A stretch of DNA of 64,000 nucleotides. Origin: a virus (Duplodnaviria; Caudoviricetes). The notes under the pieces were generated by a model. That model did not search any database. It was not told where the DNA came from and saw only the letters and a list, made by a program, of their open reading frames with translations. Position 1 is the first letter of the stretch, and the number at the start of each line of letters is the position of its first letter. Location of the stretch: the IMG/VR virus record IMGVR_UViG_3300015207_000465, positions 1-64,000 of that record; one strand, 5' to 3'. A program made the position numbers and the translations under genes. Positions 1 through 64,000 of the stretch are shown one piece after another.

Positions 1-19
1 AGTAATGCAAATTTACTGA

Positions 20-1438
20 TTATTTGTTGATTGCGGAAATGACAGCCATTATTTGTGCCGGAGTCATGCCTTTGAGTAGTTCTACTGCCAGCTCTTCTTT
101 GGACTCTGTGGACATCTCTTCCTGATTTACCGTGCTTTGTTTCTTGGCAAACACATTTCGGAGGGTTTCATCGGTCTTTGAGGTGTTAAAGCTACCCATA
201 TAACGCTCCGTGGTCGCAAGATTAGTATGACCAAGTATATTCTTGATAGCAGATGACTCAGCGCCGGACTCCTGTGCGATATGCGCGAAGGAGTGACGGC
301 TGATGTGCATTGACAAAGGTTTCTCTATTTCCGCTTGCTTTGCAATCTTCTTAAGATACTTATTGATAAGGGCATTCTTTGATGACACATCCTGATACAT
401 CTTGTGTCGCAGATCTGGTCTCATTCTGTCCTTATCGGCCTGCGTTACATAACCGGCATATTCGGCTTCGTTAGACAGGAGGGGAAATATATAGTCCGTG
501 GCTTTTGCGTCTTCCCTGTGATAATGTCGCAAAATCTCCACAGCCTGCTCTACAAGCAATAGGTCGCGCTCCTTATGATTCTTACCCATCTGATAGTGCA
601 GTCTTCCGGAAGCAGTGACATTTCCCCACCGTAACTGTATCAAATCGGCGGCACGGATGCCTGCGCAATAGTAGCTGAACAGGAAATAATTCTTGCAGTG
701 CCATATTACCGAGTCATTCTCCAACTCCAGATTTATGATGCGCTCCATCTCGGAATCATCAAGCTTCTCCTTTGTTGTCTTTACTCCCTTGTATTTGAAA
801 ACAAGGAACGGGTCCTTTGATGCCTCCATTATTCCAACCTCTATTGCGCGATGAACAAGAGTTCGGAGAATATTGAACTGGACTTCGATTGTATTGGGAT
901 GTAGAAGCTTCCCTGGCTCACGTTCATTCTCCCATTTATGGAGGAAATTGTCAAAACGAGTCAGTAGATCAACAGTCAAATCTTCAATTGTTATATCTGG
1001 CATACGCCTTTTCTTACGGAAGGCTTCAAGTTTATTTATGAGGCCGCAATACTTGCGCCAGTTTCGCCAACCGCCGTTGTCGTAAATCATCTGGGCCCGC
1101 TCCTTTGCAAATTCCATGAAAGAAGGGGATACAGCCTCGTTGTTCATCTCCTTTGTAACCTTTGCTGATGAAACCTCACCACTTTTATCAAGTTCCTTGT
1201 AAGTGTCTTTTGCGCGGTCAAGAATATCTACCAATTGTGCGTTCAGAGATTTTGCTCCAACGACATTAGCCCTGACCCAGTTTTCGCCACGGCATTTCGG
1301 ATTGAAGTCTCCCGGCTTATCTAATTCAACTGGAGTCTTAATCCTTTTTCTTTTGCCCGCCACTGTTACGCATAGCATCAGCATATACTTCTTATTGCGG
1401 TTCGGTTTATTGGATAATTCAAATCGGAAAGTAGCCAT
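20..1438 (-). CDS. Tyrosine recombinase/integrase (Bacteroidales type) of an element extending left of the window
   Basis: AGIRAADL, HISRHSFA and LGHTNLATTERY catalytic motifs; arm-binding and SAM-like N-terminus; start moved to ATG 1438 (MATFRFEL). Confidence 0.92.
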   Translation of the reverse strand: MATFRFELSNKPNRNKKYMLMLCVTVAGKRKRIKTPVELDKPGDFNPKCRGENWVRANVVGAKSLNAQLVDILDRAKDTYKELDKSGEVSSAKVTKEMNNEAVSPSFMEFAKERAQMIYDNGGWRNWRKYCGLINKLEAFRKKRRMPDITIEDLTVDLLTRFDNFLHKWENEREPGKLLHPNTIEVQFNILRTLVHRAIEVGIMEASKDPFLVFKYKGVKTTKEKLDDSEMERIINLELENDSVIWHCKNYFLFSYYCAGIRAADLIQLRWGNVTASGRLHYQMGKNHKERDLLLVEQAVEILRHYHREDAKATDYIFPLLSNEAEYAGYVTQADKDRMRPDLRHKMYQDVSSKNALINKYLKKIAKQAEIEKPLSMHISRHSFAHIAQESGAESSAIKNILGHTNLATTERYMGSFNTSKTDETLRNVFAKKQSTVNQEEMSTESKEELAVELLKGMTPAQIMAVISAINK

Positions 1439-1644
1439 ATTGTTTATTGTGATTGAGGGTTTAATAAGGGGTGTGTTTCTCCTTACTTGCAAAGTTAGCA
1501 CAAATAATTTTACTGGCAAAACAACTGGCAAATTTTATGAATTTTAAGCGCTTTAGAGAAATTTATTTTTATATCAAATATTAGTAAATCATTAAATATC
1601 AATATGTTTATGAATGTAGTTCAATGTAATAGAATGTAATATTA

Positions 1645-1708
1645 GTGGTTCTGTTCTGGGCACCACAAACCCCCATTTAACTCATTGAGTTTTAGGGGAT
1701 TTTTCATT
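1645..1708 (+). other. Probable att junction: tRNA 3'-end-like fragment (TTCTGGGCACCAC) followed by a hairpin
   Basis: GTTCTGGGCACCA resembles a tRNA-Leu 3' end; short direct repeats ACTGGCAAA x2 (~1512-1532) and GTGTACTA x2 (~1715-1733) look like arm-type sites. Confidence 0.45.
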
Positions 1709-1901
1709 GCTGGGGTGTACTAATTGTGTACTACTCAAAATAAAGTGTACTTTTGGGAGTGTACCAATAGCCCACAAAGCAAATCAAGCAATAGGCGGCT
1801 CTCCTACTGCTTGATTGATTTAAGTTGTTTCGTTGGCTTGATTGACTATGCGAAATAAGACACGCCAAAGGTACAAACAAATTCCGAGATATACCAGCAA
1901 T

Positions 1902-2183
1902 TCAATTTCGCATATTCTTGTTGTTGCCTATATCCGGCGTTATAAAATCGCCCAACTCTCCGGCTCTTGCCCATCCCAATATTGGTGCGCACTTTGCAAT
2001 TATGTCGTTAATGTCGGTCTGCATTGCGTCAATCTCATCGGCAAATTGATTGTCAAAGGAGCTATCCCACAAAATGCACTGCATTTTAGTCCGGAGAGAT
2101 ATTGCGCACTTGATTATATCCTCTATATCCGTGCTTAAAGGTGTATTGTGTTGCGCTGCTGATTGTTGTTTTCTTGTAGTCAT
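1902..2183 (-). CDS. Hypothetical protein
   Basis: ATG ORF downstream of a minus-strand TATCTTTG promoter motif (~2209-2216). Confidence 0.6.
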   Translation of the reverse strand: MTTRKQQSAAQHNTPLSTDIEDIIKCAISLRTKMQCILWDSSFDNQFADEIDAMQTDINDIIAKCAPILGWARAGELGDFITPDIGNNKNMRN

Positions 2184-2302
2184 AATGAAAGCGATTATCT
2201 ATGTTGGTGCAAAGATAACCGCTCTCAACGATAAAACCAAAAAACAATCTATGTATTTTATTGATATTCAGCAATATGTGTTTAACAAACACACATTGAA
2301 CA

Positions 2303-2767
2303 TCATTTACTTAGTAAATAATTAAGCAATTCAAGTTCTTCCGGGGTCAATCGCTCAAAACCAACATTCAAGATAGTATTTACCGAGTCAATGTCATTTT
2401 CTTTGTCCGGTCTGCCTATAGCCATATCCAGAAAGTGCATCATTAATTTTGCACTACCTTTCCTTGCGGATTGGAGTAATGCCTCTGCGACTACTATTAA
2501 CCATACCGGGGCTTGTTCTTGAGGCTGTTTTCCTTGCTCAATCAACGCCTCAAGTTCGGTGTATGATAGATTAATCAATATGGCTACTGATTTTCTAAAA
2601 TCCTCTTTGGTTATCGCATCGCCATATTTACGGAGTGTTTTTGCACCTATCAACGGTTTGCGTCCGTTGTTCTTTGGTTGATTCAGTGAGGTAAAGCGGG
2701 TGTTAACTCCCGCTTTATTTCCTCGCTGAAATCCTTTTGGGCGTTTGCTCGGGTATTTCATTGTCAT
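2303..2767 (-). CDS. Terminase small subunit-like protein (DUF5681-like N-terminus)
   Basis: GFQRGNKAG..RF..NQPKNNGRK N-terminus and helical C-terminus ending in a D..IGRP motif. Confidence 0.55.
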   Translation of the reverse strand: MTMKYPSKRPKGFQRGNKAGVNTRFTSLNQPKNNGRKPLIGAKTLRKYGDAITKEDFRKSVAILINLSYTELEALIEQGKQPQEQAPVWLIVVAEALLQSARKGSAKLMMHFLDMAIGRPDKENDIDSVNTILNVGFERLTPEELELLNYLLSK

Positions 2768-2791
2768 AATTTACATCCGTTTTAATGCCGT

Positions 2792-3508
2792 TTATAGAAT
2801 ATGGCTGAAATTTTCGCCGTTCAACGTCATTTCTCCGTCATACTTTATCTTGACTAAGCAAAATTGCCCCGGAGTAGCAACGGCCATAAGGTCATTACCA
2901 GTGATGCCTCTTGCTTCTTCAAGCTGGGAGTAGCCTTTGCGTTTGCTTGCACTCTTGACAGCGGTTTCAAATTCGGCCTTTGCCTTTTGAAGCTCAAGCC
3001 ATTTTTCATAAACGGCCTTGCGATTGTCGCTATCAATAAACATACAAAACATACTCTCCAGATATTCAGTGTGCCGGGGGTCGATTGTTATATTTCCGTC
3101 CTCAACGTGATAATAATTAAAATCAATCATTGAGCTTGCATCGTTGCGCCTACGCCATTCAACAATCTTATCGGCTTGGTTTCCGACAGCTTTGTTATAC
3201 TCATCGGTGCGCTCTTTTTTATAGAGGTCGGAGATAGTGCGCAAAAGCGTTGTAGGCAATCCTTTGAGCGCATCGCCAACGTGCTTTTCGGCGGTCATTC
3301 CCTCTAAGTTCTCGCCACTGTATAAGCGTTTGATTAGCTCATCGGTTGGCTCTATTCCGAGTGTCTTGAGGCCGTCTGCTAACTTTTGCAGTTCCTTTTG
3401 CATCCAAAGGTAGCGTCTTGCCCAGTTATCAAATTCCGGGTCTTTATGTACTAAAATACGTCTTTCCATTTTGTTAGTGATGTTTGGTCGCTGATTATTT
3501 TTTTCCAT
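2792..3508 (-). CDS. Hypothetical protein
   Basis: 238-aa ORF in the operon. Confidence 0.7.
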   Translation of the reverse strand: MEKNNQRPNITNKMERRILVHKDPEFDNWARRYLWMQKELQKLADGLKTLGIEPTDELIKRLYSGENLEGMTAEKHVGDALKGLPTTLLRTISDLYKKERTDEYNKAVGNQADKIVEWRRRNDASSMIDFNYYHVEDGNITIDPRHTEYLESMFCMFIDSDNRKAVYEKWLELQKAKAEFETAVKSASKRKGYSQLEEARGITGNDLMAVATPGQFCLVKIKYDGEMTLNGENFSHIL

Positions 3509-3668
3509 ACTTGGCTACATAATCATTTGCGGTTTTCTCGGAGCCGTCCTCTTTGTCCTTGTATTGCTTGAGTTGGCTTTTGAGATTGTTATTTTCTTCT
3601 TCAAGCCGGGCTATCTCTTTTAGATATTCGGCTTCTCTTTCTTCAAATGTCGCTTGTGGATTATTCAT
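3495..3668 (-). CDS. Small coiled-coil protein (57 aa, not in ORF track)
   Basis: Manual translation MNNPQATFEEREAEYLKEIARLEEENNNLKSQLKQY...; fills the gap between rep and the next gene. Confidence 0.6.
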   Translation of the reverse strand: MNNPQATFEEREAEYLKEIARLEEENNNLKSQLKQYKDKEDGSEKTANDYVAKYGKK

Positions 3669-3685
3669 TTCTTTGTTTTTTGTTG

Positions 3686-4372
3686 TTAAAACCTTTCCGA
3701 AAAATCGGCATTACTGTTTTTGGGGGTTATGATTGTTGGTGGCTGTTGAGCCGGAATCGGATAAGACGAAGCAAACTTTTTTCTACACCAATTCCGTATT
3801 GCTGCTTTCCAATCTTTCATTGGTGCGTTTCCTTCTTTCCAGCCTTTTGAGGTGTAGTAATCAAAAGCTTTTTCCGCCTCGTTATCCGCATCGCTTGATA
3901 AAGAGTTTTCAACAATATAATTCTTTATCTCTTGCAATGTGGGAGCAACAAAACGCGGAGCGCGTTTTGATTTATGGCTTTTGCCTACTTTATCCTCATT
4001 GTCATTATAATTTTCATTATCATTTACATTATAATTATCATTAGGGGTTAAAGTGGGGTTTTCTTGGGGTTGTGGTGGGGTTTTATTCTCTTGGGCTTGG
4101 GGTTGTTTTGGTCGGCCTCCTTTCTTTCCGTGTTCTGCTCCTTTGCAACCATTTAGGTATCGTTTGTAGTTCGCCTCTATTTGAGGTCTTATAACAAGCC
4201 ATACAGCCTGTAAAAGCCCCTTAAATTCCGGCTCTTGACCATTAAGCGCATAAAGAGTTATGCCACGATATAATTGTAGCTGCTCGGCCTCGCTTGCCTG
4301 CTCTATTGCGTCAAAAAATGAACGATAGAATACAAAGCTATTGGGGCGTTGCTCATTGTCTTTTGTTGCCAT
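3686..4372 (-). CDS. Phage-type replication initiator (DUF6291 N-terminus)
   Basis: SFVFYRSFFDAI, NG.KGGRP, Asn/Asp-rich linker, F..PTL.EI..Y..GW...MKDWKAAIRNW C-terminus. Confidence 0.8.
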   Translation of the reverse strand: MATKDNEQRPNSFVFYRSFFDAIEQASEAEQLQLYRGITLYALNGQEPEFKGLLQAVWLVIRPQIEANYKRYLNGCKGAEHGKKGGRPKQPQAQENKTPPQPQENPTLTPNDNYNVNDNENYNDNEDKVGKSHKSKRAPRFVAPTLQEIKNYIVENSLSSDADNEAEKAFDYYTSKGWKEGNAPMKDWKAAIRNWCRKKFASSYPIPAQQPPTIITPKNSNADFSERF

Positions 4373-4373
4373 T

Positions 4374-4625
4374 TCAATGATAGGGTAAGTAATAAAGTTT
4401 GTATCTTGTGCCGTGTTCAGAGGTGCGCCATTCATCAAGTACCCTTATGCCTTTATCTCTTAGGCATCGGATATGGCCGCGAGGATCGCTCAAATGCAGT
4501 CTAATAGATATGTCCGCTGCTGAAAATTGACCGCCTTGTGACAAGAGATTATAAACGGCTCTTTGCAAACGTGGCAAAGTTGGTGTATCTTTGCCGGAGA
4601 TTTCCGAGGGGGTGGCACTATTCAT
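4374..4625 (-). CDS. Winged HTH DNA-binding protein
   Basis: SAADISIRLHLSDPRGHIRCLRDKGIRVLDEW pattern. Confidence 0.7.
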   Translation of the reverse strand: MNSATPSEISGKDTPTLPRLQRAVYNLLSQGGQFSAADISIRLHLSDPRGHIRCLRDKGIRVLDEWRTSEHGTRYKLYYLPYH

Positions 4626-4915
4626 TTTGCGCCCCCTTTCTTCATACAGTAGGCGTTAGCCCTGTCATTTATTTCGGTGGCGGTGGCGGCTCGGTTACTC
4701 ATCAACCAATCTTCCAACTCCGTGCGCCTAAAATAGCACTTTTTGCCTAATGGCTTTGAGTGTGGAATTTCGCCCTGCATAGTGAGCTTATAAAGATGGC
4801 TTTTGGATATACCCATATATCGCGCCGCCTCATCGCTTGTAAGTACCTCTTTGGTACAAATCATTGTTTGCGCAGCCAGATTGTTAGAAATGGCCGTTAT
4901 TTCCTCATTTGTCAT
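4622..4915 (-). CDS. Excisionase/AlpA-like HTH protein
   Basis: LTSDEAARYMGISKSHLYKLT...IPHSKP.GK..YF...ELEDWL. Confidence 0.88.
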   Translation of the reverse strand: MTNEEITAISNNLAAQTMICTKEVLTSDEAARYMGISKSHLYKLTMQGEIPHSKPLGKKCYFRRTELEDWLMSNRAATATEINDRANAYCMKKGGAK

Positions 4916-5090
4916 AATCCATAGATTGAGGGTTAAACAAAGAGGCTCGGAGTGGGCGCGTCCGCTCAAACTTTGCCCCGGATAACTTGCTTTTCGCGTT
5001 GGCAATGCAAAGTTACTCCGAGGCGTAATGCGTTGCAAATAAAGCAAGTAGCAAATAGTAGCAACAACTATTTACTACTTTGGGAGTGTG

Positions 5091-5765
5091 TTATATTAAA
5101 TATGCCTGACCTGTCAATTTCTCAACAATAGATTTAACAGCATCTATATCTTGATGCTTTGGTGGTGTTACTCCATTGGTGTTTGAGTAATACTTATTGA
5201 AATTTGACCATTTTACAATGTCATTACCAAACTCCAATGTAAAGGCTGTATGCAATTTCTTGGCTGAATTGTTTGGTAGATATGCTTTCTTTACAAGCCC
5301 TTTAATAATCATTGCAAGCTGCCGTCCAGTAATGCCACTTTTAAGAAAATCCGCAAACACCCCGATAAAACGGTCTTTACCCTCTTCATCAAGCTGTTGG
5401 AGTATATCTCTAAATGATAAATCTTGATTAGCGGAAGGCATCTTTTTACGCTGCCGCCCCCATACTCTTAGCTCATCCATCATTTTGCAATAGTGGCTGA
5501 TATTTACCCTCGTATCACCGGGCATTTTAGCTTTTAGCATAAGACGATATAGAGGTGCCGAGGGATTGATTATGCCTATTAATTCCAGCTCGTTGTTGGC
5601 TTGGATATATCCGCTTATCTCGCCGGCCCATTGTGCCAACTTCATTAATCGCTCGTTGAGGTAAGTTGCATCTGTTGCAGTATCTAATAGATACTCAACC
5701 TCATCAATCAATACATTTACTTGCTTAATCAAGCTCATTGCATAGTATGGTGTTGCGTGTTCCAT
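5091..5765 (-). CDS. Hypothetical protein
   Basis: Long AT-rich ORF; start uncertain (5765 or 5795). Confidence 0.65.
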   Translation of the reverse strand: MEHATPYYAMSLIKQVNVLIDEVEYLLDTATDATYLNERLMKLAQWAGEISGYIQANNELELIGIINPSAPLYRLMLKAKMPGDTRVNISHYCKMMDELRVWGRQRKKMPSANQDLSFRDILQQLDEEGKDRFIGVFADFLKSGITGRQLAMIIKGLVKKAYLPNNSAKKLHTAFTLEFGNDIVKWSNFNKYYSNTNGVTPPKHQDIDAVKSIVEKLTGQAYLI

Positions 5766-5769
5766 TATA

Positions 5770-6075
5770 TTACAATTCTTGATAGAGTTTTTCAATATTT
5801 ATATCATCGCGGCGCATCTTCATTAATTTACACTCAATAACAAAGCGATAAACGCTCTTAGGGTCGCTCACATCGTGATTATTCTCTTTGCGCTGCCACA
5901 TATTAAGCCACTCTCCATAATTGGCTACAAAGGCAAATTCCGCGTCCCAGACGTGAAATTTAAGATACTCCATAGCCCAACTATCAGTTAAGGTAGAAAA
6001 AGGCGTATAAGGGTTAATTTCGCCCCCATTATAGAGCTTGCATAACTCCATTAATGTATTGTCGGTTATTGTCAT
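5770..6075 (-). CDS. Hypothetical protein
   Basis: ORF between a Zn-ribbon gene and the next gene; start uncertain. Confidence 0.55.
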   Translation of the reverse strand: MTITDNTLMELCKLYNGGEINPYTPFSTLTDSWAMEYLKFHVWDAEFAFVANYGEWLNMWQRKENNHDVSDPKSVYRFVIECKLMKMRRDDINIEKLYQEL

Positions 6076-6086
6076 TTCAATCTCTG

Positions 6087-6269
6087 TTAATCCCAAAGTA
6101 TAGTAATATCCGGAACGTCCGAAATATCAGTTGAGCCACATTCCGGGCATTTGTCACTTTCCTCGGTTTGGGGCTTTGTGTTGTCATCGTGTTGCTCAAA
6201 GCCAACGCCGCAAAGTTGAAGCCATTCAGCCCCACACTCATTACATTTGATTTTCTTTCCGGTTCCCAT
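6087..6269 (-). CDS. Small zinc-ribbon protein
   Basis: Two CxxC pairs (CNECG, CPECG). Confidence 0.65.
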   Translation of the reverse strand: MGTGKKIKCNECGAEWLQLCGVGFEQHDDNTKPQTEESDKCPECGSTDISDVPDITILWD

Positions 6270-6287
6270 ATTCGTGCATTTACTTGG

Positions 6288-7492
6288 TTAATCAATATTC
6301 AACTCCGGGAGGCTGTTAATGGCTGCTTGCTTGAGGCTATCAACGGCTCGGGTGTATTTCTCGGTGTGCTTTAATCCGCTATGCCCTAAAAGGCTTGCCA
6401 CGGTCTTTATATTCGCCCCATTGTTGAGAATATTGACCGCAAAGGAGTGACGGGCCAGATGGAACGTGAGATTCTTGTTGATCTCACAGATTCCTGCAAT
6501 CTCTTTGAGATAACAGTTCAGTTTTTGGTTCGTAATGATGGGCAGAAGTTTCCCATCGAGAAACTGCCCTTCATATTTATTGAGAATTTTGATTGCAGGA
6601 GGGAGCAGAGGTACGGTCACTTTCGTGTTGGTCTTCTGACGATGAGTGACCATCCATAAGCGACCGTCAAACATTTTCTGAATGTTATCGACACGGAGAT
6701 TGGCGAGGTCGATGTACGCCAGTCCGGTGAAGCAGGCGAAGATAAAGATGTCACGCACCTGTTCCAGTCGTTTAGAACCAAATTCTTTCGACATCATTTT
6801 GGTGAGTTCATCTTCGGAAAGGAATCCTCGGTCAACACGCTCGACAGATATCTTGTACCCGTTGAATGGGTCAACACCAATCAAGCCGGCTCTGATTGCC
6901 TTGTTGATTACCTGCTTAAAGAACTTCATACACTTGTATGTGGTGTTCTGGCTGTAACCATACTCTGTGCGCAGGAAGAACTCCAGATCAACGATGAACT
7001 GGTATTTGATTTCTCGCAGAGGAATATCTGTGATGTTGTACTTCTTCTTCATAAACTCCACCACTCGACGATACATTCGCTCGTATTTCTGGTAGGTGGG
7101 ATTGGCTTTGCTGATGCCAATGAGTTTCTTGGTGTCTTCAAGATGCTGTTCATATAACTTCAGCAAAGATTCTTCTCTTGCTGTTATGCCTATAAAGGCA
7201 TTTTTCACCATCTCGGCGGTAACATAGCCATGACGGTTGAGAATGTCATAGTAGTGTTCTTTAAGAACATGACGCATATCTTCGATGCGCTTGTTGAACT
7301 GGGCAATTTTTGAAGACCTGCCGATAGCCTTAGATGCCGAAGCATCCCATAACTCAGGCTCGATGGTGAGCGTAGAGTTTATTCGTTCATATTCACCGTC
7401 CACAGTGACCTTTATCATGATGGCACATTTGCCCTCTTGTTCACTTGGTTGCGACGAATCAAGAACAGAACTTTGAAAGTGCTCTTTTTCAT
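6288..7492 (-). pseudogene. Tyrosine integrase with a 1-nt frameshift near codon 19 and a chimeric C-terminus
   Basis: ATG 7492 reads MKKSTFKVLFLIRRNQVNK; the continuation EGKCAIMIKVTVDG is in the -1 frame; TGLAYID, HLARH and LGHSGLKHTEKY motifs present. Confidence 0.8.
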
Positions 7493-8007
7493 CTTTACGT
7501 TGGATTAAGTGTCGTCATTGTCCGCTTGTAAGGCGGTGGATGCAATGATAACGTGTTTAACATTAAGATGGATTGGTCACTTTGGAGAACAACATCAGAC
7601 ATATCAGACAGTTACGTCAGTTTTAACATCGAAGACATATCGCAGACGCGATATAAATCCAACTGTTTCAGTATGGTTGATGCGAAAAATCGGAAACTGT
7701 GTCGGACACCCATTTTAACACCCACTTTTCAAGTGGTTAAAATGTCGCTTAATTTCCGTGGATTGTCTGAGTTGTGTCTTTGGAACTATTTGGCAATGTG
7801 GATATTAGATTGCTTTTAGGCACTATTTCGGCACTAAAAGGGTTTTTCAAAAAGTTAGTGCCTGGTTAGTGCCTGAACTATGTCTGACGGGGTCCTTTTT
7901 ACGTCTTTTTTCGGTCCTTAATCGAAAGGAATAGACAAAAGAAAACCCCGGAACTACTTGATAGTCCGAGGTTTGTCTCGTTAAGTCCGATTTAGTTCGG
8001 TAGTACA

Positions 8008-8022
8008 TAGTGGAGCTGGAGG
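8008..8022 (-). repeat. att core, copy 1 (reverse complement CCTCCAGCTCCACTA, tmRNA 3'-end-like)
   Basis: Exact 15-bp direct repeat with 12103-12117; terminator-like hairpin at ~7940-7975. Confidence 0.8.
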
Positions 8023-8887
8023 GGTTTCACATCCAACATTCTAATCTTCTTATTTTCAGCTTGTTGCCTTAGTAGACCGAACAAATATGCCGAACAAAGT
8101 AACTAATATCGTAACTCCTTGCGCGATTATTTTGTGGATGCAAAGTTAATCAAAGATATTCAACTTTCCACTATCCTAAACCTATTTTTTTTCATCAGTG
8201 TAAGCCTTAAATTTTTCAAAATTCACCCATACACATTTTAACAGAGCCGAACAGTCAAACAAAATACCCTAACAAAAGTGGGATTTTCCACTAATTTTTG
8301 TGTCCGCCATAGTTGAACCTCATCATCGACAAGCAGGACGCCAAGAGCCGACATCAGCAGATGACCCCGATGAAAAGGCCACGAACCGCCACAAAAAATA
8401 AAAAATAACTGGGAGGGTATGCTCTTTGGGGCGGTGTCCGTATGTATAGTCCGGCCATTTTTTTCAATCTCATTTTTCTATACCCCAGCAGACACGGAAT
8501 AAATCTCATTATCACTCACTCATAAGTTACTGAAATATTTCCCCAGTGAGTATCGCCAAGCAAGCGCGCCTAATCGCTAATAAAGTGATACTCAGATAAA
8601 AAGACAAAAATCATAATAATATAGACCTCATCGACCACGCAAGCCCAAGCCCCCCCCACAAGAGGTTAGAATAATTATGCAAGACAATCACTGATTGTTA
8701 TAATTCATCCGATTTTGAAAGGCATCATTCGTTTAAAAACATTCAGACTGGCACAATGTCAAGACCATACAAAAGATTTTTTTTCACTTAAATACAAACT
8801 TCCTTTTAAACTACCGAGCTATTCGCAAATAAACCGAGAGGGAAAGACATTAACCAACTATCTCTAAAAAACGGTGCGAATACTAAT

Positions 8888-9172
8888 ATGGCATTGACAA
8901 AGCCAAAGACCCTCAAAGAAAAGAGGGCATTGCAGTTCGGGATTGACCTGCTGACAAAGTACGGTTATGGCTATACCGTACAAATCCCAGTACATCTCTT
9001 TGCGAGAGAACTGACGGCCAAAGGGTATAGAATATCCTTTATGACAATAATGTCGTACTGGCGTACCCTCATTCAGATGGGCTATACCACAAAGGAAATG
9101 GGAGCGCGTATCAATGGCGCTACATACAAACTCAACCGCTACGCCTTTAACAAACTCATCAACGCCCAGTAA
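8888..9172 (+). CDS. Putative winged-helix DNA-binding protein
   Basis: Basic 94-aa ORF, coupled (TAATG) to the RuvC gene. Confidence 0.6.
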   Translation: MALTKPKTLKEKRALQFGIDLLTKYGYGYTVQIPVHLFARELTAKGYRISFMTIMSYWRTLIQMGYTTKEMGARINGATYKLNRYAFNKLINAQ

Positions 9173-9624
9173 TGGAAAATCTCGGAAACACATTGGCCTT
9201 GGATTGTGCTACCCTTATGGGGTGGAGTGTGGCGGTTGAGGATAAATTAACCAGCTATGGAGAAACGCGCCTAAAGAATGGCGAAAGTGATTTGTGGCAA
9301 TTCCTCACAGACATCACCGCCCAGTATCAAGTCACGCGAATAGTTGCAGAGGGCATATTCCTAAACCGCAATGTCAAGACTTTCGAGCGTCTTGCAAACT
9401 ATCACGGCGTAATCAAACTCTTCGCCCAGCTAAACGGAATAGACCTCATCACCAAAGGCTATCAGCCTACAGAGTGGAAACGTACCCTCATCGGTGACGC
9501 ATACGCCGACAAAGAGAAAGTGAGGAACTATATCAACAAGCGACTAAGAACACACATCCAGTCCGATAACATCACCGATGCAATCGGTATACTTGTTGCG
9601 TGGGTATTAAGACAGAGGCGCTAA
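9172..9624 (+). CDS. RuvC-like Holliday junction resolvase
   Basis: LALDCAT..GW, IVAEG, P.EWK....G...ADKE.V and DNITDAIGI acidic catalytic pattern. Confidence 0.85.
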   Translation: MENLGNTLALDCATLMGWSVAVEDKLTSYGETRLKNGESDLWQFLTDITAQYQVTRIVAEGIFLNRNVKTFERLANYHGVIKLFAQLNGIDLITKGYQPTEWKRTLIGDAYADKEKVRNYINKRLRTHIQSDNITDAIGILVAWVLRQRR

Positions 9625-9626
9625 CA

Positions 9627-9810
9627 GTCCTCCCCCCCATAAAGGGGGAGGACATTATATAGTCTACACCTACTGTAGTAACATAGTCTGTATCGTATAG
9701 ACATAGAATGTGTCGCATAGACGGAGTATGCACAGTATAGCCCCCCTATAGCGTCGCGCCCTAAAATCACGGGAACAGACCCTGATGTTACTACACCTAT
9801 CGTAGTAACA
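9627..9810. repeat. GC hairpin, three tandem degenerate 20-bp repeats and a palindrome; candidate origin
   Basis: GTCCTCCCCC..GGGGGAGGAC; 20-mers at 9681, 9701 and 9721; TGTTACTAC..GTAGTAACA at 9786-9810. Confidence 0.6.
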
Positions 9811-9952
9811 GATTACATACAGACACCACATAATCAACGAATTAATGACCCGAACCCTTGCAGGACTGACGGAAATTTACTATCTTTGCATAGTCATAAG
9901 ATACAATATTACCGTCCAGTCCGTAGAGGGATAGGGCGGTATTATCTATCTT

Positions 9953-10393
9953 ATGACAAATAATTTTTATCTCTGTAACATCCTCACGGATTTTCAGCTC
10001 AAACTCTTAGACCTCATCCAGTGTCTAAGAGAGGACATCAAAAAAGCGGAGCTAAAGAACCCGCACCGCGACAATGAACCGATACTAACACTCCAGTACA
10101 GTTACATCGTGTCTTTGTTTGAATGCTCGCACGCCACTGTTAAAATCGCACTGGCCAGAATGGAGGAACTGGAGCTGATAACACAAGTTACTAAAAAGTA
10201 CAACCAGTGTACCACCTATCGGTATAACCCCAGCGTCTACGCCTCATTAGTCAGACAGGAAAAGAGGCGCAAATGTACCTTGACCACTGGGCGCAAAAAG
10301 CAGCGCGAAGAGGTAACAGCCAGCAAAGTGGTGAGATATATGAAAGGAAAAGCTATCACCAAGGCAGAAAAACTTAGGAAAAAGCCATCTTAG
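9953..10393 (+). CDS. Winged-HTH protein (candidate replication or regulatory protein)
   Basis: YSYIVSLFECSHATVKIALARMEELELI HTH-like segment; own TATCTTTG promoter motif at 9881. Confidence 0.65.
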   Translation: MTNNFYLCNILTDFQLKLLDLIQCLREDIKKAELKNPHRDNEPILTLQYSYIVSLFECSHATVKIALARMEELELITQVTKKYNQCTTYRYNPSVYASLVRQEKRRKCTLTTGRKKQREEVTASKVVRYMKGKAITKAEKLRKKPS

Positions 10394-10448
10394 AGGCTCG
10401 TAGAGCGCGTAAAATCTCTCGGATGAGGGATTGTATTTCTCGATAAAG

Positions 10449-10613
10449 AAAAGGCCGTACAGCGCATTATATGGCGTCGTACGGCCTTTTTAGTATCAAA
10501 GAGCCACTAAGGCCGTAGCGGGAATCCCCGCTACGGCTCGTTTTCAAGTAGTTATAGCTGGATAGAGCTAAAAATATGGGAGTGTGGCAACTGGAGAGCA
10601 GCCGACACTCCCA
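10449..10613. terminator. Three tandem hairpins between convergent genes
   Basis: AAAGGCCGTAC/GTACGGCCTTT, GCCGTAGCGG/CCGCTACGGC, TGGGAGTGT/ACACTCCCA. Confidence 0.6.
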
Positions 10614-10630
10614 CGAAATGAAACAAGCGG

Positions 10631-11905
10631 TTATCCGACATTAGAAACATAATGCTTTTGTAGCATATTCACGGAGGTACCACCATTCAAGGCTATCCTC
10701 ATTAAATTAGGGCTTTCACCCATACAAGCGTGCGTTAGAGCGGAACGCCTAAAGGTATAGAGCGTTAGGTCAAATTCTAATCCTAAGACCCTTTGAACTT
10801 TTTTTAGCCACACACGAATCATTTCGAGAGCGCGGTTTTTGCGATTGTTCCAGTTGTTCCAACTTTTAGCGTTAGTATAATCCCAGTCGTGTTCATTCAA
10901 CGCAAAGGGAAATATATAACCCTTAGAACTCTTGCCCTTGTATTTGGCAATAATCTGCAATGCCTTTTCAGAAAGTTCGGCCTTTGTGACTTTATCGCGG
11001 GACTTGGAGTTTTTTTTCTTTTCGGCCACATACCTCAAGTATGTCTTACCGTTCTCGGTAATTATATTGTCAGTGTGGGCGCGTATGCAATCCACTGGAC
11101 GTGTTTTGAGTTCATAAAGAAACATACACACATCGTGATATAGTTCCTTGTAGAAATCAGCCTTAACGCCACTTGGGGGGATTTTTGATAAATCCAACTC
11201 ACAGAACTGGCGGTATTGCTCCAGCGTTAGAGGGCACAGTTTTTCAACATCATCAGTCAAGGGCGCGCTATCGGCGTATCGGAAACGGAGCGAGTTATCA
11301 TTTAACTCACGCTCAAACGCCTTTTTATGGACTTGCTTGAATAGTTTCATCAAGTTATAATAGTTACTCCTACCCTCATTATCAGCAAGAGAGAGAACAA
11401 AGTTGCCGAACTGGATGAAATGACGGTTAGCAATATCGCCAATCGGAATGTTAATCAAATCTCCCTCACGTTCCAGTTTATGCAACAAGTTAACATAAGT
11501 TTGATATGCACGCGATGGACGCTTGTTGTTTTTTCCGTTCCTCATCTCATCTATTATTTGAGAGAGAAACCCGCCGAGTGTCAACACATCATCAGGCGCG
11601 GCGCCCAGTTTAAGAGCGTCGATGAATTGTTGAGGGGTTGTAATCTTAGGGTTAGCCAACAGCTTATCACAAAGGTCGCACACCCTGTCCAAGATTGGAT
11701 TATTAACTTTGGCCGTGTCTGTCCCGCTCTTGAACCGTTTAGCCTTTTTATCCCAAAAATCAAAATTTGGATTCGTAATGCCGTTAATGGGGAACGGCTT
11801 ACGCCCAGTGGACTGGCCTTTATAGCCAACTACAACGCATAGCACACCCTTTGCCACACTGGGAGCAGAGGGTGTGAGAGTGTAATAAATTTCTTGGTTT
11901 GCCAT
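10631..11905 (-). CDS. Divergent tyrosine integrase
   Basis: SAM-like domain, KTRPVD, YTFRRS and GTSVNMLQKHY motifs; adjacent to att. Confidence 0.85.
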   Translation of the reverse strand: MANQEIYYTLTPSAPSVAKGVLCVVVGYKGQSTGRKPFPINGITNPNFDFWDKKAKRFKSGTDTAKVNNPILDRVCDLCDKLLANPKITTPQQFIDALKLGAAPDDVLTLGGFLSQIIDEMRNGKNNKRPSRAYQTYVNLLHKLEREGDLINIPIGDIANRHFIQFGNFVLSLADNEGRSNYYNLMKLFKQVHKKAFERELNDNSLRFRYADSAPLTDDVEKLCPLTLEQYRQFCELDLSKIPPSGVKADFYKELYHDVCMFLYELKTRPVDCIRAHTDNIITENGKTYLRYVAEKKKNSKSRDKVTKAELSEKALQIIAKYKGKSSKGYIFPFALNEHDWDYTNAKSWNNWNNRKNRALEMIRVWLKKVQRVLGLEFDLTLYTFRRSALTHACMGESPNLMRIALNGGTSVNMLQKHYVSNVG

Positions 11906-12102
11906 TTATTTTTCCATCGTTTGGCAATTAATAACGATTCTTAGACCTTGCGACCCGAACAAATTCGCTCGATTGTTAGTCCTTAATCGGTTTTTAGAAC
12001 AAACGGTTTTTAAAATTTCAAAGCCGTTCACGGTGTTAACCGCCTAAAAATCCGTCAACTGCAAAAGGTCCAACCTTTAGTATAAAAGATTAGACCCTTT
12101 GG

Positions 12103-12117
12103 TAGTGGAGCTGGAGG
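12103..12117 (-). repeat. att core, copy 2; left end of prophage
   Basis: Identical to 8008-8022; ~100 bp from the prophage integrase stop. Confidence 0.8.
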
Positions 12118-12215
12118 CTCTACTGCAAAAATATCCATCCAATTTCACTCGTTGTAACTGACTTTCTTTTCAGCGATTTACGATATAATATTGACGGCTT
12201 TACTTTCATAGACTT

Positions 12216-13580
12216 TCATTCATCTTCATTTTCCTGCCCCACATTTTGCCCCACGTCTGCCCCAGCATTATCAAAGGCACTCATTGCCCTTTTTGCCGTA
12301 TCATCGACGATTTCCAAATACGGCTTCATGGCACGATAGTCGCTATGACCAGTCCATTTCATTACAATGCTTGGTGGAATACCCAACATAATGGCGTTGC
12401 AGACAAATGTGCGACGCGCTGCATGTGTGGATAACAATTCCCATTTGGGGTGAGTTTCGTCGATGCGGTTCATCCCCTTGTAGATTGTTATAGTGACAGG
12501 CGCATCAATCTTGCATTTCTTTCCTATGATTTTGAGGTAGTCGTTCATCTTCTGATTTGAGATGACCGGCAAAACCTTGTCGTCAGGAAACACCACATGC
12601 TCATACTTTTTCAGAATAGCCTTGGAAAACTTATTCAATTCAATAGTCAACGTATCGCTCGTCTTTATCGTAGTAAAGGTAAACGATGTGCCGTTGAAAT
12701 TTGAATGTCGAAGATTGCGCACGTCGGAATACCTTAAAGACGTGAAGCAGCAAAAACAGAACACATCCCGGACTTGCGATAGGTAATTCAGCTTGCCGAA
12801 ATCGTAATTGTAAATGGTCATAAGTTCATCCCATGTCAGGAATATAACCGCCTTACGAGCCATCTTGAGCCTTACTTTCTGCAAAACAAATTTATTCATG
12901 CCCACGTAGCCCTTCTCCTGCGCCCAACGGATAAACGCCTTAATAAAACCTATATCTTTCTTTATCGTTTGATTGGAAAGACCTATGCGATTTTCTTTGT
13001 CGGGTATGGATGACAAATGCGCAATAAAATCAGTCATGCCGGTTTCTTCCAACTGCTCAAATGTCAGTGTTGGCGACATAGCATACAGGTGGCGGCGAAT
13101 GGTCTTATTTTTCTTTAATGCGCTTTCACTCCAATGACCACTCCTAACATTATCCTGAATATACTTGTCGAAGATTGGAAAAATAGACTCGTCTTTGATT
13201 TCAACCGGTGCTTCTTTTTCTTCCGGTGTAGTCAGACGGGTAAATTCTTCCATAAACTGCTCCTTTGTCGGGACACAATCCTTTTCTTCAAACGACAAGA
13301 ATATTCCGTTTATAAGGATTTCAAAATCATCAATATCACGGTTAATGGTCGCTGCCGGGGTCTTGTTCTTTCCGTGTACCGATTTGGCACGACATCTTTG
13401 CAATGATAGCTCCCAGTATTCCGGATTTACATTATGATTTACACTCAAGCGCACACGCTGACCCTGCCAAGTGACAACACACCTTAATCGACCCTCCGGC
13501 TGTTTGGCTTTCTTGTCGGATTTGGCGGTCTGCTTCCTGACCTCTACGATAAACGAGATGCTACGCTTGATGGTAATCAT
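12216..13580 (-). CDS. int: Prophage tyrosine integrase
   Basis: TSLRYSD, THAARRTF and TGHSDYRAMKPY motifs. Confidence 0.95.
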   Translation of the reverse strand: MITIKRSISFIVEVRKQTAKSDKKAKQPEGRLRCVVTWQGQRVRLSVNHNVNPEYWELSLQRCRAKSVHGKNKTPAATINRDIDDFEILINGIFLSFEEKDCVPTKEQFMEEFTRLTTPEEKEAPVEIKDESIFPIFDKYIQDNVRSGHWSESALKKNKTIRRHLYAMSPTLTFEQLEETGMTDFIAHLSSIPDKENRIGLSNQTIKKDIGFIKAFIRWAQEKGYVGMNKFVLQKVRLKMARKAVIFLTWDELMTIYNYDFGKLNYLSQVRDVFCFCCFTSLRYSDVRNLRHSNFNGTSFTFTTIKTSDTLTIELNKFSKAILKKYEHVVFPDDKVLPVISNQKMNDYLKIIGKKCKIDAPVTITIYKGMNRIDETHPKWELLSTHAARRTFVCNAIMLGIPPSIVMKWTGHSDYRAMKPYLEIVDDTAKRAMSAFDNAGADVGQNVGQENEDE

Positions 13581-13594
13581 GGCGTTGTTCCTTT

Positions 13595-14245
13595 CTATAC
13601 CTTATTTATATCATTGGCTTGCGTGTAAATGTATCCGAGGACTGTGAAGATGCGACGCACGGAGTCAATAGGAATTTCAAACGGCTCGTAAATCAACTTA
13701 CCGTCGGGGTATGTCGCGCAATTAGATGAATACAGGGCGATGTGTGCTTCATCCTTGCCTTTTTGAACGCGCTTGACGATGCTGAACTCGTTTGTTTCCA
13801 CAAGGTAGTTATTGCCGGGTATAAGTAGGTTTGTATCGACTACGCGCTTCAATACGAGGATACACCCGGTAGGATACTCCACCATGTTGTCACTGGTGTT
13901 TCTTATCGCCATTTCAGCCTTTGGGAAGCAAGACCCCACATTTATTATATCAGCACAACGACCGCCCTCCTTATTATTCGCAAGCTCATCCGCGGAGTCG
14001 TATAAGGCAATCATGCCGGCGGCTTCGCTTTGCGTCATCGGGCCACTTTCAAACATAAGCCATTCGCGCCTTATTTCAGGGAACGCTTCAACAATCTTGT
14101 TGGCCAGCTTTGCGCTGATGCCGTGGCGACCGCTACGTATGTCGGTAAAGGTCTGCGCAGACGCTAAACCAACCCTTGCGGCCAATTCTTTCCATGTCAG
14201 ACCTGTCATCTGCTGAACTTGGATAAGTTTTTCTCCGTCAGTCAT
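13595..14245 (-). CDS. CI-like repressor (HTH plus S24-like domain)
   Basis: N-terminal HTH, SDNM..YPTG and IVKRV S24-like segments; divergent from cro-like gene. Confidence 0.85.
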   Translation of the reverse strand: MTDGEKLIQVQQMTGLTWKELAARVGLASAQTFTDIRSGRHGISAKLANKIVEAFPEIRREWLMFESGPMTQSEAAGMIALYDSADELANNKEGGRCADIINVGSCFPKAEMAIRNTSDNMVEYPTGCILVLKRVVDTNLLIPGNNYLVETNEFSIVKRVQKGKDEAHIALYSSNCATYPDGKLIYEPFEIPIDSVRRIFTVLGYIYTQANDINKV

Positions 14246-14254
14246 AGAGTTAAT

Positions 14255-14348
14255 AATTGTTAAATACTGATTGATGCTATTGCCAAATCAGTTTTTAGTT
14301 GTACTTTTGCGGTGTCGATACTGATTTAGAACTTAATAAATACTGATT
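14255..14348. promoter_or_regulatory. Immunity switch region with repeated TAAATACTGATT operator-like motif and TACTTTTG promoter element
   Basis: Motif at 14261, 14286 (reverse, 1 mismatch), 14317 (partial) and 14337; -7 box at 14302. Confidence 0.7.
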
Positions 14349-14415
14349 AAGTGATTGATTAAGTCCTTAATCTATTGTGACAACAAAGTTAATACTTATT
14401 TTGATTATAAACCAA

Positions 14416-14622
14416 ATGGAAATTAAGAAAATTAAACGCGGCGACAGATTGCAAGTAGCCCTTATAGAGCTATCAGTAGGCGAGCGTGTCAAAGTGCCGT
14501 ATCGCTATTTTTCTGAAAACTCTATCCGGTCAACCGTTTCACAGCTCAAGGTAGGCAAGCCCTTGGATTTCGATATAAACACGCAGTCAAATGTGGCGGC
14601 CATCATAACGAGGACAGCATGA
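14416..14622 (+). CDS. Cro-like small protein
   Basis: First rightward gene opposite CI. Confidence 0.6.
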   Translation: MEIKKIKRGDRLQVALIELSVGERVKVPYRYFSENSIRSTVSQLKVGKPLDFDINTQSNVAAIITRTA

Positions 14623-14942
14623 TGAGTGAGGTAGGAACTTTCGCAATCGGTCTTGACACGCCTATTCATTTGCTGACACCGCGCCAGCTTTTTGAAATGA
14701 TGACCGATTGGCAAGCGAAGACCCCAAAAGCAGAAGAAAAGCCACAACGACCGGAACGATGGTATGTGAACAGCATCGGCGAGCTTGCCAAGATACTCGG
14801 AACATCGGAGTCAACGGTCTATCGCATGAAAGCCGACGGCGTACTTGATGACTGCATCAGCCAGTATGGGCGATGGATGATGATTGATGTTGACAAGGTG
14901 CTTGAAAAATTTAAGCTGTCTAACCGACGGCGCAGGAAATAG
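14619..14942 (+). CDS. Excisionase-like protein (DUF3853 type)
   Basis: DTPIHLLTPRQL...IGELAKILGTSESTVYRMKADG.LD..ISQ.GR. Confidence 0.8.
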   Translation: MMSEVGTFAIGLDTPIHLLTPRQLFEMMTDWQAKTPKAEEKPQRPERWYVNSIGELAKILGTSESTVYRMKADGVLDDCISQYGRWMMIDVDKVLEKFKLSNRRRRK

Positions 14943-15027
14943 GGTGAGCCAAGAGAGGCAGTCCTTTGGCGAAAGCCATAAACACTAACATTCAAAGCCC
15001 GGCTAAATGCAAGCAAGCCGGGCATCT

Positions 15028-15129
15028 GAAAGAATAGCTCAGTTGGCAGAGCGGACATCAGTAAAACGGGGCAACCATGGAAATCCTCGTGGGGATGTCA
15101 GGTCGGTGGTTCGAGTCCATCTTCTTTCA
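15028..15129 (+). ncRNA. tRNA-like RNA with expanded (34-nt) anticodon loop
   Basis: Acceptor GAAAGAA/TTCTTTC, D arm GCTC/GAGC, stem GACATC/GATGTC, T arm GGTGG-TTCGAGT-CCATC. Confidence 0.75.
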
Positions 15130-15176
15130 CTAATGCAAGGCCGGAAGCAGTAAGACGGCACTAATAACTCACCAAT

Positions 15177-16130
15177 ATGATGGAAGACATCAAAGGGTAC
15201 GAGGTCGCACGTTTGCAAGACCCAACACCTATGCAGCTCGTTGAAACCATCGACAGCGCAGAAAGAGCCAACATCGACATTCAGGTCAGCACGGCTCACG
15301 CCTACCCGCGTAACTTGTCGCGGACAATAAACAACTCAATCGCCATCGCAACGATGGATAGGGAAACCGCCCAGACTTGCGGCTACGCCCTGCCACGTGG
15401 CGGTAAACCTATCACCGGCCCATCGGTACATTTGGCGAAAATCATCGCCCAGCAGTACGGCAACATGCGCGTGGAAGCACGTGTCGTAAACGTGACCGGC
15501 TCACAGGTAATCTCGCGTGGTACGGCGTGGGATTTGGAAAACAACTATGCCGTAGCCTTTGAGGTGCGTAGGTCAATCCTCACATCAAAGGGCGCACGTT
15601 TCTCGGAAGATATGATTACCGTTACCGGCAATGCCGCAAACGCAATCGCTTACCGAAATGCCGTCTTCGCAGTAGTGCCGAAATCAATCACCGACAAGGT
15701 GTATAAGGCGGCGCAGGAATGTATCACCGGCGACCTTTCTGACGAAACCAAACTCATCAAGCGTCGTGATGCGGCCATCAAGTATTTCAATGACCAGTAT
15801 GGCATTACCGAGGAAGAGGTAATCAAGCTCTGCGGCAAGCAGACGGTCAACCAGATAGGCGCGGAAGAAATCGCCCTTTTGCTTGGTATTCAGCAGTCGC
15901 TCAAGGATGGCGACACAACCGTAGACGAGGTAATGGCTCCCATCCGCAATAGCAAGGAGGCAAAATCAAGCAAGCTCACCGAAATGGCTAACCGCGCAGC
16001 CAAAGGCGCAAAGAAATCGCAGACAGCCAACCAGCCCACCGAGGCGTCGGCTGAAACAATCGACAAGGAAACGGGCGAGGTTAAGCCTGCCGAAAATGGC
16101 GGTATGCAAGCCCCTAACCCTCAAATCTAA
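15177..16130 (+). CDS. Putative phage recombination/annealing protein
   Basis: A.AYPR..YALPRGGKPITGPSVHLA phage motif; adjacent to lambda-type exonuclease. Confidence 0.6.
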   Translation: MMEDIKGYEVARLQDPTPMQLVETIDSAERANIDIQVSTAHAYPRNLSRTINNSIAIATMDRETAQTCGYALPRGGKPITGPSVHLAKIIAQQYGNMRVEARVVNVTGSQVISRGTAWDLENNYAVAFEVRRSILTSKGARFSEDMITVTGNAANAIAYRNAVFAVVPKSITDKVYKAAQECITGDLSDETKLIKRRDAAIKYFNDQYGITEEEVIKLCGKQTVNQIGAEEIALLLGIQQSLKDGDTTVDEVMAPIRNSKEAKSSKLTEMANRAAKGAKKSQTANQPTEASAETIDKETGEVKPAENGGMQAPNPQI

Positions 16131-16136
16131 TAAGCT

Positions 16137-16841
16137 ATGTCAAATCTGAATTATAATCAGGAACAGCGCACCCTTGATTGGTATCGCGCTCGCCTCGGCT
16201 ACATCACCGGTAGCCAAGTTGGTACGCTTATGAAAAGCGGAAGAAGCAAGGATAAGGTATTTTCTGACACTGCGCTCACCTACCTATATCAGCTTGCGGG
16301 GGAACGCTCCCTTAATGCCGAAATGGTCAAAGATGACGAAATGTTCAGCTACTACATCGACCAGACGAACACGCAGTCAAAAGCTATGCGCTTCGGCACT
16401 GAACAGGAAGAAAATGCACGTGCAATGTATATCACACTGACGAAACGCGATGTCAAGGAGGTAGGACTTTGCCAGCACCCCACAATCAAGTATCTCGCAT
16501 CTTCACCCGACGGAATAACCGCCGATGGCGACATGTTGGGCTGCATAGAGGTTAAATGCCCCACGCTGTCAACGTATAGCAAGTATGTTGCCGAAATTCA
16601 TGACAACGAGTCGCTCAAAAAAGTCAACCCGGACTATTACTATCAGTGCCAGAACCACATGGCCTGCACTGGTGCGGTATTCTGCGACTTTATTGTCTAC
16701 TGCCCATTCGTGGAAAATCCCATCCACATCGTGCGCATCTCACGCGACGAAGAAGCCATCGCCCTTATAATGGAGCGTGTGGAACTCGCCGAGCAAATCA
16801 TCGAAAGCAATTATTCACAACTTAATCCCCAAAGAGCATAA
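16137..16841 (+). CDS. YqaJ/lambda-type exonuclease
   Basis: QRTLDWYRARLG.ITGS, SSPDG, IEVKCP and YYYQCQ motifs. Confidence 0.92.
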   Translation: MSNLNYNQEQRTLDWYRARLGYITGSQVGTLMKSGRSKDKVFSDTALTYLYQLAGERSLNAEMVKDDEMFSYYIDQTNTQSKAMRFGTEQEENARAMYITLTKRDVKEVGLCQHPTIKYLASSPDGITADGDMLGCIEVKCPTLSTYSKYVAEIHDNESLKKVNPDYYYQCQNHMACTGAVFCDFIVYCPFVENPIHIVRISRDEEAIALIMERVELAEQIIESNYSQLNPQRA

Positions 16842-16843
16842 CC

Positions 16844-17185
16844 ATGGCCGACAACAATTCTATCCTGACAGGTAGCATCTGCCTGACGGACATCCCCAAA
16901 AGCCAAATGAAGAAAGTCATGTGCAAAGACGGCAAGGAACGCATCTTCTTGAATGTGGCCGTCATCACGAAGAAAACGCCCCGGACTTTCACGAACAACG
17001 GCGTAGCACGCACGTACACCCATTTCATCTCCTGCGCACCCAAAGAGGAAGAGCGCATTGATGGTGAAAACTACATCTTGGGCGACCTTGAAACACGTGT
17101 GTTCACGCCCCAAAGCCCGACTGCGGAAGACATCGCCGCCGCGCCCAGTGTCGCGCCCAACGAAACTCCCGACCCGCCATTCTAA
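16844..17185 (+). CDS. Putative ssDNA-binding protein
   Basis: OB-like GSICLTDIP..THFI..YILGD pattern with acidic PF C-terminus. Confidence 0.6.
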   Translation: MADNNSILTGSICLTDIPKSQMKKVMCKDGKERIFLNVAVITKKTPRTFTNNGVARTYTHFISCAPKEEERIDGENYILGDLETRVFTPQSPTAEDIAAAPSVAPNETPDPPF

Positions 17186-17204
17186 ATGTCAACCCGGCTA
17201 CATC

Positions 17205-17567
17205 ATGGAACACAATCCATGGTGTAGCCACAATTATTATCACATGCCGATGGCCAAGTCATTATCACACATCTTCAAGGCATTTCAAAAAACGAGCTTA
17301 TTCGGAAAATGGAATTTCAATAAGCTCCTACGACCCGCCGATAAACCTGTCGCCGGGCTTAATCTTACAATCTATTCTGACAAGATGGAATGTACGATTA
17401 CCGGCGATGAGATTAAAGTGGGCGGTGCGCTTGTAACCTTAATGTTGCGCCATGAAAAAGCGCATAGGATAATCAATAACGCAGTCGTAGCAGTCAATCG
17501 TGAAAAGGCACGTCAAGAAGCGGATAATGCCTTTAATGGCTTGACGGCTACCTTTAATCCAAATTAA
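17205..17567 (+). CDS. Hypothetical protein
   Basis: ORF in early operon; start uncertain. Confidence 0.55.
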   Translation: MEHNPWCSHNYYHMPMAKSLSHIFKAFQKTSLFGKWNFNKLLRPADKPVAGLNLTIYSDKMECTITGDEIKVGGALVTLMLRHEKAHRIINNAVVAVNREKARQEADNAFNGLTATFNPN

Positions 17568-17569
17568 AT

Positions 17570-17986
17570 ATGTTATTTGAAGCAAAATTAAGAGTCGAAA
17601 AGACCCTTGACTCCGGCGAACAGAAAGAGGTCAGGGAACACTACATCATGGATGCCGAACTATTCGCCGAGGCAGAAAAGATGATGTTTGAATTATATCC
17701 CAATCAGACCATCGACGTGTTTAGCGTCGCCCGCAGCGACATCAGGGAAATCATCAACGAAAAGGAAGAAGACAAGCCTTTCTTCAAGGCTACCGTCATT
17801 GACGTGTTTACGGATGATGAAACCGGCAAAGAAAAGGAAACCAAATACTACATGCTTGTATGCGCCGAGAACGTCGTAGAAGCTACCCTGCTTGTAAACG
17901 AATATCTCAAGCAAGGATACAATCTGCGCCTTGACGGAATAAAGCGTGTGAAAATTCTTGACTATATCCCGTATCAGCCGGCATAA
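17570..17986 (+). CDS. DUF4494-like protein
   Basis: FEAKLR.EK...G.QK.V.E.Y..DA..FAEAE; D.ETGKEK pattern. Confidence 0.75.
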   Translation: MLFEAKLRVEKTLDSGEQKEVREHYIMDAELFAEAEKMMFELYPNQTIDVFSVARSDIREIINEKEEDKPFFKATVIDVFTDDETGKEKETKYYMLVCAENVVEATLLVNEYLKQGYNLRLDGIKRVKILDYIPYQPA

Positions 17987-17998
17987 TCATACTGCGCC

Positions 17999-18832
17999 AT
18001 GTGTACTCCCAATCAGATAGTGGATGTGGGTTGGATACGCCTTTATCGCAAGATGACGGAATGGCGTTGGTATGGCTTGCCGAACATGATGGCTGTCTTC
18101 ATTCATCTGCTCCTAACGGCTAACCACAAAGACGGTTATAGCTTCGGTGTGGAGATAAAAAGAGGGCAAGTCTTGACATCGGAAGACGGCATTATGCGCA
18201 GCATCCGCATCAAGCGCGGAGCGTTGCGTGAATGTCTAAAAAAATTGGAACAATCTGGCGAAATTGTCAGAAATACAACCAACCGATACTCGCTAATAAC
18301 TGTCTGCAATTACGATAGTTACCAAGGCGGAATAAAGGCTAACAACCAGCAACCCGCCATCAGCCAACCAACGACCGAACATCAAGAAAACATCGAGCCG
18401 ACATCAGCCGAACATCAGCCAACCACAAACAAGAATAATAAGAAGAATAAGAATGATAATAATGAAAGAAAGGAAGAAGAGAGTATAACTCTGCAAAAAG
18501 CCAAGGAAGATTTTGATGCTTTTCGCAAAAAGTACCCCGGAACGAAGCGAGGGCTTGAAACCGAATTTGCAAATTTCAGAAAGAAGCACAAAGATTGGCG
18601 CGAGGTTATCCCTCTTTTGATGCCGGCGGTTTTATCCTACATCCGGCGAATGCAGGGAAGACCGCCCGAATACATCAAGCACCTCCAGACATGGATTAAC
18701 AACCGATGCTGGGAAATTGAATACGGAAACAATAACACAACGACAAATGGAAGCAATCGAACTAATCAACAGAATGGTATATCTCCAGCCGGATATGGCA
18801 TCCAAATGCCAGACGGAACTGAATATCATTAA
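17999..18832 (+). CDS. Replication initiator (lambda O-like) with internal origin
   Basis: GWIRLYRK..EW.WY, KRGQ, TNRYSLITVCNYD.YQ; C-terminal YP..R..YIKHLQTWIN...WE. Confidence 0.88.
   Translation: MCTPNQIVDVGWIRLYRKMTEWRWYGLPNMMAVFIHLLLTANHKDGYSFGVEIKRGQVLTSEDGIMRSIRIKRGALRECLKKLEQSGEIVRNTTNRYSLITVCNYDSYQGGIKANNQQPAISQPTTEHQENIEPTSAEHQPTTNKNNKKNKNDNNERKEEESITLQKAKEDFDAFRKKYPGTKRGLETEFANFRKKHKDWREVIPLLMPAVLSYIRRMQGRPPEYIKHLQTWINNRCWEIEYGNNNTTTNGSNRTNQQNGISPAGYGIQMPDGTEYH
18357..18480 (+). repeat. Iterons (11-bp period) plus A-rich tract; probable ori
   Basis: ACATC at 18379, 18390, 18401 and 18412, CCATC at 18357; followed by AAGAAT-rich tract. Confidence 0.7.
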
Positions 18833-19439
18833 GACAGTCTTCTTTGACACCCTTAAAAGTGTCTGCCATGATTTTGTCGTTGACGATGACAACCGCGCAA
18901 TCGTAGGCGACTTATTCAACTGGTGCATACGGAACACAAACGGCCATCTTGACCCCCGCAAAGGCTTATGGCTTTACGGCAATATAGGAACAGGCAAAAG
19001 CACATTGATGAAAGCCATAATCAAGTTTGCCGGCGATTACTGGCTACGCGATAGCGGTGAACACATCAAGCCACGATGGAGCAACGTGCCGATGTTCTGC
19101 GGAAGATATGCGATTGACGGCTTCTCGGTCTTCGATAGCATCCCTATGGGTCTTGATGAGCTTGGAACGGAAATAGCCCCCACAAACCATGTAGGCAATA
19201 AGCTGAATGTAGTGGCGCATCTGATAAACACCATCTACGACAACAACAGCGACATCCCCTATATCGTGACCACCAATCACACGCTCAAGGAAATACTTAA
19301 TCTTTACGGCGCGAGAACGGTAGACCGCATCGGTCAGCTTTTCAACCTTGTTGAAATCAAAGGTGCGACAAAACGCGATACATCTGCGATATGGAAACTC
19401 ATAAAAGAAGAAGACGAAAGGAGTAAAAATCCCCAATGA
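18747..19439 (+). CDS. DnaC/IstB-like P-loop ATPase (helicase loader)
   Basis: GNIGTGKST Walker A, LDELGTE, VTTN; overlaps the rep 3' end; start uncertain. Confidence 0.85.
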   Translation: MEAIELINRMVYLQPDMASKCQTELNIIKTVFFDTLKSVCHDFVVDDDNRAIVGDLFNWCIRNTNGHLDPRKGLWLYGNIGTGKSTLMKAIIKFAGDYWLRDSGEHIKPRWSNVPMFCGRYAIDGFSVFDSIPMGLDELGTEIAPTNHVGNKLNVVAHLINTIYDNNSDIPYIVTTNHTLKEILNLYGARTVDRIGQLFNLVEIKGATKRDTSAIWKLIKEEDERSKNPQ

Positions 19440-21355
19440 AATCTTATAGCGACTTTGGTATAGACATCCCATCCGGGCGCAATAGCGGCAAGATGAAAGT
19501 CATCTGCCCCAAATGCCATGACCAACGGAAGAATAAGCGCGACAAGAGCTTATCCGTGGACTTGGATAAGGGCGTTTGGCATTGCCATTACTGTTCTTGG
19601 AGCGGAACTATACATGTTGGCGAAAGGTCGCATGATGATAAGCCGAAAAAAGAATATCGCAGACCCACGGCTCGCCCTATCACCACATTGTCGCGCAGAC
19701 TCGTTGATTGGTTTAACAAGCGCGGAATATCCGAGCGTGTGCTTAAAGAAATGAAAATCAACGAGGGTGAACACTTCATGCCGCAGACCGGTGCGAAGAT
19801 GAACACCGTGCAGTTTAACTACTATTTGAACGGCGAACTAATCAACGTCAAGTATCGCACCGGCAATAAACTCTTTACGCTTGAAAGCGGTGCGGAACTG
19901 ATACCCTACAATCTTGATGGCATAGTCGGTCAGCGCGAGTGCATCATAACCGAGGGCGAAATGGATTGCCTTTCTTTCGTGGAAATAGGTAAAACAAACT
20001 GCGTCAGCGTGCCGAATGGTGCGAATAATAACCTTTCATATCTTGATGATTTCATCGATGGCTGGTTTGAAGATAAAGATGTCATTTACATAGCATCCGA
20101 CACGGACACCAAGGGATTGCAGTTGCGTGAAGAATTAGTGCGTCGTTTCGGAAGCGAGCGTTGTCGCATTGTTACCTACGGCGATGACTGCAAGGATGCA
20201 AACGAGCATCTTCAAAAGTATGGAAAAGAAAGCCTTGAGAAATGTCTGCGCGAAGCCAAGGATGTCAAGGTTGATGGCGTATTCACGCTTAACGACTACG
20301 AGGAAGAGCTTGATTCAATCTACAAGGATGGTCTTAAAAAGGGTTTTCTGGTAGGTCATCCCAACTTTGATGCCTTGTGTAGCTTTGAAACCAAACGCCT
20401 CGCGATAGTGACCGGCATACCGGGTAGCGGTAAGTCGGAATTTATCGATGAGATGTGCGTGCGCTTCAATATCCTATACGATTTCAAGGTGGCTTTCTTC
20501 TCGCCGGAGAATATGCCTATGGAATACCATGCGGTCAAGATTATTGAAAAGCTATGTGGCAAGCGTCTGCAATCAGTAGACATCAACGGCGAAAGCATAA
20601 CACCCGGACAATATAGCCACGCAAAGGAATATTATCGCGAGAACTTCTTTCACATCTTACCGGAAGACGGATACACGATAGACAACATTCTTGCAAAGGC
20701 GAAATACCTTGTCAGACGCAGGGGAATCCGCGTGTTGGTAATAGACCCATTCAACCGAATAGAAAACGAGCAATCAAGCAAGGAAAGCGAAACCCAGTAT
20801 ATCTCGCGTGTGCTTGACAGACTGACGAATTTTGCGCAGCAGAACGATGTACTTGTCTTTCTGATGGCGCACCCTACGAAAGTACGAAAGGACAACGGAA
20901 ATGGCGGCGTGCCTACCATGTATGACATCAATGGCTCTGCCAACTTCTACAACAAAGCCGATTTTGGCATAATCGTACACCGCGAGCGTGATGAAAGTAA
21001 GAACTACACCCTTGTAAGGGTGGAAAAGGTCAAATTTAGACACCTCGGTACGCCCGGCGATGCAACTTTCAAATTCAACACCATCAATGGCCGATATATC
21101 CCGTGGAAACAAAGCGAAAGCGTAGCCGTGGATTTCAGAGCGGACATGGAGGATATGATAGTGCTGAAAGAACGCGATGCGATAAGTCAGCCGTCACTAC
21201 CATCTGAACCGCCATGGGAAAACCTACCCGACACTCCGGCGGCTACATCCACAGCATCGACTGGCGGATTGTCATTCGCACCATCCCCGCCGCAAGCGGA
21301 AGACCCATTTATGCCATTCGGCCCGACTGACCCCGACGAGCCTTTGCCTTTTTAA
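19436..21355 (+). CDS. Primase-helicase (T7 gp4/Twinkle-like)
   Basis: Zn finger CPKC..CHYC, Toprim ITEGEMD..DTD, GIPGSGKS, VIDPFN, AHPTK. Confidence 0.93.
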   Translation: MKSYSDFGIDIPSGRNSGKMKVICPKCHDQRKNKRDKSLSVDLDKGVWHCHYCSWSGTIHVGERSHDDKPKKEYRRPTARPITTLSRRLVDWFNKRGISERVLKEMKINEGEHFMPQTGAKMNTVQFNYYLNGELINVKYRTGNKLFTLESGAELIPYNLDGIVGQRECIITEGEMDCLSFVEIGKTNCVSVPNGANNNLSYLDDFIDGWFEDKDVIYIASDTDTKGLQLREELVRRFGSERCRIVTYGDDCKDANEHLQKYGKESLEKCLREAKDVKVDGVFTLNDYEEELDSIYKDGLKKGFLVGHPNFDALCSFETKRLAIVTGIPGSGKSEFIDEMCVRFNILYDFKVAFFSPENMPMEYHAVKIIEKLCGKRLQSVDINGESITPGQYSHAKEYYRENFFHILPEDGYTIDNILAKAKYLVRRRGIRVLVIDPFNRIENEQSSKESETQYISRVLDRLTNFAQQNDVLVFLMAHPTKVRKDNGNGGVPTMYDINGSANFYNKADFGIIVHRERDESKNYTLVRVEKVKFRHLGTPGDATFKFNTINGRYIPWKQSESVAVDFRADMEDMIVLKERDAISQPSLPSEPPWENLPDTPAATSTASTGGLSFAPSPPQAEDPFMPFGPTDPDEPLPF

Positions 21356-21375
21356 CCAAGTAAATCATTATCACA

Positions 21376-22086
21376 ATGCAAAATATAGAACTTTTCAACG
21401 ACCACTTTCAGAATTATAAGAAATATCTGAATTGCAAGGCACAGCTTATCATCGCCGATGTACCTTACAATCTTGGAATAAACGCCTACGCATCTAATCC
21501 TAAATGGTATATCGACGGTGACAATCCTATGGTCATGGCTGACCCGCGGAAGAATTACGGCAGGATGCAGCCGTCGGCAGAGTCATCGCCTACGCTTTTA
21601 AGCACCGACTATAAGTCACCGCATTTGGTGGTAGAGCCAACGGAACAAGGCGTTCCCAGCGAGGTCGCACAGACAGCCGAGCAGTTGCGCATTATCGCAT
21701 CTGCCAGTCGCGGACAAGAGGTTGGCGTAACCATTAATCCCGATTTCAGCTTACGCCCTCACAAGCTGAATAAAGCCAAAGACGGAATAAGCGAATATTG
21801 CACGGACTACGACGAGGGTATTGGGAGTACAAACATATCCGCAAGACCCAATAGCGTGTATGGAAAGACCACACGCTTTCGTATCCGCAAGCTGACACCC
21901 CGCGAGTGCTACCGCCTCATGGATATGCCGGAAGAATACATCGACCGCTTGCTTGCGTCGGGCATATCAAAATCCCAGCACTACAAGTTGGCCGGAAATT
22001 CAATCGTTGTGGCGTGTCTTTACCATATCTTCAAAAGTCTTTTCACAAATGAAATCCCAGAAAATCAGCAGCTATCCCTTTTCTGA
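21376..22086 (+). pseudogene. In-frame chimera: amino-MTase N-terminus fused to C5-cytosine MTase C-terminus
   Basis: IIADVPYN motif IV then IRKLTPRECYRLM..YKLAGNSIVV motifs IX-X; no FxGxG SAM motif or PC catalytic motif. Confidence 0.75.
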
Positions 22087-22087
22087 C

Positions 22088-22819
22088 ATGCTCGGCAATA
22101 TAGAATTACCGGACTCCATCAAAGCAGAAATGGAAAAGCGCGGCATCAAGCCGATATTCACGAAGCCCCTAATCGACACCGGGCTTCAAATCAAACCCCG
22201 TGAGCCTATGCGTGAGCGCGAATTGTCTACGGAAGAATTTCTCAATCTATTCGACCGCAAGGAGTCGCTCAAGATGGCGTATGTACCGCATTTTATGACG
22301 CAGTGCGTCATCCACTATCTTGACTTGCTCGTGGAATATGCCCGTGCCAACCGGCTATCGGACTACAAGAAGCATACACGGAAGCTCAAGGACATCAAGG
22401 CTGAATATTTAGAAGCCCTGCGCCACGAAATGCCTCCGCACGTCTTTCAGAAATTCCTTGACCAGCGCGATGAATATCTAACAAGCTGCGGCGCAAATCT
22501 GACCCTTATGTATTTCACATTCGGAAATCAGATTTTGAAAAGGTATGGCCGCATTAACCATGAAGCCCTCTATTGCTACGCCAACATCATCCTTGCTTTC
22601 ATCAATTACGTGGAAGACTTTGACAGGGATGTGAACAAACGTATAGCGGAAAAGATGGGTATGCCCTGCCGCAATCACGGCGATGCCCGTCTGACCGCAA
22701 TCAAAGGCGTATGCAAAGACATTATAAAATCCTATCCCTTGGAAAAGAACGCCGACACTGACCTTTGCGTCGGTGTTATGGCAAACAAGGCTGCAATTAT
22801 GATTAACAATATGCTATAA
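22088..22819 (+). CDS. Hypothetical phage protein
   Basis: Long ORF with ATG right after the previous stop. Confidence 0.75.
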   Translation: MLGNIELPDSIKAEMEKRGIKPIFTKPLIDTGLQIKPREPMRERELSTEEFLNLFDRKESLKMAYVPHFMTQCVIHYLDLLVEYARANRLSDYKKHTRKLKDIKAEYLEALRHEMPPHVFQKFLDQRDEYLTSCGANLTLMYFTFGNQILKRYGRINHEALYCYANIILAFINYVEDFDRDVNKRIAEKMGMPCRNHGDARLTAIKGVCKDIIKSYPLEKNADTDLCVGVMANKAAIMINNML

Positions 22820-22838
22820 ACTAACCTCTTCATCACAA

Positions 22839-23639
22839 ATGGAAAAAATAATCATCGACATCATTGATAAAAAGGCGGCAAGGCAATATGCAAGGCTGAC
22901 ACCGACCAAACGCAAGGCCTATCGTGCCATGCTTTACGCAGGAGCGCAAATCACGCTGAATGGATGCTCGGTTAGGGAAATTGCCCCTGAAATCGGCTAT
23001 TCAGAAAGTGGAACATCCAAGCTGGCGCAAAAGTGGATAGAGCTGATGCGAGAGGGTGATGTTACAGTCAACCTGATTATTTCTGCCATCCACAAATTAC
23101 CGACAGGCAAGCGTTTTCAGCACGGAAAGACGAGTGAACCCAATCCCAAACCAAAAGCACAGGCAATACCCAAGCGTGAAACACACGACCCGGAGCCAAT
23201 CCCGGAACCTCTGCCGAAGCTGAAAGCAATCCAGCCCAAGGTCAAGAAAGTACTCGGCTTTATCATAACGCCGGAAGACGAGCTGCGCGAAAGGGCTGCG
23301 AAACGAGCCGCCATACTTTTTATGCAGTCATACGGAAAAGGAAGACAACCACGTATGCACGGCGAATACTACACTCCCGGCACTAATCCCAACAACGACC
23401 GCGAAAGCAAAAAGAAATGGCTACCCCTTGAAACCGCAGCCCTATATTATGGGTGCAAAGCGGAATACATCAACAATGCCGGTCAGTGCGGCATCATTGA
23501 AAGGCGTGTCTACAAGCGCAATGCCAGCCGCAACTATTATGAGTATAATGTCGCTGATTTAGACAAATTTATACGCGACAACCATCTCCTTCAACAACGT
23601 AATCACCTCAAAGAACGGAAGATACCAAAGAGCAAATAA
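22839..23639 (+). CDS. Hypothetical protein with HTH-like segments
   Basis: GCSVREIAPEIGYSESG; LETAALYYGC. Confidence 0.7.
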   Translation: MEKIIIDIIDKKAARQYARLTPTKRKAYRAMLYAGAQITLNGCSVREIAPEIGYSESGTSKLAQKWIELMREGDVTVNLIISAIHKLPTGKRFQHGKTSEPNPKPKAQAIPKRETHDPEPIPEPLPKLKAIQPKVKKVLGFIITPEDELRERAAKRAAILFMQSYGKGRQPRMHGEYYTPGTNPNNDRESKKKWLPLETAALYYGCKAEYINNAGQCGIIERRVYKRNASRNYYEYNVADLDKFIRDNHLLQQRNHLKERKIPKSK

Positions 23640-23751
23640 GAGTTAAAAATCTTGTTTGCTCGGTATTTTCTCTTGCATAATTAAAGTAAATGCTTTAACT
23701 TTGCGGTGTAATAAATAAAGTAGTAACTTTAATTAATAACTTAATACCAAC

Positions 23752-24054
23752 ATGGATTTATCCACAAATCAAGAGCCAAAAAAGGCTACAAAGGTCTGCA
23801 CAAAGTGCGGGCGCGAGTTGCCGGTTGACCAGTTCAGCCGTCGCAAGACATCCCCAGACGGATTACAGCAGTGGTGCAAGGCGTGTCATCGCATTGCTAA
23901 CAAACAGGCGAATAGCAGACGCCAATTACCCCCCCCCATCAAGGGCGACCCATCATCACCGCTTGCGGAATTTACACCGCGTCAGCTTATCGAAGAATTG
24001 CATAACCGTGGCTATCGCGGCGAGCTTCAATACCTCTACACAATCAAGGTCTGA
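23752..24054 (+). CDS. Zinc-finger protein
   Basis: KVCTKCGRELP...F.....DGLQ.WCKAC; own TAACTTTG promoter motif at ~23696. Confidence 0.8.
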   Translation: MDLSTNQEPKKATKVCTKCGRELPVDQFSRRKTSPDGLQQWCKACHRIANKQANSRRQLPPPIKGDPSSPLAEFTPRQLIEELHNRGYRGELQYLYTIKV

Positions 24055-24057
24055 GTT

Positions 24058-24564
24058 ATGATAAAAGAAATAAAGCCGGATATGGTGGAAAAGTGGGCTG
24101 AATGGCTTGACCACCAACCCAAGAACGAAGAGCTGAATGATGAACAGATGGAAACTTTCATCATGGCGGCTATGCACGAAAACGACATCGAAAAGAACGC
24201 ATAGTTAAAAGAAGCGGTGTTGAATGGTGGGCCATCACTGGAACGAATGTTTTACAACCGCGTCAAGTTTTGCCATACATACACCATTACTTTTGCCGTG
24301 GCGTTTGCCATCGCAAGTATCGCCCGGACTCCCGGCGAGATAACGATGTATGCCAACTATCTGCAATATAAAGCAAAGAAGATGGGAAAGGGCTTACTGC
24401 GAATGAATGACATCGGGATGCACATTTTACCCTGCGGTATATTTTCACGCGAAACAATGCGCGAGGCGTGGGATAGGCAGAAATGCTCACATGAGCTTGG
24501 CTCTGACAATATGCTTGACCACTATCAGGCGCAAGGAACAATCGAAATAAAGCCCAAAGAATGA
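24058..24564 (+). pseudogene. Hypothetical gene interrupted by one in-frame TAG (24202-24204)
   Basis: ATG 24058 frame reads 48 codons, TAG, then continues into ORF 24217-24564. Confidence 0.65.
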
Positions 24565-24851
24565 AATGGATATACACCAAATGCCACTCTTTTGAAGAAG
24601 CAAATGCCCTCGGTCATTTTATAATTGGCAAAGGCTACATGGGTGTTCAGAATGATAGCTATCGGTATTGCGAAGACCACATTAGATGGGCTTTGGAAAC
24701 AAATATCCGACACCGGCTGGAGTTTTGTTTTGTCGGTGTAAATGGTTGCCAGCTTGTAGTTGGAGCGCATAAAAAGGCGATGCGTAAGCAAGGCGCGATG
24801 CGCTACATAGAGAAAGAGCGAGTGTTTAAGGAATTAATAAGCGAGATATGA
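24561..24851 (+). CDS. Hypothetical protein
   Basis: ATGA-coupled ORF. Confidence 0.7.
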   Translation: MKWIYTKCHSFEEANALGHFIIGKGYMGVQNDSYRYCEDHIRWALETNIRHRLEFCFVGVNGCQLVVGAHKKAMRKQGAMRYIEKERVFKELISEI

Positions 24852-25513
24852 AAAAGATATGTTTCAGCGAAAAGTACGGTCTGCACGAAGCTGTTCTTGC
24901 GGGTCGGAAAACGCAGACAAGAAGACTGATACCGCAATCAATCCTTGACAAGATTGAGGCGTTTCAGCATTGTTACTACGAGGCCACGTTTGACCGCCTT
25001 GATGGAATAGAATTGCTTGAGCATTATTTCATCGTTGAAGCTACCGGTAAATTACCATTCAAAGTAGGTGATGTCGTGGCTATCGCAGAAAGGTATAAGG
25101 ATGCCAATATTCATTTCATCCCGGAAGAGGATGATGAATTTGGATGCTATTCTTTCCCCGCGGAACAGACAAAGGGGTGGGATAACAAGATGTTTGTCAG
25201 AGCTGACCTTATGCCGCATAGAATACGCATCAAGAGGGTATGGTTTGAACGTCTGCAAGACATATCCGATGAAGACTGTATCGCAGAGGGCGTAATAAAA
25301 GAAACGCGGCGCATCGCCACCGAAGCGGAACAATATTTGACGCATTACTACCCATGCCAAACGCTGAAAGATGCCGCATCGCAAGTCGGTTGGGGCGTAA
25401 CGTATGCAACGCCAAAGATTGCATACTCGGTCTTGATAGACCGAATATCCGGCAAGGGAACGTGGGATAGAAACCCCTATGTAATTGCCTACGAATTTGA
25501 ATTAGTAAAATGA
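24848..25513 (+). CDS. ASCH/PUA-like phage protein
   Basis: AVLAGRKTQTRR, ERLQDISDEDCIAEG, WDRNPYV..YEF. Confidence 0.8.
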   Translation: MKKICFSEKYGLHEAVLAGRKTQTRRLIPQSILDKIEAFQHCYYEATFDRLDGIELLEHYFIVEATGKLPFKVGDVVAIAERYKDANIHFIPEEDDEFGCYSFPAEQTKGWDNKMFVRADLMPHRIRIKRVWFERLQDISDEDCIAEGVIKETRRIATEAEQYLTHYYPCQTLKDAASQVGWGVTYATPKIAYSVLIDRISGKGTWDRNPYVIAYEFELVK

Positions 25514-25707
25514 CAAGGATTATAGCAAATTGCAGATGCGGAAAAGTTGCCATCATCCGAACAACGAACGCCTTTCGTGTACCGGAATTGCTGTGTAAGC
25601 GTGGATGGCGCATTATCGACCAGTTGAAAAGCTCCTACGACATAAAGACAAATTGGATGTGTCCGATGTGTGCGAAATTACACGATAAATACCTTAAAAG
25701 ACAATAA
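25510..25707 (+). CDS. Small Cys-containing protein
   Basis: ATGA-coupled; CRC and CPMC. Confidence 0.55.
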   Translation: MTRIIANCRCGKVAIIRTTNAFRVPELLCKRGWRIIDQLKSSYDIKTNWMCPMCAKLHDKYLKRQ

Positions 25708-25708
25708 T

Positions 25709-25957
25709 ATGAACCCCCAGAACGAAGAAATCAGGAAAAAGGCGATAAACGACCTTTTGAACGCAGACTCATTTATCTGCGTAACCGTAAAAGACAACAA
25801 CCTTGACATGGCATCACTGACCAACCCGGAACGGCTTGGAATGATGCTTTTGTCGATTATGCGCAGCAATCCGGCTTTTGCAAATAGCGTCAATCTCGCC
25901 GCCCTTGCCTACGCACAGGAAAAACTACACCATAATACTAACTCAAATCAGCAATAA
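25709..25957 (+). CDS. Hypothetical protein
   Basis: ATG just after previous stop. Confidence 0.6.
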   Translation: MNPQNEEIRKKAINDLLNADSFICVTVKDNNLDMASLTNPERLGMMLLSIMRSNPAFANSVNLAALAYAQEKLHHNTNSNQQ

Positions 25958-26043
25958 TCAGTATTTAGTGTGGTTTTTACTTGGTGGAATAAAAGTAATT
26001 ACTTAACTTTGCAGTGAAAAGATAAACCAAAAACTTGTAACAG

Positions 26044-26787
26044 TTGAAAAAGAAGCTATACATCTCACTGCCGATAAGCGGGCGCAATCTTGATGATGTC
26101 AAGCGTCGGGCAGAATATCTCAAAAATAGCATAATATCGGAAGAATACGAGGGTGTTACACCTTTCGACATCTGCCCTGATAGCACCTTGCCCTATTCTG
26201 AACTGATGGGGCGCGACATCACCGGCTTAATGGAGTGCGATGCGGTTTTGTTTGATTTTGACTGGAACGAGTCAAAGGGTTGTCGCATTGAAATGGCGGT
26301 GGCGCAAAACTGCAACATCCGCATTTACAAACTTGCAGACGATAGGATGGTGGAAGATGCCGACCAACGACTTTTTACCATGCAACTGAACAAACGTCAG
26401 CTTGAGGTGCTTTCAGAAGCCTGCGACTGCCATTCACGAAACATCTGCGGACAGTTGGATGTAGGTTTGGAATTGGTCATTGAAAAAGCTATTGCCCGGA
26501 CTTATAGCACGGCTGATTTTGAGCGTCGCCACGACATAAGGGAAACCGCAAGGATGCGCTTGTATGAAATCAAGTCACTTGTATGGGATTTAGGCCCCGG
26601 AACATCACATGGCGTTAAATACGATGATGCTGCTGACATTCTCTATGATATTCATCAGGTCATTAGGCATCACTTGTGGAAGCTCAAGCCACAACCAAAG
26701 TGCGACTATACAAATGATGCTTTCCCCGCTACTTTATTCGGAAGCCAGCCCGCAGTATCCATCAAAACCCTTGAAAGAGATGAATAA
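26044..26787 (+). CDS. DUF4406 (deoxyribosyltransferase-like) domain fused to an unknown domain
   Basis: KLYISLPISG..LMECDAV....WNESKGCRIE; TTG start after a promoter motif. Confidence 0.75.
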   Translation: MKKKLYISLPISGRNLDDVKRRAEYLKNSIISEEYEGVTPFDICPDSTLPYSELMGRDITGLMECDAVLFDFDWNESKGCRIEMAVAQNCNIRIYKLADDRMVEDADQRLFTMQLNKRQLEVLSEACDCHSRNICGQLDVGLELVIEKAIARTYSTADFERRHDIRETARMRLYEIKSLVWDLGPGTSHGVKYDDAADILYDIHQVIRHHLWKLKPQPKCDYTNDAFPATLFGSQPAVSIKTLERDE

Positions 26788-27055
26788 CGGATTTATCATT
26801 GTCGCAGATGTAAGCTCATCGTATTTCTCGGTGGCGCGACACGCCGGCGGCGCAACAATCAATGGCGAGTTGTTCATCTACTGCCCGGAACGAGATATTC
26901 TGGTAAGGGATGACTGGATGAAATTCTACCGACGTATGCCGTGGGATGATTTCATCACAGCGGTCAAGGTCGGCAAGAAACCCATATTACCAAAGAAGCC
27001 CACAAAGGCGAAGAAAGAAGAAGAAACCAATCAACCATCACTCTTTGACCAATGA
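26780..27055 (+). CDS. Hypothetical protein
   Basis: Overlapping ATG ORF in operon. Confidence 0.65.
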   Translation: MNNGFIIVADVSSSYFSVARHAGGATINGELFIYCPERDILVRDDWMKFYRRMPWDDFITAVKVGKKPILPKKPTKAKKEEETNQPSLFDQ

Positions 27056-27285
27056 ACATATTTGACAACATCCACGAATGGCTTGACAAGGTTGGAACAT
27101 ACCGAATGATAGTCGATACCATGTCGTATCAGCACACGGCTTTCATCGTTGAGGTGCGTGGGCTGCTGAAATGGCACGTCGTAAAAATCTTTATTAGCGA
27201 TGATGCCGAGTACGCACGGAACTGCGCCCAAGAGCTTCTTGAAATGCTTGAAGAAGAAATTGAGCCTACGGAAACAAAGAAATAA
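27052..27285 (+). CDS. Hypothetical protein
   Basis: ATGA-coupled ORF. Confidence 0.65.
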   Translation: MNIFDNIHEWLDKVGTYRMIVDTMSYQHTAFIVEVRGLLKWHVVKIFISDDAEYARNCAQELLEMLEEEIEPTETKK

Positions 27286-27707
27286 TGGCAAAGCAGAAAA
27301 CAATATTGCACATGTTTGCCTGCGAGGTTTTCCCTCGGAGGTTGTATGTTGTCAAGAAGCCGACCGCCGGATGGCTTGAGAAACACTTTCAGACCATTGA
27401 CGGCGAAAAGCTGACGGAATATACCGTGGATGATGCGAAAGCTGTGACGTATGGCGAGGTCTACAACATTGACACCATGAAATACGGCATACTTGTCGTG
27501 TTGTTGGAAAACGATATTTCGGTATCAGACTGCGCCCACGAAGCAACTCATTTCGCAATGGATATGTATTCTGCAATGGGCGAGGAAATCAACACCAATC
27601 ACCAAGAAATTATGGCTTATCTTGTAGGCTATGCCACTGACTGCATCTATCAGGTAGCCAAGAACCGATATAAACCGATGTTTGATGGAAGCAGAGAAAT
27701 ACCCTAA
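27285..27707 (+). CDS. HExxH metallopeptidase-like phage protein
   Basis: AHEATH...E.MAYLVGY. Confidence 0.65.
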   Translation: MAKQKTILHMFACEVFPRRLYVVKKPTAGWLEKHFQTIDGEKLTEYTVDDAKAVTYGEVYNIDTMKYGILVVLLENDISVSDCAHEATHFAMDMYSAMGEEINTNHQEIMAYLVGYATDCIYQVAKNRYKPMFDGSREIP

Positions 27708-28161
27708 TCCCAAATTGCCGACACTGGCCATACACTATCAGTTAGGCGACTGGGTGCAGGAATATTCACGTATAACCGGCAAGATGTCACCGCCTATGTA
27801 TATCGTGGCGATGCTCAAGGATACGCTTTATCTTGAAATTGACCCCGAACAGGGCGACCCCTTTGAGGTTGATTTGGAAGATGTGCGCCCCATCCCGCTA
27901 ACCAAGGATTTTCTTATAAGCATTGATGCTTACGGAAAGCGAATAGTCAACGAAGAATATGGCGTAACGGAAACCGTGCCGGGAGTAATATCCAAATGGG
28001 ATTTAAATGACTGGGTTGACATCCACAAATATAAAGACAAGTTCATTGCCAAGTACCACGGAAAAGATGACGAGTATCTTCATGTTGTCTATCTGCGATA
28101 CGTTCACGACCTGCAACATTTCTATCGCCTTTTTGAAATCGACAAACCCGTAATTTTATGA
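27682..28161 (+). CDS. Hypothetical phage protein
   Basis: GDWV..RPIPLT..L..RYVHDLQH family-like pattern. Confidence 0.7.
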   Translation: MMEAEKYPNPKLPTLAIHYQLGDWVQEYSRITGKMSPPMYIVAMLKDTLYLEIDPEQGDPFEVDLEDVRPIPLTKDFLISIDAYGKRIVNEEYGVTETVPGVISKWDLNDWVDIHKYKDKFIAKYHGKDDEYLHVVYLRYVHDLQHFYRLFEIDKPVIL

Positions 28162-28439
28162 TATGCCCTGTCTGCAAAGGTGTCGGCATGGTAGATAATC
28201 CGCGCTCCTATGATAAACCATCGTGGAAATTGTATGAAGACGGAATACCCACAAAGATAGAATGTAAACACTGCGGTGGATATGGTTATAGGGTCAGCGA
28301 TATAAGCGAAATCATCCCCACACTACGAATGGCGGTTAATGACCGGCGAGGTCTGACCGCAAAGGAAACAAAACAAATTCTTGATATACTAAATAACTGT
28401 AATGATGACAGCACCAATAAACGTAAAAATCAAACTTGA
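28158..28439 (+). CDS. DnaJ-like zinc-finger protein
   Basis: CPVCKGVG and CKHCGGYG. Confidence 0.65.
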   Translation: MICPVCKGVGMVDNPRSYDKPSWKLYEDGIPTKIECKHCGGYGYRVSDISEIIPTLRMAVNDRRGLTAKETKQILDILNNCNDDSTNKRKNQT

Positions 28440-28905
28440 AGACGGAGGCATCCTGCCAACCAAAGGAACACCGGGGTCTGCGGCTTACGATGTTTATCTG
28501 CCGTGCGACTACACCATCAAAGAGGGGCGGCAGATGCTCCCCTTGAACTTTCGTATGGAAATGCCCGACGGATACGAAGCGATGATTGAACCGCGTAGCG
28601 GTTTCTCATCAAAAGGTATGGAGGGCTATCTATGCTTATGGAACGACCCCGCGACCGGTCAGCTCATGTCTACCGGCTATGGGCGTTATGACTGCGATGT
28701 AATCCCCGGCAAGGTGGATGCGGACTATCGCGGCATCGTTGGCGTTATCGTAATCAACAAGGGTAAACAATTCGTAATGCGCAAGGGAACACGCATAGCG
28801 CAGATGACCATCCGCAAGGTTGAAAATGCCGAGTTTGTGCTTGCTGATACACTATCGAATACGGAACGCGGTACTGGTGGCTTCGGTCACACAAATTCTA
28901 TGTGA
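28402..28905 (+). CDS. dut: Trimeric dUTPase
   Basis: SAAYD, PRSG, GKVDADYRG, RIAQ and RGTGGFGHT motifs. Confidence 0.93.
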   Translation: MMTAPINVKIKLEDGGILPTKGTPGSAAYDVYLPCDYTIKEGRQMLPLNFRMEMPDGYEAMIEPRSGFSSKGMEGYLCLWNDPATGQLMSTGYGRYDCDVIPGKVDADYRGIVGVIVINKGKQFVMRKGTRIAQMTIRKVENAEFVLADTLSNTERGTGGFGHTNSM

Positions 28906-29408
28906 TGGCTGCTGACACGACATTGACCATAACGCAGATTGAGCTTGGACTCGCGCAGTATTTCAACTATCGGAACAACGTCATTGTGCCGAAAGTGTCA
29001 TGGGGTCTGCTTGACCATGAGGCCGACCTACTGATACTTAATAAAAGCGGCTATCTGACGGAAATTGAAATCAAGCGAAGCTGGGCTGACTTTCTTGCGG
29101 ACTTTCGGAAGAAGCACACTCACAACGACCGCAAAATATCATGGCGTTACTACGCAGTGCCGGTATCCATCCTTGATAAGTGCCGTCAGAAGCTATCGGA
29201 AATTGACCCGGAGCGCACATGGGGCATCATCAGCTACGAGGAGTCATGGGATGGCTATTGCGTACCTACTATCGTCATGCAACCCTACAACATAAACTAT
29301 CATTGTGGCGAAAAGAAGCTGTTTCTTGAGGAACAATTTCAACTCGCACGGCTTGGTGCAATACGCACATGGCCGTTAAAAGAAACCATAATCAGCAATG
29401 GAAAATAA
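28905..29408 (+). CDS. PD-(D/E)XK nuclease-fold protein (MmcB-like)
   Basis: HEADLL...EIEIK.S.ADF.AD..K. Confidence 0.7.
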   Translation: MAADTTLTITQIELGLAQYFNYRNNVIVPKVSWGLLDHEADLLILNKSGYLTEIEIKRSWADFLADFRKKHTHNDRKISWRYYAVPVSILDKCRQKLSEIDPERTWGIISYEESWDGYCVPTIVMQPYNINYHCGEKKLFLEEQFQLARLGAIRTWPLKETIISNGK

Positions 29409-30042
29409 ACCCAACATCATCGTTAAGAAGCATACGGGCATAGAGCTTGTTCAGCTTGCCGCCAGCTTCACATCCGGGCATGAAAGCAAGATTACATTGA
29501 AACGGGCCTATAAGACGGAACATTCTATCATTCGCACCCAGATATTCTCGGTTGAGTGCTATGGAATACCCTTGTTTGTAAGCACCCATTTCATCCGTCA
29601 CCACGTAGGCTCGCAGCCCTACCAGCTAACTTGTCGCATCGACCGACCCGGTGGCGGCAATCCCCATCTGAAAGAGCGCATCAAAGAGGTCAACGAGTTG
29701 CTTGCCAATGGAAAGATTGGGGAGGCTTGTGACATCCTTGACTGGCTTGCCGAAAATTCAGACCGATACACCAAAGTCAATCTTTTGCTTTTTGCAAATG
29801 CACAGGCTTTCATTGATATGGCTAAACTGCGCCTTTGCACCATGGCATCACCGGAAACACGCGAGCTATTCGGTGTCATCAAAGCCAAAATCGCAGAGGT
29901 AGACCCGGATTTAGCACCTTTCCTTGTGCGGAAATGCGTTTACCGTGGCGGTATCTGCTGCGAACAAAGATGCTGCGGCTACAACAAGACCGAAATGTTC
30001 AAGAAAGAATTGGAACAGTACAAGCTATTATTCGTGAACTGA
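29398..30042 (+). CDS. ThyX-like flavin-dependent thymidylate synthase homolog
   Basis: EHSIIR, VSTHFIRH, RLC..AS.ETR and CVYRGGIC motifs. Confidence 0.7.
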   Translation: MENKPNIIVKKHTGIELVQLAASFTSGHESKITLKRAYKTEHSIIRTQIFSVECYGIPLFVSTHFIRHHVGSQPYQLTCRIDRPGGGNPHLKERIKEVNELLANGKIGEACDILDWLAENSDRYTKVNLLLFANAQAFIDMAKLRLCTMASPETRELFGVIKAKIAEVDPDLAPFLVRKCVYRGGICCEQRCCGYNKTEMFKKELEQYKLLFVN

Positions 30043-30043
30043 T

Positions 30044-30472
30044 ATGGCGGCGGAAGAAGACAATGGAATACATTACATACAGTTTCAAGATGAAGTGTGC
30101 CGGCTTCGCTATATTATCAAGAAATATAAGGAACATGATAAGAAGCGTAACCGATACATGGCGCATCTTCAACGTATGTATGACACTCAGCGCGAAAAGG
30201 TAAAACGGCTTGAGGCACTAACGGAACGTCAGCATGAAGAAATAGACGAGCTGATGGATGCCTACAATGGCGCAAAGCCTTTAATCGCTGACAGGGCGCA
30301 CAGGGCGTATGTCTACGAATTAATCAAAAGGTCTACCGAGTCATCAAAGAATAAACGCACTGCTGACTATCTGACCGAAGAAAACGGAAGATTAAAAGAA
30401 GAAAATAACGGCCTCAAGGAGCGCATCAAGGCTCTTGAGGCAGTAATAAAATCACTACACAATGGAAAATAG
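30044..30472 (+). CDS. Coiled-coil hypothetical protein
   Basis: Heptad-rich ORF. Confidence 0.65.
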   Translation: MAAEEDNGIHYIQFQDEVCRLRYIIKKYKEHDKKRNRYMAHLQRMYDTQREKVKRLEALTERQHEEIDELMDAYNGAKPLIADRAHRAYVYELIKRSTESSKNKRTADYLTEENGRLKEENNGLKERIKALEAVIKSLHNGK

Positions 30473-30800
30473 CGACCGCATAATTGATTTCAGCAAAGAC
30501 ATGGCCGGCAATGAAAATACCGATGCCATTAAATTCAGGTCAATCGTGGAAGCGATGACTGAAAAGTATGTCGCCAAAAATCACGACTACGGCAACTCGT
30601 TTTCGGAGTCCATACAGGAATTTGGCGGCAGAATGGGCATGGTGGTGGGCTTCGCTCCTATCATGCACAAATTCAATCGCGCAAAGAACATCATCAAGGG
30701 AACGGAAGCTCTTGTTATCGACGAAACCGTTCACGACACACTGCTTGACATGGCAAACTACTGCATCATGCTTGCAATGGAATACGATAAACTGAAATAA
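30462..30800 (+). CDS. DUF1599 / nucleotide-modification-associated domain protein
   Basis: KNHDYGNSF..K..R..DTLLDMANYCIM. Confidence 0.85.
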   Translation: MENSDRIIDFSKDMAGNENTDAIKFRSIVEAMTEKYVAKNHDYGNSFSESIQEFGGRMGMVVGFAPIMHKFNRAKNIIKGTEALVIDETVHDTLLDMANYCIMLAMEYDKLK

Positions 30801-30801
30801 A

Positions 30802-30996
30802 ATGGATGGCAAGGCATTTAAGACGTGGCTATGCGCCGCAATCTTCGCAATCGTTCAGATGGGCGCAGACACGATAAAAGCGGCGTACACGGAACATTAT
30901 TTTCAGATGGTCTTGGAGGGCATGTCGATGCTGTTTATAGCTTGGCTTGTTTTCTGGGCATATCCTAAATTCAAACGCTCTTTTGGTAATGGATGA
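30802..30996 (+). CDS. Small membrane protein
   Basis: Two hydrophobic segments. Confidence 0.55.
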   Translation: MDGKAFKTWLCAAIFAIVQMGADTIKAAYTEHYFQMVLEGMSMLFIAWLVFWAYPKFKRSFGNG

Positions 30997-31408
30997 CAAT
31001 CGCCGCATACCACCACTAAACCTTGCAGCGGAAGCTGAAAGGATACGTCAAGCCGACATTCTATCCGGTATTTCAGAATACAATGGTATTCAGACGGTAA
31101 TGTGTCGCCATCAAATATCGCGTCGCGTATTGAATGAAATGGAAGCGCAATATCTGGGTTTGCTCAAACCATCGGAGGATGAATTGTTGAGAAGCCACGG
31201 AATTACAAACACCCGTGAATTTGTCTTCAATGATGTCCTTGAGGGAATCGCAAATAAGCTGGCGACGGAGCTTATCCGGCAAGGTCTTATGTTTGTGGAA
31301 ATAGCCGATAGCAAATACGACATCAACACATGCAACCTCACAGTGTCGGCATACGTTGTCAAGCCACCGATAAACCGCAAGCGATTAGACATTGACATAT
31401 CGGAATAA
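30989..31408 (+). CDS. Hypothetical protein
   Basis: Last gene of the rightward early operon; hairpin at ~31412-31444 follows. Confidence 0.6.
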   Translation: MDDNRRIPPLNLAAEAERIRQADILSGISEYNGIQTVMCRHQISRRVLNEMEAQYLGLLKPSEDELLRSHGITNTREFVFNDVLEGIANKLATELIRQGLMFVEIADSKYDINTCNLTVSAYVVKPPINRKRLDIDISE

Positions 31409-31461
31409 ACAAAGGGCGATTGGTTTTGATGCCGACCGCCCTTATTGTTTATGGCTGCTGA

Positions 31462-31896
31462 TTAAAGTGTGCGATGCGCCGGGTTTGGCTCTTCAAACTT
31501 GAGCATCATGTGGCAGAAAGTTCTTTGTGCGTTCTGGGCGTATTCCGAGCCTTTGCCGCGATAGATAAGATGATAGACATCATCGCTATCCTCCGGCACT
31601 TGCAGGGTAATCTCGCCCTTATACATTAAGGCTAAAAAGTCTTTTTTCTTCTTTCGGAAATCAGTCGGGCTTGAACCGGCAAGTGTGAAATCAAGGATGA
31701 CCTCTCGTGACGTATATTTAGGCTCGTCTTCCACAACGACACGCTTGCCGGATTCAAGCCTTGACTCGTTTTCGATGTTTTCCTTGAGGGTCAGTGGCTC
31801 ATTCAGCGCATCAAGAAAACCCTCGCCCATGCGCACCCCGTAGTCTTGATAGATGGTGCTGCTTCCGTTGATTCTTATTTCAGGTAGTGTTGCCAT
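31462..31896 (-). CDS. Distal-tail-like protein
   Basis: Follows tape measure; YGVRMGEGFL..LKE.IENESRLE.GKRV..FEEPNP. Confidence 0.65.
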   Translation of the reverse strand: MATLPEIRINGSSTIYQDYGVRMGEGFLDALNEPLTLKENIENESRLESGKRVVVEDEPKYTSREVILDFTLAGSSPTDFRKKKKDFLALMYKGEITLQVPEDSDDVYHLIYRGKGSEYAQNAQRTFCHMMLKFEEPNPAHRTL

Positions 31897-31897
31897 A

Positions 31898-34800
31898 TTA
31901 AAGATTTTTCGTGTTCTTTTTGATTTCCGCAATGTCAGCCTGCATGGTCTGGATGGGCTTCACAATCGCACCGGTGTTTTCGCTGATGGTTTGCAGTTCA
32001 ATGTAAATCTTGGCAAGCTGACGCTCTATGTTGTCCTGATGAACATTGAAACGGCTATATTCCATCGCTATCTGGAGTAATTCGTCGTTAAGGTCAGCAA
32101 GCGACATCGTGTGCTGGCTTTCGCTTGAACGGATAGACTCCACGGCAATCTGCAAGGCGGTAAGTCTACCCTCAATGGCATTACCGGTGTCTTGCGACAT
32201 TCCTGCAAGTGTACGGCTTGATGACTGCTGCGTGGTTGAACCATCCCAGCCCATAGCCTTTTTAAGATTATCGCGGTCATTGACGGCATCGCCAACGATG
32301 TTATCCCATTGGTTTTTGAGTCGTTCCTGTTCTGCGGCGGTAAGACCATCGTTGTCGTTCATCGCATCGGAGAAAGCCTTGTACCATTCCTTAATTTTCT
32401 TGTTGTATTCGGAGTTCATAAGGCTATTGATAACGGCCTGCTGCATCATCTTTTCAAAGTTGTTGGTGAAATCTTCCGTGTCAGACTCCATATCAAGCAA
32501 CATCGACTTAAATTCATCCTTGACGCTATCAAACGACACATCGGTAAGCGACTCGCGGAAAGCGTTCTCAAGCTCCTCAAGTTCCTTGTAGTATTCGATG
32601 TATTCATCCATGAACTGCGCGGCGTTCTTGTAACCGTCATCGGCAAGACCTTTGATTTTGGCGTAAAGGTCAGGTGCGCTCTGTGCTATCTTCGCCATCT
32701 GCTCGGATGTGAGGTTCCAAAAATCACCGGCACTACGCACCGACTTGTCGACGATTTGGGATATACGCGACCAGTCGCCACCGCTCATGCCCTTGTTAAT
32801 CTTGTAGTTTGACGAGTGATGGCCACCAATGCCAAGAAAGCCGTTTGAATACGCAGCTCCGGAACGTGCCATCATCTCCTGTGTGTTGCCCATTGATTTT
32901 AGCAAGTCATCCCTTTGCTGTTGATAAAGTGCGCCCATATCCGCAGTCGCGGCATCACGCATTTCATCGGCAAGATTATCCACCGCTTTCCTTAATGCCT
33001 CATTGATGGCGGTGAGCCGTTCTATATCCTCTTCAAGGTTTTTATCGCTATCGCCATTACCCCACCAGTCGAAAAGACCGCCCATAGTGAATATGGATTT
33101 GAATATTCCAAGGATGCCTTTATAGAGGCTTTCGCCAATCTGCTTGAATATTTCACCAGAAAGGATATTGTCAATAATACCACTAATAGCACCGAAAACC
33201 GAATCAAGGATGGAAGATATAAGCGTACCGACACCATCCTTGAGTATGTCAAGAATTTTCAGCACTGCGGCAATAATCTGACCAATAAGACCGGCTTTTC
33301 CAAGTCCTTCTGTAAGTTCAGCCGGCAATTCTTTTGCGATTGTCGCACCGGCTTCTGCCATTCCCTCATTAAGTTCTTTTGTGTCTTTGCCTATATCCTT
33401 GAGGGCTTTAAGACCATCAACAGCACCTTTCAGTTGGTCAAATGCGCCCCATAATTCGGCAAGCTGGGATAATCCTGCACCACTTAGGAATGTGTAGATT
33501 TCGCTGACCGGCTTGATTACATTCTTTGCAGTCATCGACAGCATTGTGCCACTGCTTTGAACGCGGTTTTGTGCTTCCGTCATTGTTTGCGTATTCGCAG
33601 CCACAACGGTAGAATAATTATTAAGCTCTTGATTAGCGGCGGCAAGTGCATCATTGAAAGGTTTCAATTCAGCGTCTGACTTTCCGCTATTACGTGCTTC
33701 TGTGAGTGCGCGGTCTGCACTATCACGTGCGGCGGTCAGACGTGCCAGTTCTGCGTTAACCAAAGTATCTTGTTCCGTAGCAATGCGCAATTCATTAAGT
33801 GCCGTCTGGTATTCAGAAAGCGCAGATGACAAATCTTTCCAAGACTCGTTTGCGCCAAGCTGACTACGAATGTTTTCCATTGCACTGATGACCGTCTGCT
33901 GGTTGTCAGCTCCGGACTTTCTGAAAGCATCGGATTTGACGTATTCCTGCAACTGCTTGTATAGGGGTTCAAGCTGACCACGCATAATCACGCCTACATT
34001 ATCGAATACGGAATACCAATCAATCTGACTTGTCAGAACCTTTGCTTCAAGGTCGCGCAGTTCCGTATCGCGTTGTGCCGTAAGCGTAAGCTCCTCGCCC
34101 TTGTTCTGGGCATTGCGTATCTTTTCGGCATATTCTTCTGCGATGGCGAGCTTCTTTTGCTGGAAAGTGCCATATTCTTTCAAATAATTACGCATCGCCT
34201 CCGCGTCAGCCCGGTAGACCTTTTGCAAGTCAGATGACTCGCCGTTTGCAATCAGCGAGCTTTGAGTGTCGTACCCAATATTTTCACGCGCCTGTCGTCT
34301 ATAACCCTCGCGCATTTCCGCAAGCTGGGCTTCGGAGAATTGAGCGTAATACTGATATTCGCGCCTATTCTTTCCACCTTTCAGCCATTCTTGCATGGCG
34401 TTCTTTTCAAGAGTGTCAGCTTCCTTTTGCAGTTCGCATTCAAGAGCCTGACGCTTCTTTTCGGCAGTAAATTTGATAGTCGCAATTTCCTTTTCAGAGT
34501 TATCCTCCATACGTGCGATTTCAAGTTCACGCTGGCGGTTTCTTTCAGCCTGCAAAAGTTCAGCCGTGCGCTTTTCCTCTTCAAGCTGTGCCTTGCGAAG
34601 CTCGTATGCCCTTTGTTTGGGGTCATCCTTGCCTTTGTTTTTCTTAGACTTATCGCGTTTGTCAAGTTCTTTTATTTGTTTTTCGTAATATTTATAAAGT
34701 TCACTGCTTTGGTCAACCTTTTGCATCTGAGCATTGATAGACTTGCGAATATTGGCAAAATCCTCCGTAGTTTTGGCTGTCTTTATCTGGTTTTCAAGAG

Positions 34801-37800
34801 CATCCTTTATGGCTTTCATTGCCCCTGTCTGACTGCTCTTATTGGCGTTGTAAGCACCTACACGGAGGTCGTTCTTCAACTGCTGATATAGACGTTTGTC
34901 AACATCAGACATCTTTGATTCATTCAATTTGGTGCCATATTGGTCTATGAACTGCTGGAGAATTGCCGACTGTTCGGAATTAAGTTGATACTTTTTACCC
35001 TCTAAAGAGAAATTACTGCGTAAACGCGCATTCTTTACAATCTTGTTATAAAGTGCCGCATCCTCTTTTGACATCTTTGTACCGGATGCAATTTTACCAT
35101 CCTTTCCATATTTTGCCACAAGCGACTGAAGCTGCTGACGTTCCTCACCGGATGTATTCAATACCTGACCACCTACTTCTTTCAATGAAATCTTTATGTT
35201 ATCAAGTTTGGAAAGTGCAATATCAAGATACTTGGTGTCAATGAAAGGTGTGGCAGTGGTATTGTCTATATCCTTGAGTTTATCCTCTGCCTTTTCCCCT
35301 TTCTGCGCGGTTTCATCAAGCGCAGTGTTATCGGTTGTGGGTGTTGCAGATGATTTGTCAACATCACCTATCTTTTCTTCCGCTTTCTGCGCGGTTTCAA
35401 TCAGGGAATGAATATTTATGGGGTCAGTAAGAGGTTTGACGGGAGTCTTGTTTATGTCATCCACGGCATTGGATACCTTTGTCAATTCTTCCGTAAGTTT
35501 CTTTGAATCGAATGTAGAATAATCAACCGGTGGCGCAGCGACCTTTGCGCGTTCAAGTTTATCATTGACAGCCTTAGCATTAGCCTGCGTCTGCTTAATG
35601 AAATTGTCGGCAGTAGTAATCTGCTTGGTAAGTTCCCCTACCAATTTAGACGTGTCCTTAATGTCAAGGATATAATCTTCTGCCATACCCATAGCCTTTG
35701 CATGATTTTTCGCTTCCTCGTTGGCGGTCTTAGCGATATTATTCTGCAAGGACGCGATGCGCTTATGGAGTTCGGCCATCCGGGAGGCATCGGCATATTC
35801 ACCCTTTGATGATTCCGCAGCATACTCCCTTTGAAGCTGCTCAAGTTCATTGATAAGCGGAAGCAATTCGGCTTTCTTTCTATCAACGGTATCTGCAATA
35901 ATACGGGCAAAACGCTCTGCATTGTCCTTAGCATCCTTTTTGCTTTCATCCGCAATGCTTTCAGCCATATCCTTGACGAAATCATCACCATGCTTCTTTT
36001 TGTCTTCCTCATAGGAAGCGATGCGGTTTGCAATCTGACGGGCTTCACCCTCCTTTTCAATCAGGGCGATAAGCTGTGCGCGTTTCTCATTAAGTTGGTC
36101 AAGCGTATCTTTTTCTGAATCAATCTGAATGCCATGATCTTTAGCAATTTTGGTTAACTCTTCAAGGGAATCCTTATAAACCTTGCTTTCTTTATTTACG
36201 GAATCAAGAACAGCATAAAGGGTGTTGACATTGCTTTTTGTCTTGGATGCGGCTTCACCGAAACGCTCCATGTCTGCGGTTGTTTCTTCCGATTCACTCT
36301 TAAAGGTCATAAATAGACCGATGGCGGTAGTTAGTGCAGTAATTAACAAACCAATTGGATTTGTGGCTATCGCAACTTTTAAACTATCGATTGCTTTTTT
36401 ACCGGCATTAACAGCACTATTCCATCCGTATTGCACAACAGTAGCAATCTTGTTCCCGGCAGTAGAAAGAGCCGTTGCGATACGTCCTCTGTCTGTTGCA
36501 ACCGTATTTGTATTCTGGGCAGTGGTATTTGTATTGGTCGCGTTAGTCTGCTGAATCTGGGAAATAGTATTAGCTTGGGTGGTGGCGGTATCCAACTCAG
36601 TCTCGGCTATATGGACTCTTTTTGCAGAAGCGTCAAGCTGGGTCATCAAAGCATCACGTTCCATCTGAGCCGAGGCTAATCCCTGCGCTGCGGCCGCTTT
36701 TTCTTCCTCAGTACCGATTTGTTCAGCCATATCTGCCAATTCTTGAGCCTCGTCAACCTTTTCATTGGCGACTTTAAGAGCATCGTTTATTGCCGCCTGT
36801 TCTTTTTTTGCGGCATCAACGGCTGCTTGAGCTGCTTCCTTTCTTGCATCCACCTCTTTACGCAACGCCTGTATCTTTTCAGCCATCTCCTCGGAAATAG
36901 ACCCGGTTTCAAGTGCGCCACGGACATCTTCATCAAACGCCATAAGTGCGCGTTGACGCTGATACTCCTCCATCTTGGCGATTTCCTCTTCAAAACCTTT
37001 AACGACTGCCTTGCTTCTTTCCTCCGATGCAACCTTTATGGCAAATTCACTTGCCATTGCGGATGCCTTGTAGATACCGAATGTGGCGATTGCTGTACCA
37101 AGTACACCACCTACCTTTTCGTAATTTTCCACCATCCATGTCGCACCCTGTATGACCTTGATGATTGCGTCTTCGGATTGTTTTCCGAGGTCGTTAAACA
37201 TAAGGTCGGTAGCGTCGCCAAGCATCGACATCTGCCCCGTAATTATTGCGGTGGCAGACTGAGCCATGTTGTAGAATTTACCGCCCTCGGATGTGGCGTT
37301 GATGAAAGCCTGCTGAACCATCTCGGCGGAAATCTTGCCTTGCGACATTTCTTCTTTAAGCTGACCGATGGATTTGCCGGTATCTTTTGCTAACTGGTCA
37401 AGAGGTTGGAAACCAGCATTGACCATCTGCATCAGGTCTTGACCCATCAGTTTGCCGGCGGCTGACATCTGCGAGAAGGCGAGTGTAAGCGATTGGAAAC
37501 GCTGCGCATTGCCCATTGACACATCGCCAAGGGCTTTCATAAACGGCAGAATCTTTGATTGGTCGATACCGAAGCCGAGCATCTTCTGCGCCGCGCCGAC
37601 TGTTCCCTGAAAGTCAAGTGGCGATACCTTTGCATATTCAGTCAGGTCAGCCATCATAGCTTTGCCCTTGTCGGCACTGCCAAGAAGTGTGTTGATGTTT
37701 GTTTCCATTAACTGAAACTGGCCGCGAATCTGCGTGACCTGATTCAGAAACATTCCAAGACCCGCTACGCCGGCTATTTGTGTAAGGCCCTGTATTGGAT

Positions 37801-38077
37801 CTGTAAGTTTTTGCTGTAAGTCGTTGACTGCGGCGATTGCTCCATTGACACCCTTGCGGATATTCATCTCAAGGGAAGCACCGGCTTGAGCGGCATCCAA
37901 GGCAAGACCACGGAATTTTGCCCTTGCAGACTGTAATTGTGCTTCAACAGCGCGAATGGAAGATATTGATGCTCCCGGCCCGAATGATTTAAGGCGGTTC
38001 TCAAGCATTGTTATCTCGGAGCGAAGTCGTGCGACCTCCTCGTAGTTGGAATATACGTCAAATGATAAAAGCGGCAT
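31898..38077 (-). CDS. Tail tape measure protein
   Basis: 2059 aa, helical; tape-measure domain LGDVSMGNAQRF..L.LAFSQMSAAGKLMGQDLMQM. Confidence 0.92.
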   Translation of the reverse strand: MPLLSFDVYSNYEEVARLRSEITMLENRLKSFGPGASISSIRAVEAQLQSARAKFRGLALDAAQAGASLEMNIRKGVNGAIAAVNDLQQKLTDPIQGLTQIAGVAGLGMFLNQVTQIRGQFQLMETNINTLLGSADKGKAMMADLTEYAKVSPLDFQGTVGAAQKMLGFGIDQSKILPFMKALGDVSMGNAQRFQSLTLAFSQMSAAGKLMGQDLMQMVNAGFQPLDQLAKDTGKSIGQLKEEMSQGKISAEMVQQAFINATSEGGKFYNMAQSATAIITGQMSMLGDATDLMFNDLGKQSEDAIIKVIQGATWMVENYEKVGGVLGTAIATFGIYKASAMASEFAIKVASEERSKAVVKGFEEEIAKMEEYQRQRALMAFDEDVRGALETGSISEEMAEKIQALRKEVDARKEAAQAAVDAAKKEQAAINDALKVANEKVDEAQELADMAEQIGTEEEKAAAAQGLASAQMERDALMTQLDASAKRVHIAETELDTATTQANTISQIQQTNATNTNTTAQNTNTVATDRGRIATALSTAGNKIATVVQYGWNSAVNAGKKAIDSLKVAIATNPIGLLITALTTAIGLFMTFKSESEETTADMERFGEAASKTKSNVNTLYAVLDSVNKESKVYKDSLEELTKIAKDHGIQIDSEKDTLDQLNEKRAQLIALIEKEGEARQIANRIASYEEDKKKHGDDFVKDMAESIADESKKDAKDNAERFARIIADTVDRKKAELLPLINELEQLQREYAAESSKGEYADASRMAELHKRIASLQNNIAKTANEEAKNHAKAMGMAEDYILDIKDTSKLVGELTKQITTADNFIKQTQANAKAVNDKLERAKVAAPPVDYSTFDSKKLTEELTKVSNAVDDINKTPVKPLTDPINIHSLIETAQKAEEKIGDVDKSSATPTTDNTALDETAQKGEKAEDKLKDIDNTTATPFIDTKYLDIALSKLDNIKISLKEVGGQVLNTSGEERQQLQSLVAKYGKDGKIASGTKMSKEDAALYNKIVKNARLRSNFSLEGKKYQLNSEQSAILQQFIDQYGTKLNESKMSDVDKRLYQQLKNDLRVGAYNANKSSQTGAMKAIKDALENQIKTAKTTEDFANIRKSINAQMQKVDQSSELYKYYEKQIKELDKRDKSKKNKGKDDPKQRAYELRKAQLEEEKRTAELLQAERNRQRELEIARMEDNSEKEIATIKFTAEKKRQALECELQKEADTLEKNAMQEWLKGGKNRREYQYYAQFSEAQLAEMREGYRRQARENIGYDTQSSLIANGESSDLQKVYRADAEAMRNYLKEYGTFQQKKLAIAEEYAEKIRNAQNKGEELTLTAQRDTELRDLEAKVLTSQIDWYSVFDNVGVIMRGQLEPLYKQLQEYVKSDAFRKSGADNQQTVISAMENIRSQLGANESWKDLSSALSEYQTALNELRIATEQDTLVNAELARLTAARDSADRALTEARNSGKSDAELKPFNDALAAANQELNNYSTVVAANTQTMTEAQNRVQSSGTMLSMTAKNVIKPVSEIYTFLSGAGLSQLAELWGAFDQLKGAVDGLKALKDIGKDTKELNEGMAEAGATIAKELPAELTEGLGKAGLIGQIIAAVLKILDILKDGVGTLISSILDSVFGAISGIIDNILSGEIFKQIGESLYKGILGIFKSIFTMGGLFDWWGNGDSDKNLEEDIERLTAINEALRKAVDNLADEMRDAATADMGALYQQQRDDLLKSMGNTQEMMARSGAAYSNGFLGIGGHHSSNYKINKGMSGGDWSRISQIVDKSVRSAGDFWNLTSEQMAKIAQSAPDLYAKIKGLADDGYKNAAQFMDEYIEYYKELEELENAFRESLTDVSFDSVKDEFKSMLLDMESDTEDFTNNFEKMMQQAVINSLMNSEYNKKIKEWYKAFSDAMNDNDGLTAAEQERLKNQWDNIVGDAVNDRDNLKKAMGWDGSTTQQSSSRTLAGMSQDTGNAIEGRLTALQIAVESIRSSESQHTMSLADLNDELLQIAMEYSRFNVHQDNIERQLAKIYIELQTISENTGAIVKPIQTMQADIAEIKKNTKNL

Positions 38078-38251
38078 GGCTGAGAATTGTTATTATTCAA
38101 TCAGCCAATTTACCTCCAAATAGCGTGTTACACATTATTTTCCGCGCACGTATAACGTACTATCAGAAAAAAGTCGTAACTTTGTGCTTTGAAAGGCAAA
38201 GGGATGTGTGCAGAGAGGGTCGATAAACCAAAAAATCAACCCTACTGCCAA

Positions 38252-38704
38252 ATGAATGAAAGTGCAAAAATCAACATCGGAAAAGTCGCCGCCTTGAAGA
38301 AGTTGCGCGAAAAGGTTATTGAACTTTCCGACGTAATGGAAGAATTAGGTGAGCCAATTCTTGATGACCTTTCTCTATTACCAAGAATTTACGAAGCATA
38401 CAAACGTGTATTTTCCCGCCGTGGATGCCCCGACGAGGCTATGGCTGTGCGCAACCGCAAGAAATTCCTTATGGTTGTGCTTTATCTTTATTCGCCAAAA
38501 GCCCTCGCCGGCGACAGGATGCGTATGGGATTAAGAAAACAAGTGTCGGAATTGTTCGGCTTGACAACAAGCACCCCAATTTCCGACAACTGCTCCGGTC
38601 TAATCGTGCAATATCACGCCTATGCGGATTTTCGCAGAGATGTAGACCTAATTTTTAAGGAAGTATTCGATACACTCCCGGATGAACTTTTTCTTGTTGA
38701 TTAG
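38252..38704 (+). CDS. Hypothetical phage protein
   Basis: RKKFL.V.LYLYSP.AL.G.RM..GLR pattern; TAACTTTG promoter motif at ~38177. Confidence 0.7.
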   Translation: MNESAKINIGKVAALKKLREKVIELSDVMEELGEPILDDLSLLPRIYEAYKRVFSRRGCPDEAMAVRNRKKFLMVVLYLYSPKALAGDRMRMGLRKQVSELFGLTTSTPISDNCSGLIVQYHAYADFRRDVDLIFKEVFDTLPDELFLVD

Positions 38705-39000
38705 ATAGCGGAATAACTCGGCAATTCAATAGCGTCAGACGGATAGCCCACCATCGCCAATGCTTCGGAAAGATATTCTCCCATACTGGCAATGGCGTTG
38801 CGCCCCGACATACCCAGCTCCCAAAAATACGACTGATAATCTTCCATCGTCTGGTTTAGGTCAAGATGATACTTGGCGAAAAGCTCCTTGATGATGGCGC
38901 AATCCTCATATCTTTCGGTAGACAGGGCATATTGGAAAATGATAGTCATAACCTGACTGCCATAATCCATCAACGCCTTTTCAAATTTACTCCGCCTCAT
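38701..39000 (-). CDS. Hypothetical protein
   Basis: ATG 39000 overlaps the end of the XRE gene. Confidence 0.6.
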   Translation of the reverse strand: MRRSKFEKALMDYGSQVMTIIFQYALSTERYEDCAIIKELFAKYHLDLNQTMEDYQSYFWELGMSGRNAIASMGEYLSEALAMVGYPSDAIELPSYSAI

Positions 39001-39289
39001 CGCAGGGAACAACTTTAAGCACTGCGCCACACTTGGGGCATTGGAACTCATTTGTAGGCTTGTTGGCGCAGGGCGCAGTGGCACGGATGGCTTCAAGCTC
39101 CTCGTCGGTAAGAAGCAGACTCCAGACGGGAACACCCAAAGCATCGGCGACCTTTACGAATGTTTCAATCTTGGGCATTGTCGCGCCGGCAATCTGGTTA
39201 AGACCCACAGTTGTCATCTCAAGTTTTTCCGCAAGGTCTTTCTGCATCATACCGGCTTCTTTGATGCGCTCTTTGATTCTATTCTCCAT
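38987..39289 (-). CDS. XRE-family HTH regulator with C-terminal zinc ribbon
   Basis: QKDLAEKLEMT..P.IET..KVADALGV; CPKCG. Confidence 0.85.
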   Translation of the reverse strand: MENRIKERIKEAGMMQKDLAEKLEMTTVGLNQIAGATMPKIETFVKVADALGVPVWSLLLTDEELEAIRATAPCANKPTNEFQCPKCGAVLKVVPCDEAE

Positions 39290-39471
39290 TTCTTCCTAAT
39301 TTGGTCGTTAAAGTAATCGTTATGCAAAGGTAGTAAAATAGGAATAAAGTTAAAGCGTTTACTTTGTTAATTATTGTTAAGACATAGAAAATACTTTAAT
39401 TAAAATTTGGTGGATTAAATTATTCGCTTTAACGTTGCATCGTAATCAAAAACCTAATTAAAGTAAAAGAT

Positions 39472-39807
39472 ATGAAACTTATAACAAAAGCACTTGAGAA
39501 GACCTTTGCAAAGTATCCCCTGTACTCGCAGGATGGCAAAGGCAAGAACGCGGTAGTAATCGCAAAATTCTTTCTGCCGGGTAGCGGCTGGACTTGGTAT
39601 GTAACCGAGGCAGAAAAGATGGAGAATGGCGACTATTATTTCTTTGGCTATGTTGACGGCATAGAGGGCGAGCTTGGCTACTTTACCCTGTCACAGCTTC
39701 AAGAAGTGCGCGGTCGCTTTGGATTGCGCGTTGAACGCGACATGTATTTCAACGTAGGCAAGACCACACTTGCAGAAGCCCTCAACGAGGTTGAATACGC
39801 AAAATAA
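39472..39807 (+). CDS. DUF2958-like protein
   Basis: PLYSQDG..KFFLP..WTWYVTE..FFGYV..ELGYF.L..VERD. Confidence 0.85.
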   Translation: MKLITKALEKTFAKYPLYSQDGKGKNAVVIAKFFLPGSGWTWYVTEAEKMENGDYYFFGYVDGIEGELGYFTLSQLQEVRGRFGLRVERDMYFNVGKTTLAEALNEVEYAK

Positions 39808-39878
39808 AATCATCAAGGCGAGCCACGTCACAATCGGCATGGCTCGCCTTTACGTCACATAAAAAAAACACAAATACG

Positions 39879-40091
39879 ATGAATGAATTTGATATGCAAT
39901 ACTTGGCTGAATACGTCGCAGAAGTATCAAGCGAAATAGAAGCCACTGTTGAGGTTGCGGAATGGAATAATGCCTACCACATCACCATCAATGGCAGACA
40001 CAAATACGCAAGCGCAAACCGTCACGAAATTGAGGCGTATCTCGCTGGATACAAGAACGCAATCAAGGATTTTAAGAACAACCAAATATGA
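39879..40091 (+). CDS. Hypothetical protein
   Basis: ATG ORF with A-rich leader. Confidence 0.6.
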   Translation: MNEFDMQYLAEYVAEVSSEIEATVEVAEWNNAYHITINGRHKYASANRHEIEAYLAGYKNAIKDFKNNQI

Positions 40092-40309
40092 GAACGATAG
40101 AATACAACAGCTTTGAAGAAGCCGTAGCCGCAATGGTGGAATTTCTGAAACAAGGTATACGATGCAAAGGCGTAGGCTGGACAACCCTGCAAGTCTGGGA
40201 TGATTGATGGAAGAAGCCCTATTTACGACTTTGTGTAATAGGTCGTAAGAGATAGATACCGAAATGTTTTATGATGCGAAATAAGACTTAATTTAGCGTC
40301 ATAAAACAT

Positions 40310-40382
40310 CGCGGGTTGGAGCAGTTGGAAGCTCGCCAGTTTAACTTGCTGGAGGTCGTGGGTTCGAGTCCTACACCCGCCA
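40310..40382 (+). tRNA. Initiator-type tRNA body with anticodon AAC (would read GUU)
   Basis: CGCGGGT/ACCCGCC acceptor with C1xC72 mismatch, A73, D stem GAGC/GCTC (A11:U24), stem CCAGT/GCTGG, loop TTAACTT, T arm GTGGG-TTCGAGT-CCTAC; CCA not encoded. Confidence 0.88.
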
Positions 40383-40413
40383 CAAATAAAAATCACTTTT
40401 ACAAACTTAATCG

Positions 40414-40767
40414 ATGAAGAAGTTAAAACTACAAATCAATGCAGCACACTTTCAGGAAATACTTGAAGGAAACGCAAAGGTAGAAGAACGTTTCGTCTAC
40501 CCCAACAACGTAGACCGCTACGTGACTGAATCCGATAACCCGGATGGAACTGTTACCATCACTCCGATACCCTATGACTGCATTGAATTTTCATGTGGAC
40601 GTAGTAAGAACGCACGAAAAATGACCGTCGCAGTCAAGGAAGCGCAATTCATCGTCTTGACAGACGAGAATGGCGAAGACATGACCTATGAAGAAAACGG
40701 AGTCGAATACGTGGTTTGCCAAGTATGGTACACACTTGGGAAAATATCAGATGTGGTTAATGCGTAG
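40414..40767 (+). CDS. ASCH-like protein
   Basis: L.LQI...F.EIL.G..K.EER..YD.I.F..G pattern. Confidence 0.7.
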   Translation: MKKLKLQINAAHFQEILEGNAKVEERFVYPNNVDRYVTESDNPDGTVTITPIPYDCIEFSCGRSKNARKMTVAVKEAQFIVLTDENGEDMTYEENGVEYVVCQVWYTLGKISDVVNA

Positions 40768-40808
40768 TGGTGTCAAGAAAAAAATAACCCCCTAAACATT
40801 ATCTCACT

Positions 40809-41048
40809 ATGCCCAGACAAACTACAACCCAGAGAAACATCGCCCGCGCCGTTGGCGCGCAGCGATACAATGGCGGTGGCCGCTACGGTAGCGGTGGCGG
40901 CGGTCGCTATGTAGGTGAACGCAGAAACGGAACGGCGACAAATAGCGGACGTCGCAATAGCCAACTTGGAACTCGCGAACAGAAACGCGCAGACCTCCGA
41001 TACGCTTTTCGCGATGCTATTCGCGCTGCCGGCGGAACAACCGGCTAA
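40809..41048 (+). CDS. Small Gly/Arg-rich basic protein
   Basis: GGGRY repeats; ATG ORF upstream of the PAPS-reductase-like gene. Confidence 0.65.
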   Translation: MPRQTTTQRNIARAVGAQRYNGGGRYGSGGGGRYVGERRNGTATNSGRRNSQLGTREQKRADLRYAFRDAIRAAGGTTG

Positions 41049-41059
41049 CCGCGAGTCGC

Positions 41060-41836
41060 ATGAATAAGTTTGAAGAAACCATGCAAATAATTCGGAGTAT
41101 CCGTCAAAAGACGGATACTGCCGTTTTATTTTATTCAGCCGGTGGAAAGGATGGCATCGCCTTGCTTGATATGCTTGCGCCGGTCTTTGAGAAAGTCATT
41201 TGCTATTACATGTGGCTTGTGCCGGGTCTTGACCATGTGAAGCCCTATCTGAAATGGGCGGTAACGAAATATCCCAACGTGGAAATAAGGCAGATTCAGC
41301 ACTATCAACGCGACTACTACGACCGCTATGGATTTTTTCAGCTTGGCGAGGGCAATCCCGACATCAAGCCGCGCAAAGTCGGCGAGGTGGAAGAGATGGT
41401 GCGCCAAGAAACAGGTATCAAGTGGGCGTTCAGCGGAATGAAAGGCGTTGACGGCTACATGAAACGTATGCGTCTGCTGACGTTCAGAAAAAGAAACGGA
41501 ACATACCTCACCGACAAGGGCATGGTCTACCCGTTGGCTGTCTGGACTAACAAGGAGGTGCTTCGCTACATTGAGATGCGGAATCTTATCAAGCCGTTTG
41601 TCTACAATCCCAAGGATGTAAGTCAAGGCTTCGGTGTGGATTTGCGCTCTTTACTTGTATTGCGACAACGATTCCCGCAGGACTACGAGCGCACCATCCG
41701 GGAATTTCCATTTTGTGAAAAACTTATCTTCGACTATGAGAACGGCATACTGCCGCATGGTCAGGAAAAGGAGGTGCTTGAAATCATCAAACGCATAGAA
41801 ACCGAATCAGAAATCGAATTAGAGAATGAAGCCTAA
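41060..41836 (+). CDS. PAPS reductase-family (PP-loop) protein
   Basis: YSAGGKDG, GMK..D...R, YPLAVWTNKEV. Confidence 0.85.
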   Translation: MNKFEETMQIIRSIRQKTDTAVLFYSAGGKDGIALLDMLAPVFEKVICYYMWLVPGLDHVKPYLKWAVTKYPNVEIRQIQHYQRDYYDRYGFFQLGEGNPDIKPRKVGEVEEMVRQETGIKWAFSGMKGVDGYMKRMRLLTFRKRNGTYLTDKGMVYPLAVWTNKEVLRYIEMRNLIKPFVYNPKDVSQGFGVDLRSLLVLRQRFPQDYERTIREFPFCEKLIFDYENGILPHGQEKEVLEIIKRIETESEIELENEA

Positions 41837-42713
41837 CAAGATAAAACAAGCGGAACAGCGCACCGTCAAGCGAAGCGAAATCAATTTCGCTTCATACAAC
41901 CCCCGCACCATCAGCGACGATGCGCGTAAGAAGCTCAAGAAGAATTTGCAGTCAGTCGGCTTACTTGGCGGTGTCGTATGGAACGTGCGCACCGGCAATC
42001 TTGTATCCGGCCATCAAAAAGTCGCCATCATGGATGCCGTCAATCGTTACAACCCGGAAACGGGCGAGAACGATTATGAATTTCGTGTTGAGGTCGTAGA
42101 CCTTGATTTGAAGACGGAAAAGGAGCAAAACCTCTTTATGAACAATAAGGCGGTGCAGGGTACATACGATGACGATATGCTGCGCTCCCTACTGTCGGAA
42201 ATAGATTACACCAATGCCGGATTTGACGATGTTGATTTACAGCTTCTCGGTCTTGGCGATTTTGGCGACTACGACACCCTTAATCTGGGAATCGGCGACT
42301 TTGACACTGCCGGCGAATCGCAGAACGGCGACACAGGCACACCCCCCGGTCAGCCGGAAACAAAAGACTGGTCAAAGAACGATGTCGTTGGCGAGCGCGA
42401 AGACCTTGCCATACATGACGAAATGACAAAGGAAAGTGGCGAGAACCACAAACTTGACCGGTCGGCTGGCTTCTATGAAGATAGTGAGGCGAACCAGATT
42501 GCACGCCACAACGAGGTGCAGAAAATCAAAGACCGCATCGCAAGTCAGAATGATGTTGACAAGGATGGCGGTATGCTGTCCTATGTTGTCATCAGCTTCA
42601 AGACACCGAGCGAAAAAGTCCGTTTCATGGAATCATACGGCTTCGACCCGATGGCGAAATACATCAACGGTGAAGAGTTCCAGAATAAGATTGAGTTCGG
42701 CGAAGACGAGTAA
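41826..42713 (+). CDS. ParB/Srx N-terminal domain protein
   Basis: YNPRTIS..LKKNL...GLLGGVVWN..GNLVSGHQ. Confidence 0.85.
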   Translation: MKPNKIKQAEQRTVKRSEINFASYNPRTISDDARKKLKKNLQSVGLLGGVVWNVRTGNLVSGHQKVAIMDAVNRYNPETGENDYEFRVEVVDLDLKTEKEQNLFMNNKAVQGTYDDDMLRSLLSEIDYTNAGFDDVDLQLLGLGDFGDYDTLNLGIGDFDTAGESQNGDTGTPPGQPETKDWSKNDVVGEREDLAIHDEMTKESGENHKLDRSAGFYEDSEANQIARHNEVQKIKDRIASQNDVDKDGGMLSYVVISFKTPSEKVRFMESYGFDPMAKYINGEEFQNKIEFGEDE

Positions 42714-42797
42714 AGTTTAATTCTTTTCTTTAATAATTGCTTGCGTAATTAAAGAATTTTGTTTATCTTTGCACTCTAAATAAGCGCTATTAAAAAC

Positions 42798-43067
42798 ATG
42801 AGTAATATAGAAAATAACAATAATTACTGGGCATTGCGATGCAAACTTAATGATGCACATAAATTTGTGACGCCGGAAGAAGTTGCGCGTTTTCGTAAGG
42901 ATTACGCAGATGTTTTTAGGTCTTACAAAGACGAAAACGGCTTGCGGGTTTATACCGACGAAGAAGTCCAGTTTGAAGCATACGAATATTACGACGATAA
43001 GGAAATCGCTACATTTATTCACCAAGGTCAAACGCCAAAAGGGTTGGCCGATACTATGACGATGTAG
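42798..43067 (+). CDS. Hypothetical protein (moron with own promoter)
   Basis: TATCTTTG motif at ~42764; ATG ORF. Confidence 0.65.
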   Translation: MSNIENNNNYWALRCKLNDAHKFVTPEEVARFRKDYADVFRSYKDENGLRVYTDEEVQFEAYEYYDDKEIATFIHQGQTPKGLADTMTM

Positions 43068-43068
43068 A

Positions 43069-43695
43069 GTTAAGAGGCCTAAGTTTAAAAAAAGTTTCAA
43101 CGAAGAGTTGAATCGTAAGTTGTCGGATGGTGGAATAAAACATCATCCCGATGGTTTATATCCTGCTGGGGTGGGTGAATTCCATAAAGCAATTAAAATT
43201 GCTAAAAGAAATAATGGTAATGGGTGGATGGTAGAGAAAAAGGGCAGGGGAAGTTATTCCGGGCTACGCCTCTTTATGTCTAAAGATAAGAAGATGGGAT
43301 TTGCCTTAGATGGCGATAATATAGTGTCTGTCTTTAGCTGTAAGCCAAAAGGAAGTAATGCGATGGGTAAAATTATCCCATTTGCAGTAGCCATGGGTGG
43401 CAGAAGATTGGACTGTTTCGCAGGTGGTCTTCAAAATCTTTATGCCAAGTATGGTGCGCGTCCAACAGGAAAAACACATTTCGACGAGCGATATGCGCCT
43501 CCCGGGTGGGATGGAAAGTCTCATCATCCAATTGTAGCGATGAGATTGCCAAACTCCCTTGAAAAATTGATTAAGGCTTACAACCCAAGACAAAAAGTCA
43601 GCCTTAACGGGGTGCGGTATTATTCTTCGTATAATGACATGGAAAATTCAGCGAGAAAGCGTGGTGCAAGGAATAATATTAAACAAAGCTCTTAG
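43069..43695 (+). CDS. GNAT-like domain protein; proposed GTT start
   Basis: DNIVSVFS..AVAMGGRRLDCF...L..LY.KYG..P....FDERYAPPGWD; frame open from 43060; first ATG far inside; TTG 43108 is the alternative start. Confidence 0.65.
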   Translation, partial: VKRPKFKKSFNEELNRKLSDGGIKHHPDGLYPAGVGEFHKAIKIAKRNNGNGWMVEKKGRGSYSGLRLFMSKDKKMGFALDGDNIVSVFSCKPKGSNAMGKIIPFAVAMGGRRLDCFAGGLQNLYAKYGARPTGKTHFDERYAPPGWDGKSHHPIVAMRLPNSLEKLIKAYNPRQKVSLNGVRYYSSYNDMENSARKRGARNNIKQSS

Positions 43696-43741
43696 AGGCG
43701 CACTTGGCGGTGGAAAATAACTAACCTACACAAATACGATT

Positions 43742-44335
43742 ATGGCAAAGATTGACGAACTTATCCCATTCATCCTTTACTTTGAAGCCGGCGTAAACGC
43801 GAAGTGCATGAGCCTGCCCCCGGAGCAGATATTTGCACAGGCACGGAAGACCGGCTTTGCGAATGACCCTGACGATGCCGGCGGCGCAACGATGTGCGGC
43901 ATCACGATTGAAACCTACAAGGCATATTGTCGGAAAAAAGGCTATCCCGTGCCGACGGTCGCAAGACTGAAAACTATCAGTTATGAGCAGTGGCGCGACG
44001 TGCTGAAAACGCTTTACTGGGATAGATGGAAAGCCGACGAAATCAGCAGCCAAGCCATCGCGAACAATCTCGTTGATTGGGTATGGGCGAGCGGTGTTCA
44101 CGGCATCAAGATACCGCAGCGCATACTGGGCGTAACGCAAGACGGAATTGTCGGCCCGAAAACGCTGGCGGCTGTCAATGCGGCAAACGAGGCGCAGTTG
44201 TTCACGGCTATCCACGAAGCCCGTATCAGTTTTGTTGACGGCATCGTGCGCAGAAAGCCGAGTCAGAAGAAATTCATCAAAGGCTGGAAACGGCGCATCA
44301 ACGCTATCACCTTATCCGGTCTGAAATTCACTTAA
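43742..44335 (+). CDS. Endolysin (GH108-like plus peptidoglycan-binding domain)
   Basis: FANDPDDAGGATMCGIT, YWD.WKAD.I, DGIVGPKTLAA, FIKGW.RR. Confidence 0.9.
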   Translation: MAKIDELIPFILYFEAGVNAKCMSLPPEQIFAQARKTGFANDPDDAGGATMCGITIETYKAYCRKKGYPVPTVARLKTISYEQWRDVLKTLYWDRWKADEISSQAIANNLVDWVWASGVHGIKIPQRILGVTQDGIVGPKTLAAVNAANEAQLFTAIHEARISFVDGIVRRKPSQKKFIKGWKRRINAITLSGLKFT

Positions 44336-44500
44336 CCCTATAAACGAAGAAAGGAGGTCACAATGAAATCACGCAAATCATGCGGCGGCAAGAAGAAGCC
44401 CGGCAAGGGTGGTAAATGCTGACAACGAAACGAAGATAAAGGTCAGTCGGAAAATTACACAATCCCCGGCTGACCATAAACCCTTAAAAAGCAAAGCAGA

Positions 44501-44701
44501 GTTAGACGCAGGAAAACAAGAGAACAAATAGAAGCCCAAGCATCGCGCCTCAGTGAAGCTAATTGGCGCAGGCGTAATGTGTGGGAAAGCGGCACCGCAT
44601 CCCGTAGGGCAAAAGAGTCACGCGACCGATTGATAGATAAAGCCGAGAAGCGTGCTTTAGTTCAAAACGGATTAAGAATGGCGACCGGGGGGGGCAAATA
44701 G
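44501..44701 (+). CDS. Small Arg-rich protein (66 aa, not in ORF track); proposed GTT start
   Basis: (V)RRRKTREQIEAQASRLSEANWRRRNVWESG...; in-frame TAA at 44477; no ATG/GTG/TTG until codon 27; A-rich leader. Confidence 0.6.
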   Translation, partial: VRRRKTREQIEAQASRLSEANWRRRNVWESGTASRRAKESRDRLIDKAEKRALVQNGLRMATGGGK

Positions 44702-44720
44702 CACACTCCGTTCAAGGATA

Positions 44721-44790
44721 TGCGTGTTAGAGAAGCGGTCATCTCGCCGTCATCAGACGGAAATCGCAAGTTCGACTCTTGCACACGCAG
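44721..44790 (+). ncRNA. tRNA-like RNA with 4-nt anticodon loop
   Basis: TGCGTGT/ACACGCA, GAGA/TCTC, CCGTC-ATCA-GACGG, GCAAG-TTCGACT-CTTGC. Confidence 0.75.
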
Positions 44791-44824
44791 CATAGAAAAA
44801 TAACGGAATTTCATTATCACGACA

Positions 44825-45496
44825 ATGCCGAAGAAGCGAATTAGCAACAAGACACCGCGCAAGCCCAAGGCAACACCCTCGTTTGACTACGAGAGTGAGG
44901 AATTTCTGTCGCGCATTGATGCACTTGCTTTTGAGGGCTTTTACAATACGGAAATCGCTGACGAATTGAACATTAGCCGATACGAATTGGAAATGGCGAT
45001 AAGTCAGTGCGAAAAATTGCGCAACACGATAGCGTCTGCCCGCGAGCGTGCGCGTGCGCAAGGCGCGGAAATGCCATCACCCGCTATGTTCGCAAAGGTC
45101 TGGGCTGAATGTAACGGAAAGCGCACCCTACTGATGAAAAAGTTCGGAATTGGCTGGACTAAACTGCAATCGTGGTTGGCGCAAGAGCCGATATTCGTAG
45201 ATATAATGGCGGAACGCGACCTTGAATTTCTTGAGCAGATTGATGTCGCCAGCCGCATCCTTGCATTGGGCGGTGTGAAAGGAAAGGACAACTTTGCGGG
45301 ATGGAGTCGCTACCCCGACAGTTGGATGATGCGCTATCATCTGAATACACTCGGAAGACGATACGGCTATGGCGAGAATCCTATCCAACAGGAAGCCGAA
45401 GACACCGACATTCCGAAGAATATTGAACAAGGAATCGATATTGAAAGCTGGATTAAGCAGGAAGTGGAACAAAAGAAGCGTGATACGGAACAATGA
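44825..45496 (+). CDS. Terminase small subunit (putative)
   Basis: HTH segments; ATGA-coupled to TerL. Confidence 0.7.
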   Translation: MPKKRISNKTPRKPKATPSFDYESEEFLSRIDALAFEGFYNTEIADELNISRYELEMAISQCEKLRNTIASARERARAQGAEMPSPAMFAKVWAECNGKRTLLMKKFGIGWTKLQSWLAQEPIFVDIMAERDLEFLEQIDVASRILALGGVKGKDNFAGWSRYPDSWMMRYHLNTLGRRYGYGENPIQQEAEDTDIPKNIEQGIDIESWIKQEVEQKKRDTEQ

Positions 45497-47745
45497 TAAT
45501 CAACCATGAGATATATTACCCCCTTTATACCGACAAGGAGCATTTCATCATCCTTGTTACGGGCGGTCGTGGCTCTGGTAAATCATTCGGAATCGGCGGC
45601 TTCATAGAACGCCTATCGTTTGAATTGAAGCGCAAAGGCTATTCCAATTCAGACACCGATAAGATAGTCCACAACGTACTTTACACGCGCTACACGATGA
45701 CGAGTGCCAGCATTTCCGTTATCCCCGAGTTCTTGGAAAAGATAGACCTTGACGGCACGGGCAGGTATTTCCGCACAACGAAATCGGATATTGTCAACAA
45801 GATGACCGGCAGCCGCATCATGTTCCGCGGCATCAAGACATCATCGGGCAATCAAACCGCCAAGCTGAAATCAATTCATGGCATCACAACCTTTGTATGC
45901 GACGAAGCGGAAGAATGGACTTCTGACCGCGAGTTTGAAACAATCGCCTTTTCCATCCGTCAGCCGGGTATCCAAAATAGGATTATCATCATAATGAACC
46001 CGACCGACAGTAATCATTTCATCTATCAGAAATACATCAAGGATACGCACCGGATTGAGTATTTTGACGGATTCCCCGTGCAGATTTCCACGCATCCGCA
46101 AGTGCTTCACATCCACACTACATATCTTGACAACAAAGCCAATCTATCGGAAGAGTTCATCAAGTCTGCACAGGAGATGAAAGAGCGCGACCCGGAACGG
46201 TACGCCCACATCTTCATGGGCAGATGGGCAGACGTAGCCGAGGGTGCGGTCTTCAAGAAATGGGGCATCGTCAAAGAATTTCCGAAAAACTGCAAACGTG
46301 TGGCCCGCGGTCTTGACTTTGGATATACCAACGATGTCAGCGCGTGCGTGAAATGCGGCATCATCGGAAACGACCTTTACATCGACGAACAATTCTTCAA
46401 GTCCGGGATGCTTTCTTCCGAGCTGATAAAAGCACTGCGCGAAGATGATTCTTTCGTCTACGCCGACAGTGCCGACCCGCGACTGATTGACGAAATCGCC
46501 CTCGGTGGCGTAATCATCTACCCGGTTGCGAAGCCAGCCGGAAGCATCATCGCCGGCATAGAAAAGATGAAATCGTTTGACAACATCTTCATCACGGAAC
46601 GCTCGCTGAATGTTCAGGACGAGTTCAGAAATTATGTGTGGGCGAAAGACAAAGATGGTAACTACATCAACGTGCCGGAAGACAGATTCAACCACTGCTT
46701 TACAGGCGATACACTAATCATGACAACAAAGGGACAAATACCCATCTCGGAAATAACCACAAATGACTATGTGCTAACATCAAATGGTTGTAAAAGAGTA
46801 GAAAACACATTTAATAATGGACTCAAGAAGATATTGCATATTCGGTTGATTTTTGCTAATTTTGTAGTTGAGTTAAAAGGGACACCAGACCATAAAATAA
46901 AGACAGTTGATGGATGGAAACAACTACAAGAATTGACAAAAGGGGATGTGCTATACTTGTGCAAACCTTTAATGGAAAGGAGTACTCGCTCTATCCCGGA
47001 GAAAGATACTTCTCGCGAGGATGTAAGCGATTACACCGCGTCGTCTGGGAGTATTATTACGGTGCAATCCCCAAAGGGTGTCACATCCACCACAAAGACG
47101 GTGATACCCACAATAACGAAATCGGAAACCTCGAAATCGTGGAGTGTAAAAAACACCTATCGCTACATGCTGAAGAGCACAACGACAATCCTGAAATGCT
47201 TGCCGAGCTGCGTGATAGAATGGATTATGCCAGAGGGTATGCAAATAAATGGCATCGTTCAGAAGAAGGCATCGAATGGCATAGAAAACACGGCAAAGAG
47301 GTGGCAGAGAATCTTGAGCCGATTGAATTTACGTGCCAATGGTGTGGAAAGAAGTTTATGTCCAAGCCATGTGGAGCTAACAAATTCTGCTCAAACGGAT
47401 GTAAAACGAAGTTCAGATACCATTCCGGTATTGACAACGAAACAAGAATTTGCAAGCAATGCGGCAAAGAGTTTGTCGCAAACAAATACTCACGAACTTA
47501 CTATTGCTCCCGGCGATGCTCGGGATTGCATAGCGCAGCCGTGCGTCCTGAAAGGGATAGAGATAGTAGCGGAAAATACCGCTAAAGTATACGACATACA
47601 GGTTGCTGACATACACGAATATTTTGCAAATGGAATACTCGTGCATAATTGTGTCGATGCCTCTCGCTACTATGTCTTGGGCTGCATCCTTGGCAAAATA
47701 CTCAAGCCGAAGAATGTAAAGAAATCTGATTTAGGAATATTCTAA
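45493..47745 (+). CDS. terL: Terminase large subunit (PBSX type) containing an intein
   Basis: TGGRGSGKS, CDEAEE, MNP, GLDFGY, ADSADP, and NH|CVDASRY split by the intein; spliced length 432 aa. Confidence 0.95.
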   Translation: MIINHEIYYPLYTDKEHFIILVTGGRGSGKSFGIGGFIERLSFELKRKGYSNSDTDKIVHNVLYTRYTMTSASISVIPEFLEKIDLDGTGRYFRTTKSDIVNKMTGSRIMFRGIKTSSGNQTAKLKSIHGITTFVCDEAEEWTSDREFETIAFSIRQPGIQNRIIIIMNPTDSNHFIYQKYIKDTHRIEYFDGFPVQISTHPQVLHIHTTYLDNKANLSEEFIKSAQEMKERDPERYAHIFMGRWADVAEGAVFKKWGIVKEFPKNCKRVARGLDFGYTNDVSACVKCGIIGNDLYIDEQFFKSGMLSSELIKALREDDSFVYADSADPRLIDEIALGGVIIYPVAKPAGSIIAGIEKMKSFDNIFITERSLNVQDEFRNYVWAKDKDGNYINVPEDRFNHCFTGDTLIMTTKGQIPISEITTNDYVLTSNGCKRVENTFNNGLKKILHIRLIFANFVVELKGTPDHKIKTVDGWKQLQELTKGDVLYLCKPLMERSTRSIPEKDTSREDVSDYTASSGSIITVQSPKGVTSTTKTVIPTITKSETSKSWSVKNTYRYMLKSTTTILKCLPSCVIEWIMPEGMQINGIVQKKASNGIENTAKRWQRILSRLNLRANGVERSLCPSHVELTNSAQTDVKRSSDTIPVLTTKQEFASNAAKSLSQTNTHELTIAPGDARDCIAQPCVLKGIEIVAENTAKVYDIQVADIHEYFANGILVHNCVDASRYYVLGCILGKILKPKNVKKSDLGIF
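46696..47649 (+). mobile_element. Intein (318 aa) in the TerL nuclease motif
   Basis: Block A CFTGDTLI, block B GTPDHKI, block F VYDIQV..HEYFANG, block G ILVHN followed by Cys+1. Confidence 0.93.
46914..47585 (+). CDS. HNH homing endonuclease with two C-terminal Zn fingers, nested out of frame in the intein
   Basis: LHRVVWE..G.IPKG.HIHHKDGD..NN.I.NL; CQWC..FCSNGC and CKQC..YCSRRC. Confidence 0.88.
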   Translation: METTTRIDKRGCAILVQTFNGKEYSLYPGERYFSRGCKRLHRVVWEYYYGAIPKGCHIHHKDGDTHNNEIGNLEIVECKKHLSLHAEEHNDNPEMLAELRDRMDYARGYANKWHRSEEGIEWHRKHGKEVAENLEPIEFTCQWCGKKFMSKPCGANKFCSNGCKTKFRYHSGIDNETRICKQCGKEFVANKYSRTYYCSRRCSGLHSAAVRPERDRDSSGKYR

Positions 47746-47756
47746 CACTACCAGAT

Positions 47757-49214
47757 ATGACAAACTATTTACAGCAACTCTTAACTTACTTCCGAAACCT
47801 TACGCTGAATAGCGTTGGGGTTAATCGCACACTTTATCAGTTACTTCAAGACAAGGACATCAACCGCGCCCTTGAAATGATGGAAAACCACGATGACGAG
47901 GTTGACCAAGCTATCAAGGAGTACAATCCGCAGACCCATGATGTTATGAAACGCCCTAACAAATTCCGAAAAGGCGAAGACCCATACATCACGGAAAAGC
48001 TACCGCGCACCCGCGCCCGCTACATCAACGAAATTGAGCTTTTCTTTCTCCTCGGCAATCCTATTGAATGGAAGAAAGAAGAGGGCGACGATGACGGCTA
48101 CACGCTTTACACGGATTTCTTGAAAGACCAGTATTTCAACTCGCGCATTAGACAGGCGAAACGCCTCGCCGGGTCGGAAACCGAATCAGCCCTTATCTGC
48201 CACATCTATCGCGACGATGATACCGGCGAGCGCAAAATTAAGATGAATGTCTTGGCGCGTTCCACCGGCTATCGTCTGCGTCCATTGTTCGATACGATTG
48301 GAAACCTTGCCGCCTTTGCCTACGGATACGTCACAAAAGAGGGCGGTCGCAGTGTTCAACACTGGGATTTCCAAACGTCAAAGATTTTGGCTTTCTGCAA
48401 AAAGTCCTCTATCGGCTGGGAGGTGGAAATATACCCCAATCCCACAAACAAAATCAACGTCATCTATTTCCGTCAGCCGAAAGCATGGGATGGCGCGGAA
48501 CAGCGCATCAACCGTGAGGAGATGCTTGACAGCAAAACCGGTGACACCAACAATTACTTCTCAGACCCCATCGCCGCCGCTTCCGCAGATGTCATTCAGT
48601 CTATGGTTGACCCCGCGAAACCCGGCAAGCTGATTCAGTTGACTGGCGAAAAGTCGCGGTTTGAATACATCAATCCGCCGCAGTCTTCGCAGACCCGCGA
48701 ATCGGAACAATCCAACCTTGAAAGGAGTATCCTTTTTGACACCTACACACCCAACTTTGATACCGAGGCTATGAAAGGCTTCGGAACATTATCCGGCGTG
48801 GCTATCCGCAACGCTTTCATCCTTGGCTACATAAAGCGTGACAACCGCAAGGAAATCTACGAAGAGCTTATCGGTCGCTTCCGCAACATCGTTATCGGAA
48901 TACTCATCTTTGAGCATCCTGACAAAAGGGCGGCTCTTGAGTCACTCAAAATCAAGTTTGAATTTGCGGAACCGTTCACTGCCGATAAACAAGCCAAATG
49001 GCAATCCATCGCCCAGTTGTTCCAAGCCGGTCTTGTTTCACTTGAAACCGCAGTAACAATGCTGTCGCTGACCGATGCGCCGGAAGAAGAAATCAACCGC
49101 CTGTTGAAAGCTGCAGAGCAGAAGCAAGAGCAGGATGCGCCAGCTTCCGAACCGGCAAAACAAGAACCGGCGATGCCTCTCGTTAGCGTTCCGCGCAACC
49201 CCATCTCCGCATAA
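47757..49214 (+). CDS. Portal protein (SPP1-like)
   Basis: Follows TerL; 485 aa; FLLGNPI, LSGVAIR, SLETAV; terminator-like hairpin at ~49238-49270. Confidence 0.85.
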   Translation: MTNYLQQLLTYFRNLTLNSVGVNRTLYQLLQDKDINRALEMMENHDDEVDQAIKEYNPQTHDVMKRPNKFRKGEDPYITEKLPRTRARYINEIELFFLLGNPIEWKKEEGDDDGYTLYTDFLKDQYFNSRIRQAKRLAGSETESALICHIYRDDDTGERKIKMNVLARSTGYRLRPLFDTIGNLAAFAYGYVTKEGGRSVQHWDFQTSKILAFCKKSSIGWEVEIYPNPTNKINVIYFRQPKAWDGAEQRINREEMLDSKTGDTNNYFSDPIAAASADVIQSMVDPAKPGKLIQLTGEKSRFEYINPPQSSQTRESEQSNLERSILFDTYTPNFDTEAMKGFGTLSGVAIRNAFILGYIKRDNRKEIYEELIGRFRNIVIGILIFEHPDKRAALESLKIKFEFAEPFTADKQAKWQSIAQLFQAGLVSLETAVTMLSLTDAPEEEINRLLKAAEQKQEQDAPASEPAKQEPAMPLVSVPRNPISA

Positions 49215-49437
49215 ATCTGCCATTGTTTCATATCTGGATGCGCCACGCTCTGTGTTAAGGGTGTGGCGCATTGTTTATGTAGACATCGCACTATCAGCCA
49301 ATTAAAGTATTTACTTATATTAACAATAGTTAAAAATAACAATATGCTTTAATTTTTTGGCTTAAAAATTTGGTAGATTAAAGCAAAAGCTATAACTTTG
49401 CATCGTAATCAAAAACAAACCCAATAAGTAATAAGAT

Positions 49438-49635
49438 ATGAAACGTTACAAAGTAAACAAGGTTGAAAACGGCAAGCAGACAACACTCGCCAGCTTCAAC
49501 ACCGCAAATGAAGCAATCGACTATGCTACTGCATGGTCAAACGAGATGGTCAAGGCAGCCAAGCTCAAGCCGGCAGAACTTGACGAACTGCGCAAGACCA
49601 TAACCCGCGAGGTTACAACGCTCAAAATTTTCTGA
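49438..49635 (+). CDS. Hypothetical protein
   Basis: Preceded by a TAACTTTG promoter block. Confidence 0.6.
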   Translation: MKRYKVNKVENGKQTTLASFNTANEAIDYATAWSNEMVKAAKLKPAELDELRKTITREVTTLKIF

Positions 49636-49904
49636 CCCGGATATGGATATACAACACTTGCGGAAGCCCCACTTTCGCAAGCTATTGTTTCTTCATTATC
49701 GACATACGCAACCGGGCAAGAGAATAAACAAGCGTAAAACGCCCCAGATTTAGCGTCTGACGGCTTTTGCGACCCCAAAATGATAAGACGTACCACTCGC
49801 ACGTCAAACGCCGTTAAAAACGTCTTTGTCGCATTAATATGGCTATTCTATATTGCCGACCATAATAGCCGGCGCATTGTCAAACAAAAAAAGATTGATG
49901 AAGC

Positions 49905-50108
49905 ATGACATTACAGGAGTTTCAGCAGCAATCCATCACCCATATCAACAGGGGATGGAACGGTGAACGAGCCGCACGTCTTCTTGCCAAATTTAACGAC
50001 AAGAAAGAGTGCGTGAGGATATTCAACCGGTGCAAACTTATCGCATATCGGAATTGCATCTCTATTGGCGATGCCCGGCATCACTTGATTAGCCACGGCA
50101 AGGTATAG
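49905..50108 (+). CDS. Hypothetical protein
   Basis: ATG ORF. Confidence 0.5.
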   Translation: MTLQEFQQQSITHINRGWNGERAARLLAKFNDKKECVRIFNRCKLIAYRNCISIGDARHHLISHGKV

Positions 50109-50139
50109 GCGGCAGCAAACAAAGATGGCAAAAATGACG

Positions 50140-50515
50140 TTATAATAATATTCTTATTATTCTTATCATTCTTATCATTCTTTTAATATATTATATTCTT
50201 TATTCTTGTTTATGGCTGAAAAAGTGTTTTTGCGAAAATTAAGCCTATTGCAAAAGATTGAATGATAAGGCGTTACAAAGGAATTTTGTTGGCGGTTTGA
50301 TGTTTGCTTGATGGCGATTTGCTGGTTGTCATTATTAAGTAGTCATAGTCTAACACACTGAAAGCAAATAAATTCGGCACTGCATTTTGTTGGTTGTTGT
50401 TGCCGATTTACTTAATCACTTTTATTAAGTAAAATCGTACAAAAATGGCGAAAAATAGCCCTTGATGGTTGTCTGATGTTTGCTTGATGTTTGTTTGTTG
50501 GTTGTTGGCTGGTTG
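50140..50515 (-). repeat. Second cluster of 11-bp-period CATCA-type repeats plus AAGAAT-rich tract
   Basis: TG(A/T/C)TG at 50287, 50298, 50309, 50320 and 50463, 50474, 50485, 50496; ATTCTT repeats at ~50149-50205. Confidence 0.6.
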
Positions 50516-50646
50516 TAAATTTTACAAAGTGCGACCTAAACGATTTAATTTCAGTGTATTGTGTTGGCGTTTTGTTGGTTGTAACAAAAAATCCACCGAA
50601 GTAGCGCAACGATGGATTAATAGGAAGCCGGGTAAGGATGATTGAC

Positions 50647-51264
50647 CTATGGTTGGACGTTTCCAAGAACGAAAACCGTCATGTCGCAGTCCTTCCTTGT
50701 GGCGATATACCCTCCTTTGGCGAGTTTTTCAAATGATGATTCCACATCCGTGGCATCTATTCCGAGCGTTTTTGATACCATCTCTATCGTAATGCAGAAA
50801 GGCGCATCCGATGCTGATTTAATGCCGTTCCGCAGATAGCAGTAGATGGCTATGTCGTTGTTATTCAATGGTTCATTTACGGCTGGTAATACCTTGCTGT
50901 TGGCAAGTTCCTCTTTCAGACTCTCCGCTATCCCTCGTGTTCGTCTGAAAGTTTCCGACAATGATTCCGGCGACCATTCCGCTTGCTTGCGTTCAAGCTC
51001 CATCCATCGCAGTATAAGTCGTGCGCGGGCTTCGTCGTTAAACTTGGTGGCGATGTAGAGGCACTCTTCCTTTGTCAGATTGTAGCACGGCAGGACGCGC
51101 CCGGTTGCGTCGATATATTCACTGAGCCGAAATTTTGACCCAGTGACTTTAACCCATGCCATTTCCATCTTTCGGATAGCTTCAAGGACATGACGATGTT
51201 GCTTGTTGGCGATTTCCGCTATCTGGAGCGAGGTCATTGTGGGTTGGTGAATAGGTGGATTCAT
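50647..51264 (-). CDS. Rha-family regulator/antirepressor
   Basis: MTSLQIAE..KQHRHVLEAIRKM..F.LSEY.D..GR.LPCY.LTKEECLYIATKF. Confidence 0.9.
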   Translation of the reverse strand: MNPPIHQPTMTSLQIAEIANKQHRHVLEAIRKMEMAWVKVTGSKFRLSEYIDATGRVLPCYNLTKEECLYIATKFNDEARARLILRWMELERKQAEWSPESLSETFRRTRGIAESLKEELANSKVLPAVNEPLNNNDIAIYCYLRNGIKSASDAPFCITIEMVSKTLGIDATDVESSFEKLAKGGYIATRKDCDMTVFVLGNVQP

Positions 51265-51502
51265 ATTGTTTTCGTTTTAGTTGATTTCAAATTCATCATC
51301 GTAAAGGTCGATGGTCGCGCCGCTGCTGAATTGGATTGTGAAGCGGTATCCGTTGCGTCCTACGATTGTTCCGCGATGGTATCCACGCCACGGCTTCTTT
51401 AACTCTACTTGTTTTCCGTATTCCGGGAAATCTATATCTTCTTCGTACATTATTATGGGTGTTGTGGGCGACCCGGCTTGACGAGCCGCCCGTTTTGACT
51501 TT

Positions 51503-51766
51503 TTATGCTATTACGGATGATTCAATCAGCTCGGTGTCGATGGCTGCGAAAGGTATGTCAACCTCGTTGCCGTCTTCATCGCACGTCCACACACGATAGC
51601 TGAATATGTCGAGAGTGGGTTTGTTCTGGGCGTAGACCGACACAACAATGTCGTTTCCGACCTCTATGGCGAGGTTGAAATATCCGTGAACCACCGGATT
51701 GAGTGCGGCTACTGCTGCGGCCACGGCAAGGGATGCTGTCTTTGAATCGAATTTGAATGATTGCAT
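51503..51766 (-). CDS. Hypothetical protein
   Basis: ATG ORF in leftward cassette. Confidence 0.55.
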   Translation of the reverse strand: MQSFKFDSKTASLAVAAAVAALNPVVHGYFNLAIEVGNDIVVSVYAQNKPTLDIFSYRVWTCDEDGNEVDIPFAAIDTELIESSVIA

Positions 51767-51792
51767 AGTCTTTGGTTTTATTGGGTTGATGA

Positions 51793-52122
51793 TTATATCA
51801 TTTTTACAAGGTTGCACTTTTTGAACGAGCGGTATTCCTGTTTGTCGGTATCGAAATACACTTGCACGGTTTCATTGGCTTTGCGACCCTTACCCTGTGT
51901 TTCAGGGAGGCGGTGTGGGTCAAGTGTGCCAAATGCCTGTCTGAGCGTCCCGTCTATTTTCTGATAGAAAAACTGAATGATGCCGCCACGCATGGCCTTT
52001 GTAAGTTTGGCGTTAAGCCATGCCGCCTTGAGGGCTTCGGCCATAGTGTAGCCGTTTCTCTTAACAAACATCCATGCGGTCTGCATAATGTTTCTAAGGG
52101 TTGATTTTCTTTCGTTGCTCAT
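51793..52122 (-). CDS. SH3 beta-barrel (DUF2693/WYL-like) protein
   Basis: EALKAAW..F.YQKIDGTLRQAFGTL..QVYFDTDKQEYRSFK. Confidence 0.8.
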   Translation of the reverse strand: MSNERKSTLRNIMQTAWMFVKRNGYTMAEALKAAWLNAKLTKAMRGGIIQFFYQKIDGTLRQAFGTLDPHRLPETQGKGRKANETVQVYFDTDKQEYRSFKKCNLVKMI

Positions 52123-52142
52123 ATCGATTGTTGTTATTGGGT

Positions 52143-52346
52143 TTAGAATATGTGATTGCCAGCAAATTCAGGTACTGCATCAAAACCGGCGATGTCGATG
52201 CCCTCATCAAGTATGAAAGAAGCGATGTTGTCAATGCTACTGTTGGCGTAAAGAATCGCCTCGTCGCGCTTGCGTACTACCTGATAGTAGGTCTTGCCGT
52301 AATCGCTGACCATCTCAATCTTATAGGGGTTGTTTCTTTTGTTCAT
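52143..52346 (-). CDS. Hypothetical protein
   Basis: First gene after a minus-strand TACCTTTG promoter motif at ~52372-52379. Confidence 0.6.
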   Translation of the reverse strand: MNKRNNPYKIEMVSDYGKTYYQVVRKRDEAILYANSSIDNIASFILDEGIDIAGFDAVPEFAGNHIF

Positions 52347-52510
52347 ATCTTTGTTGTTTGATTTGATGTTGCAAAGGTAAATCAAATAAATGTATCTTAG
52401 AAACAAAAATAAATCTTTAACATTTGTTTAACACTCGCGAAGTACATTTATTTGGTGGATTAAATTATTCTCTTTAACTTTGTGCCGCATAATTAAAGTA
52501 ATCACCAGAA

Positions 52511-52789
52511 ATGACGATACGACTAAAAGAAGTAATGAAAGAGAAAGGTGTTACAGGGCGCGAATTAGCGACTCGGCTTAATACGACACCTCAGTACATA
52601 AGCAACATTACAAGTGGGCGACAAAATCTGTCGCTTAACGGAATAGATGAAGTTGCAAAAGCATTGGGTGTTGAACCGTGGGAATTGCTTGTTTCTCGCG
52701 AGCAGCTCGCCAATTACAAATCCGATAGTCTTATGACGCAATGTCCCCATTGCGGAAAGCCAATAACAATCAAAACTACAATAGAATGA
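52511..52789 (+). CDS. XRE-family HTH regulator with zinc ribbon
   Basis: RLKEVMKEKG.T.RELA..ALGVEPWEL; CPHCG. Confidence 0.85.
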   Translation: MTIRLKEVMKEKGVTGRELATRLNTTPQYISNITSGRQNLSLNGIDEVAKALGVEPWELLVSREQLANYKSDSLMTQCPHCGKPITIKTTIE

Positions 52790-53508
52790 AACATTTACTT
52801 AAACCAGCAATCATCCTTGTTTTGGGAATGATTGTCTTATATCTCCAATCATGCGACCGACCTAATCAAGTTGATAATACGCTATTTGGGTTTCGTTTTG
52901 GGCAAACACAAATGGAAGTTGATAGCGTTGCGTCTAATAGAGGTTTCCGAAAACTTGCATGGGTCAATTCCACCGGTTATGAGGGACGACTTGATACGCT
53001 TGGTGTTAGATGGATGCAGATAGAAGCAAGGTTTGAAAAAGATTCTCTCTGTTCCATTGCACTACTCGCGCATAAGGATTCGGAAGATGATGGTCGTGTT
53101 TTCGAGAGTAAGATTAACGATGTGCTGGAAAACCATTTTCATGTATTCGGAAAGCGGTTAGAGCAAGAACCGTATGAAGAATATGGAGCATGGATTTTTG
53201 GCAATTACGTTGTTTCGTTTATCCCCAAAGGAGAATATTTTGCAGTTTTGCAAATATGCCCATATTCCGAAGATAATGCTAAAACGGCAAGGCTTGAATA
53301 CATCGACTATAAAATAGACGAGAACTTAAAGAAGCTCGCTAACGCTATGGCTGGTTATATTAAGGCAAGAGAAAGTGGTCAATCTACCATGAGGGAAGTT
53401 TATGTGGATGATGTACGCTCTGCAAATGGTTTTCTAAATAAACATTACGACCTTATGACCCCCAGACAAAAGGAACTCTTTGACAAACTAAGGAATATTA
53501 CTTATTGA
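52786..53508 (+). CDS. Putative lipoprotein
   Basis: MKHLLKPAIILVLGMIVLYLQSC signal peptide and lipobox; ATGA-coupled. Confidence 0.7.
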   Translation: MKHLLKPAIILVLGMIVLYLQSCDRPNQVDNTLFGFRFGQTQMEVDSVASNRGFRKLAWVNSTGYEGRLDTLGVRWMQIEARFEKDSLCSIALLAHKDSEDDGRVFESKINDVLENHFHVFGKRLEQEPYEEYGAWIFGNYVVSFIPKGEYFAVLQICPYSEDNAKTARLEYIDYKIDENLKKLANAMAGYIKARESGQSTMREVYVDDVRSANGFLNKHYDLMTPRQKELFDKLRNITY

Positions 53509-53729
53509 TTTATTTGGAATAAGCAAATAAGCGCATCAGTCATCACGACTGGTGCGCTTTCTTTGTTGTATCAATGTTGTATCAATTTCCAGATATGCTG
53601 ATAAAACAAATTCGGCAACGCATTGGTATTGCGCGGAATAGAATTTAGCATTGTAGTGCCACCAGTACCACTAAAAAGGCGACACGCCTCTCGGCGCATC
53701 GCCATAGGAAAGGGTGTGTGAAAAAGGGG

Positions 53730-55013
53730 TCATTGTTGTTTGATTTCAGCAGTCACGCCGTTAGTGTCGGTCACGTCTGCCGGGTTAATCGTTTTTGCGG
53801 TATCGGGATTTTCAGCAGCCACCGACAATCCTAAATCGCAGAAGCCCTTGCAAGCTCCGCGATAGCCGTTGAAAAATTCAGTGGCGGTCATGCGTCGCTT
53901 GTTCGGCATCTGCAATTCAAGTACGGAAAGAAGATTGTCGCCACAGGCGATGTATAGCTTTCGGTCTTGCCAGAATAGCTCGCCGGGCGCATGGTGGCCA
54001 CGCGGTATGTCGGTCTTTTCCGTTCTGAAAATCTTGACGCTCATGGCCTGCTTTCCAAGCATGGCCAGTGAAGTCCAAGCTGATGGGATTGGAGTAAGTG
54101 CGCGTATGAAGTCATAGACGTAATCGGCGGGCTTGAGCCACGGAATGATGCAGTCCTTGCGATGTAGCTTTGGCGCGTAGCATGGCTGGATGAAGTCACA
54201 GATAAGCTCCGACTGAGGAATGGGGTTGCATGAATGGGCTATGCGCTGGATTGCATCGTCTATCATTTCCGCGCCGGCAATGCGTAGCTTGATGTGAACG
54301 TCTTCCGCGTTATCATCTTCATCAATGCCGATGGCAAGATTGTTTATGATGCCGCCGGTGTCGATTTTGTCTTCAAGCATGAACGTTGTCACGCCGGTCA
54401 TGGCATTACCATCCTTGATTGCGGATGCGATGGTGGAAGCACCGCGATACATGGGCAGCATAGATGAGTGGAGGTTGATTGTACCCCACGACGGAATGGT
54501 GTATAGCGCACGTGGCAGTATTCTGAACTCCACTACTACGCCGAGCGTCGCATGAAGATTGTGGATGTGCCGCAGAAATCTATTAGAGTCAAGTTTCCGT
54601 GGTTGAAAAACAAGGATGCCCATAGATTCGGCATAAACCTTGACCGCAGATGGCCGCAGTTTCTTGCCACGCCCGCACGGTTTATCTTCCATAGTTACGA
54701 CTGCCGCGACATCATATCCGTTTTCAACAAGCATTTTTAGCGTGGGAAGCGCAAACTGCCCATTGCCGAAGAATATGATGCGTATTCCCTTGCGTGATAC
54801 AGGCTTGTCAAAATCACGTTCCGGGTATGAAACAATATCAGTTTCGTCAACAATTACATAACCGCCGGATTTCTTCAATCGCAGAAAGTAAGAGCCATCA
54901 TCTTTTGGGTATAAGATTTTGGCTTCCGTAAAAATACCGCCCCCATCATTACCGTGCAGGAGTCTGCTTGGAATTTGGACTGTCTGCCCGACGCGATAAA
55001 GAGGTGTTTTCAT
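53730..55013 (-). CDS. fmt: Phage-encoded methionyl-tRNA formyltransferase homolog with extra N-terminal domain
   Basis: IIFFG..FA, VVT..DKP.GRG.KL, INLHSSMLPMYRGA, TGVTTF..IDTG, YAPKL, QMPNKRRM; ATG 55013 coupled to the XRE stop. Confidence 0.92.
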   Translation of the reverse strand: MKTPLYRVGQTVQIPSRLLHGNDGGGIFTEAKILYPKDDGSYFLRLKKSGGYVIVDETDIVSYPERDFDKPVSRKGIRIIFFGNGQFALPTLKMLVENGYDVAAVVTMEDKPCGRGKKLRPSAVKVYAESMGILVFQPRKLDSNRFLRHIHNLHATLGVVVEFRILPRALYTIPSWGTINLHSSMLPMYRGASTIASAIKDGNAMTGVTTFMLEDKIDTGGIINNLAIGIDEDDNAEDVHIKLRIAGAEMIDDAIQRIAHSCNPIPQSELICDFIQPCYAPKLHRKDCIIPWLKPADYVYDFIRALTPIPSAWTSLAMLGKQAMSVKIFRTEKTDIPRGHHAPGELFWQDRKLYIACGDNLLSVLELQMPNKRRMTATEFFNGYRGACKGFCDLGLSVAAENPDTAKTINPADVTDTNGVTAEIKQQ

Positions 55014-55279
55014 CGCGGCGTGGCGGTTTTGATGTCGATACGTGCGCCGCACTGCGGGCAGATGATTGTTGCCGGGTTGGGTGCGAGGTAGTCTGTGAAT
55101 AGTGATGCAACTGGTACGTCAAGAGCTTCCGCTATCTTTTCAAGGGTAGAGATGTTGGGGCTATTCTTCTCGTTCACGATACTGCCAAGAGTCTGGGGAG
55201 CTATATTCATTTTTTCGGCAAGACTTTTCAGTGTCATACCTTTGGCGGCAACGATTGCTTTAATTCTGAATTTTGACAT
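55010..55279 (-). CDS. XRE-family HTH regulator with zinc ribbon
   Basis: TLKSLAEKM..PNISTLEKIAEALDVPV; CPQCG. Confidence 0.87.
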   Translation of the reverse strand: MSKFRIKAIVAAKGMTLKSLAEKMNIAPQTLGSIVNEKNSPNISTLEKIAEALDVPVASLFTDYLAPNPATIICPQCGARIDIKTATPR

Positions 55280-55467
55280 AAAGTATTTTACTGATTGGGG
55301 TTGTTTTGCTATGAGTATCGCAAAGTTACTCTTCCGCAGTCAGTTAAAACGAGTTCAGAGAGTGAAAAATTGTTAAATACTGATTTAAGTAATGGTTAAT
55401 ACTTGCACGATAAATAATATTAGTGTACCTTTGCAGAGGTCAAACTATAAACGACCACCTTAAAACA

Positions 55468-55788
55468 ATGAGTCAAGCAGAAAGCTACATAGAAGAGGAT
55501 TGCGACGATTACGCTTACGATAGCAATTATGACTTATACGATAGTCTGGATTGCGATGACGTAAGCTGCATGACCGACCGCCCCTCGCGATTTGTGCAAC
55601 GCCACATTTTACCCGGATTGCATCCCTTGATAGAAGAAATTAGGGCTAAAAATGCCGGTGCGAAGATGGGAGAAGAATTGCGATGCCCGGTTTGTGGAAA
55701 ACGATTTTTCAAAAAATCGTATCAGCAGAAATTCTGTTCTAACGACTGCAAGGTTAAATACCACAATAAACGACAGGTATGGTACTGA
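55468..55788 (+). CDS. Zinc-finger protein
   Basis: CPVCGKRF.KKSYQQKFCSNDC; promoter motif TACCTTTG at ~55426. Confidence 0.7.
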   Translation: MSQAESYIEEDCDDYAYDSNYDLYDSLDCDDVSCMTDRPSRFVQRHILPGLHPLIEEIRAKNAGAKMGEELRCPVCGKRFFKKSYQQKFCSNDCKVKYHNKRQVWY

Positions 55789-56138
55789 CTAAACAAATTG
55801 ATACCCCTTTATTTGGGCAGGCTCAAATGTTCAGCGAGTCTATTTCTACGTCAGTCATTCGCAAAGCTGTGATGGATGGGCGTAAAATTCGCCTTATGCA
55901 ACACGCCATTGGTCTTAACAACCCATATTCTAAAGTCAGAAAGGGCTGTTACACCGCTTACCGCAACTACTTTGTCGCTGGAAAAGGAGATGCAAGTTGG
56001 GATGAATTAGTCGCCGCTGGCCTTGCCACAAAACGCCAAGATACATTATACGAACTGAACACAGTTTACCATCTAACCGAAAAGGGAATAAACATCCTCG
56101 CGGAAATTATGAACATAAAAATCATAGAAGCAAAATGA
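55779..56138 (+). CDS. Hypothetical phage protein
   Basis: MQHAIG..YRNYF..WDELV..G.A..YHLTEKG. Confidence 0.65.
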   Translation: MVLTKQIDTPLFGQAQMFSESISTSVIRKAVMDGRKIRLMQHAIGLNNPYSKVRKGCYTAYRNYFVAGKGDASWDELVAAGLATKRQDTLYELNTVYHLTEKGINILAEIMNIKIIEAK

Positions 56139-56596
56139 TATACGAAGAAATTATGTATGGCATTAAGTGCAATCGTTGCCATGAAATCTTTGAGAATAGC
56201 GAAAGTTACACCGTTGCTGTTGATAAGGATGATTTTGAGGCAGAGGCGACGGAAGATGGCTGGCACAAGGATGGCGATGCGCACTATTGCCCCAAGTGTT
56301 ACATGGTAGATGAGAATGATGTGATAGTCGTAAAGCCGCGAATACACCATCTATTTTTCAAGTTTTGGAACTTGCTCAAGGCGTTTACCGGATGTGTGCA
56401 TCGATTTACCGAAACGGAAACACACTACACGCTGACAAATCATCATTGCTACAAACGATTGAATAAAGCGCGGATTTCAATCTTGCAAGAAGTCATCGCT
56501 GATTTCACAATCGAATATCGCACACCGGAAAGAATGGTCGGTCAGCCCTACGAAATAGAAACTATCAGCATCCCCAAAGATTTCAAAAGGCAATAA
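56135..56596 (+). CDS. Hypothetical protein with Zn ribbon
   Basis: CNRC..GW....HYCPKC. Confidence 0.65.
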   Translation: MIYEEIMYGIKCNRCHEIFENSESYTVAVDKDDFEAEATEDGWHKDGDAHYCPKCYMVDENDVIVVKPRIHHLFFKFWNLLKAFTGCVHRFTETETHYTLTNHHCYKRLNKARISILQEVIADFTIEYRTPERMVGQPYEIETISIPKDFKRQ

Positions 56597-56607
56597 ACCA
56601 AGCAACG

Positions 56608-56820
56608 ATGGCAAAAGCGGAAGAAATATTTGACCTGCTATACGAAATCAACAACAAGATAGCGGAACAAGAACTGACGGTAAGAGAGTCGGTGCGGTTG
56701 TATTTATCCCTTATCACGATGGCTTTCACAAAAGCCGGCGCAACCAAAGAGATGATACCATTTATCCTCAAAGAGGTGGGCGAATACTTGTCTGAACGGT
56801 TAAAAGAACAGTTAAAATAG
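56608..56820 (+). CDS. Hypothetical protein
   Basis: ATG ORF. Confidence 0.55.
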   Translation: MAKAEEIFDLLYEINNKIAEQELTVRESVRLYLSLITMAFTKAGATKEMIPFILKEVGEYLSERLKEQLK

Positions 56821-57027
56821 GCATCATGGAAACATTGACTGCTATGCAGATATTGGAGCTTAAAATAGTAGGCTACAATCCACCGAAAGACCAGATAACC
56901 CTTGATGATATTCTGCGCATATTGCCATCGGAACTAAACAAGGGAAAGCATCGCCAGTGGCATCCTGCCTTTCGGCTTCGTAGTAAAAGAAGACTAAACA
57001 ATCACATCAAACCCCACAACAAGCAAT

Positions 57028-58155
57028 ATGAAATTCTCTATCAACAACAAGGCTCTATTAAGCCGACTGCTTGCCGCTGGAAAGGCGGTCAGCAACCGAC
57101 CCACGATTTCCATCTTGAGTAATTTCCTGTTTGTCCTTGAGGGCAATGTTCTCACCATCACGGCATCCGACTCCGACAATGTGGTGGTGTCACGCATCAC
57201 CGTCAACGATGCAGAGGGCGCAGGCAAGGTATGTATCGACGCAAAACGTGTTACGGAATTACTCAAGGCAATGCCTGACTGCCCCGTGTCTTTCGACATC
57301 AACGACGCGACCCTCGCAGTGGTCATCCGTTATACCAATGGCAAGTATAATCTTTCAGGACTGCCCGGTGCGGAATACCCCATGGCAGACATCGACGACT
57401 CGCAGACCAAAGGCTCTTTCACACTGCCGGCATCGCAAATCCTTAACGCAGTTGATAAGGTAGGTTTTGCCGTAGGTAACGATGAGTTGCGTCAGACGCT
57501 GAACGGCATCTATTGGGATATTACGGAAGACGCAATCACATTTGTAGCTACCGACTCCCGCGTACTTGCCAAGTATCGCAGCACACAGACCGCCCCCGGC
57601 GTGACAATGAGTTTCAATCTGCCGGGCAAGTCAGTATCCCTTATCCGTGCCTTTATCGGAAAGCAGGCCGATGTCAAGCTGACCGTCACCGAAAGAGCCG
57701 CAGTCTTTGAGGGCGATGATTTCAAGGTGCGTACAACGCTTTACAACGGAAGATACCCGGACTACAACCGTGTCATTCCCACCAATCAGCCCATCACCGT
57801 CAACATTGACCGCATGGATTTCGCCAACGCCATCACACGTGTATCAATCTGCGCCGATGCGCAGTTATCGCTCCTGCGCCTTAAAATGACAAATGGAACG
57901 CTTGATGTCATGGCACAGGATATGAGCTTCAACGTAGGCGGCGAAGAGCGTATCACTTGCGACTACGCCGGCGATAAGCTGGAAATCGGTTTCAGCTCGT
58001 CATACCTCAAGGGTGTGCTTAACGCTATGGCAACGCAGAATATCGTAATGAAGCTATCCACGCCTGACCGCCCCGGCTTATTCTTGCCCGCGGAAAACGA
58101 CGAATACGGCGAGCTTACATTGCTTTGTATGCCGATGAGTATTCAGCAGGCGTAA
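57028..58155 (+). CDS. dnaN: DNA polymerase III beta sliding clamp (phage copy)
   Basis: 375 aa; ILSNFLF..LTITASD, FVATDSR.LA, GRYPDYNRVIP, IGFSS.YL, L.MPM. Confidence 0.93.
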   Translation: MKFSINNKALLSRLLAAGKAVSNRPTISILSNFLFVLEGNVLTITASDSDNVVVSRITVNDAEGAGKVCIDAKRVTELLKAMPDCPVSFDINDATLAVVIRYTNGKYNLSGLPGAEYPMADIDDSQTKGSFTLPASQILNAVDKVGFAVGNDELRQTLNGIYWDITEDAITFVATDSRVLAKYRSTQTAPGVTMSFNLPGKSVSLIRAFIGKQADVKLTVTERAAVFEGDDFKVRTTLYNGRYPDYNRVIPTNQPITVNIDRMDFANAITRVSICADAQLSLLRLKMTNGTLDVMAQDMSFNVGGEERITCDYAGDKLEIGFSSSYLKGVLNAMATQNIVMKLSTPDRPGLFLPAENDEYGELTLLCMPMSIQQA

Positions 58156-58319
58156 TGGAATACAATGCTCCGCTCAATGAAGAAAGTAATATCTAAAATC
58201 AAAGACATTCTTTTCATGGTCTACGCAGTCTTCGCCTGTCTTATCCTTGCGGTCATTCTTGGATTGACAAGCGATAAGACGGAAGAAGACTACGACCCAT
58301 GGGATTGCTATCAGTAACT

Positions 58320-58772
58320 ATGACAAGAGTAATCAAGTTTCGCGGAAAATCAATCGCCGATGGCAAATGGGTTTATGGCGATTTGGTACACACATCTACC
58401 CAGAAAGCGGCTATCTGGCCTACGGAAAAAGGACACGATGGCGGCATGGTAGAGGTCAGACCCAATACCGTCGGTCAGTACACCGGTCAGCGCGACCGCA
58501 ACGGAAACGAAATCTATGAGGGCGATGTTGTGCGTCAGGCATGGGAAACAACCATCACGGATGAAGATGGAGCTTTCTCTGCAAAAGGCAATCAAACCGG
58601 CATCGTTGTCATTCGTACAAGGGGCGTGTGCCTTTCGCCCTGCCTTTGCGAAAACGACATTTCGGAAGATGCAATGCTGACAAAGAACATCCCCGTGACA
58701 GGCAAACGCTCCGAAATCATCGGCAATAGCCACGATACACCATCTCTTTTTGAAGAAATCTGTAACTCTTAA
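58320..58772 (+). CDS. YopX-family protein
   Basis: IKFRGK..WVYGDL..TVGQYTG..D.NG.EIYEGD..IIGN. Confidence 0.88.
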   Translation: MTRVIKFRGKSIADGKWVYGDLVHTSTQKAAIWPTEKGHDGGMVEVRPNTVGQYTGQRDRNGNEIYEGDVVRQAWETTITDEDGAFSAKGNQTGIVVIRTRGVCLSPCLCENDISEDAMLTKNIPVTGKRSEIIGNSHDTPSLFEEICNS

Positions 58773-58786
58773 CACCCAAAAAAACA

Positions 58787-59806
58787 ATGAAAACCTACAT
58801 CGGAACAAAACAGCTCTGCGCAGAGCCTATGACCAAGGGCGAGGCGTATGACCGTTCACTGCTTCGTGGCGACATCGACGCTACGGAACGTGAAAATCCC
58901 GGCTATCACGTTGTCTATCCCGACGGATATGAAAGCTGGTCGCCCCAAAATGTGTTTGATGCCGCTTATCATGTTGCGGAAACACCCGTTGACCGCATCA
59001 ACATTCAGTGGTACGACATCGACAACAAGGCTGGCGAATATTCCGCATGGGCCTGCAATTTCTATACCGGATGCTCAAACAACTGTTCATACTGCTATTG
59101 CAAGCGTGGCGTTATGAGCCATGTGTGGAGCGATGAACCCAAACTTAAAAAGTGCTTCAAGGATGAAGCCGATGCACTTGCAGTATTCACAAAGGAACTG
59201 ACCGCCAATATCGACGAGCTACGCAATACAGGCATCTTTTTCAGCTTCACGACTGACCCCATGATACCCGGCAAGACGTTTGAATTGACGGTTGACGCAA
59301 TGAAAGTCGCGTTGACAAATGGCGTTCCGGTTCAAATCCTGACCAAACGTGCGGATTGGTGGGATACCGACACATGGAAAGACAATGAGCAATTCTTCGC
59401 TGATTACGCGGATAAAATTGCGGTCGGTTTTACATTGACATGCCGTGATGACCTTGAACCGGGCGCAAGTCCGCACAAGGAAAGAGTGTCGGCGATGTCT
59501 TTATGCGCAAGCTGGGGATTTCACACCTTTGCAAGCATTGAGCCGATTGTCGATATAGTCAATTCGGAACTTGCGATGTCGGATGTGCTACCGTACTGTC
59601 AGCTATTCAAAGTCGGCCTGATGAGCGGTGGTGCAAAACCCGACAAGGCGGCATTAAAGGAGATGCTTGATAGATGGAACAGCCGATTGGATAAGCTCGG
59701 CAAGAAAATCTATTGGAAGCAGAGCGTAGTTGATTATCTGGGCGATGATTTCACGTTCTGGTTAGACTCCTGCGTGGATGCCGACTACAACATATTTAGC
59801 TACTGA
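58787..59806 (+). CDS. Radical SAM protein with fused N-terminal phage domain
   Basis: YIGTK..AEPM..GYHVVYPDGYESWSP domain followed by GCSNNCSYCYC (CxxxCxxC), FTTDP, LTK, SIEP. Confidence 0.8.
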   Translation: MKTYIGTKQLCAEPMTKGEAYDRSLLRGDIDATERENPGYHVVYPDGYESWSPQNVFDAAYHVAETPVDRINIQWYDIDNKAGEYSAWACNFYTGCSNNCSYCYCKRGVMSHVWSDEPKLKKCFKDEADALAVFTKELTANIDELRNTGIFFSFTTDPMIPGKTFELTVDAMKVALTNGVPVQILTKRADWWDTDTWKDNEQFFADYADKIAVGFTLTCRDDLEPGASPHKERVSAMSLCASWGFHTFASIEPIVDIVNSELAMSDVLPYCQLFKVGLMSGGAKPDKAALKEMLDRWNSRLDKLGKKIYWKQSVVDYLGDDFTFWLDSCVDADYNIFSY

Positions 59807-60010
59807 TATTGTTTTAAGGTAAAGATAGATTGTTAATTAGTACTTTTGCGGAGCGTGTCGTTGTGAAACGATGCGCTTTCTTTTTGCCTATTCCGTATAA
59901 AGTTACGACTTTAAGTAAGTTGTCGTGAGTGATGCTTGCTTTAATAATGTGGTTGTCGGTTTTGGGTCGTAGTTTTGCGTAGATAAACTTAAACCCCCAA
60001 TCATATCCAG

Positions 60011-60757
60011 ATGAAAAATAAAATCTTTGCAAAACTAAAACAGGAGTATTCCTCTCTTGGGTTAGGCGACGAATATCTGATGGCAAAAGCCGATTCCCTT
60101 GCAGCGACCGGTCTTGTGACTGACGATAACGTCGATGCTGTCGTGGCATGTCAGCGTAAAGAGCTTGAGGGTCTTCAAAAGTCCAACGACAAACGTGTTA
60201 CCGACGCTCTTGAAAAGGAACGTAAAAAGCACGAAGAAGAAACTCGCAAAAAGGAGCAGGAAGCCGAGGAAGCGCGTCGCAAAGCGGAAGAAGAGGCAAA
60301 GGGCAAAGTGAAGCCCGAAGTTACCGACCCCGCCGGCGACCCGCGATACGACGAACTGAAAAAGCAGTTTGACGAAATCGTCGCCGCCGGAAAGAAGCGC
60401 GATGCTGAGTCGGCTGCAACCATCAAGGCTCTTACCGATAGGAACACGGAACTTGGCAAGGCGGTCAAAGACCTCACTGACAAGAATACCGCAGCGGAAG
60501 CAGCAGCTGCCAAAGCAGCACGCAATGCGATGATAGTGGCGAAAGCCAAAGAGTTGGGCGTTCCGCAGTGGCGTATCGACGAGGGCTTCATTATCGCGGA
60601 TGACGCGACCGATGAGGTTGTAACCGAAACGCTGACCAAGGTTGCGAACAACATCAACACCAATATTCTTCCGGGAAATCGTGGCATGTTCCCCATGGCC
60701 GGCAATGAGCCTACCAAGGATGAGCTTGCTTCGATGGCTGCAAACCTCGTTAAGTAA
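60011..60757 (+). CDS. Capsid scaffold-like protein
   Basis: Charged coiled coil upstream of the head genes. Confidence 0.7.
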   Translation: MKNKIFAKLKQEYSSLGLGDEYLMAKADSLAATGLVTDDNVDAVVACQRKELEGLQKSNDKRVTDALEKERKKHEEETRKKEQEAEEARRKAEEEAKGKVKPEVTDPAGDPRYDELKKQFDEIVAAGKKRDAESAATIKALTDRNTELGKAVKDLTDKNTAAEAAAAKAARNAMIVAKAKELGVPQWRIDEGFIIADDATDEVVTETLTKVANNINTNILPGNRGMFPMAGNEPTKDELASMAANLVK

Positions 60758-60779
60758 CAACTAAACCCCAACAAGAATT

Positions 60780-61211
60780 ATGAAGAATGACATCTCACCC
60801 AACAAGGAAACGGTTGTCTTCGGCAATGATTCCGCAGTAATCCGTAAGTACATCAGCGGTATCCCCGGTGGTCGTACTCTGGACTGCACCGGTTTCAAAG
60901 AAGACACCGTGCTGGCCGGCCACGTCATCATCAAGAAGACTGACGGCAAGTATGCCCCCATGCCCGTTAAGGCAGCAGTTCCGGCATCAGGCGAAACAGC
61001 CGCAACGCCCGCGAGCTACGACTCGCTTCCCGCCGGCGCAACCTACGTGGGCATCCTTTATCGCTCCATCAGCGTAAAGAACCCCGCAGCTTCCATCATG
61101 TACGATGGCGTCGTAAACGACAAATTAGTTCCCTATCCCATGACAAGCATCTTGACCGCGTTCAAGACCGCTTGCCCTCACATCATTTTTGAACAGGACG
61201 AGGAGGCCTAA
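60780..61211 (+). CDS. Head decoration-like protein
   Basis: DS.VIRKY..GIPGGRTLD..AGHVII; directly upstream of the capsid gene. Confidence 0.65.
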   Translation: MKNDISPNKETVVFGNDSAVIRKYISGIPGGRTLDCTGFKEDTVLAGHVIIKKTDGKYAPMPVKAAVPASGETAATPASYDSLPAGATYVGILYRSISVKNPAASIMYDGVVNDKLVPYPMTSILTAFKTACPHIIFEQDEEA

Positions 61212-61219
61212 GAATCAGA

Positions 61220-62308
61220 GTTAATCAGTCATTTTATTTCGATTACGCAAAGCGTTTCTTCCCCGGCCTTGTGCTGGCTATCGTAGAACGCCTCAACGAG
61301 AAGCGTGCCAATTCCGCTCTCACCTACCTTTACAAAGAAAAACTTCGCCCGCAGTTTTCGCTTGATGGCCGCTGGGCTTCCATCCTTGCGGAATACACCC
61401 GCGTAGCCGCCGACGTTGTGGCACTTGACTCCGAGCTTCCGCTCAAGAGCCGTGACACACTGGAGGTTGCTTCCGGCACAATTCCCAAAATCGGTATGAA
61501 GCTCTACCTGACCGAAAAGCAGATGAAAGACGTTGACTCGATGATTGCGCAGGGTGTTCCCCTCCAGACCATCATCGACAACATCTTCGCTGATACCCCC
61601 CGTTGCATCGAGGGCATCTGGGAGCGCATCGAAGACATCTTCCTTTCGGAGCTTTCGTCGGGTGTCGGCGTTTCCGAGCGCAACAACGGCACAGGTGTGC
61701 GCATCAACATGAATTTCTATGACGACAACCAGTTCGCTGTTTCCAAACTTTGGAGCAACACCGACGCAACTCCGCTTGACGACATCCAGAAACTTGTTGA
61801 CAAGTCCATTACCGACGCAAACACCATCATCGACGCATACGCTGACGACACCGCCCTCGGTCTTCTCTACAAGAACAAGCAGGTGCGTTCACAGTTCGCG
61901 TTCAATCAGGGCATCGCCATGACCGGTTCGACCACCGTGCCGGTGCTTGACTTTGCGAAGCTCCAGCAGATTTTCCTCACCAAGTGGAACATCAATCTGC
62001 ACCGCGTCGCCCGCCGTGTCAAGACCGAGCTTAACGGCGAAAAGAAAAACCATACCCCGTGGAAGACCGGAACAATTTCCTTTGTCTGCGATGAAGAGCT
62101 TGGCTCACTCGTATGGACTAACGTTGCCGAGGCTTCGCGCCCCGTTGAAGGCGTTGTCTATCAGACTGCCGACCAGTACATCCTCGCAAAGAAATATTCC
62201 AAGACCGACCCCCTCCGCGAGTTTACCGCTTCCGAGGCTATGGTTGTGCCTGTGTTGAACAACGTTGACCGCATCTACACGCTCGACACTCAGACAGTTC
62301 AGGAATGA
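61220..62308 (+). CDS. Major capsid protein; proposed GTT start (362 aa)
   Basis: Size and position; VAADVVALDSELPLKSRD..G.IPKIG; frame open from 61193 with no ATG near the 5' end; first GTG at 61271. Confidence 0.8.
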   Translation, partial: VNQSFYFDYAKRFFPGLVLAIVERLNEKRANSALTYLYKEKLRPQFSLDGRWASILAEYTRVAADVVALDSELPLKSRDTLEVASGTIPKIGMKLYLTEKQMKDVDSMIAQGVPLQTIIDNIFADTPRCIEGIWERIEDIFLSELSSGVGVSERNNGTGVRINMNFYDDNQFAVSKLWSNTDATPLDDIQKLVDKSITDANTIIDAYADDTALGLLYKNKQVRSQFAFNQGIAMTGSTTVPVLDFAKLQQIFLTKWNINLHRVARRVKTELNGEKKNHTPWKTGTISFVCDEELGSLVWTNVAEASRPVEGVVYQTADQYILAKKYSKTDPLREFTASEAMVVPVLNNVDRIYTLDTQTVQE

Positions 62309-62640
62309 AAGCGACCGTCCTCATACCTTTCCGCGACAAACACGACCACAAGGTAGTGTATTCGCCCGGAGATGTAAAGGAATTTGACAATGACCGTGTG
62401 GTGGCACTCGCCGCCCGCGGTCTTGTCAAACCCCTTGAAGAAGCCTCCGAAACCGAAGAAAGCGCAGATGTCAAGCCTGCAAAGGGTAAAGGCAAAGGTA
62501 AAGGTAAAAACGCCAAGAAAGATAAGGAAGCCCCCGCCGAGGTAGCTCCCGAAGCTGAAAAGGTGGATGCCGACACCGATACCGATACCGAAGCAGAAGA
62601 CACCGACGCTGATGTAGAAAATTCCACCGACAAAGAATAA
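62305..62640 (+). CDS. Small head-associated protein with Lys-rich and acidic tail
   Basis: ATGA-coupled to the capsid gene; FRDK....Y..GD...F..R...L..RGLV. Confidence 0.7.
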   Translation: MKATVLIPFRDKHDHKVVYSPGDVKEFDNDRVVALAARGLVKPLEEASETEESADVKPAKGKGKGKGKNAKKDKEAPAEVAPEAEKVDADTDTDTEAEDTDADVENSTDKE

Positions 62641-62646
62641 CAACCG

Positions 62647-62988
62647 ATGACTATCCGCGCTTACATAACCGACAAACTGAAAGCCTATGGAATTTCCGAG
62701 GCGCAGCTAATCGACTTGTCTATTGCATCCGGTCTTAACCTTGACTCTGATGTTGTGGCAAACGACCCCGCTGTTGTAGGCGTTGCGCTGACGCACACCC
62801 TTGAGGAGTGCATCCTTGCGCCGCGACTGTCTAATGTGAGCGAAAACGGTTTTTCGATGTCATGGAACTACGACTCCGTGGGCAAGTATTACCTATGGCT
62901 TTGTCGCAAATGGGGATTGACCCCTAACGATGATGTCATGGCGTTACTTGGCCTTTCCTCGATTATAGACCGCACAGACAACTGGTAA
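62647..62988 (+). CDS. Head-tail connector-like protein
   Basis: Position; NVSENGFSMSW. Confidence 0.65.
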   Translation: MTIRAYITDKLKAYGISEAQLIDLSIASGLNLDSDVVANDPAVVGVALTHTLEECILAPRLSNVSENGFSMSWNYDSVGKYYLWLCRKWGLTPNDDVMALLGLSSIIDRTDNW

Positions 62989-62993
62989 AAGCA

Positions 62994-63323
62994 ATGTACT
63001 ACGCTCCACACATATTGCAAAAGCTCGTGATACCCGAAGAGGTGTCTGATGAACTTGGAAGACCAATCCCAAGCGAAGCAGGCGACGAATGGGTTGAGGT
63101 GTGCAGATGCAGATGTGACCACAATGGGGATAAGGAAATCAAGATGCCCGACGGCACTGTAATAAGACCGGAATACCATATTGTCCTTGAGGGTAACACC
63201 CCCGACATCAAGACCGGCGATTATGTGCGATGCCTGAAAGCTGACGGAAGCATCCGGGGTGAGGGTCGTGCTATCAGACCAAGAACATTAAACTATCTGC
63301 CTTATGCCGAAATCTACGTGTAA
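62994..63323 (+). CDS. Head closure-like protein
   Basis: Position; DELGRPI..W...CRCRCD. Confidence 0.65.
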   Translation: MYYAPHILQKLVIPEEVSDELGRPIPSEAGDEWVEVCRCRCDHNGDKEIKMPDGTVIRPEYHIVLEGNTPDIKTGDYVRCLKADGSIRGEGRAIRPRTLNYLPYAEIYV

Positions 63324-63612
63324 ATTTGATTTTAGCGATGTAGCCCCGGCTCTTGCACGTTTCAATCGCCAAGTACGAAAGAAAGTGGAGGAGGTAGGGC
63401 AAGAAGCCGTGGAATACGCTATTGAAAATGGCGACTACCACGATGTCACAGGCGAAACACGCGCAAGCAATCATTACAAGGTTGACGGAAACAACAATCT
63501 GACCATCTATAATGACTGCGACCACGCCGCAGAGCTTGAGGCAAACGGCAAGGATGTGATTGGAAATGCGGCCTTATACGCAGAACAACGACTTAAAGAG
63601 ATTTTTGAATGA
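63304..63612 (+). CDS. Neck (HK97 gp10-like) protein
   Basis: A.ENGDY.D.TG..R.S..Y motif. Confidence 0.65.
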   Translation: MPKSTCKFDFSDVAPALARFNRQVRKKVEEVGQEAVEYAIENGDYHDVTGETRASNHYKVDGNNNLTIYNDCDHAAELEANGKDVIGNAALYAEQRLKEIFE

Positions 63613-64000
63613 TAACCACAACCGACGCAGCCAACATTCTTTACACCGCCTGCAAAATCTTTGGGATGCCCGTCTATCAAGCCGGGAACATTCCGGAGGG
63701 TAAGGTAGGCAAGGATGGCCGTGTGGTCATCCACGTCAAAGAACACACCCCCGGCTCCACTTGGAAAAAGGGATTTGTCGAAATCAATCTTTTTGCCGCT
63801 GACACGCCGAAAGGAAAGTCTGACCTAATCCGTCTTAATGAGCTTGAGCGAATGGCTGTCAAAGACCTCAAGGGCATGGGATGGCATGACGGTACGGCAT
63901 ACACCTTTTCCGTAGCTTCTACGATACCGATGGAAAACGCCGATTTGAAAGCCCACTACATCAATGCCAAAGTGCTTTTCAAGGTATTAAACACAATGGA
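63609..64000 (+). CDS. Tail terminator-like protein (runs to the window end)
   Basis: Manual translation MITTTDAANILYTACKIFG...; open to the end of the window. Confidence 0.6.
   Translation, partial: MITTTDAANILYTACKIFGMPVYQAGNIPEGKVGKDGRVVIHVKEHTPGSTWKKGFVEINLFAADTPKGKSDLIRLNELERMAVKDLKGMGWHDGTAYTFSVASTIPMENADLKAHYINAKVLFKVLNTM

Follow-up and report, generated by a model that had tools for sequence, protein, structure and literature searches.

To our knowledge, cellular translation in bacteria always starts with one initiator tRNA that carries (formyl-)methionine, whereby alternative start codons are read by this same tRNA. Anticodon mutants of the E. coli tRNAfMet (GAC for valine, and others) initiate with other amino acids; in these, the valyl-tRNA synthetase (ValRS) charges the initiator body via A35 and C36 and initiation takes place at the complementary codon. 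Such mutants are laboratory constructs, whereas the phage tRNA family described here is a natural one. A related case is that of gut phages whose suppressor tRNAs recode stop codons: there, likewise, a phage tRNA alters the reading of a codon and late genes need the phage tRNA, but the process concerns elongation and termination at TAG or TGA, whereas the tRNA considered here would act on initiation and at a sense codon.

For engineered E. coli, an initiator tRNA with the anticodon AAC was reported to initiate only at GUU, with valine and formyl-valine, whereby the supply of ValRS and formyltransferase (FMT) was limiting, the formylation of Val-tRNA was identified as a bottleneck and extra FMT gave an about threefold GUU-initiated output (bioRxiv 10.64898/2025.12.21.695813). 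This engineered i-tRNA(AAC) (bioRxiv 10.1101/2021.05.25.445580, 10.64898/2025.12.21.695813) resembles the phage tRNA in combining an initiator body with AAC and a GUU start, and the effect of extra formyltransferase on its output finds a parallel in the phage-encoded Fmt. In the engineered tRNA, however, the anticodon alone was changed while the three G:C pairs and A37 were kept, whereas in the phage the whole anticodon arm appears rebuilt; the natural family differs further by a required GA context, by the existence of GAC and UAC versions and by being part of the phage late-gene programme. Work with the E. coli tRNAfMet also revealed, by means of compensatory A37U and A37G mutants, that position 37 pairs with mRNA position -1 (PMC10018350). 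Within this quadruplet pairing A37U favours A(-1), which is the combination found in this phage, but the E. coli effect is modest, whereas in the phage the context does not vary and includes G(-2) and mostly A(+4) as well. A natural counterpart of an initiator tRNA with a valine anticodon was not found in the full-text literature, most subscription journals lying outside its coverage.

The window analysed here (64,000 nucleotides) covers the initial 64 kb of an IMG/VR record of 103,409 bp that is classed as a provirus and represents a prophage of mouse-gut Bacteroidales. Near-identical DNA occurs in mouse gut metagenomes and also in rat, with no RNA run among the public runs that gave a match, and related prophages reside in Lepagella muris, Paramuribaculum intestinale, other Muribaculaceae, Bacteroides species and an Algoriella, the cultured strains among them including Lepagella muris NM04_E33, Paramuribaculum intestinale DSM 100749 and Muribaculaceae Isolate-036. 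A tmRNA gene of the Bacteroidetes type is located near the far end of the 103,409-bp record.

The tRNA and its family

On the plus strand, ARAGORN assigns a tRNA-Val(AAC) to positions 40310-40383, and Rfam model RF00005 scores 47.2 bits at 40310-40382 (cut-off 29 bits), which defines a 73-nt tRNA whose 3' CCA is not encoded. The initial annotation had described it as a tRNA with formylation determinants and a valine-type anticodon, and each of the features named there can be read from the sequence: C1xC72, G2:C71, C3:G70, A11:U24 and A73 in the body, A29:U41, G30:C40 and U31.G39 in the anticodon stem, which is completed by C27:G43 and C28:G42, and U32 U33 A34 A35 C36 U37 U38 as the loop. The molecule thus combines properties of different tRNA classes. 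Instead of the CAU anticodon of bacterial initiators it carries AAC (GAC or UAC in relatives), and the three consecutive G:C pairs of initiators (29:41, 30:40, 31:39) are absent, 30:40 being the only G:C pair among them in the window tRNA. The paired 1:72 and the purine 37 of elongators are absent as well, as 1x72 is never paired and U37 is present in all relatives seen. With regard to tRNA-Val, the anticodon NAC comes along with A35, C36 and A73, which are the ValRS identity elements (bioRxiv 10.64898/2025.12.21.695813).

Comparison with tRNAs of the hosts showed what the body resembles. Five host genomes that bear such prophages were searched. In four of them the initiator tRNA-Met(CAU) gave the best match over the full length once the prophage tRNA was set aside, while in the fifth, Bacteroides neonati, the prophage tRNA itself was the best such match. 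The matches inspected included no host tRNA-Val, and in phage records the closest ones carry the annotation tRNA-Met or fMet. An elongator valine body, which had been named beforehand as the outcome that would speak against an initiator, is therefore ruled out, the nearest relatives being host initiator tRNA-Met and phage tRNA-Met/fMet. When aligned with the host initiator tRNA-fMet (Lepagella, Muribaculaceae), the phage tRNA hardly differs from it in the acceptor stem, the D arm, the variable loop and the T arm; in the Bacteroidales initiators of the hosts 1x72 is likewise unpaired (CxC or CxU), and G2:C71, C3:G70, A11:U24 and A73 are held in common. The differences reside in the anticodon arm, where the host CAU is opposed by NAC in the phage, with valine as the expected amino acid, the three host G:C pairs (29-31:39-41) by a 29:41 pair that varies, a 30:40 pair that is G:C or C:G, and U31.G39, and the host A37 A38 by U37 U38.

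No match was obtained when 12 kb were compared by megablast with phage records or when viral contigs were searched for exact copies of the tRNA sequence, and the 117-aa protein encoded downstream of the tRNA retrieved no related loci when used as query. Relatives were found via the neighbouring ParB-like protein (41826-42713), a route that does not depend on the tRNA sequence. Of these, 13 have a tRNA at the same position, which in every case is of the same kind, with AAC or GAC as anticodon; two of them, in which the neighbouring protein is only about 52% identical, carry AAC in one case and GAC in the other. A pattern search of viral contigs and species genomes, in which the unusual loop flanks were fixed and the anticodon was left free, identified at least 90 viral contigs and seven Bacteroidota species genomes, with AAC or GAC exclusively among the matches listed. 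The search with a pyrimidine at position 34 yielded UAC only, and a pattern search for family members with a base other than A at position 35 found no tRNA. The idea that close homologs have CAT and that this copy is the decay product of a single lineage was thereby ruled out, as no relative with CAT was found and AAC or GAC prevails throughout the at least 90 viral contigs.

Conservation was assessed with 20 distinct family sequences, 21 pairs and 500 shuffles. In the cloverleaf 94.8% of the cells pair and compensatory changes occur in 13 of the 21 pairs, values which none of the 500 shuffles reaches. Apart from 1-72, every pair is present in 95% of the sequences or more, while 1-72 forms in none of the 20, the combinations being CxA, CxC, CxU, UxC, UxU and AxA; as both positions vary yet are never complementary, selection appears to act on the mismatch itself. 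G2:C71 is present in all 20 sequences and A73 is invariant, C3:G70 and A11:U24 are each present in 19 (the remaining sequence having U.G in the former and U:A in the latter case), and U37 U38 occurs in 20 of 20, with U37 recurring in relatives that were found without a constraint on the loop. Within the anticodon stem, 29:41 is A:U, G:C or U:A, 30:40 is G:C in 12 and C:G in 8 sequences and 31:39 is U.G in each member seen. The earlier statement that the tRNA does not look decayed thus extends from one sequence to the whole family, whose stems pair with 13 compensatory pairs and whose unusual loop is kept across lineages.

Directly upstream of the tRNA a conserved RNA hairpin is located (40264-40309, plus strand) with a 14-bp stem and an 18-nt loop. 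As had been described, it abuts the tRNA: its 46 nt end at position -1, and the stem is paired in all seven variants found in close relatives, whereby six pairs vary and the compensatory or G.U changes are consistent only with an RNA of the plus strand. In the main GAC lineage another hairpin takes this position, and some lineages are devoid of one. The element is probably a 5' leader structure for processing, timing or regulation; of the two roles initially considered, that of a processing signal is possible, while that of a terminator is unlikely, as a U-tract is missing. In several lineages the Bacteroidetes -7 motif (TAnnTTTG) is located just upstream of the tRNA; in this phage the only near match to it, TAATTTAG, lies within the hairpin loop.

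GTN starts, their context and the anticodon

The use of GUU as a start codon, proposed initially for this tRNA, is supported by two kinds of observation, namely the alignment of the initiator methionine of ATG-starting homologues with the GTT codon and the covariation of anticodon and start codon. One of the genes concerned encodes the major capsid protein (61220-62308, plus strand; Phage_cap_E / phrog_29), assigned by profile and homologue alignment, which opens with AGA-GTT-AAT. Its reading frame is open after a TGA at 61190, and the first ATG, codon 102 of this frame, lies inside the capsid domain and would cost about 92 residues. When read from the GTT at 61220, the N-terminus V-N-Q-S-F-Y-F aligns residue-for-residue with M-E/N-K/Q-S-L/F-Y-F of distant homologues of 361-364 aa. 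At the aligned position, 11 related loci have GTT and one has GTA, and 68 loci that are more distant have ATG; in several relatives an in-frame TGA immediately precedes the capsid GTT, which makes an upstream start impossible there. A canonical GTG follows in the capsid frame 17 codons downstream of the GTT, and the closest database homologues are all at least 17 residues short at the N-terminus.

Two further genes of this kind locate to the plus strand of the window. Upstream of the terminase genes, 44501-44701 encodes a 66-aa arginine-rich protein (VRRRKTREQ...) with the start AGA-GTT-AGA; homologues which start at ATG begin with MARRKTREQ..., the M being aligned on the V. A 208-aa protein with a weak match to phrog_2563 is encoded at 43069-43695 and opens with AGA-GTT-AAG, whereby an in-frame stop is found three codons upstream and the first canonical start (TTG) 13 codons downstream. 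Its homologues in the relatives G006 and G009, at 38-40% identity, likewise open with GA-GTT-A, whereas the ESM Atlas record of the protein begins at residue 54. Beyond the window, GTT-start genes are found at genome positions 64030 and 89368, with PHROG profiles aligning from residue 8 and residue 2, respectively, and in both the GTT is kept in a relative that is about 90% identical. Altogether, G006 and G009 retain the GTT starts in proteins of 38-90% identity. Considering the sequence of this genome alone, a shorter product from the internal GTG (capsid, 17 codons) or TTG (43069, 13 codons) may be conceived.

The link between anticodon and start codon was derived largely from VRR proteins, the family of the 44501 protein, small and basic proteins which in many carriers are encoded 0.5-4 kb downstream of the tRNA and which were searched for with any first codon and any context. 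Genuine VRR genes open without exception with GA-GTY-AGA. In phages with the AAC tRNA, GTT is the sole GTN start in the carriers examined, which holds for seven of seven distinct VRR proteins as well as for the capsid, 43069, 64030 and 89368 homologues, while in GAC phages 15 distinct VRR proteins start with GTC and eight with GTT. This link is found across separate lineages of the tRNA body, of which L056 and L205 combine AAC with GTT, and L058 and the L016/L089 type combine GAC with GTC. The only related phage with a GA-GTA-A capsid start possesses a member of this tRNA family whose anticodon is UAC (C1xU72, U31.G39, loop UUUACUU) and has a second GA-GTA start 0.5 kb after the tRNA. The locus counts given here lack phylogenetic independence, and UAC is represented by one lineage only. 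Since an unmodified A34 reads U only while G34 reads C or U, the start codons observed are those which base-pairing predicts. Internal valine codons do not track the anticodon; for example, among three GAC phages examined there are two in which GTC makes up 15% of these codons. The choice of start codons is hence not a matter of general codon bias, and a role of the tRNA as codon supplement becomes unlikely.

Next to the codon itself, its surroundings are conserved. GA is found at -2/-1 in 30 of 30 distinct VRR starts, identified by a search in which GA was not required, and in all capsid GTN starts, as compared to 4 of 103 ATG starts in this phage; position +4 is A at all starts but one (GA-GTT-G, the G006 homologue of the 64030 gene). 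The GAGUUA start context postulated in the initial annotation therefore applies to the homology-defined starts, but it is not visible as an excess in the window as a whole, where GAGTTAA is observed 10 times with 7.3 expected, a difference that is not significant. A crude count of GA-NNN-A at the 5' ends of open reading frames gave no discrimination, spurious antisense reading frames passing the filter.

A pairing of U37 and U38 with the two mRNA bases preceding the start codon had been suggested as well. For U37 and A(-1) this idea fits both the invariant A(-1) and the published E. coli experiments, while a pair of U38 with G(-2) remains inferred from the context, as does one of U33 with A(+4), which is doubtful on steric grounds. 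A at -2 was never seen, though it would pair with U38 equally well or better, so that simple pairing does not fully explain the context.

The phage formyltransferase

A methionyl-tRNA formyltransferase homologue of 427 aa is encoded on the minus strand at 53730-55013. Next to an N-terminal extension of about 75 aa it comprises the domains Formyl_trans_N (PF00551) and Formyl_trans_C (PF02911), and it scores 217.8 bits against the curated fmt equivalog model TIGR00460 (cut-off 201.5). The phage Fmt aligns with the E. coli FMT (1fmt/2fmt) over its full length and keeps the catalytic residues, namely the asparagine and histidine of the N-x-H motif (INLHSS) and the aspartate (IDTGG), as well as the GRGKKL loop, which contacts the tRNA. 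Upstream, likewise on the minus strand, a regulator with a helix-turn-helix domain of the Cro/CI type (XRE; 55010-55282; HTH_3, E = 6.9e-14) is encoded, the stop codon of which overlaps the fmt start codon, and on account of this overlap both genes are probably co-transcribed. Neither a peptide deformylase nor a class-I aminoacyl-tRNA synthetase was found by the phage gene search.

The distribution of fmt follows that of the capsid start. A homologue is present in all seven records in which the capsid gene starts at GTN (G000, G006, G007, G016, G017, G022 and G026), while G005 and G009, which possess the tRNA but a capsid start at ATG, have no fmt, and neither have four further tRNA carriers in which a capsid homologue was undetected or unsought. 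In one of the seven, G022, a fragment that is 66% complete, the GTT-start capsid gene and fmt are present and no tRNA was found. As the formylation of Val-tRNA is a bottleneck in the engineered system, a reason for an own Fmt is given where the most abundant protein has a GTN start.

Proposed function and alternative explanations

Based on the above, the tRNA at 40310-40382 is probably a second, phage-encoded initiator tRNA which starts late genes at GUU. According to the model suggested here, it would originate from an initiator tRNA of the host type whose anticodon arm was rebuilt for a valine anticodon. The unpaired 1x72, together with G2:C71, C3:G70, A11:U24 and A73, would direct the molecule towards formylation, IF2 and the P site and away from EF-Tu. 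The host ValRS is expected to charge it with valine via A35, C36 and A73, and the Val-tRNA thus formed would be formylated by the phage Fmt, or by the host Fmt in phages without fmt. Initiation would then take place at GUU in the context GA-GUU-A, whereby U37 is assumed to pair with A(-1), with U38:G(-2) and U33:A(+4) as possible further pairs; such pairing may compensate for the G:C pairs that the anticodon stem lacks. The genes served would be at least five, all of them late (capsid, the arginine-rich protein at 44501, 43069 and the genes at genome positions 64030 and 89368), and as their efficient synthesis would depend on expression of the phage tRNA, the tRNA may act as a translational licence. 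It is likely, though somewhat less so than the assignment of the tRNA itself, that a private initiation channel of this kind exists in temperate phages of Bacteroidota, in which a tRNA-Val with AAC, GAC or UAC reads GA-GUN-A by at least 4-5 base pairs, involving U37 and perhaps U38, delivers (formyl-)valine and is accompanied by an own Fmt in lineages with a GTN capsid start.

Some findings speak against an initiator. The anticodon stem is devoid of three consecutive G:C pairs, which in E. coli matter for P-site binding and for proofreading by IF3, and many carriers have no fmt of their own, so that formylation would depend on the host Fmt, an enzyme which in E. coli handles Val-tRNA poorly.

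Among the alternatives, the one that survives best considers the tRNA as a decoy or nuclease-resistant substitute which counters a host defence that cuts initiator or valine tRNAs, the GTN starts being weakly read by the host initiator. Phage tRNAs with altered anticodon loops are said, in work of 2023, to evade anticodon nucleases, and the loop with U37 U38 is unusual here as well. A substitute must, however, retain the anticodon of the tRNA which it replaces, whereas here an initiator body is combined with a valine anticodon. This explanation also does not account for the third base of the start codon tracking base 34 through the AAC, GAC and UAC lineages, for the invariant GA context or for the co-occurrence of fmt with GTN capsid starts, and it is considered unlikely.

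Slightly less probable still is a function outside the ribosome, in which the Val-tRNA would feed an aminoacyl-transferase such as the 43069 protein and the 1x72 mismatch would serve only to avoid EF-Tu. Weak EF-Tu binding is known for tRNAs used outside of translation, as exemplified by the cell-wall tRNA-Gly of staphylococci, which is kept away from EF-Tu, and three divergent AAC phages have a homologue of the 43069 protein encoded at 0.7-2.9 kb downstream from the tRNA. GAC phages, however, lack a 43069 homologue, and no transferase fold or family was found for the protein: it matches no Pfam family even at E = 1, the protein atlas returned unnamed clusters only, and its AlphaFold model, computed from a 3-sequence alignment, has a pLDDT of 40.7. 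Further, a transferase substrate would predict no link between base 34 and start codon, yet this link is observed, and the co-occurrence of fmt favours a formylated, initiator-type use of the tRNA.

An ordinary elongator tRNA-Val, supplementing the decoding of GUU while the GTT starts are oddities of annotation, would be in line with the valine anticodon, with A73 as it fits ValRS identity and with codon supplementation being a frequent explanation of phage tRNAs. This is very improbable, as the 1x72 mismatch persists through six base combinations, A11:U24 and a pyrimidine at position 37 are foreign to elongators, the body resembles the host initiator tRNA, internal valine codons show no bias towards the cognate codon and anticodon and start codons covary; moreover, in five carrier phages that are complete or nearly so no other tRNA is present. 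That a captured initiator tRNA is decaying here as a pseudogene copy might be thought of, since the anticodon arm deviates from initiator and elongator consensus alike; this is refuted by the conservation pattern, given that all stems pair with 13 compensatory pairs and the loop is invariant in at least 90 viral contigs and where neighbouring proteins are only about 50% identical.

For genome annotation, a second initiator tRNA of this kind implies that gene callers shorten or miss genes with GTN starts, as has happened to the small VRR genes of this lineage. If the assignment holds true, synthetic biology would find here an evolved answer to an engineering problem, consisting of a rebuilt anticodon arm, a longer codon context and a dedicated Fmt. 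A second initiator tRNA that has a start codon and an amino acid of its own would thereby be known from nature for the first time; it would be both an exception to the single-initiator rule and the natural counterpart of engineered orthogonal initiation. For the phages themselves, it would represent a new type of viral gene control, whereby the capsid and further late genes would be untranslatable until the phage supplies the tRNA.

Additional tRNA-like genes of the prophage

Besides the initiator-type tRNA, a tRNA-like gene was identified on the plus strand at 15028-15129 of the window (Rfam, 48.9 bits), in which a 6-bp stem (GACATC/GATGTC) around a 34-nt insert takes the place of the anticodon arm, and which is read by ARAGORN as a tRNA-Pro(GGG) with a 31-nt intron. 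Counting this gene, the unusual tRNA-like genes of the prophage therefore number three. A tRNA-like element with perfect acceptor, D and T arms is likewise located on the plus strand at 44721-44791, flanked by the small VRR gene on one side and by the terminase genes on the other. As the 5-bp stem of its anticodon arm is capped by a loop of just 4 nt, the element lacks an anticodon, and it was not reported by the Rfam tRNA model. Across four relatives its sequence is nearly invariant while the flanking DNA has diverged, the few differences including three of the four loop bases (loop variants ATCA, ACAT and ACAA) and one base of the D-loop.

An ARAGORN call of a 99-nt tRNA-Ala(TGC) on the plus strand at 2624-2722 is probably false, since Rfam support is absent at E <= 1. 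Beyond the window, close to where the provirus record ends, a full tmRNA gene with the tag GENNYALAA resides on the minus strand (genome 99516-99911); this gene probably belongs to the host flank or the integration site. In a related phage record with an ATG-start capsid gene (G020), ARAGORN identified a tRNA with the four-base anticodon TGGT (1424-1498 of locus L250) as one of five clustered tRNAs.

Terminase-region ORFs and public records of GTT-start genes

Within the terminase region, a 750-aa terminase-like ORF (45493-47745) encloses, in a different frame, a 223-aa ORF with an ATG start (46914-47585).

The proteins of three GTT-start genes (window positions 61271, 43228 and 44501) are truncated in public protein collections, as gene callers require ATG, GTG or TTG. 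Accordingly cut, the nearest public capsid entries to this phage miss at least 17 residues and the public record of the 43069 protein begins at residue 54, while for the 44501 protein the nearest database entries are N-terminally cut and the only full-length entries are those of ATG-start homologues.

The 1x72 mismatch of host initiator tRNAs

The initiator tRNAs of Lepagella, a Muribaculaceae isolate and Algoriella (host-genome loci L221, L222 and L223) were found to carry C1xC72 or C1xU72, and in this they differ from the E. coli initiator tRNA with its C1xA72. Hence, the CxC pair of the phage tRNA (window 40310-40382, plus strand) is a mismatch of the host type.

Follow-up and report, generated by a model that had tools for sequence, protein, structure and literature searches.

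Features of the locus

The window analysed here is the first 64,000 nt of the record of a Bacteroidales prophage from the mouse gut. The ORFs of the record are long and contiguous under the standard code (table 11) and the sole intact tRNA found is one that reads GUU; on these two grounds stop-codon recoding by the phage was ruled out. The features of the window that concern us are the following.

40264-40309, plus strand: 14-bp hairpin (fold energy z = -3.9), its 3' end abutting the 5' end of the tRNA
40310-40382, plus strand: initiator-type tRNA, anticodon AAC, loop UUAACUU (ARAGORN, Rfam, sequence reading)
43069-43695, plus strand: GUU-start gene, 208 aa, phrog_2563 (a family of unknown function), context TAGA-GTT-AAG
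44501-44701, plus strand: GUU-start gene, 66-aa Arg-rich protein of family A beginning VRRRKT, just 5' of the terminase genes
53730-55013, minus strand: formyltransferase of the methionyl-tRNA formyltransferase type (Formyl_trans_N and Formyl_trans_C)
55010-55279, minus strand: HTH (XRE/cI-like) regulator gene, upstream of fmt
61220-62308, plus strand: major capsid protein gene (Phage_cap_E / phrog_29), start GTT 61220, context AGA-GTT-AAT

An initiator-type tRNA with a valine anticodon

ARAGORN calls a tRNA-Val(AAC) at 40310-40383 and the Rfam tRNA profile matches 40310-40382 with 47.2 bits. The determinants of initiator formylation, read from the sequence, are all present (G2:C71, C3:G70, A11:U24 and A73) and position 1:72 is an initiator-like C1xC72 mismatch with no Watson-Crick pair. 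These results confirm the fMet-type body with loop UUAACUU proposed in the preliminary description of this DNA. A 1:72 mismatch disfavours EF-Tu, the binding of which needs a Watson-Crick pair at this position. The features expected of an elongator tRNA-Val, a Watson-Crick 1:72 pair and a purine at 37, are thus both lacking, position 37 being U. The anticodon is AAC and not the CAU recognised by MetRS in tRNA-fMet, while the ValRS identity elements A35, C36 and A73 are all in place. The anticodon stem (CCAGU/GCUGG) is formed by A29:U41, G30:C40 and U31-G39 among its pairs. Bacterial initiators carry three consecutive G:C pairs here (29:41, 30:40, 31:39) that serve P-site selection, and G30:C40 is the only one of the three found in the phage tRNA. 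CAU initiators of the host type from these contig sets have stems that are often AU/GC/GC or else GC/GC/GC, and because the former is frequent the phage tRNA lies closer to them than to the initiator of E. coli.

The tRNA is conserved in the related records G001, G003 and G004 with compensatory changes in the T-stem, and the 1:72 mismatch is kept as CxC or CxU in these three and in G005. The adjoining hairpin also shows compensatory changes in G001, G003 and G004; it may serve in processing or in regulation. At 44721-44791 there is a second tRNA-like element, which lacks a normal anticodon loop.

This tRNA belongs to a wider family, in which 34 distinct Val-anticodon members were collected (22 GAC, 11 AAC and 1 UAC). 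The loop UU-NAC-UU, U31-G39 and A73 occur in all 34; 33 have G2:C71, 33 have C3:G70 and 33 lack a Watson-Crick pair at 1:72. A11:U24 was demanded by the parsing pattern with which the 34 were gathered. The GAC version of the design is found in a wider Bacteroidales phage family, and the small Arg-rich proteins of these phages have GTC or GTT as their start codon.

A phage formyltransferase

The presence of a phage fmt at 53730-55013, put forward previously, was borne out by both of its Pfam domains (Formyl_trans_N, PF00551, E = 3e-29; Formyl_trans_C, PF02911, E = 3e-19) and by the TIGR00460 equivalog model, which it matches just above the cut-off (217.8 bits against 201.5). Relatives in G029, G031 and G033 score under that cut-off. 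Comparison with solved Fmt structures gave a full-length match (E = 1e-45), and in the alignment to 4IQF the sequences INLHSS and IDTG fall at the columns of the N-x-H and D motifs, which we take to be the catalytic residues. The phage protein has approximately 77 additional N-terminal residues. The ATG of fmt and the stop codon of the HTH regulator gene overlap (ATGA), and the two genes apparently form one operon.

All six records with a non-ATG capsid start (G000-G005) carry fmt, while it was found in none of the 21 ATG-capsid relatives tested as whole records and in none of the 22 GAC-tRNA records tested. Since the GAC phages do without it, fmt belongs to one lineage, and in general the system does not depend on it. 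Its co-occurrence with the non-ATG start is confined to one clade and is inseparable from common descent.

The start of the major capsid gene

The capsid protein was identified by Pfam PF03864 (25.2 bits against a cut-off of 22.9) and phrog_29 (E = 3.5e-31). Capsid homologues of 361-364 aa open with M-E/N-K/Q-S-L/F-Y-F, which matches V(GTT 61220)-N-Q-S-F-Y-F residue for residue. In the nearest relatives (75-100% identity) the gene calls are ragged and truncated, at 308-348 aa, and no canonical start is therefore conserved among them. The aligned start codon was examined at 80 IMG/VR loci: it is GA-GTT-A in 11, GA-GTA-A in 2 and ATG in 66 more distant ones, the alignment of the remaining locus beginning at residue 4 and being uninformative. 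An in-frame TGA lies immediately 5' of the GTT or GTA in loci L002-L009, L011 and L014, which makes an upstream start impossible in these relatives. Among strain variants from other runs, positions 61217, 61224 and 61225 change and 61218-61223 do not. The phage was found in no RNA run.

These alignments bear on a different reading, that the real starts are downstream canonical codons (GTG 61271, TTG 43108 and others) and that the conserved codons 5' of them are untranslated. Gene callers have picked such starts (P0001, 345 aa), and from GTG 61271 the Phage_cap_E match would open at profile position 43, residue 43. Against this, the 17 codons 5' of GTG 61271 are conserved as amino acids with the ATG-type homologues (S4, Y6, F14, P15, L17 and V18 are invariant), relatives show synonymous differences there, and the downstream starts themselves are unconserved, as the ragged calls indicate. 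The pattern of V for M also recurs in a second gene, at 64030. We consider downstream initiation to be extremely improbable.

The anticodon of the tRNA and the capsid start change together. An AAC tRNA accompanies a GTT capsid start in G000, G001, G003 and G004, and G005, the sole GTA record long enough to test, has an initiator-type tRNA with anticodon UAC (loop UUUACUU). Neither an AAC nor a UAC tRNA was found in the 21 whole records of ATG-capsid relatives tested. The co-variation predicted in the preliminary description was therefore seen in the relatives, and so was its corollary of ATG at the aligned codon where the AAC/UAC tRNA and fmt are lacking (66 distant loci, with 21 whole records checked for tRNA and fmt). 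A GAC tRNA is present in six ATG-capsid relatives; the capsid gene is therefore a client in this lineage alone.

Other genes starting at GUU

The heptamer AGAGTTA occurs in the window 11 times against 5.3 expected. At 43066, 44498 and 61217 it is followed by ORFs of 208, 66 and 362 codons respectively, each of which opens 3-9 codons past an in-frame stop. The three GTT ORFs said to share this sequence (43069, 44501 and 61220) are thus genuine, and two more (64030 and 89368 of this record) were found past the end of the window, bringing the GA-GTT-A starts in this prophage to five genes. The three had been described as lacking a usable ATG; canonical start codons are nevertheless present 3' of the GTT (TTG 43108, GTG 61271), although alignments of homologues argue against them.

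In orthologues of the 43069 gene in G001 and G003 (40% identity) GA-GTT-AAA stands at aligned residue 1; TTG 43108 is a possible alternative start. The description of its product as GNAT-like found no support, Pfam giving no match and PHROGs phrog_2563 alone. The Arg-rich protein encoded at 44501 is one of two small families (A and B), neither with an entry in Pfam or PHROG, whose homologues across many phages open with GA-GTT or GA-GTC, following the anticodon. The gene at 64030 encodes a second virion protein (182 aa) in the block of genes that follows the head genes; its GTT falls opposite the M of homologue P0136, and its nearest relatives again have truncated calls. In the 83-aa product of the gene at 89368, residue 2 corresponds to position 2 of the phrog_38535 profile, and GA-GTT is kept in the orthologues in G001, G003 and G004. 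A TAACCC motif lies 17-18 nt ahead of the GTT at both 64030 and 89368, and also 16-18 nt ahead of the ATG in three other genes.

Start context and decoding rule

Across the collected records the start codon is complementary to the anticodon, the two changing together (AAC with GTT, UAC with GTA, GAC with GTC or GTT). In distinct start contexts GTT was found at 22 of 22 in AAC records and GTA at 3 of 3 in UAC records, and those of GAC records were divided between GTC (19), GTT (7) and GTA (1). The bases 5' of the codon are nearly fixed, with A at -1 in 60 of 60 contexts and G at -2 in 58, although approximately 12 of the 60 were first picked up by a scan requiring GA; -3 is free. U37 and U38 in the loop can pair with these two bases. 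On the 3' side A is present at +4 in 44 of 60 and +5 is variable. The proposal that all seven loop bases pair with the message is therefore upheld for -2 and -1 and weakened at +4 and +5. Pairing of U33 with +4 is also unlikely, since U33 normally forms the U-turn.

An alternative reading is that a tRNA-shaped RNA pairs its seven-base loop with GAGUUA to mark, unfold or regulate the initiation region without being an aminoacylated initiator, the first peptide bond being made by some other route. The joint conservation of U37/U38 and mRNA positions -1/-2 is in keeping with this, as are an anticodon stem that is not initiator-like and the tRNA-like element at 44721-44791. We nevertheless judge it unlikely, for A73, G2:C71, C3:G70, A35 and C36 are conserved in nearly all of the 34 variants, a formyltransferase of the Met-tRNA type accompanies the tRNA in this lineage, and the engineered analogue is a true initiator.

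Less likely again is that GUU is read inefficiently by host tRNA-fMet, perhaps aided by context, and that the AAC tRNA is an ordinary phage elongator supplementing GUU decoding. Elongator tRNAs are common in phages, several of the relatives included, but the one described here has retained the 1:72 mismatch together with A11:U24 and an acceptor of the fMet type, and A34 and U37 are atypical of bacterial elongator tRNA-Val. Weak initiation at many non-AUG codons is established in bacteria, and Met was found at a GUU start in a control without an engineered AAC initiator (bioRxiv 10.1101/2021.05.25.445580). GUU and AUG differ at two positions, however, the capsid needs high output, and GTA is the start exactly where the anticodon is UAC, with GTC found only with GAC.

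A putative orthogonal initiator

The co-variation of start codon with anticodon and the ATG of distant relatives support the initial reading of phage-owned, non-AUG initiation, and on sequence evidence it is likely that the phage encodes a natural orthogonal initiator tRNA for late genes that start at GUU. Such a tRNA would derive from tRNA-fMet, having retained the acceptor and D-arm features for formyltransferase/IF2 and for exclusion of EF-Tu and exchanged the anticodon CAU for AAC. Its amino acid is probably valine, attached by the host ValRS, as would be expected from the presence of A35, C36 and A73. The Val-tRNA(AAC) would then be formylated, in this lineage by the phage's own Fmt, and may enter the ribosomal P site on GUU in the fixed context G(-2)A(-1)-GUU-A(+4), with U37 and U38 lengthening the codon-anticodon helix onto the A at -1 and the G at -2. 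The substrate of the phage enzyme may be Val-tRNA(AAC), the Met-tRNA-fMet of the host or both. At least five late genes would rely on this start (those for the major capsid, the 182-aa virion protein, the 83-aa and 208-aa proteins and the 66-aa Arg-rich protein), and since they start at GUU their translation would need the phage tRNA.

We lean slightly towards a fuller version, in which the virus owns its start codon: formyl-Val-tRNA(AAC) would be supplied by a specialised Fmt, the five-base signal GAGUU, formed with U37 and U38 of a redesigned anticodon loop, would be unreadable by the host initiator, and capsid, other virion and DNA-packaging-associated proteins could not be synthesised unless the phage tRNA is expressed, with GAC and UAC versions of the arrangement across many Bacteroidales phages.

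The identity of the start codon has so far been regarded as set by the host's single initiator tRNA. The present case, if true, would be the first natural reassignment of a start codon and a counterpart of synthetic orthogonal initiation systems. It would also matter for annotation, as gene callers shorten or miss client genes (the ragged capsid calls, the Arg-rich families without a Pfam or PHROG entry), and may provide parts for orthogonal translation in the form of the tRNA, the context rule and, perhaps, an Fmt adapted to Val. It raises the questions of how IF3 and P-site checks are passed without three G:C pairs and why virion genes should be gated. Lysogens exist in culture (Paramuribaculum intestinale DSM 100749 and Lepagella muris NM04_E33) and the claim is therefore directly testable.

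Comparison with known systems

The phage tRNA shares with canonical tRNA-fMet the 1:72 mismatch, G2:C71, C3:G70, A11:U24 and A73. It differs in having AAC for CAU, one G:C pair of the three, U37 and the expectation of Val and not Met. The phage Fmt resembles the bacterial enzymes (E. coli 1FMT/2FMT; 4IQF) in its two domains, its N-x-H and D motifs and a score above the TIGR00460 cut-off, but is divergent, N-terminally extended, encoded by a phage and found with a non-Met initiator tRNA.

Initiator tRNAs of E. coli with altered anticodons have been engineered, among them, in older studies, tRNA-fMet(GAC) and tRNA-fMet(CUA). No natural system of this kind was found in the literature searched, the only counterpart there being an engineered E. 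coli i-tRNA(AAC), which initiates from GUU, with Val as well as fVal (bioRxiv 10.1101/2021.05.25.445580). Formylation of Val and its deformylation have been reported as bottlenecks with that tRNA (10.1101/2021.05.25.445580; 10.64898/2025.12.21.695813). The engineered and phage tRNAs have in common an fMet-type body, an AAC or GAC anticodon and a complementary Val start codon. The phage tRNA, unlike the engineered one, is natural and widespread in Bacteroidales phages; its anticodon arm has been redesigned as well (U31-G39, U32, U33, U37, U38 and no set of three G:C pairs), and it is accompanied by a fixed GA 5' of the start codon and, in the present lineage, by a phage Fmt.

The recoding of stop codons by phages, with phage-encoded suppressor tRNAs and an effect on late genes, is said to have been described by Borges et al. 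(2022, Nat Microbiol). There too a phage tRNA alters the reading of a specific codon, mainly in late or structural genes, and makes their expression dependent on that tRNA; in the present case it is a start codon, and not a stop codon, that would be reassigned.

Start of the major capsid gene

The major capsid gene (Phage_cap_E/phrog_29) lies in a frame that is open from 61193 and in which the first canonical start codon is GTG 61271. A search of 5.8 billion proteins identified capsid homologues of 361-364 aa that span 99% of the frame when this is read from 61214, and that begin M-E/N-K/Q-S-L/F-Y-F, in register with V-N-Q-S-F-Y-F, in which the V is encoded by GTT 61220. Gene calls in the nearest relatives (75-100% identity) are ragged, at 308-348 aa. 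The aligned codon in 80 IMG/VR loci was ATG in 66, GA-GTT-A in 11, GA-GTA-A in two and uninformative in one. In ten non-ATG loci the in-frame codon directly before the start is TGA, so that no start is possible upstream in these. The presence of this TGA in relatives also excludes ATC 61214, which the preliminary description had named as an alternative start that would speak against GTT. Fusion of the capsid to the upstream ORF by frameshifting or read-through was ruled out, as the frames differ in the window and, where they coincide in one IMG/VR locus (L002), two stops lie between them. An assembly error at GTT 61220 was ruled out because 11 independent IMG/VR contigs have the same codon, as do contigs of two other studies; contigs of other studies differ at 61217, 61224 and 61225, with 61218-61223 unchanged.

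The initiator-type tRNA

The tRNA at 40310-40382 was called by both ARAGORN and Rfam. In its acceptor stem the pairs G2:C71 and C3:G70 come after a C1xC72 mismatch, the D stem contains A11:U24 and the discriminator is A73; together these are hallmarks of initiation and formylation. The anticodon stem (CCAGU/GCUGG) has G30:C40 alone among the three initiator G:C pairs, and the loop, UUAACUU, presents anticodon AAC with U37. In copies from three related phage records (G001, G003 and G004) the T stem shows compensatory changes and the 1:72 mismatch is kept, as CxC or CxU, so that selection acts on this gene as a tRNA. A 14-bp hairpin (40264-40309) abuts the 5' end of the tRNA exactly and also shows compensatory changes in these three records; phages with a GAC-type tRNA have a different small hairpin at this position.

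Co-variation of anticodon and start codon

It had been proposed that the anticodon loop would co-vary with the capsid start context, and that relatives without the tRNA and formyltransferase (fmt) genes would have ATG at the aligned codon. Both expectations were borne out. In whole-record searches the AAC tRNA came up in G001, G003 and G004, all with GTT capsid starts. In a further record, G005, the capsid start is GTA, and the initiator-type tRNA it carries (C1xU72, A11:U24, A73, U31-G39) has loop UUUACUU, and thus anticodon UAC. None of the 21 ATG-capsid records tested carries an AAC or UAC tRNA or an fmt. Six of these carry a tRNA of the same design with anticodon GAC. The strict loop pattern overlooked four GAC tRNAs that ARAGORN called, and the absence of AAC and UAC tRNAs (0/21) therefore rests on both searches combined.

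A probable decoding rule in the wider family

Initiator-type bodies with loop UUGACUU were located at 65 IMG/VR loci, and with UUAACUU at 16, by a loop-anchored scan. Among 34 distinct Val-anticodon tRNAs, U31-G39, UU-NAC-UU and A73 are present in all, and 33 have no Watson-Crick 1:72 pair. Two families of small Arg-rich proteins were located by homology close to the tRNA and terminase genes. In AAC records their start is always GTT, in GAC records either GTC or GTT. Over 60 distinct start contexts, about one fifth of which were first located by a scan with a GA filter, AAC records use GTT (22/22), GAC records GTC (19), GTT (7) or GTA (1), and UAC records GTA (3/3). That GAC reads C and U, and AAC reads U alone, is as wobble rules predict. 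Editing of A34 to inosine looks unlikely, since GTC and GTA starts are absent from AAC phages.

In these contexts position -1 is A in 60/60, -2 is G in 58/60 and +4 is A in 44/60, with no constraint at -3. The preliminary description had noted that all seven loop bases could pair. This was borne out in part: the invariant GA matches U37 and U38, and support is weak for the putative 3'-side pairs with U33 and U32. Before GTY starts there is an enrichment of G at -5 and of C at -4 (41/60 each). These would extend complementarity into positions 39-41 of GAC-type tRNAs and not of AAC types, and so common descent within the Arg-rich gene families may be the sole reason for the enrichment. A tally, in ORFs lacking a canonical start, of the codons that follow Shine-Dalgarno-like motifs was too noisy; GTT and GTC were high, as were their neighbours AGA and CGA, without clean separation.

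The two Arg-rich families (A and B) are the most widespread clients, that is, genes proposed to start at a codon read by a Val-anticodon initiator-type tRNA. Their products (56-107 aa; for example G001 31587, G004 13269 and G015 29833) have no family match in Pfam or PHROG, and many end in Gly-Gly. The family B homologue of the record studied here (40809-41048) starts with ATG. Other initiator-type phage tRNAs have loop CUUAUAA with anticodon UAU (L128; IMG/VR 3300027773_000183) or loop UUCCUUU with anticodon CCU (L237 and L240), and further start codons may be served by this design.

Other probable GUU-start genes

At 43069, 44501 (family A), 61220, 64030 and 89368 of the record, GA-GTT-A lies just behind an in-frame stop and leads into a long ORF. 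Stop-codon recoding was ruled out, the ORFs being open under table 11. In distant homologues of the 64030 product the initial M aligns with its V (for example MSNPAPK in protein P0136 against VTNNAPK), and gene calls in near relatives are truncated. Residue 2 of the 89368 product matches profile position 2 of phrog_38535. GA-GTT is kept in orthologues in G001, G003 and G004. A TAACCC motif lies 17-18 nt before the GTT of 64030 and 89368, and also 16-18 nt before the ATG of three other genes. The 'GNAT-like' label first given to the 43069 product found no support in Pfam or PHROG searches. A 19-aa Lys/Gly-rich ORF (44364-44421), its ATG preceded by a strong AGGAGG-type motif, lies just upstream of the Arg-rich gene at 44501.

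The phage formyltransferase

The fmt product (53730-55013; 427 aa) scores above the TIGR00460 cut-off and aligns over its full length with solved Fmt structures, with about 77 additional N-terminal residues. The aligned N-x-H and D motifs are presumably the catalytic residues. On the minus strand, the ATG of fmt overlaps with the stop codon of a gene for an HTH regulator. The gene is present in 6/6 records with a non-ATG capsid start, the G005 copy at just 37% identity, and in three further AAC records of sufficient size to judge. It was found in none of the 21 ATG-capsid relatives, in none of 22 GAC records and, for a second AAC lineage, in none of the records tested, which are 33-68% complete. 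This distribution ties fmt to the lineage whose major virion genes are clients, rather than marking it as a general requirement, a link that is inseparable from shared ancestry. No peptide deformylase gene was found in the record.

Occurrence and other elements of the record

The provirus record is 103,409 bp long, the window being its first 64 kb. Near-identical DNA occurs in mouse gut metagenomes of at least two studies. Every source listed for this stretch is a DNA metagenome of mouse or rat gut, none being an RNA data set. The same tRNA type is carried by prophages of Muribaculaceae, Prevotella, Bacteroides and other Bacteroidales, cultured strains included. Among the cultured lysogens are Paramuribaculum intestinale DSM 100749, Lepagella muris NM04_E33 and Muribaculaceae Isolate-036. 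Further elements were observed:

15028-15129, tRNA (Rfam 48.9 bits; no ARAGORN call) in which a structured insertion of ~35 nt replaces the anticodon loop; nearly identical copy at G001 3272-3373
44721-44791, tRNA-like element flanked by the Arg-rich GUU gene and the terminase genes; acceptor, D and T arms normal, anticodon loop replaced by a 5-bp stem with a 4-nt loop; no meaningful match in an Rfam search; 93% conserved counterpart at G003 69484-69554, the loop letters differing (ATCA vs ACAT)
45493-47745, large terminase subunit with an intein (Pfam Intein_splicing and Hint_2) between its ATPase and nuclease parts
99516-99911, minus strand, beyond the window, tmRNA gene with tag GENNYALAA

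The tmRNA gene is probably on the host side of the junction with the prophage. When the left end (12-16.5 kb) was compared with the tmRNA end for att repeats, nothing beyond one 14-mer emerged.

Comparison with known systems

The association of GUU starts with the initiator-type tRNA is real and far beyond chance. The best explanation is a phage-encoded orthogonal initiator tRNA that would read GUU; judged from comparative sequence evidence, tRNA-dependent initiation at GUU is probable. That client proteins would begin with fVal, and that the phage Fmt may have a dedicated role in GUU initiation, are proposed with lower confidence than GUU initiation itself. No comparable natural phage system came to light in full-text literature searching. 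In E. coli, an engineered i-tRNA(AAC) supports initiation at GUU with Val and fVal, formylation and deformylation being limiting (bioRxiv 10.1101/2021.05.25.445580).

Follow-up and report, generated by a model that had tools for sequence, protein, structure and literature searches.

A conserved arginine-rich gene of a Bacteroidales gut prophage appears to begin at GUU, a private start codon matched to an initiator-like tRNA of the phage

How is a protein begun in a reading frame that has no ordinary start codon? The question is raised by a short frame upstream of terS in a prophage of Muribaculaceae-type (Bacteroidales) hosts. We analyzed a window of 64,000 nucleotides (the whole stretch of DNA considered here), which is part of a 103-kb provirus record and whose sequence occurs in mouse-gut metagenomes. 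A preliminary description of this DNA had pointed to an unannotated, arginine-rich ORF of 66 codons, and the sequence bears this out: the plus-strand frame at 44501-44701 opens with GTT (44501-44503), contains 66 sense codons and ends with TAG (44699-44701). Also as described, an in-frame TAA (44477-44479, plus strand, frame 2) closes the frame seven codons 5' of GTT, with a second in-frame stop, TGA, further upstream at 44471. After the TAA comes an A-rich, unstructured leader (44480-44500, plus strand), which ends in AGCAGA and has no Shine-Dalgarno (SD) site. The statement that no near-cognate start occurs before codon 27 holds for ATG, GTG and TTG, the first of which in this frame is GTG 44579 (codon 27), but it overlooked an in-frame ATA at 44528 (codon 10). 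Thus, no canonical start stands at the conserved N-terminus or anywhere between TAA 44477 and codon 27, and the conserved N-terminus likewise lacks one in homologues L016, L033-L048, L052 and the L085 group. Of the surrounding motif, GAGTTAR, the window contains 12 copies, roughly what chance predicts for so short a motif; only three of them, at 43069 (208 codons), 44501 (66 codons) and 61220 (362 codons), head long frames without a canonical start, and all three read AGAGTTA.

The reading that we prefer, with a probability of about 0.8, is that the frame encodes a 66-residue, two-helix protein of pI 11.8, initiated at GUU by a phage tRNA with anticodon AAC that is encoded at 40310-40383 of the same window.

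An open frame of 66-73 codons is unremarkable by chance, and the case for coding therefore rests on comparison. Homologues occur on about 30 viral contigs: tblastn confirmed 4 and then 20 viral contigs as relatives, seven predicted proteins were matched in a set of 5.8 billion proteins, and a profile search of 1.8 billion cluster representatives returned 19 matches. The comparison that the preliminary description had proposed comes out in favor of the frame, which is conserved and whose homologues are under purifying selection. By the Nei-Gojobori method, dN/dS is 0.18 between the window and L016, 0.25 between the window and L052, and 0.04-0.07 inside the L034 clade, with synonymous sites saturated in the deeper pairs. 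On this comparative evidence, 44501-44701 is a genuine, conserved protein-coding gene. Some family members (L003-5, P0012-17, P0022 and P0024) are longer: they start with an ordinary ATG and carry an additional conserved domain at the C-terminus. Against 50,697 records of cultured or deposited phages, tblastn gave no match, and in a DNA search of phages the endolysin was the sole match. The protein family was found in none of five bacterial genomes with tRNA(AAC) prophages, two of which carry the tRNA-like module described below together with a different small GTT-start ORF.

The 66 residues include 14 arginines and 5 lysines, for a net charge of +11, and structure prediction places helices at residues 7-25 and 31-63 with a mean pLDDT of 79.5. 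An invariant core, R-L-S-x-x-N-W-R-R, is followed later in the protein by S-R-R-A-K-x-x-R-D-x-L-I. The best E-values against Pfam and PHROG were 0.02 or worse; a profile search of PDB sequences gave no match at E<=1, the ESM Atlas gave none, and Foldseek searches of PDB and BFVD returned E-values of 2 or worse. Our best guess, close to the role suggested in the preliminary description, is that the product may bind nucleic acids and act late, in connection with the ParB-like gene and the genes for packaging.

The position at which this protein begins can be read from its relatives. When the short forms are aligned (alignment A1, with HMM mapping onto stop-to-stop frames), profile position 1 is GTT, GTC or ATG: GTT in the window, L016, the L033-L046 groups and L052; GTC in L047 and the L085/L131 group; and ATG in P0002 and P0004. 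In L048 and L049-51, whose proteins are shorter by one residue, the starting ACC and ATG, respectively, fall on the next profile position. Homologues that start with ATG (P0002, P0004 and L049-51) begin where GTT stands. In L033, L052, L085 and L048, a TGA stop abuts the start on its 5' side, so no in-frame translation can come from further upstream. The clades cannot be aligned 5' of the start, and the codons 3' of it are conserved. An A at position -1 is invariant before all private starts, as we term the non-ATG starts of the relatives, and is absent before the ATG starts. As judged from these alignments, the N-terminus is at GTT 44501, in the GA-GTT-A context where the preliminary description had put it.

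It might be argued that only a shorter product is made, by way of the host initiator, from GTG 44579 (40 aa), the first canonical start, or from the near-cognate ATA 44528, the upstream codons being an untranslated leader. However, codons 2-15 taken alone have a pS of about 0.32-1.0 against a pN of 0.07-0.40, with pS far above pN in 21 of 21 pairs, so that the segment skipped by either start is itself under protein-level selection. Where the window has GTG, most homologues have ACN (Thr) and L048 has ATT; the isoleucine position varies among ATA, ATT, ATC and CTC, and the ATG homologues start at the position of GTT. We regard a shorter product as very unlikely.

The gene shares its strand with the genes for lysis and packaging. 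Upstream of it on the plus strand are the endolysin gene (43742-44335) and a 19-codon ORF rich in Cys, Lys and Gly (44363-44422), which has an ATG and a strong AGGAGG site. Our reading of the alignment is that the peptide of this ORF is the same in L006, L007, L008 and L014, with synonymous differences only, and it is therefore probably a real micro-protein. A conserved 10-bp hairpin (GGTCAGTCGG / CCGGCTGACC) at 44441-44476 on the plus strand ends 24 nt 5' of GTT. Its predicted stability (-17.9 kcal/mol, z -3.8) was reached by 0 of 200 shuffles, and relatives keep the stem while loop size varies; no terminator-like T run follows it. A scan for promoters of the sigma-70 type, as distinct from Bacteroidales types, and for intrinsic terminators came back empty around the ORF.

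At the 3' end, a G8 run (44687-44694, plus strand) codes for the Gly-rich C-terminus, and the identical sequence, G8 run included, is present on contigs of three studies. The length of the run (G7 in L006 and L017, G8 in L013, G9 in L016) sets the end of the frame. In the window the frame ends before a tRNA-like gene; in L006, L016 and L017 the TAG lies inside the D arm of that gene, and in L013 the frame runs through the entire tRNA-like gene. This gene (44721-44791, plus strand) lies 20 nt past the ORF stop and 33 nt before terS (44825-45496, plus strand), which is followed by an intein-bearing terL. ARAGORN calls it 'tRNA-???': acceptor, D and T arms are full and the cloverleaf has a z of -3.0, and the anticodon arm is stunted, with a 4-nt loop. 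In relatives it lies at L006:2900-2970, L013:2899-2966, L016:2900-2970 and L017:2899-2967. In five lineages the arms are perfect and the T stem shows a compensatory change from A:U to G:C; the anticodon arm is stunted in all lineages, with a loop of 3-4 nt and varying sequence. Since the D arm and the variable/T-stem junction closely resemble the L034-type GAC tRNA (L034:3607-3685), the tRNA-like gene may be an anticodon-less derivative of the GAC initiator-like tRNA lineage. An Rfam search over 44350-44850 gave one chance-level match only and did not report the tRNA-like gene.

A start-less frame beside a tRNA-like structure without an anticodon calls tmRNA to mind, and with the conserved hairpin upstream it could be proposed that the frame is not translated independently at all, either as part of a tmRNA-like structured RNA or as a region reached by frameshift or readthrough, a frame-0 ORF (44409-44531) overlapping its 5' end. 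We give this proposal hardly any credence. ARAGORN calls no tmRNA; the phage element has an acceptor C3:G70 pair in place of the G3:U70 of tmRNA and lies 3' of the frame rather than around it, so that the frame, of 66-107 codons in the family, is outside the tRNA-like domain. Most family members stand far from any tRNA-like element, beside a ParB-like gene. We also rejected stop-codon reassignment or readthrough from the 19-codon ORF, where three stops (TGA, TGA and TAA) block passage, and a frameshift from the frame-0 ORF, since in relatives a stop directly adjoins the start and leaves no upstream frame to shift from. A purely RNA role is contradicted by the protein-level selection.

In most relatives the gene is one of several similar small basic genes arranged in tandem between the tRNA and the ParB-like gene. 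In the window's clade it occupies a slot just before terS, whose interchangeable small ORFs begin with Val-Arg-Arg and end Gly-rich. This slot (44436-44720) is cassette-like and is found as the same slot in L006, L013, L016, L017, L186 and L187. Its flanks are conserved, with the hairpin, the A-rich leader and GA-GTT-A on the 5' side and the G run, CAAAT and the tRNA-like gene on the 3' side; between them lie three or four dissimilar types of small ORF, sometimes two in tandem. Elsewhere in the window (40812-41048) we observed a 78-aa Arg/Gly-rich ORF that starts with an ordinary ATG and, like the GTT-start ORF, ends Gly-rich. It is located between a 117-aa gene without a Pfam match and the PAPS-reductase-like and ParB-like genes, the position that the small basic genes occupy in relatives.

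The proposed decoder of the GTT start is the initiator-like tRNA encoded at 40310-40383 on the plus strand, with anticodon AAC in the loop UUAACUU. Two hallmarks of initiators are present: a 1:72 mismatch (C1xC72) and an A11:U24 pair, in the D stem GAGC/GCUC. The mismatch is C1xU72, C1xA72 or G1xA72 in the tRNAs of relatives, L057 (paired U1-A72) being the exception. The three consecutive G:C pairs of initiator anticodon stems are lacking, the stem being CCAGU/GCUGG (A29:U41, G30:C40, U31.G39), and U occupies positions 32 and 37, U37 being unusual. In E. coli, these three G:C pairs matter for P-site binding. The same acceptor (CGCGGG...CCCGC), A11:U24-bearing D arm, AGGUCG junction and T arm recur in all of the phage tRNAs. 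When the genomes of Lepagella muris and Paramuribaculum intestinale are searched, the sole full-length match besides the prophage copy is a tRNA(CAT), at 70-74% identity, which has the initiator hallmarks C1xC72 and GGG/CCC in the anticodon stem and which we take, from these features, as the host initiator. No elongator valine tRNA in the two Muribaculaceae genomes matches the phage tRNA over its full length; its nearest cellular relative there is of the initiator type, not an elongator. Prophages with an identical tRNA(AAC) anticodon arm (L181-L185, L186 and L189) were also seen in cultured Muribaculaceae, namely Lepagella muris NM04_E33, Paramuribaculum intestinale DSM 100749 and Muribaculaceae Isolate-036; L. 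muris also carries the tRNA-like module and a small ORF starting GA-GTT-AAA.

When phages are compared, orthologues begin with the codon that fits the anticodon of the initiator-like tRNA. Anticodon AAC goes with a GTT start in G000, G002 and G020 (L052), and G001 and G003-G005 combine the AAC tRNA with other GTT-start ORFs in the terS-proximal slot; no contig with a GTT-start relative of the window's clade lacks this tRNA. With anticodon GAC, the start is GTC in G011 (L047), the L085 group and L131, and GTT in G016-G019 and G021, as in the L033/L043/L045 groups, GAC being able to read GUU through G:U wobble. Anticodon GGT goes with ACC in G012 (L048). The ATG-start contigs G008 (91% complete), G013, G014 (100%) and G015 have only His, Lys, Ser or Arg tRNAs, an absence that is firm for G014 and G008 only, several contigs being incomplete. 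The first codon thus shifts together with the anticodon, and it would appear that the virus starts this gene at a private codon of its own, although the covariation comprises a small number of independent changes (about three non-ATG states plus ATG) and many of the loci are close relatives. It agrees with the GTT start of the preliminary description.

Finding these tRNAs depends on the method. In G016 and G017, a homologous GAC tRNA was found at the expected place by direct alignment. The T loop of this tRNA (L034:3607-3685 and L039) is the non-canonical GGCGGAG, and both ARAGORN and Rfam miss it. The GAC tRNA of G019, with a more ordinary T loop, was found by ARAGORN and missed by Rfam and by BLAST with the window tRNA. 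Because tRNAs of this kind escape one or another of the three programs, a result of 'no tRNA found' is unreliable for that group.

The start codons of whole gene arrays follow the same pattern. Directly 3' of the GGT tRNA of G012 (L065, 2522-5477, minus strand) lie six small Arg-rich ORFs, five starting with ACC and one with ACT; TGA abuts the start in five of the six, and AGGAGG is found upstream in four. Five small Arg-rich ORFs 3' of the GAC tRNA of G011 (L063/L064, 13632-20638) all start with GTC. Across these two arrays the second codon is almost always AGA, a stop adjoins the start in most ORFs, and several are preceded by AGGAGG. G019 has two small ORFs with a GTT start.

These observations bear on a further reading, in which the gene is real, GUU or a nearby codon is a weak near-cognate start for the ordinary host initiator, and tRNA(AAC) is an elongator-type valine supplement. 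The lack of the three G:C pairs typical of initiators would fit such a role, and non-AUG starts read by the normal initiator tRNA are known from bacteria, namely GUG, UUG, the AUU of infC and AUA (PMC5499595). Genes of that kind resemble ours in having no 5' ATG and in being open to truncation or omission by gene finders. However, their start codons are one position off AUG and involve no extra tRNA, whereas GUU differs from AUG at two positions and the phage codons GUU, GUC and ACC, two or three positions off, track a dedicated tRNA. As the start changes among GTT, GTC and ACC, the anticodon changes with it, and the ATG homologues are without the tRNA. Moreover, the nearest host relative of the phage tRNA is the initiator-type tRNA(CAT) rather than a valine tRNA. 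We therefore consider initiation by the host tRNA unlikely.

Under initiation by the phage tRNA, the steps can be sketched as follows. The 30S subunit would be recruited to the A-rich, unstructured leader, with A at -1 beside the start codon. In the P site, GUU would pair with the AAC anticodon of the phage tRNA and not with the host initiator tRNA; the former would in effect be the host initiator's acceptor, D and T arms with a re-aimed anticodon. A host enzyme would presumably charge this tRNA with valine, given that the identity elements of ValRS are chiefly the anticodon bases. The charged tRNA could then be formylated by a phage formyltransferase-like protein, a possible candidate for which is encoded at 53730-55052 on the minus strand, with Formyl_trans_N (E 3e-29) and Formyl_trans_C (E 3e-19) domains; its connection with the ORF is conjectural. 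The Arg-rich protein would be made only while the phage tRNA is present, and standard gene finders would be expected to miss its gene.

A laboratory counterpart of this scheme exists. Around 1990, the Schulman and RajBhandary groups reportedly worked with initiator tRNAs carrying mutant anticodons. More recently, initiation at GUU was obtained in E. coli with an initiator tRNA engineered to have anticodon AAC (Hutvagner et al., bioRxiv 10.1101/2021.05.25.445580; also 10.64898/2025.12.21.695813). The engineered and phage systems are alike in their initiator-type body, the pairing of AAC with GUU, the expected (formyl-)valine N-terminus and orthogonality to AUG. In contrast to the engineered one, the putative phage system is natural, phage-encoded and conserved across many phages; it has sister versions with GAC and GGT, has lost the three G:C pairs and carries U32/U37, and would operate in SD-independent Bacteroidales hosts. 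In the literature searched we found the engineered system only, and no natural phage GUU initiation by an initiator with anticodon AAC, although an earlier description may exist. We may thus be dealing with the natural form of a mechanism known from the laboratory; new here are a further client gene, covariation across three states within one orthologous family, and a threonine version (ACC with GGU).

Gut phages with suppressor tRNAs recode TAG or TGA in late genes. There, too, a phage-owned tRNA alters the decoding of the phage's own, mostly late, genes and would tie their expression to that tRNA. Stop recoding, however, acts on stop codons at elongation and termination, whereas the private start of the phage would act on a sense codon at initiation.

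The leader of the window's gene is what a Bacteroidales host would lead one to expect. Bacteroidia initiate independently of SD pairing on A-rich, 'Kozak-like' leaders, with AUG starts (PMC6847099; PMC9976891), and the window's leader is likewise A-rich, unstructured and without an SD site. In the L034 (4970-4995), L085, L047 and L048 groups, AGGAGG is found 7-8 nt 5' of the private start, which is unexpected given that Bacteroidia are reported to lack SD pairing (PMC9976891). These phages have the window's gene family and an initiator-like tRNA, and presumably also infect Bacteroidales. In L047, the ParB-like gene just 3' has no AGGAGG before its ATG, in the one phage of this kind that was read.

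A scaffold-pattern scan of viral contigs gave the following anticodons for initiator-like tRNAs: GAC at 62 loci, CAT at 39, AAC at 5, CCT at 3 (L089, L100 and L111), CGT at 1 (L152) and GGT at 1. At two of the three CCT loci (L089 and L111), large genes start at AGG right after a stop, and at the CGT locus the corresponding codon is ACG, over a range of 278-624 codons; these cases hint at AGG and ACG as further private start codons. More broadly, it seems rather likely that Bacteroidales gut phages own a programmable start codon, by which an initiator-derived tRNA (AAC, GAC, GGU and possibly CCU or CGU) starts a set of genes at the matching GUU, GUC or ACC/ACU (possibly AGG or ACG). Small Arg-rich proteins, often arrayed 3' of the tRNA, would be the most constant clients of what would amount to a natural orthogonal initiation, confining proteins to cells that express the tRNA.

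If this is true, the identity of the start codon is not fixed by the host, and one viral tRNA can reset it. A class of phage genes would in that case be systematically overlooked or cut short by standard gene callers, among them the gene at 44501 and the window's major capsid gene. The phages would provide a natural counterpart to the orthogonal initiator tRNAs built in the laboratory, with valine (GUU/GUC) and threonine (ACC) variants that permit compensatory-change tests, and the cultured hosts Lepagella muris NM04_E33 and Paramuribaculum intestinale DSM 100749, which carry tRNA(AAC) prophages, offer experimental access. The finding also points to an uncharacterized family of very small, Arg-rich proteins, associated with the ParB-like gene and the terminase region, as a subject for functional study. 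For the prophage itself it suggests a simple switch, in which late or toxic proteins would stay silent until the phage makes its own tRNA.

What the first reader, a model, noticed from the sequence alone, without database searches (positions are those of the whole stretch)
46696..47649. Intein with its homing endonuclease overprinted in another reading frame
TerL has a 318-aa intein in the NH|CxDAxRY nuclease motif. Between blocks B and F, where an in-frame endonuclease normally sits, the intein frame reads as Ser/Thr-rich sequence with no recognisable domain. The -1 frame (ATG 46914 to TAA 47585) encodes a complete HNH plus two Zn fingers. Both frames stay open over 224 codons; a crude (61/64)^224 estimate gives about 2e-5 by chance. 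Inference: the nuclease is translated separately from an internal start, uncoupling homing from splicing and from TerL levels.
Basis: partly seen in the sequence, partly recalled or inferred. Interest (0 to 1): 0.85.

Follow-up and report, generated by a model that had tools for sequence, protein, structure and literature searches.

The report
Terminase intein with overprinted HNH gene
A prophage's DNA-packaging gene carries a self-splicing protein insert (an intein), and the middle of that insert also encodes, one base out of frame, a separate DNA-cutting enzyme that probably spreads the insert; the layout is real and very widespread, but it was first described in 2025-26.

Summary
TerL (45493-47745, 750 aa) carries a 318-aa class-1 intein (46696-47649) in the nuclease motif NH|CxDAxRY. 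A 223-codon HNH_3 ORF with two zinc ribbons (46914-47585) lies in its -1 frame, and both frames are open.

It is not an assembly artefact. The same layout occurs in about 95 distinct nested HNH genes, from Bacteroides, Firmicutes, Actinobacteria, Proteobacteria, Chloroflexota and archaeal viruses, and in cultured phages TJE1 and phiCDHM19.

- **Selection:** it acts on the HNH frame. 12 of 17 polymorphisms fall at HNH codon position 3, and cross-lineage identity is 60% in the HNH frame against 38% in the intein frame.
- **Structure:** the HNH ORF folds with pLDDT 92. The intein-frame middle has pLDDT about 24.
- **Translation:** Shine-Dalgarno motifs precede 33% of nested starts against 7% background.
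- **Mobility:** in the sister Bacteroides lineage, nucleotide diversity falls from 0.05-0.09 in the extein to about 0 in the intein, the mark of a homing sweep.
- **Relatives:** some are free-standing beside terL, and some sit between split-intein halves.

Gogarten-lab papers of 2025-26 already describe out-of-frame intein endonucleases. This scan has also reported the layout on other genomes (72 notes). I class it as a new member of a known kind.

The parts
45493..47745 (+). terL (large terminase) precursor ORF, 750 aa, with the intein
   Evidence: Terminase_3 (residues 17-243), Terminase_3C (275-401), Intein_splicing/Hint (402-719)
45493..46695 (+). N-extein (401 aa), ending ...FNH
   Evidence: About 90% identical to intein-less TerL alleles L029-L039, L044 and L053
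46696..47649 (+). Class-1 intein, 318 aa (Cys1 ... block B TPDH ... VHN)
46696..46968 (+). N-terminal splicing (HINT) domain, intein residues 1-91. G+C is low here (0.34-0.36 against 0.47-0.52 in the extein)
   Evidence: AF2 pLDDT 80-88; composition
46969..47529 (+). Intein-frame linker, residues 92-278. It is Ser/Thr-rich, predicted disordered and poorly conserved, and it must only stay stop-free
   Evidence: pLDDT about 24; 22-46% identity across lineages against 35-65% in the HNH frame
47530..47649 (+). C-terminal splicing domain (blocks F and G), intein residues 279-318
   Evidence: pLDDT 82-88; invariant VYD...HE.FANG.LVHN
47650..47745 (+). C-extein (31 aa plus stop), beginning with Cys+1 (CVDASRYY)
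   Evidence: Intein-less alleles have Ser, Gly or Ala at +1
46914..47585 (+). Nested HNH_3 / zinc-ribbon homing-endonuclease ORF, 223 aa, in the -1 frame of terL
   Evidence: mean pLDDT 92; best PDB fold match is I-HmuI
47088..47156 (+). HNH catalytic motif (HNH residues H59-H60 ... N68 ... N72 ... H81)
   Evidence: invariant in 26 homologs
47334..47519 (+). Two C4 zinc-ribbon modules of the HNH protein (C141-C163 and C180-C202)
   Evidence: weak Pfam treble-clef hit
46884..46916 (+). A-rich leader without a Shine-Dalgarno motif, the in-frame TGA (46908-46910) and ATG 46914. The ATG is embedded in the conserved intein codons Gly-Trp-Lys (GGA TGG AAA)
   Evidence: The region is weakly structured (MFE -5.3 kcal/mol, z = -0.14)

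Best explanation
This is a mobile class-1 intein in the nuclease active-site motif of the prophage's large terminase. Its homing endonuclease is not a domain of the intein. It is a separate gene written over the intein's middle in the -1 frame.

TerL-frame ribosomes read straight through and make a 750-aa precursor. In that frame the overlapped 187 residues are a disordered, stop-free linker joining the two halves of the HINT domain. The HINT domain then splices itself out to give a 432-aa TerL (inferred).

Other ribosomes start at ATG 46914 inside the same mRNA and make a 223-aa I-HmuI-like HNH enzyme with two zinc-ribbon DNA-binding modules (inferred). That enzyme is expected to nick or cut intein-less terL alleles near the NH|S(I/V)DA site during co-infection or infection of a lysogen. 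Repair from the intein-bearing copy would then copy the intein and HNH in (inferred from population patterns).

The element most likely arose when a free-standing terL-adjacent HNH gene entered an intein. Only insertions that left the terL frame open, or that split the intein, survived.
For: 1. The anatomy is exact.
2. The layout is conserved. The same nesting, almost always with HNH in the -1 frame of TerL, occurs in the window, in L001-L026 (17 distinct sequences), L024, L027/28 and L061, and in about 95 distinct HNH proteins overall. The host ORFs are TerL plus Hint in 10 of 10 sampled. L028's extein is only 25% identical to the window's, yet it carries the same intein at the same motif.
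3. Selection acts on the HNH frame. In the L001 group, 12 of 17 variable sites in the overlap are at HNH codon position 3. There are 5 variable amino-acid columns in the HNH frame against 15 in the intein frame. Cross-lineage identity is 60/58/35/65% in the HNH frame against 38/37/22/46% in the intein frame. The catalytic His/Asn residues and eight zinc-binding Cys residues are conserved (four invariant, four in at least 90% of 26 homologs).
4. Structure prediction agrees. The HNH ORF has pLDDT 92 and its best PDB match is I-HmuI. In the intein, residues 1-91 and 279-318 have pLDDT above 80, and residues 92-278 have about 24.
5. Start signals are present. The start codon is conserved, and Shine-Dalgarno 5-mers lie at -18 to -4 in 31 of 94 nested genes against 7% background (p = 1e-13).
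6. Mobility is visible. Nucleotide diversity (pi) is 0.05-0.09 in the N-extein, about 0-0.01 across the intein and 0.02-0.03 in the C-extein. Intein-less alleles 90% identical to the window's extein carry no HNH nearby. HNH-deleted mini-intein derivatives exist.
7. Control: free-standing homologs have 3-15 stops in the frame that nested ones keep open.
8. Viable cultured phages (Tetrasphaera TJE1, Clostridium phiCDHM19) carry the same nested layout under a single 'terminase large subunit' annotation.
Against: - There is no direct evidence of transcription start, translation, splicing or cleavage.
- This Bacteroides-type lineage has no Shine-Dalgarno motif before the ATG. That is expected for Bacteroidota (my own knowledge), but it is not positive evidence.
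- Given the HNH protein and codon usage, the open frame in this one sequence has P = 0.06. The single sequence alone is therefore weak evidence.
- Only one allele of the window's own intein was seen, so the homing sweep is shown for the sister lineage, not for this one.
- The structural match to I-HmuI is weak in TM-score (0.23-0.28; E = 2e-3).
- The cleavage target is unknown.
Confidence: 0.85

Rival explanations
1. The HNH ORF is a decaying remnant that is no longer expressed. The intein persists only because precise loss is hard.
For: HNH-deleted mini-intein derivatives of the same intein family exist. One relative (L056) has a 1-nt indel that breaks both frames. There is no expression data.
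Against: The catalytic and zinc-binding residues are intact. Polymorphisms and cross-lineage identity show purifying selection on the HNH frame. The ORF folds with pLDDT 92. Shine-Dalgarno motifs are enriched before nested starts. The sister lineage shows a recent sweep.
Confidence: 0.05
2. The HNH is made by ribosomal frameshifting from the TerL frame, as a TerL-N/intein-N/HNH fusion, not from its own start.
For: The two frames overlap on one mRNA, and the HNH frame opens only one codon before the ATG.
Against: I saw no X XXY YYZ slippery heptamer between 46911 and 46960 when reading. The ATG is conserved in all close relatives, and Shine-Dalgarno motifs precede the start in hosts that use them. 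Free-standing and split-intein relatives make the same protein from its own start.
Confidence: 0.04
3. The HNH is a packaging accessory nuclease that works with terminase (HK97 gp74-like), not a homing enzyme.
For: Free-standing homologs sit between terL and the portal gene (L058, L060, Pseudomonas phage PAE1). HNH genes next to terminase genes are common (PMC3592412 abstract).
Against: TerL relatives 63-91% identical lack any HNH homolog within 3 kb. Mini-intein derivatives have lost it. The intein and HNH are near-identical across exteins that differ by 5-9%. The domain type is HNH_3, with an I-HmuI-like multi-module build.
Confidence: 0.05
4. It is an assembly artefact: two compensating indel errors hide an ordinary in-frame HNH intein.
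For: The frame switches would fall in short windows near homopolymer runs (46940-46960 and 47530-47545).
Against: The identical 750-aa protein occurs on 7 contigs. More than 100 independent assemblies keep the same frame relation at 27-60% identity, and isolate genomes and cultured phages do too. No in-frame fusions were found.
Confidence: 0.01

Closest known systems
Non-canonical actinobacteriophage inteins with a same-strand, out-of-frame ('frame 3') endonuclease VII-like homing endonuclease (Gosselin, Arsenault & Gogarten, bioRxiv 10.1101/2025.01.02.630785)
   Same: A contiguous intein (terminase large subunit is among the four host protein types the paper lists for non-canonical inteins) carries a nuclease ORF in another frame between the splicing blocks. 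The in-frame middle gives no recognisable structure. The proposed origin is invasion by a free-standing endonuclease gene.
   Different: The nuclease here is Pfam HNH_3 with two C4 zinc ribbons, not InterPro Endonuclease VII. The host is a Bacteroides-type prophage. The paper calls the layout rare, whereas this family has about 95 distinct nested members and 323 TerL clusters across many phyla. Whether the actinophage cases belong to the same HNH clade was not tested. Corynebacterium and Frankia prophage members of this clade are HNH_3.
Cyanobacterial dnaX intein with a +2-frame LAGLIDADG endonuclease (Phillips, DeSimone & Gogarten, bioRxiv 10.64898/2026.09.14.751524; first noted by Gorbalenya 1998 according to that paper)
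   Same: The overlapping ORF lies on the same strand. The intein middle is disordered, the nuclease ORF is well folded, purifying selection acts on the nuclease frame, and mini-intein and intein-free alleles coexist.
   Different: The nuclease class is different (LAGLIDADG). The extein is cellular, not a phage terL.
Fractured genes: split inteins with a free-standing endonuclease gene between the halves (Dassa et al. 2009, PMC2677866)
   Same: The endonuclease is a separate gene lodged inside an intein, and the evolutionary model is the same. About 21 relatives of this very HNH do sit between split terL-intein halves.
   Different: The window's intein is contiguous, because the terL frame has no stop. 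The Dassa cases use GIY-YIG or Vsr-like nucleases, and that paper only predicted HNH cases.
ShiLan element: a hidden out-of-frame HNH inside a phage methylase gene (Arsenault et al. 2025, PMC11855218)
   Same: An out-of-frame HNH sits in a host ORF that stays open, and it is actively homing. The same question arises of how it is translated.
   Different: ShiLan has no splicing domains and stays in the host protein. Here a HINT domain removes the insert.
I-HmuI (PDB 1u3e), intron-encoded HNH nicking homing endonuclease of Bacillus phage SPO1
   Same: It is the best solved-structure match to the predicted HNH protein. Both are elongated and multi-module, with an HNH domain plus DNA-binding modules.
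   Different: Sequence identity is 16% and TM-score is low. I-HmuI sits in a group I intron. This protein has zinc ribbons in place of I-HmuI's C-terminal modules.

Membership tests
Class-1 intein (HINT domain) | N-terminal Cys/Ser nucleophile, block B TxxH, C-terminal His-Asn, and Cys/Ser/Thr at +1 | tested here: met
   Cys at 46696, TPDH, VHN ending at 47649, Cys+1 at 47650
Class-1 intein (HINT domain) | Sequence and fold match to HINT splicing domains | tested here: met
   Pfam Intein_splicing 43.5 bits (cut-off 35.8) plus Hint_2. AF2 gives a beta-rich fold with pLDDT above 80 for residues 1-91 and 279-318
Class-1 intein (HINT domain) | In-frame insertion at a conserved site, with intein-less alleles in relatives | tested here: met
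   434-aa TerL alleles at 90% identity are colinear across NH|SIDA
Class-1 intein (HINT domain) | Protein splicing activity | not testable with these tools
   Supported only indirectly: cultured phages TJE1 and phiCDHM19 carry the same layout in their terL
HNH (His-Me finger) homing endonuclease | HNH domain with catalytic His/Asn residues | tested here: met
   HNH_3 at 55.1 bits against a 24.8 cut-off. H59, H60, N68, N72 and H81 are invariant in 26 sequences
HNH (His-Me finger) homing endonuclease | Fold like a solved homing HNH enzyme | tested here: inconclusive
   The top Foldseek hit is I-HmuI (probability 1.00, E = 2.3e-3), but TM-score is 0.23-0.28
HNH (His-Me finger) homing endonuclease | Population signature of homing: sporadic distribution, and an element far less diverged than its flanks | tested here: met
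   Met in the sister lineage L001-L026. For the window's own allele, only the presence/absence polymorphism is shown
HNH (His-Me finger) homing endonuclease | Site-specific cleavage of the empty allele | not testable with these tools
[quoted passage not shown] | Contiguous intein ORF; nuclease ORF in another frame of the same strand between blocks B and F; unstructured in-frame middle; selection on the nuclease frame | tested here: met
Fractured gene / split intein (Dassa 2009) | A stop after the N-intein half, and a separate ORF for the C-intein half | tested here: not met
   The window's terL frame is open throughout. Relatives such as L057, L068 and L081 do meet this feature
Packaging-associated HNH (HK97 gp74-like) | Present in, and needed by, related phages with the same terminase | tested here: not met
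   It is absent within 3 kb of terL in 27 related loci. It is deleted in mini-intein derivatives

The most novel reading that the evidence does not exclude
The -1-frame nested form is not a rare accident. It may be the ancestral and dominant state of a whole clade of HNH_3 homing endonucleases that has travelled with a terL intein through viruses of many bacterial phyla and of archaea. This state appears to interconvert with split-intein ('fractured terL') and free-standing forms. If so, it offers a natural series for testing how inteins acquire endonucleases. It would also suggest that overprinting is a stable strategy, because indels in the nuclease gene also break the essential terL and so are purged.
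Probability: 0.55. Interest if true: 0.65.

Novelty: new member of a known kind. Interest (0 to 1): 0.45.

Why it matters
It adds a well-supported case from a gut Bacteroides-type prophage to a layout that was described only in 2025-26 and was called rare. It shows that this particular HNH_3/zinc-ribbon version is common: about 95 distinct nested genes and 323 TerL clusters, including cultured phages in which it is unannotated.

Practically, gene callers miss the nested gene, and such inteins get misread as decaying or as mini-inteins.

Biologically, the coexisting free-standing, split-intein and nested forms of one nuclease family allow a test of the 'splicing first, endonuclease invades later' model. 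The layout is also a clean case of long-term dual coding in which one frame only has to stay open.

Tried and rejected
- Megablast of terL against the phage collection found nothing.
No read-level or RNA evidence could be obtained, and read laying was not used.
- A search for longer, in-frame fused forms of the HNH found none (weak evidence by the tool's own note). The top 150 representatives are all 144-395 aa.
- P0019 (345 aa, HNH_3 plus Intein_splicing) looked like an in-frame fusion. It proved to be a nested locus with a 1-nt indel on a 4x-coverage contig.
- A Bacteroides-type internal promoter (TAnnTTTG) lies 57 nt before the ATG in the window, L024, L133 and L062, but is absent in L001, L061, L138 and L179. 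I do not treat it as evidence. The sigma-70 and terminator scans were at background.
- RNA folding around the start is no different from shuffles.
- I saw no canonical -1 slippery heptamer near the ATG when reading.
- My first Monte Carlo script timed out. It was replaced by an exact calculation.
Full report
**Observation.** The window is part of a 103-kb IMG/VR provirus record. The ORF at 45493-47745 encodes a 750-aa large terminase. Pfam finds Terminase_3 and Terminase_3C, followed by Intein_splicing and Hint from residue 402 to 719. The intein runs from Cys at 46696 to His-Asn ending at 47649 (318 aa). It has block B TPDH and a Cys at +1. It interrupts the nuclease-domain motif ...NH|CVDASRYY.

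In the -1 frame, an ORF from ATG 46914 to TAA 47585 encodes 223 aa that match HNH_3 at 55.1 bits (cut-off 24.8). The HNH frame is closed by TGA one codon before the ATG, so the start is unambiguous. The coordinates and description of the finding are correct.

**Chance.** In the window's other long genes, the +1 frame (the relation that terL has to the HNH ORF) carries 0.044 stops per codon. That gives P = 5.7e-5 for 223 open codons, and none of 478 sliding windows was open.

If the HNH protein sequence and the phage's codon usage are taken as given, the probability of an open +1 frame is 0.06 for this sequence, 0.06 and 0.035 for L001 and L024, and 4e-6 for L028.

**Not an artefact; conserved.**
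- The identical 750-aa protein occurs on 7 contigs (P0202).
- IMG/VR holds 26 loci (17 distinct sequences) with an HNH 60% identical, a more divergent one (L024), and two with an HNH 45% identical (L027/L028). All have the same nesting and the same start codon, embedded in the intein codons for Gly-Trp-Lys.
- L028's extein is only 25% identical to the window's, yet it holds the same intein at the same motif.
- A profile scan of genome and viral contigs gave about 150 more loci of this HNH family. In about 108 of them the HNH lies inside a contiguous ORF that carries the intein N and C domains. In all but 2-3 of these the HNH is in the -1 frame of the host ORF.
- Ten sampled host ORFs are all Hint-bearing; seven also hit Pfam terminase families. 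Three (L083, L103, L107) show Hint hits only.
- The record titles name Bacteroides, Coprococcus, Corynebacterium, Frankia, Thiobacillus, Allohahella, Chloroflexota and three archaeal lineages.
- A search with the intein region found 323 TerL clusters, most of which cover the whole intein.
- Free-standing members of the family have 3-15 stops in the frame that the nested ones keep open.

**Which frame is under selection.** Among the 17 distinct L001-group sequences, the overlap has 17 variable sites. Twelve are at HNH codon position 3, which is intein-frame position 2. This gives 5 variable amino-acid columns in the HNH frame against 15 in the intein frame.

Across lineages, identity in the overlap is 60/58/35/65% in the HNH frame against 38/37/22/46% in the intein frame. 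The HNH catalytic residues and both C4 zinc modules are conserved (four Cys invariant, four nearly so) in 26 homologs.

AlphaFold2 gives the HNH ORF a mean pLDDT of 92, and its best solved-structure match is the homing nickase I-HmuI (low TM-score). The intein model has pLDDT above 80 for residues 1-91 and 279-318, and about 24 for residues 92-278. So the intein-frame middle is a linker that only has to stay open.

**Translation.** Separate initiation is not shown here, but it is supported across the family. Of 94 distinct nested genes, 31 have a Shine-Dalgarno 5-mer at -18 to -4 of the start, against 7% of control windows in the same host ORFs (p = 1e-13).

The Bacteroides-type members, including the window, instead have an A-rich leader without a Shine-Dalgarno motif. 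The region is weakly structured. From my own knowledge, this is the usual start context in Bacteroidota. I saw no slippery heptamer for frameshifting, and a candidate internal promoter motif is not conserved.

**Mobility.**
- In the L001 group, nucleotide diversity is 0.05-0.09 along the N-extein. It drops to 0-0.01 from the insertion site through the intein and rises to 0.02-0.03 in the C-extein. The counts are 332 of 1179 variable extein sites against 19 of 954 intein sites. This is the pattern of a recent homing sweep across diverged alleles.
- Thirteen loci have a TerL about 90% identical to the window's N-extein but lack the intein. They have Ser at +1 and no HNH homolog within 3 kb.
- Mini-intein relatives keep the first 20 or so overlapped codons and then skip to block F, so they are HNH deletions.
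- The intein's N domain has lower G+C than the extein.

**Family context.** The same HNH family occurs in three settings:
1. Free-standing between an intein-less terL and the portal gene (L058, L060, Pseudomonas phage PAE1).
2. Between the halves of a split terL intein, in about 21 loci. These include isolates of Peptococcus simiae and Megasphaera cerevisiae. The short downstream ORF matches the intein C motif.
3. Nested out of frame, as in the window.

On an HNH tree, 80 of the 95 nested rows fall in one well-supported clade (SH-aLRT 98). The nested label needs 13 changes against 32.6 when shuffled. Split forms cluster with free ones in Firmicutes. The tree is unrooted and many branches are weak, so the direction of change is not established.

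Cultured phages Tetrasphaera TJE1 and Clostridium phiCDHM19 carry the nested form under a single terminase annotation. This argues that such precursors yield working terminase.

**Comparison with what is known.**
- Out-of-frame intein endonucleases were reported for actinophages: an endonuclease VII-like nuclease in 'frame 3', and antisense LAGLIDADG and Vsr-like nucleases (bioRxiv 10.1101/2025.01.02.630785).
- They were also reported for the cyanobacterial dnaX intein, with a +2-frame LAGLIDADG (10.64898/2026.09.14.751524).
- A hidden out-of-frame HNH without an intein is known as the ShiLan element (PMC11855218).
- Split inteins with an intervening endonuclease gene were described in 2009 (PMC2677866).

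The present case has the same architecture with a different nuclease family (HNH_3 plus zinc ribbons) in a Bacteroides-type prophage. I found no paper in the held library that describes this HNH_3 version or its breadth. This scan has already reported the layout on other genomes: 72 notes in at least 67 genomes.

**Verdict.** Separate translation, splicing and cleavage remain inferences. I class it as a new member of a known kind, of moderate interest mainly because of how common and stable the layout turns out to be.

Noticed in passing
L068:1548-3784, L071, L081:1456-3724, L057:1551-3778, L063/L064: Fractured terL genes. A TerL-N plus intein-N ORF ends in a stop. It is followed by a member of this HNH family as its own ORF, then by a short ORF with the intein C motif plus the C-extein, in varying frames. 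These occur in isolate genomes (Peptococcus simiae, Megasphaera cerevisiae DSM 20462). Dassa et al. 2009 predicted HNH-type fractured genes, but their loci carried GIY-YIG or Vsr-like endonucleases.
   Followed up: partly
L141:1413-3707, L165, L177: Three related loci have the HNH nested in the other alternative frame (host ORF at +2 of the HNH). They form one small clade inside the nested clade, which suggests a frame switch by flanking indels.
   Followed up: partly
L109:1767-3806: A divergent nested HNH (27% identity) sits in an intein inserted in the ATPase (Terminase_6N) domain, not in the nuclease motif. This is a different insertion site with the same architecture.
   Followed up: no
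L056:1-1289: This is a nested locus with a 1-nt indel in mid-HNH that breaks both terL and the HNH. The gene caller fused the HNH N-terminal half to the intein C-terminus (P0019). The contig has only 4x coverage, so this may be an error or a dead copy. This copy has four zinc-ribbon repeats.
   Followed up: partly
L040:955-3381 and L042:3001-4689: Close TerL relatives carry other inteins. L040 has a canonical in-frame LAGLIDADG intein near the N-terminus of the ATPase domain. L042 has a mini-intein of about 130 aa at the same nuclease-motif site as the window.
   Followed up: partly
L090 and L091: Nearly identical nested HNH/terL loci sit in MAGs assigned to different phyla (Pseudomonadota and Chitinophagaceae). 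One of the bins is probably contaminated by a phage contig.
   Followed up: no
window 40310-40383 and 44721-44791: ARAGORN calls a tRNA-Val with the unusual anticodon AAC. It also calls an odd tRNA-like element with a two-base 'anticodon' just upstream of terS (44825). Other first-stage notes link the AAC tRNA to GTT-start late genes. I did not examine this.
   Followed up: no
window 55675-55764: There is a weak second match (E = 1.4e-4, 31 aa) to the zinc-ribbon part of the HNH protein, in a 124-codon open frame elsewhere in the prophage.
   Followed up: no
L215:777-2963 (Tetrasphaera phage TJE1) and L216:443-2842 (Clostridium phage phiCDHM19): RefSeq records of cultured phages annotate only 'large terminase' over a nested, unannotated HNH ORF of this family. 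These phages are ready experimental systems.
   Followed up: partly
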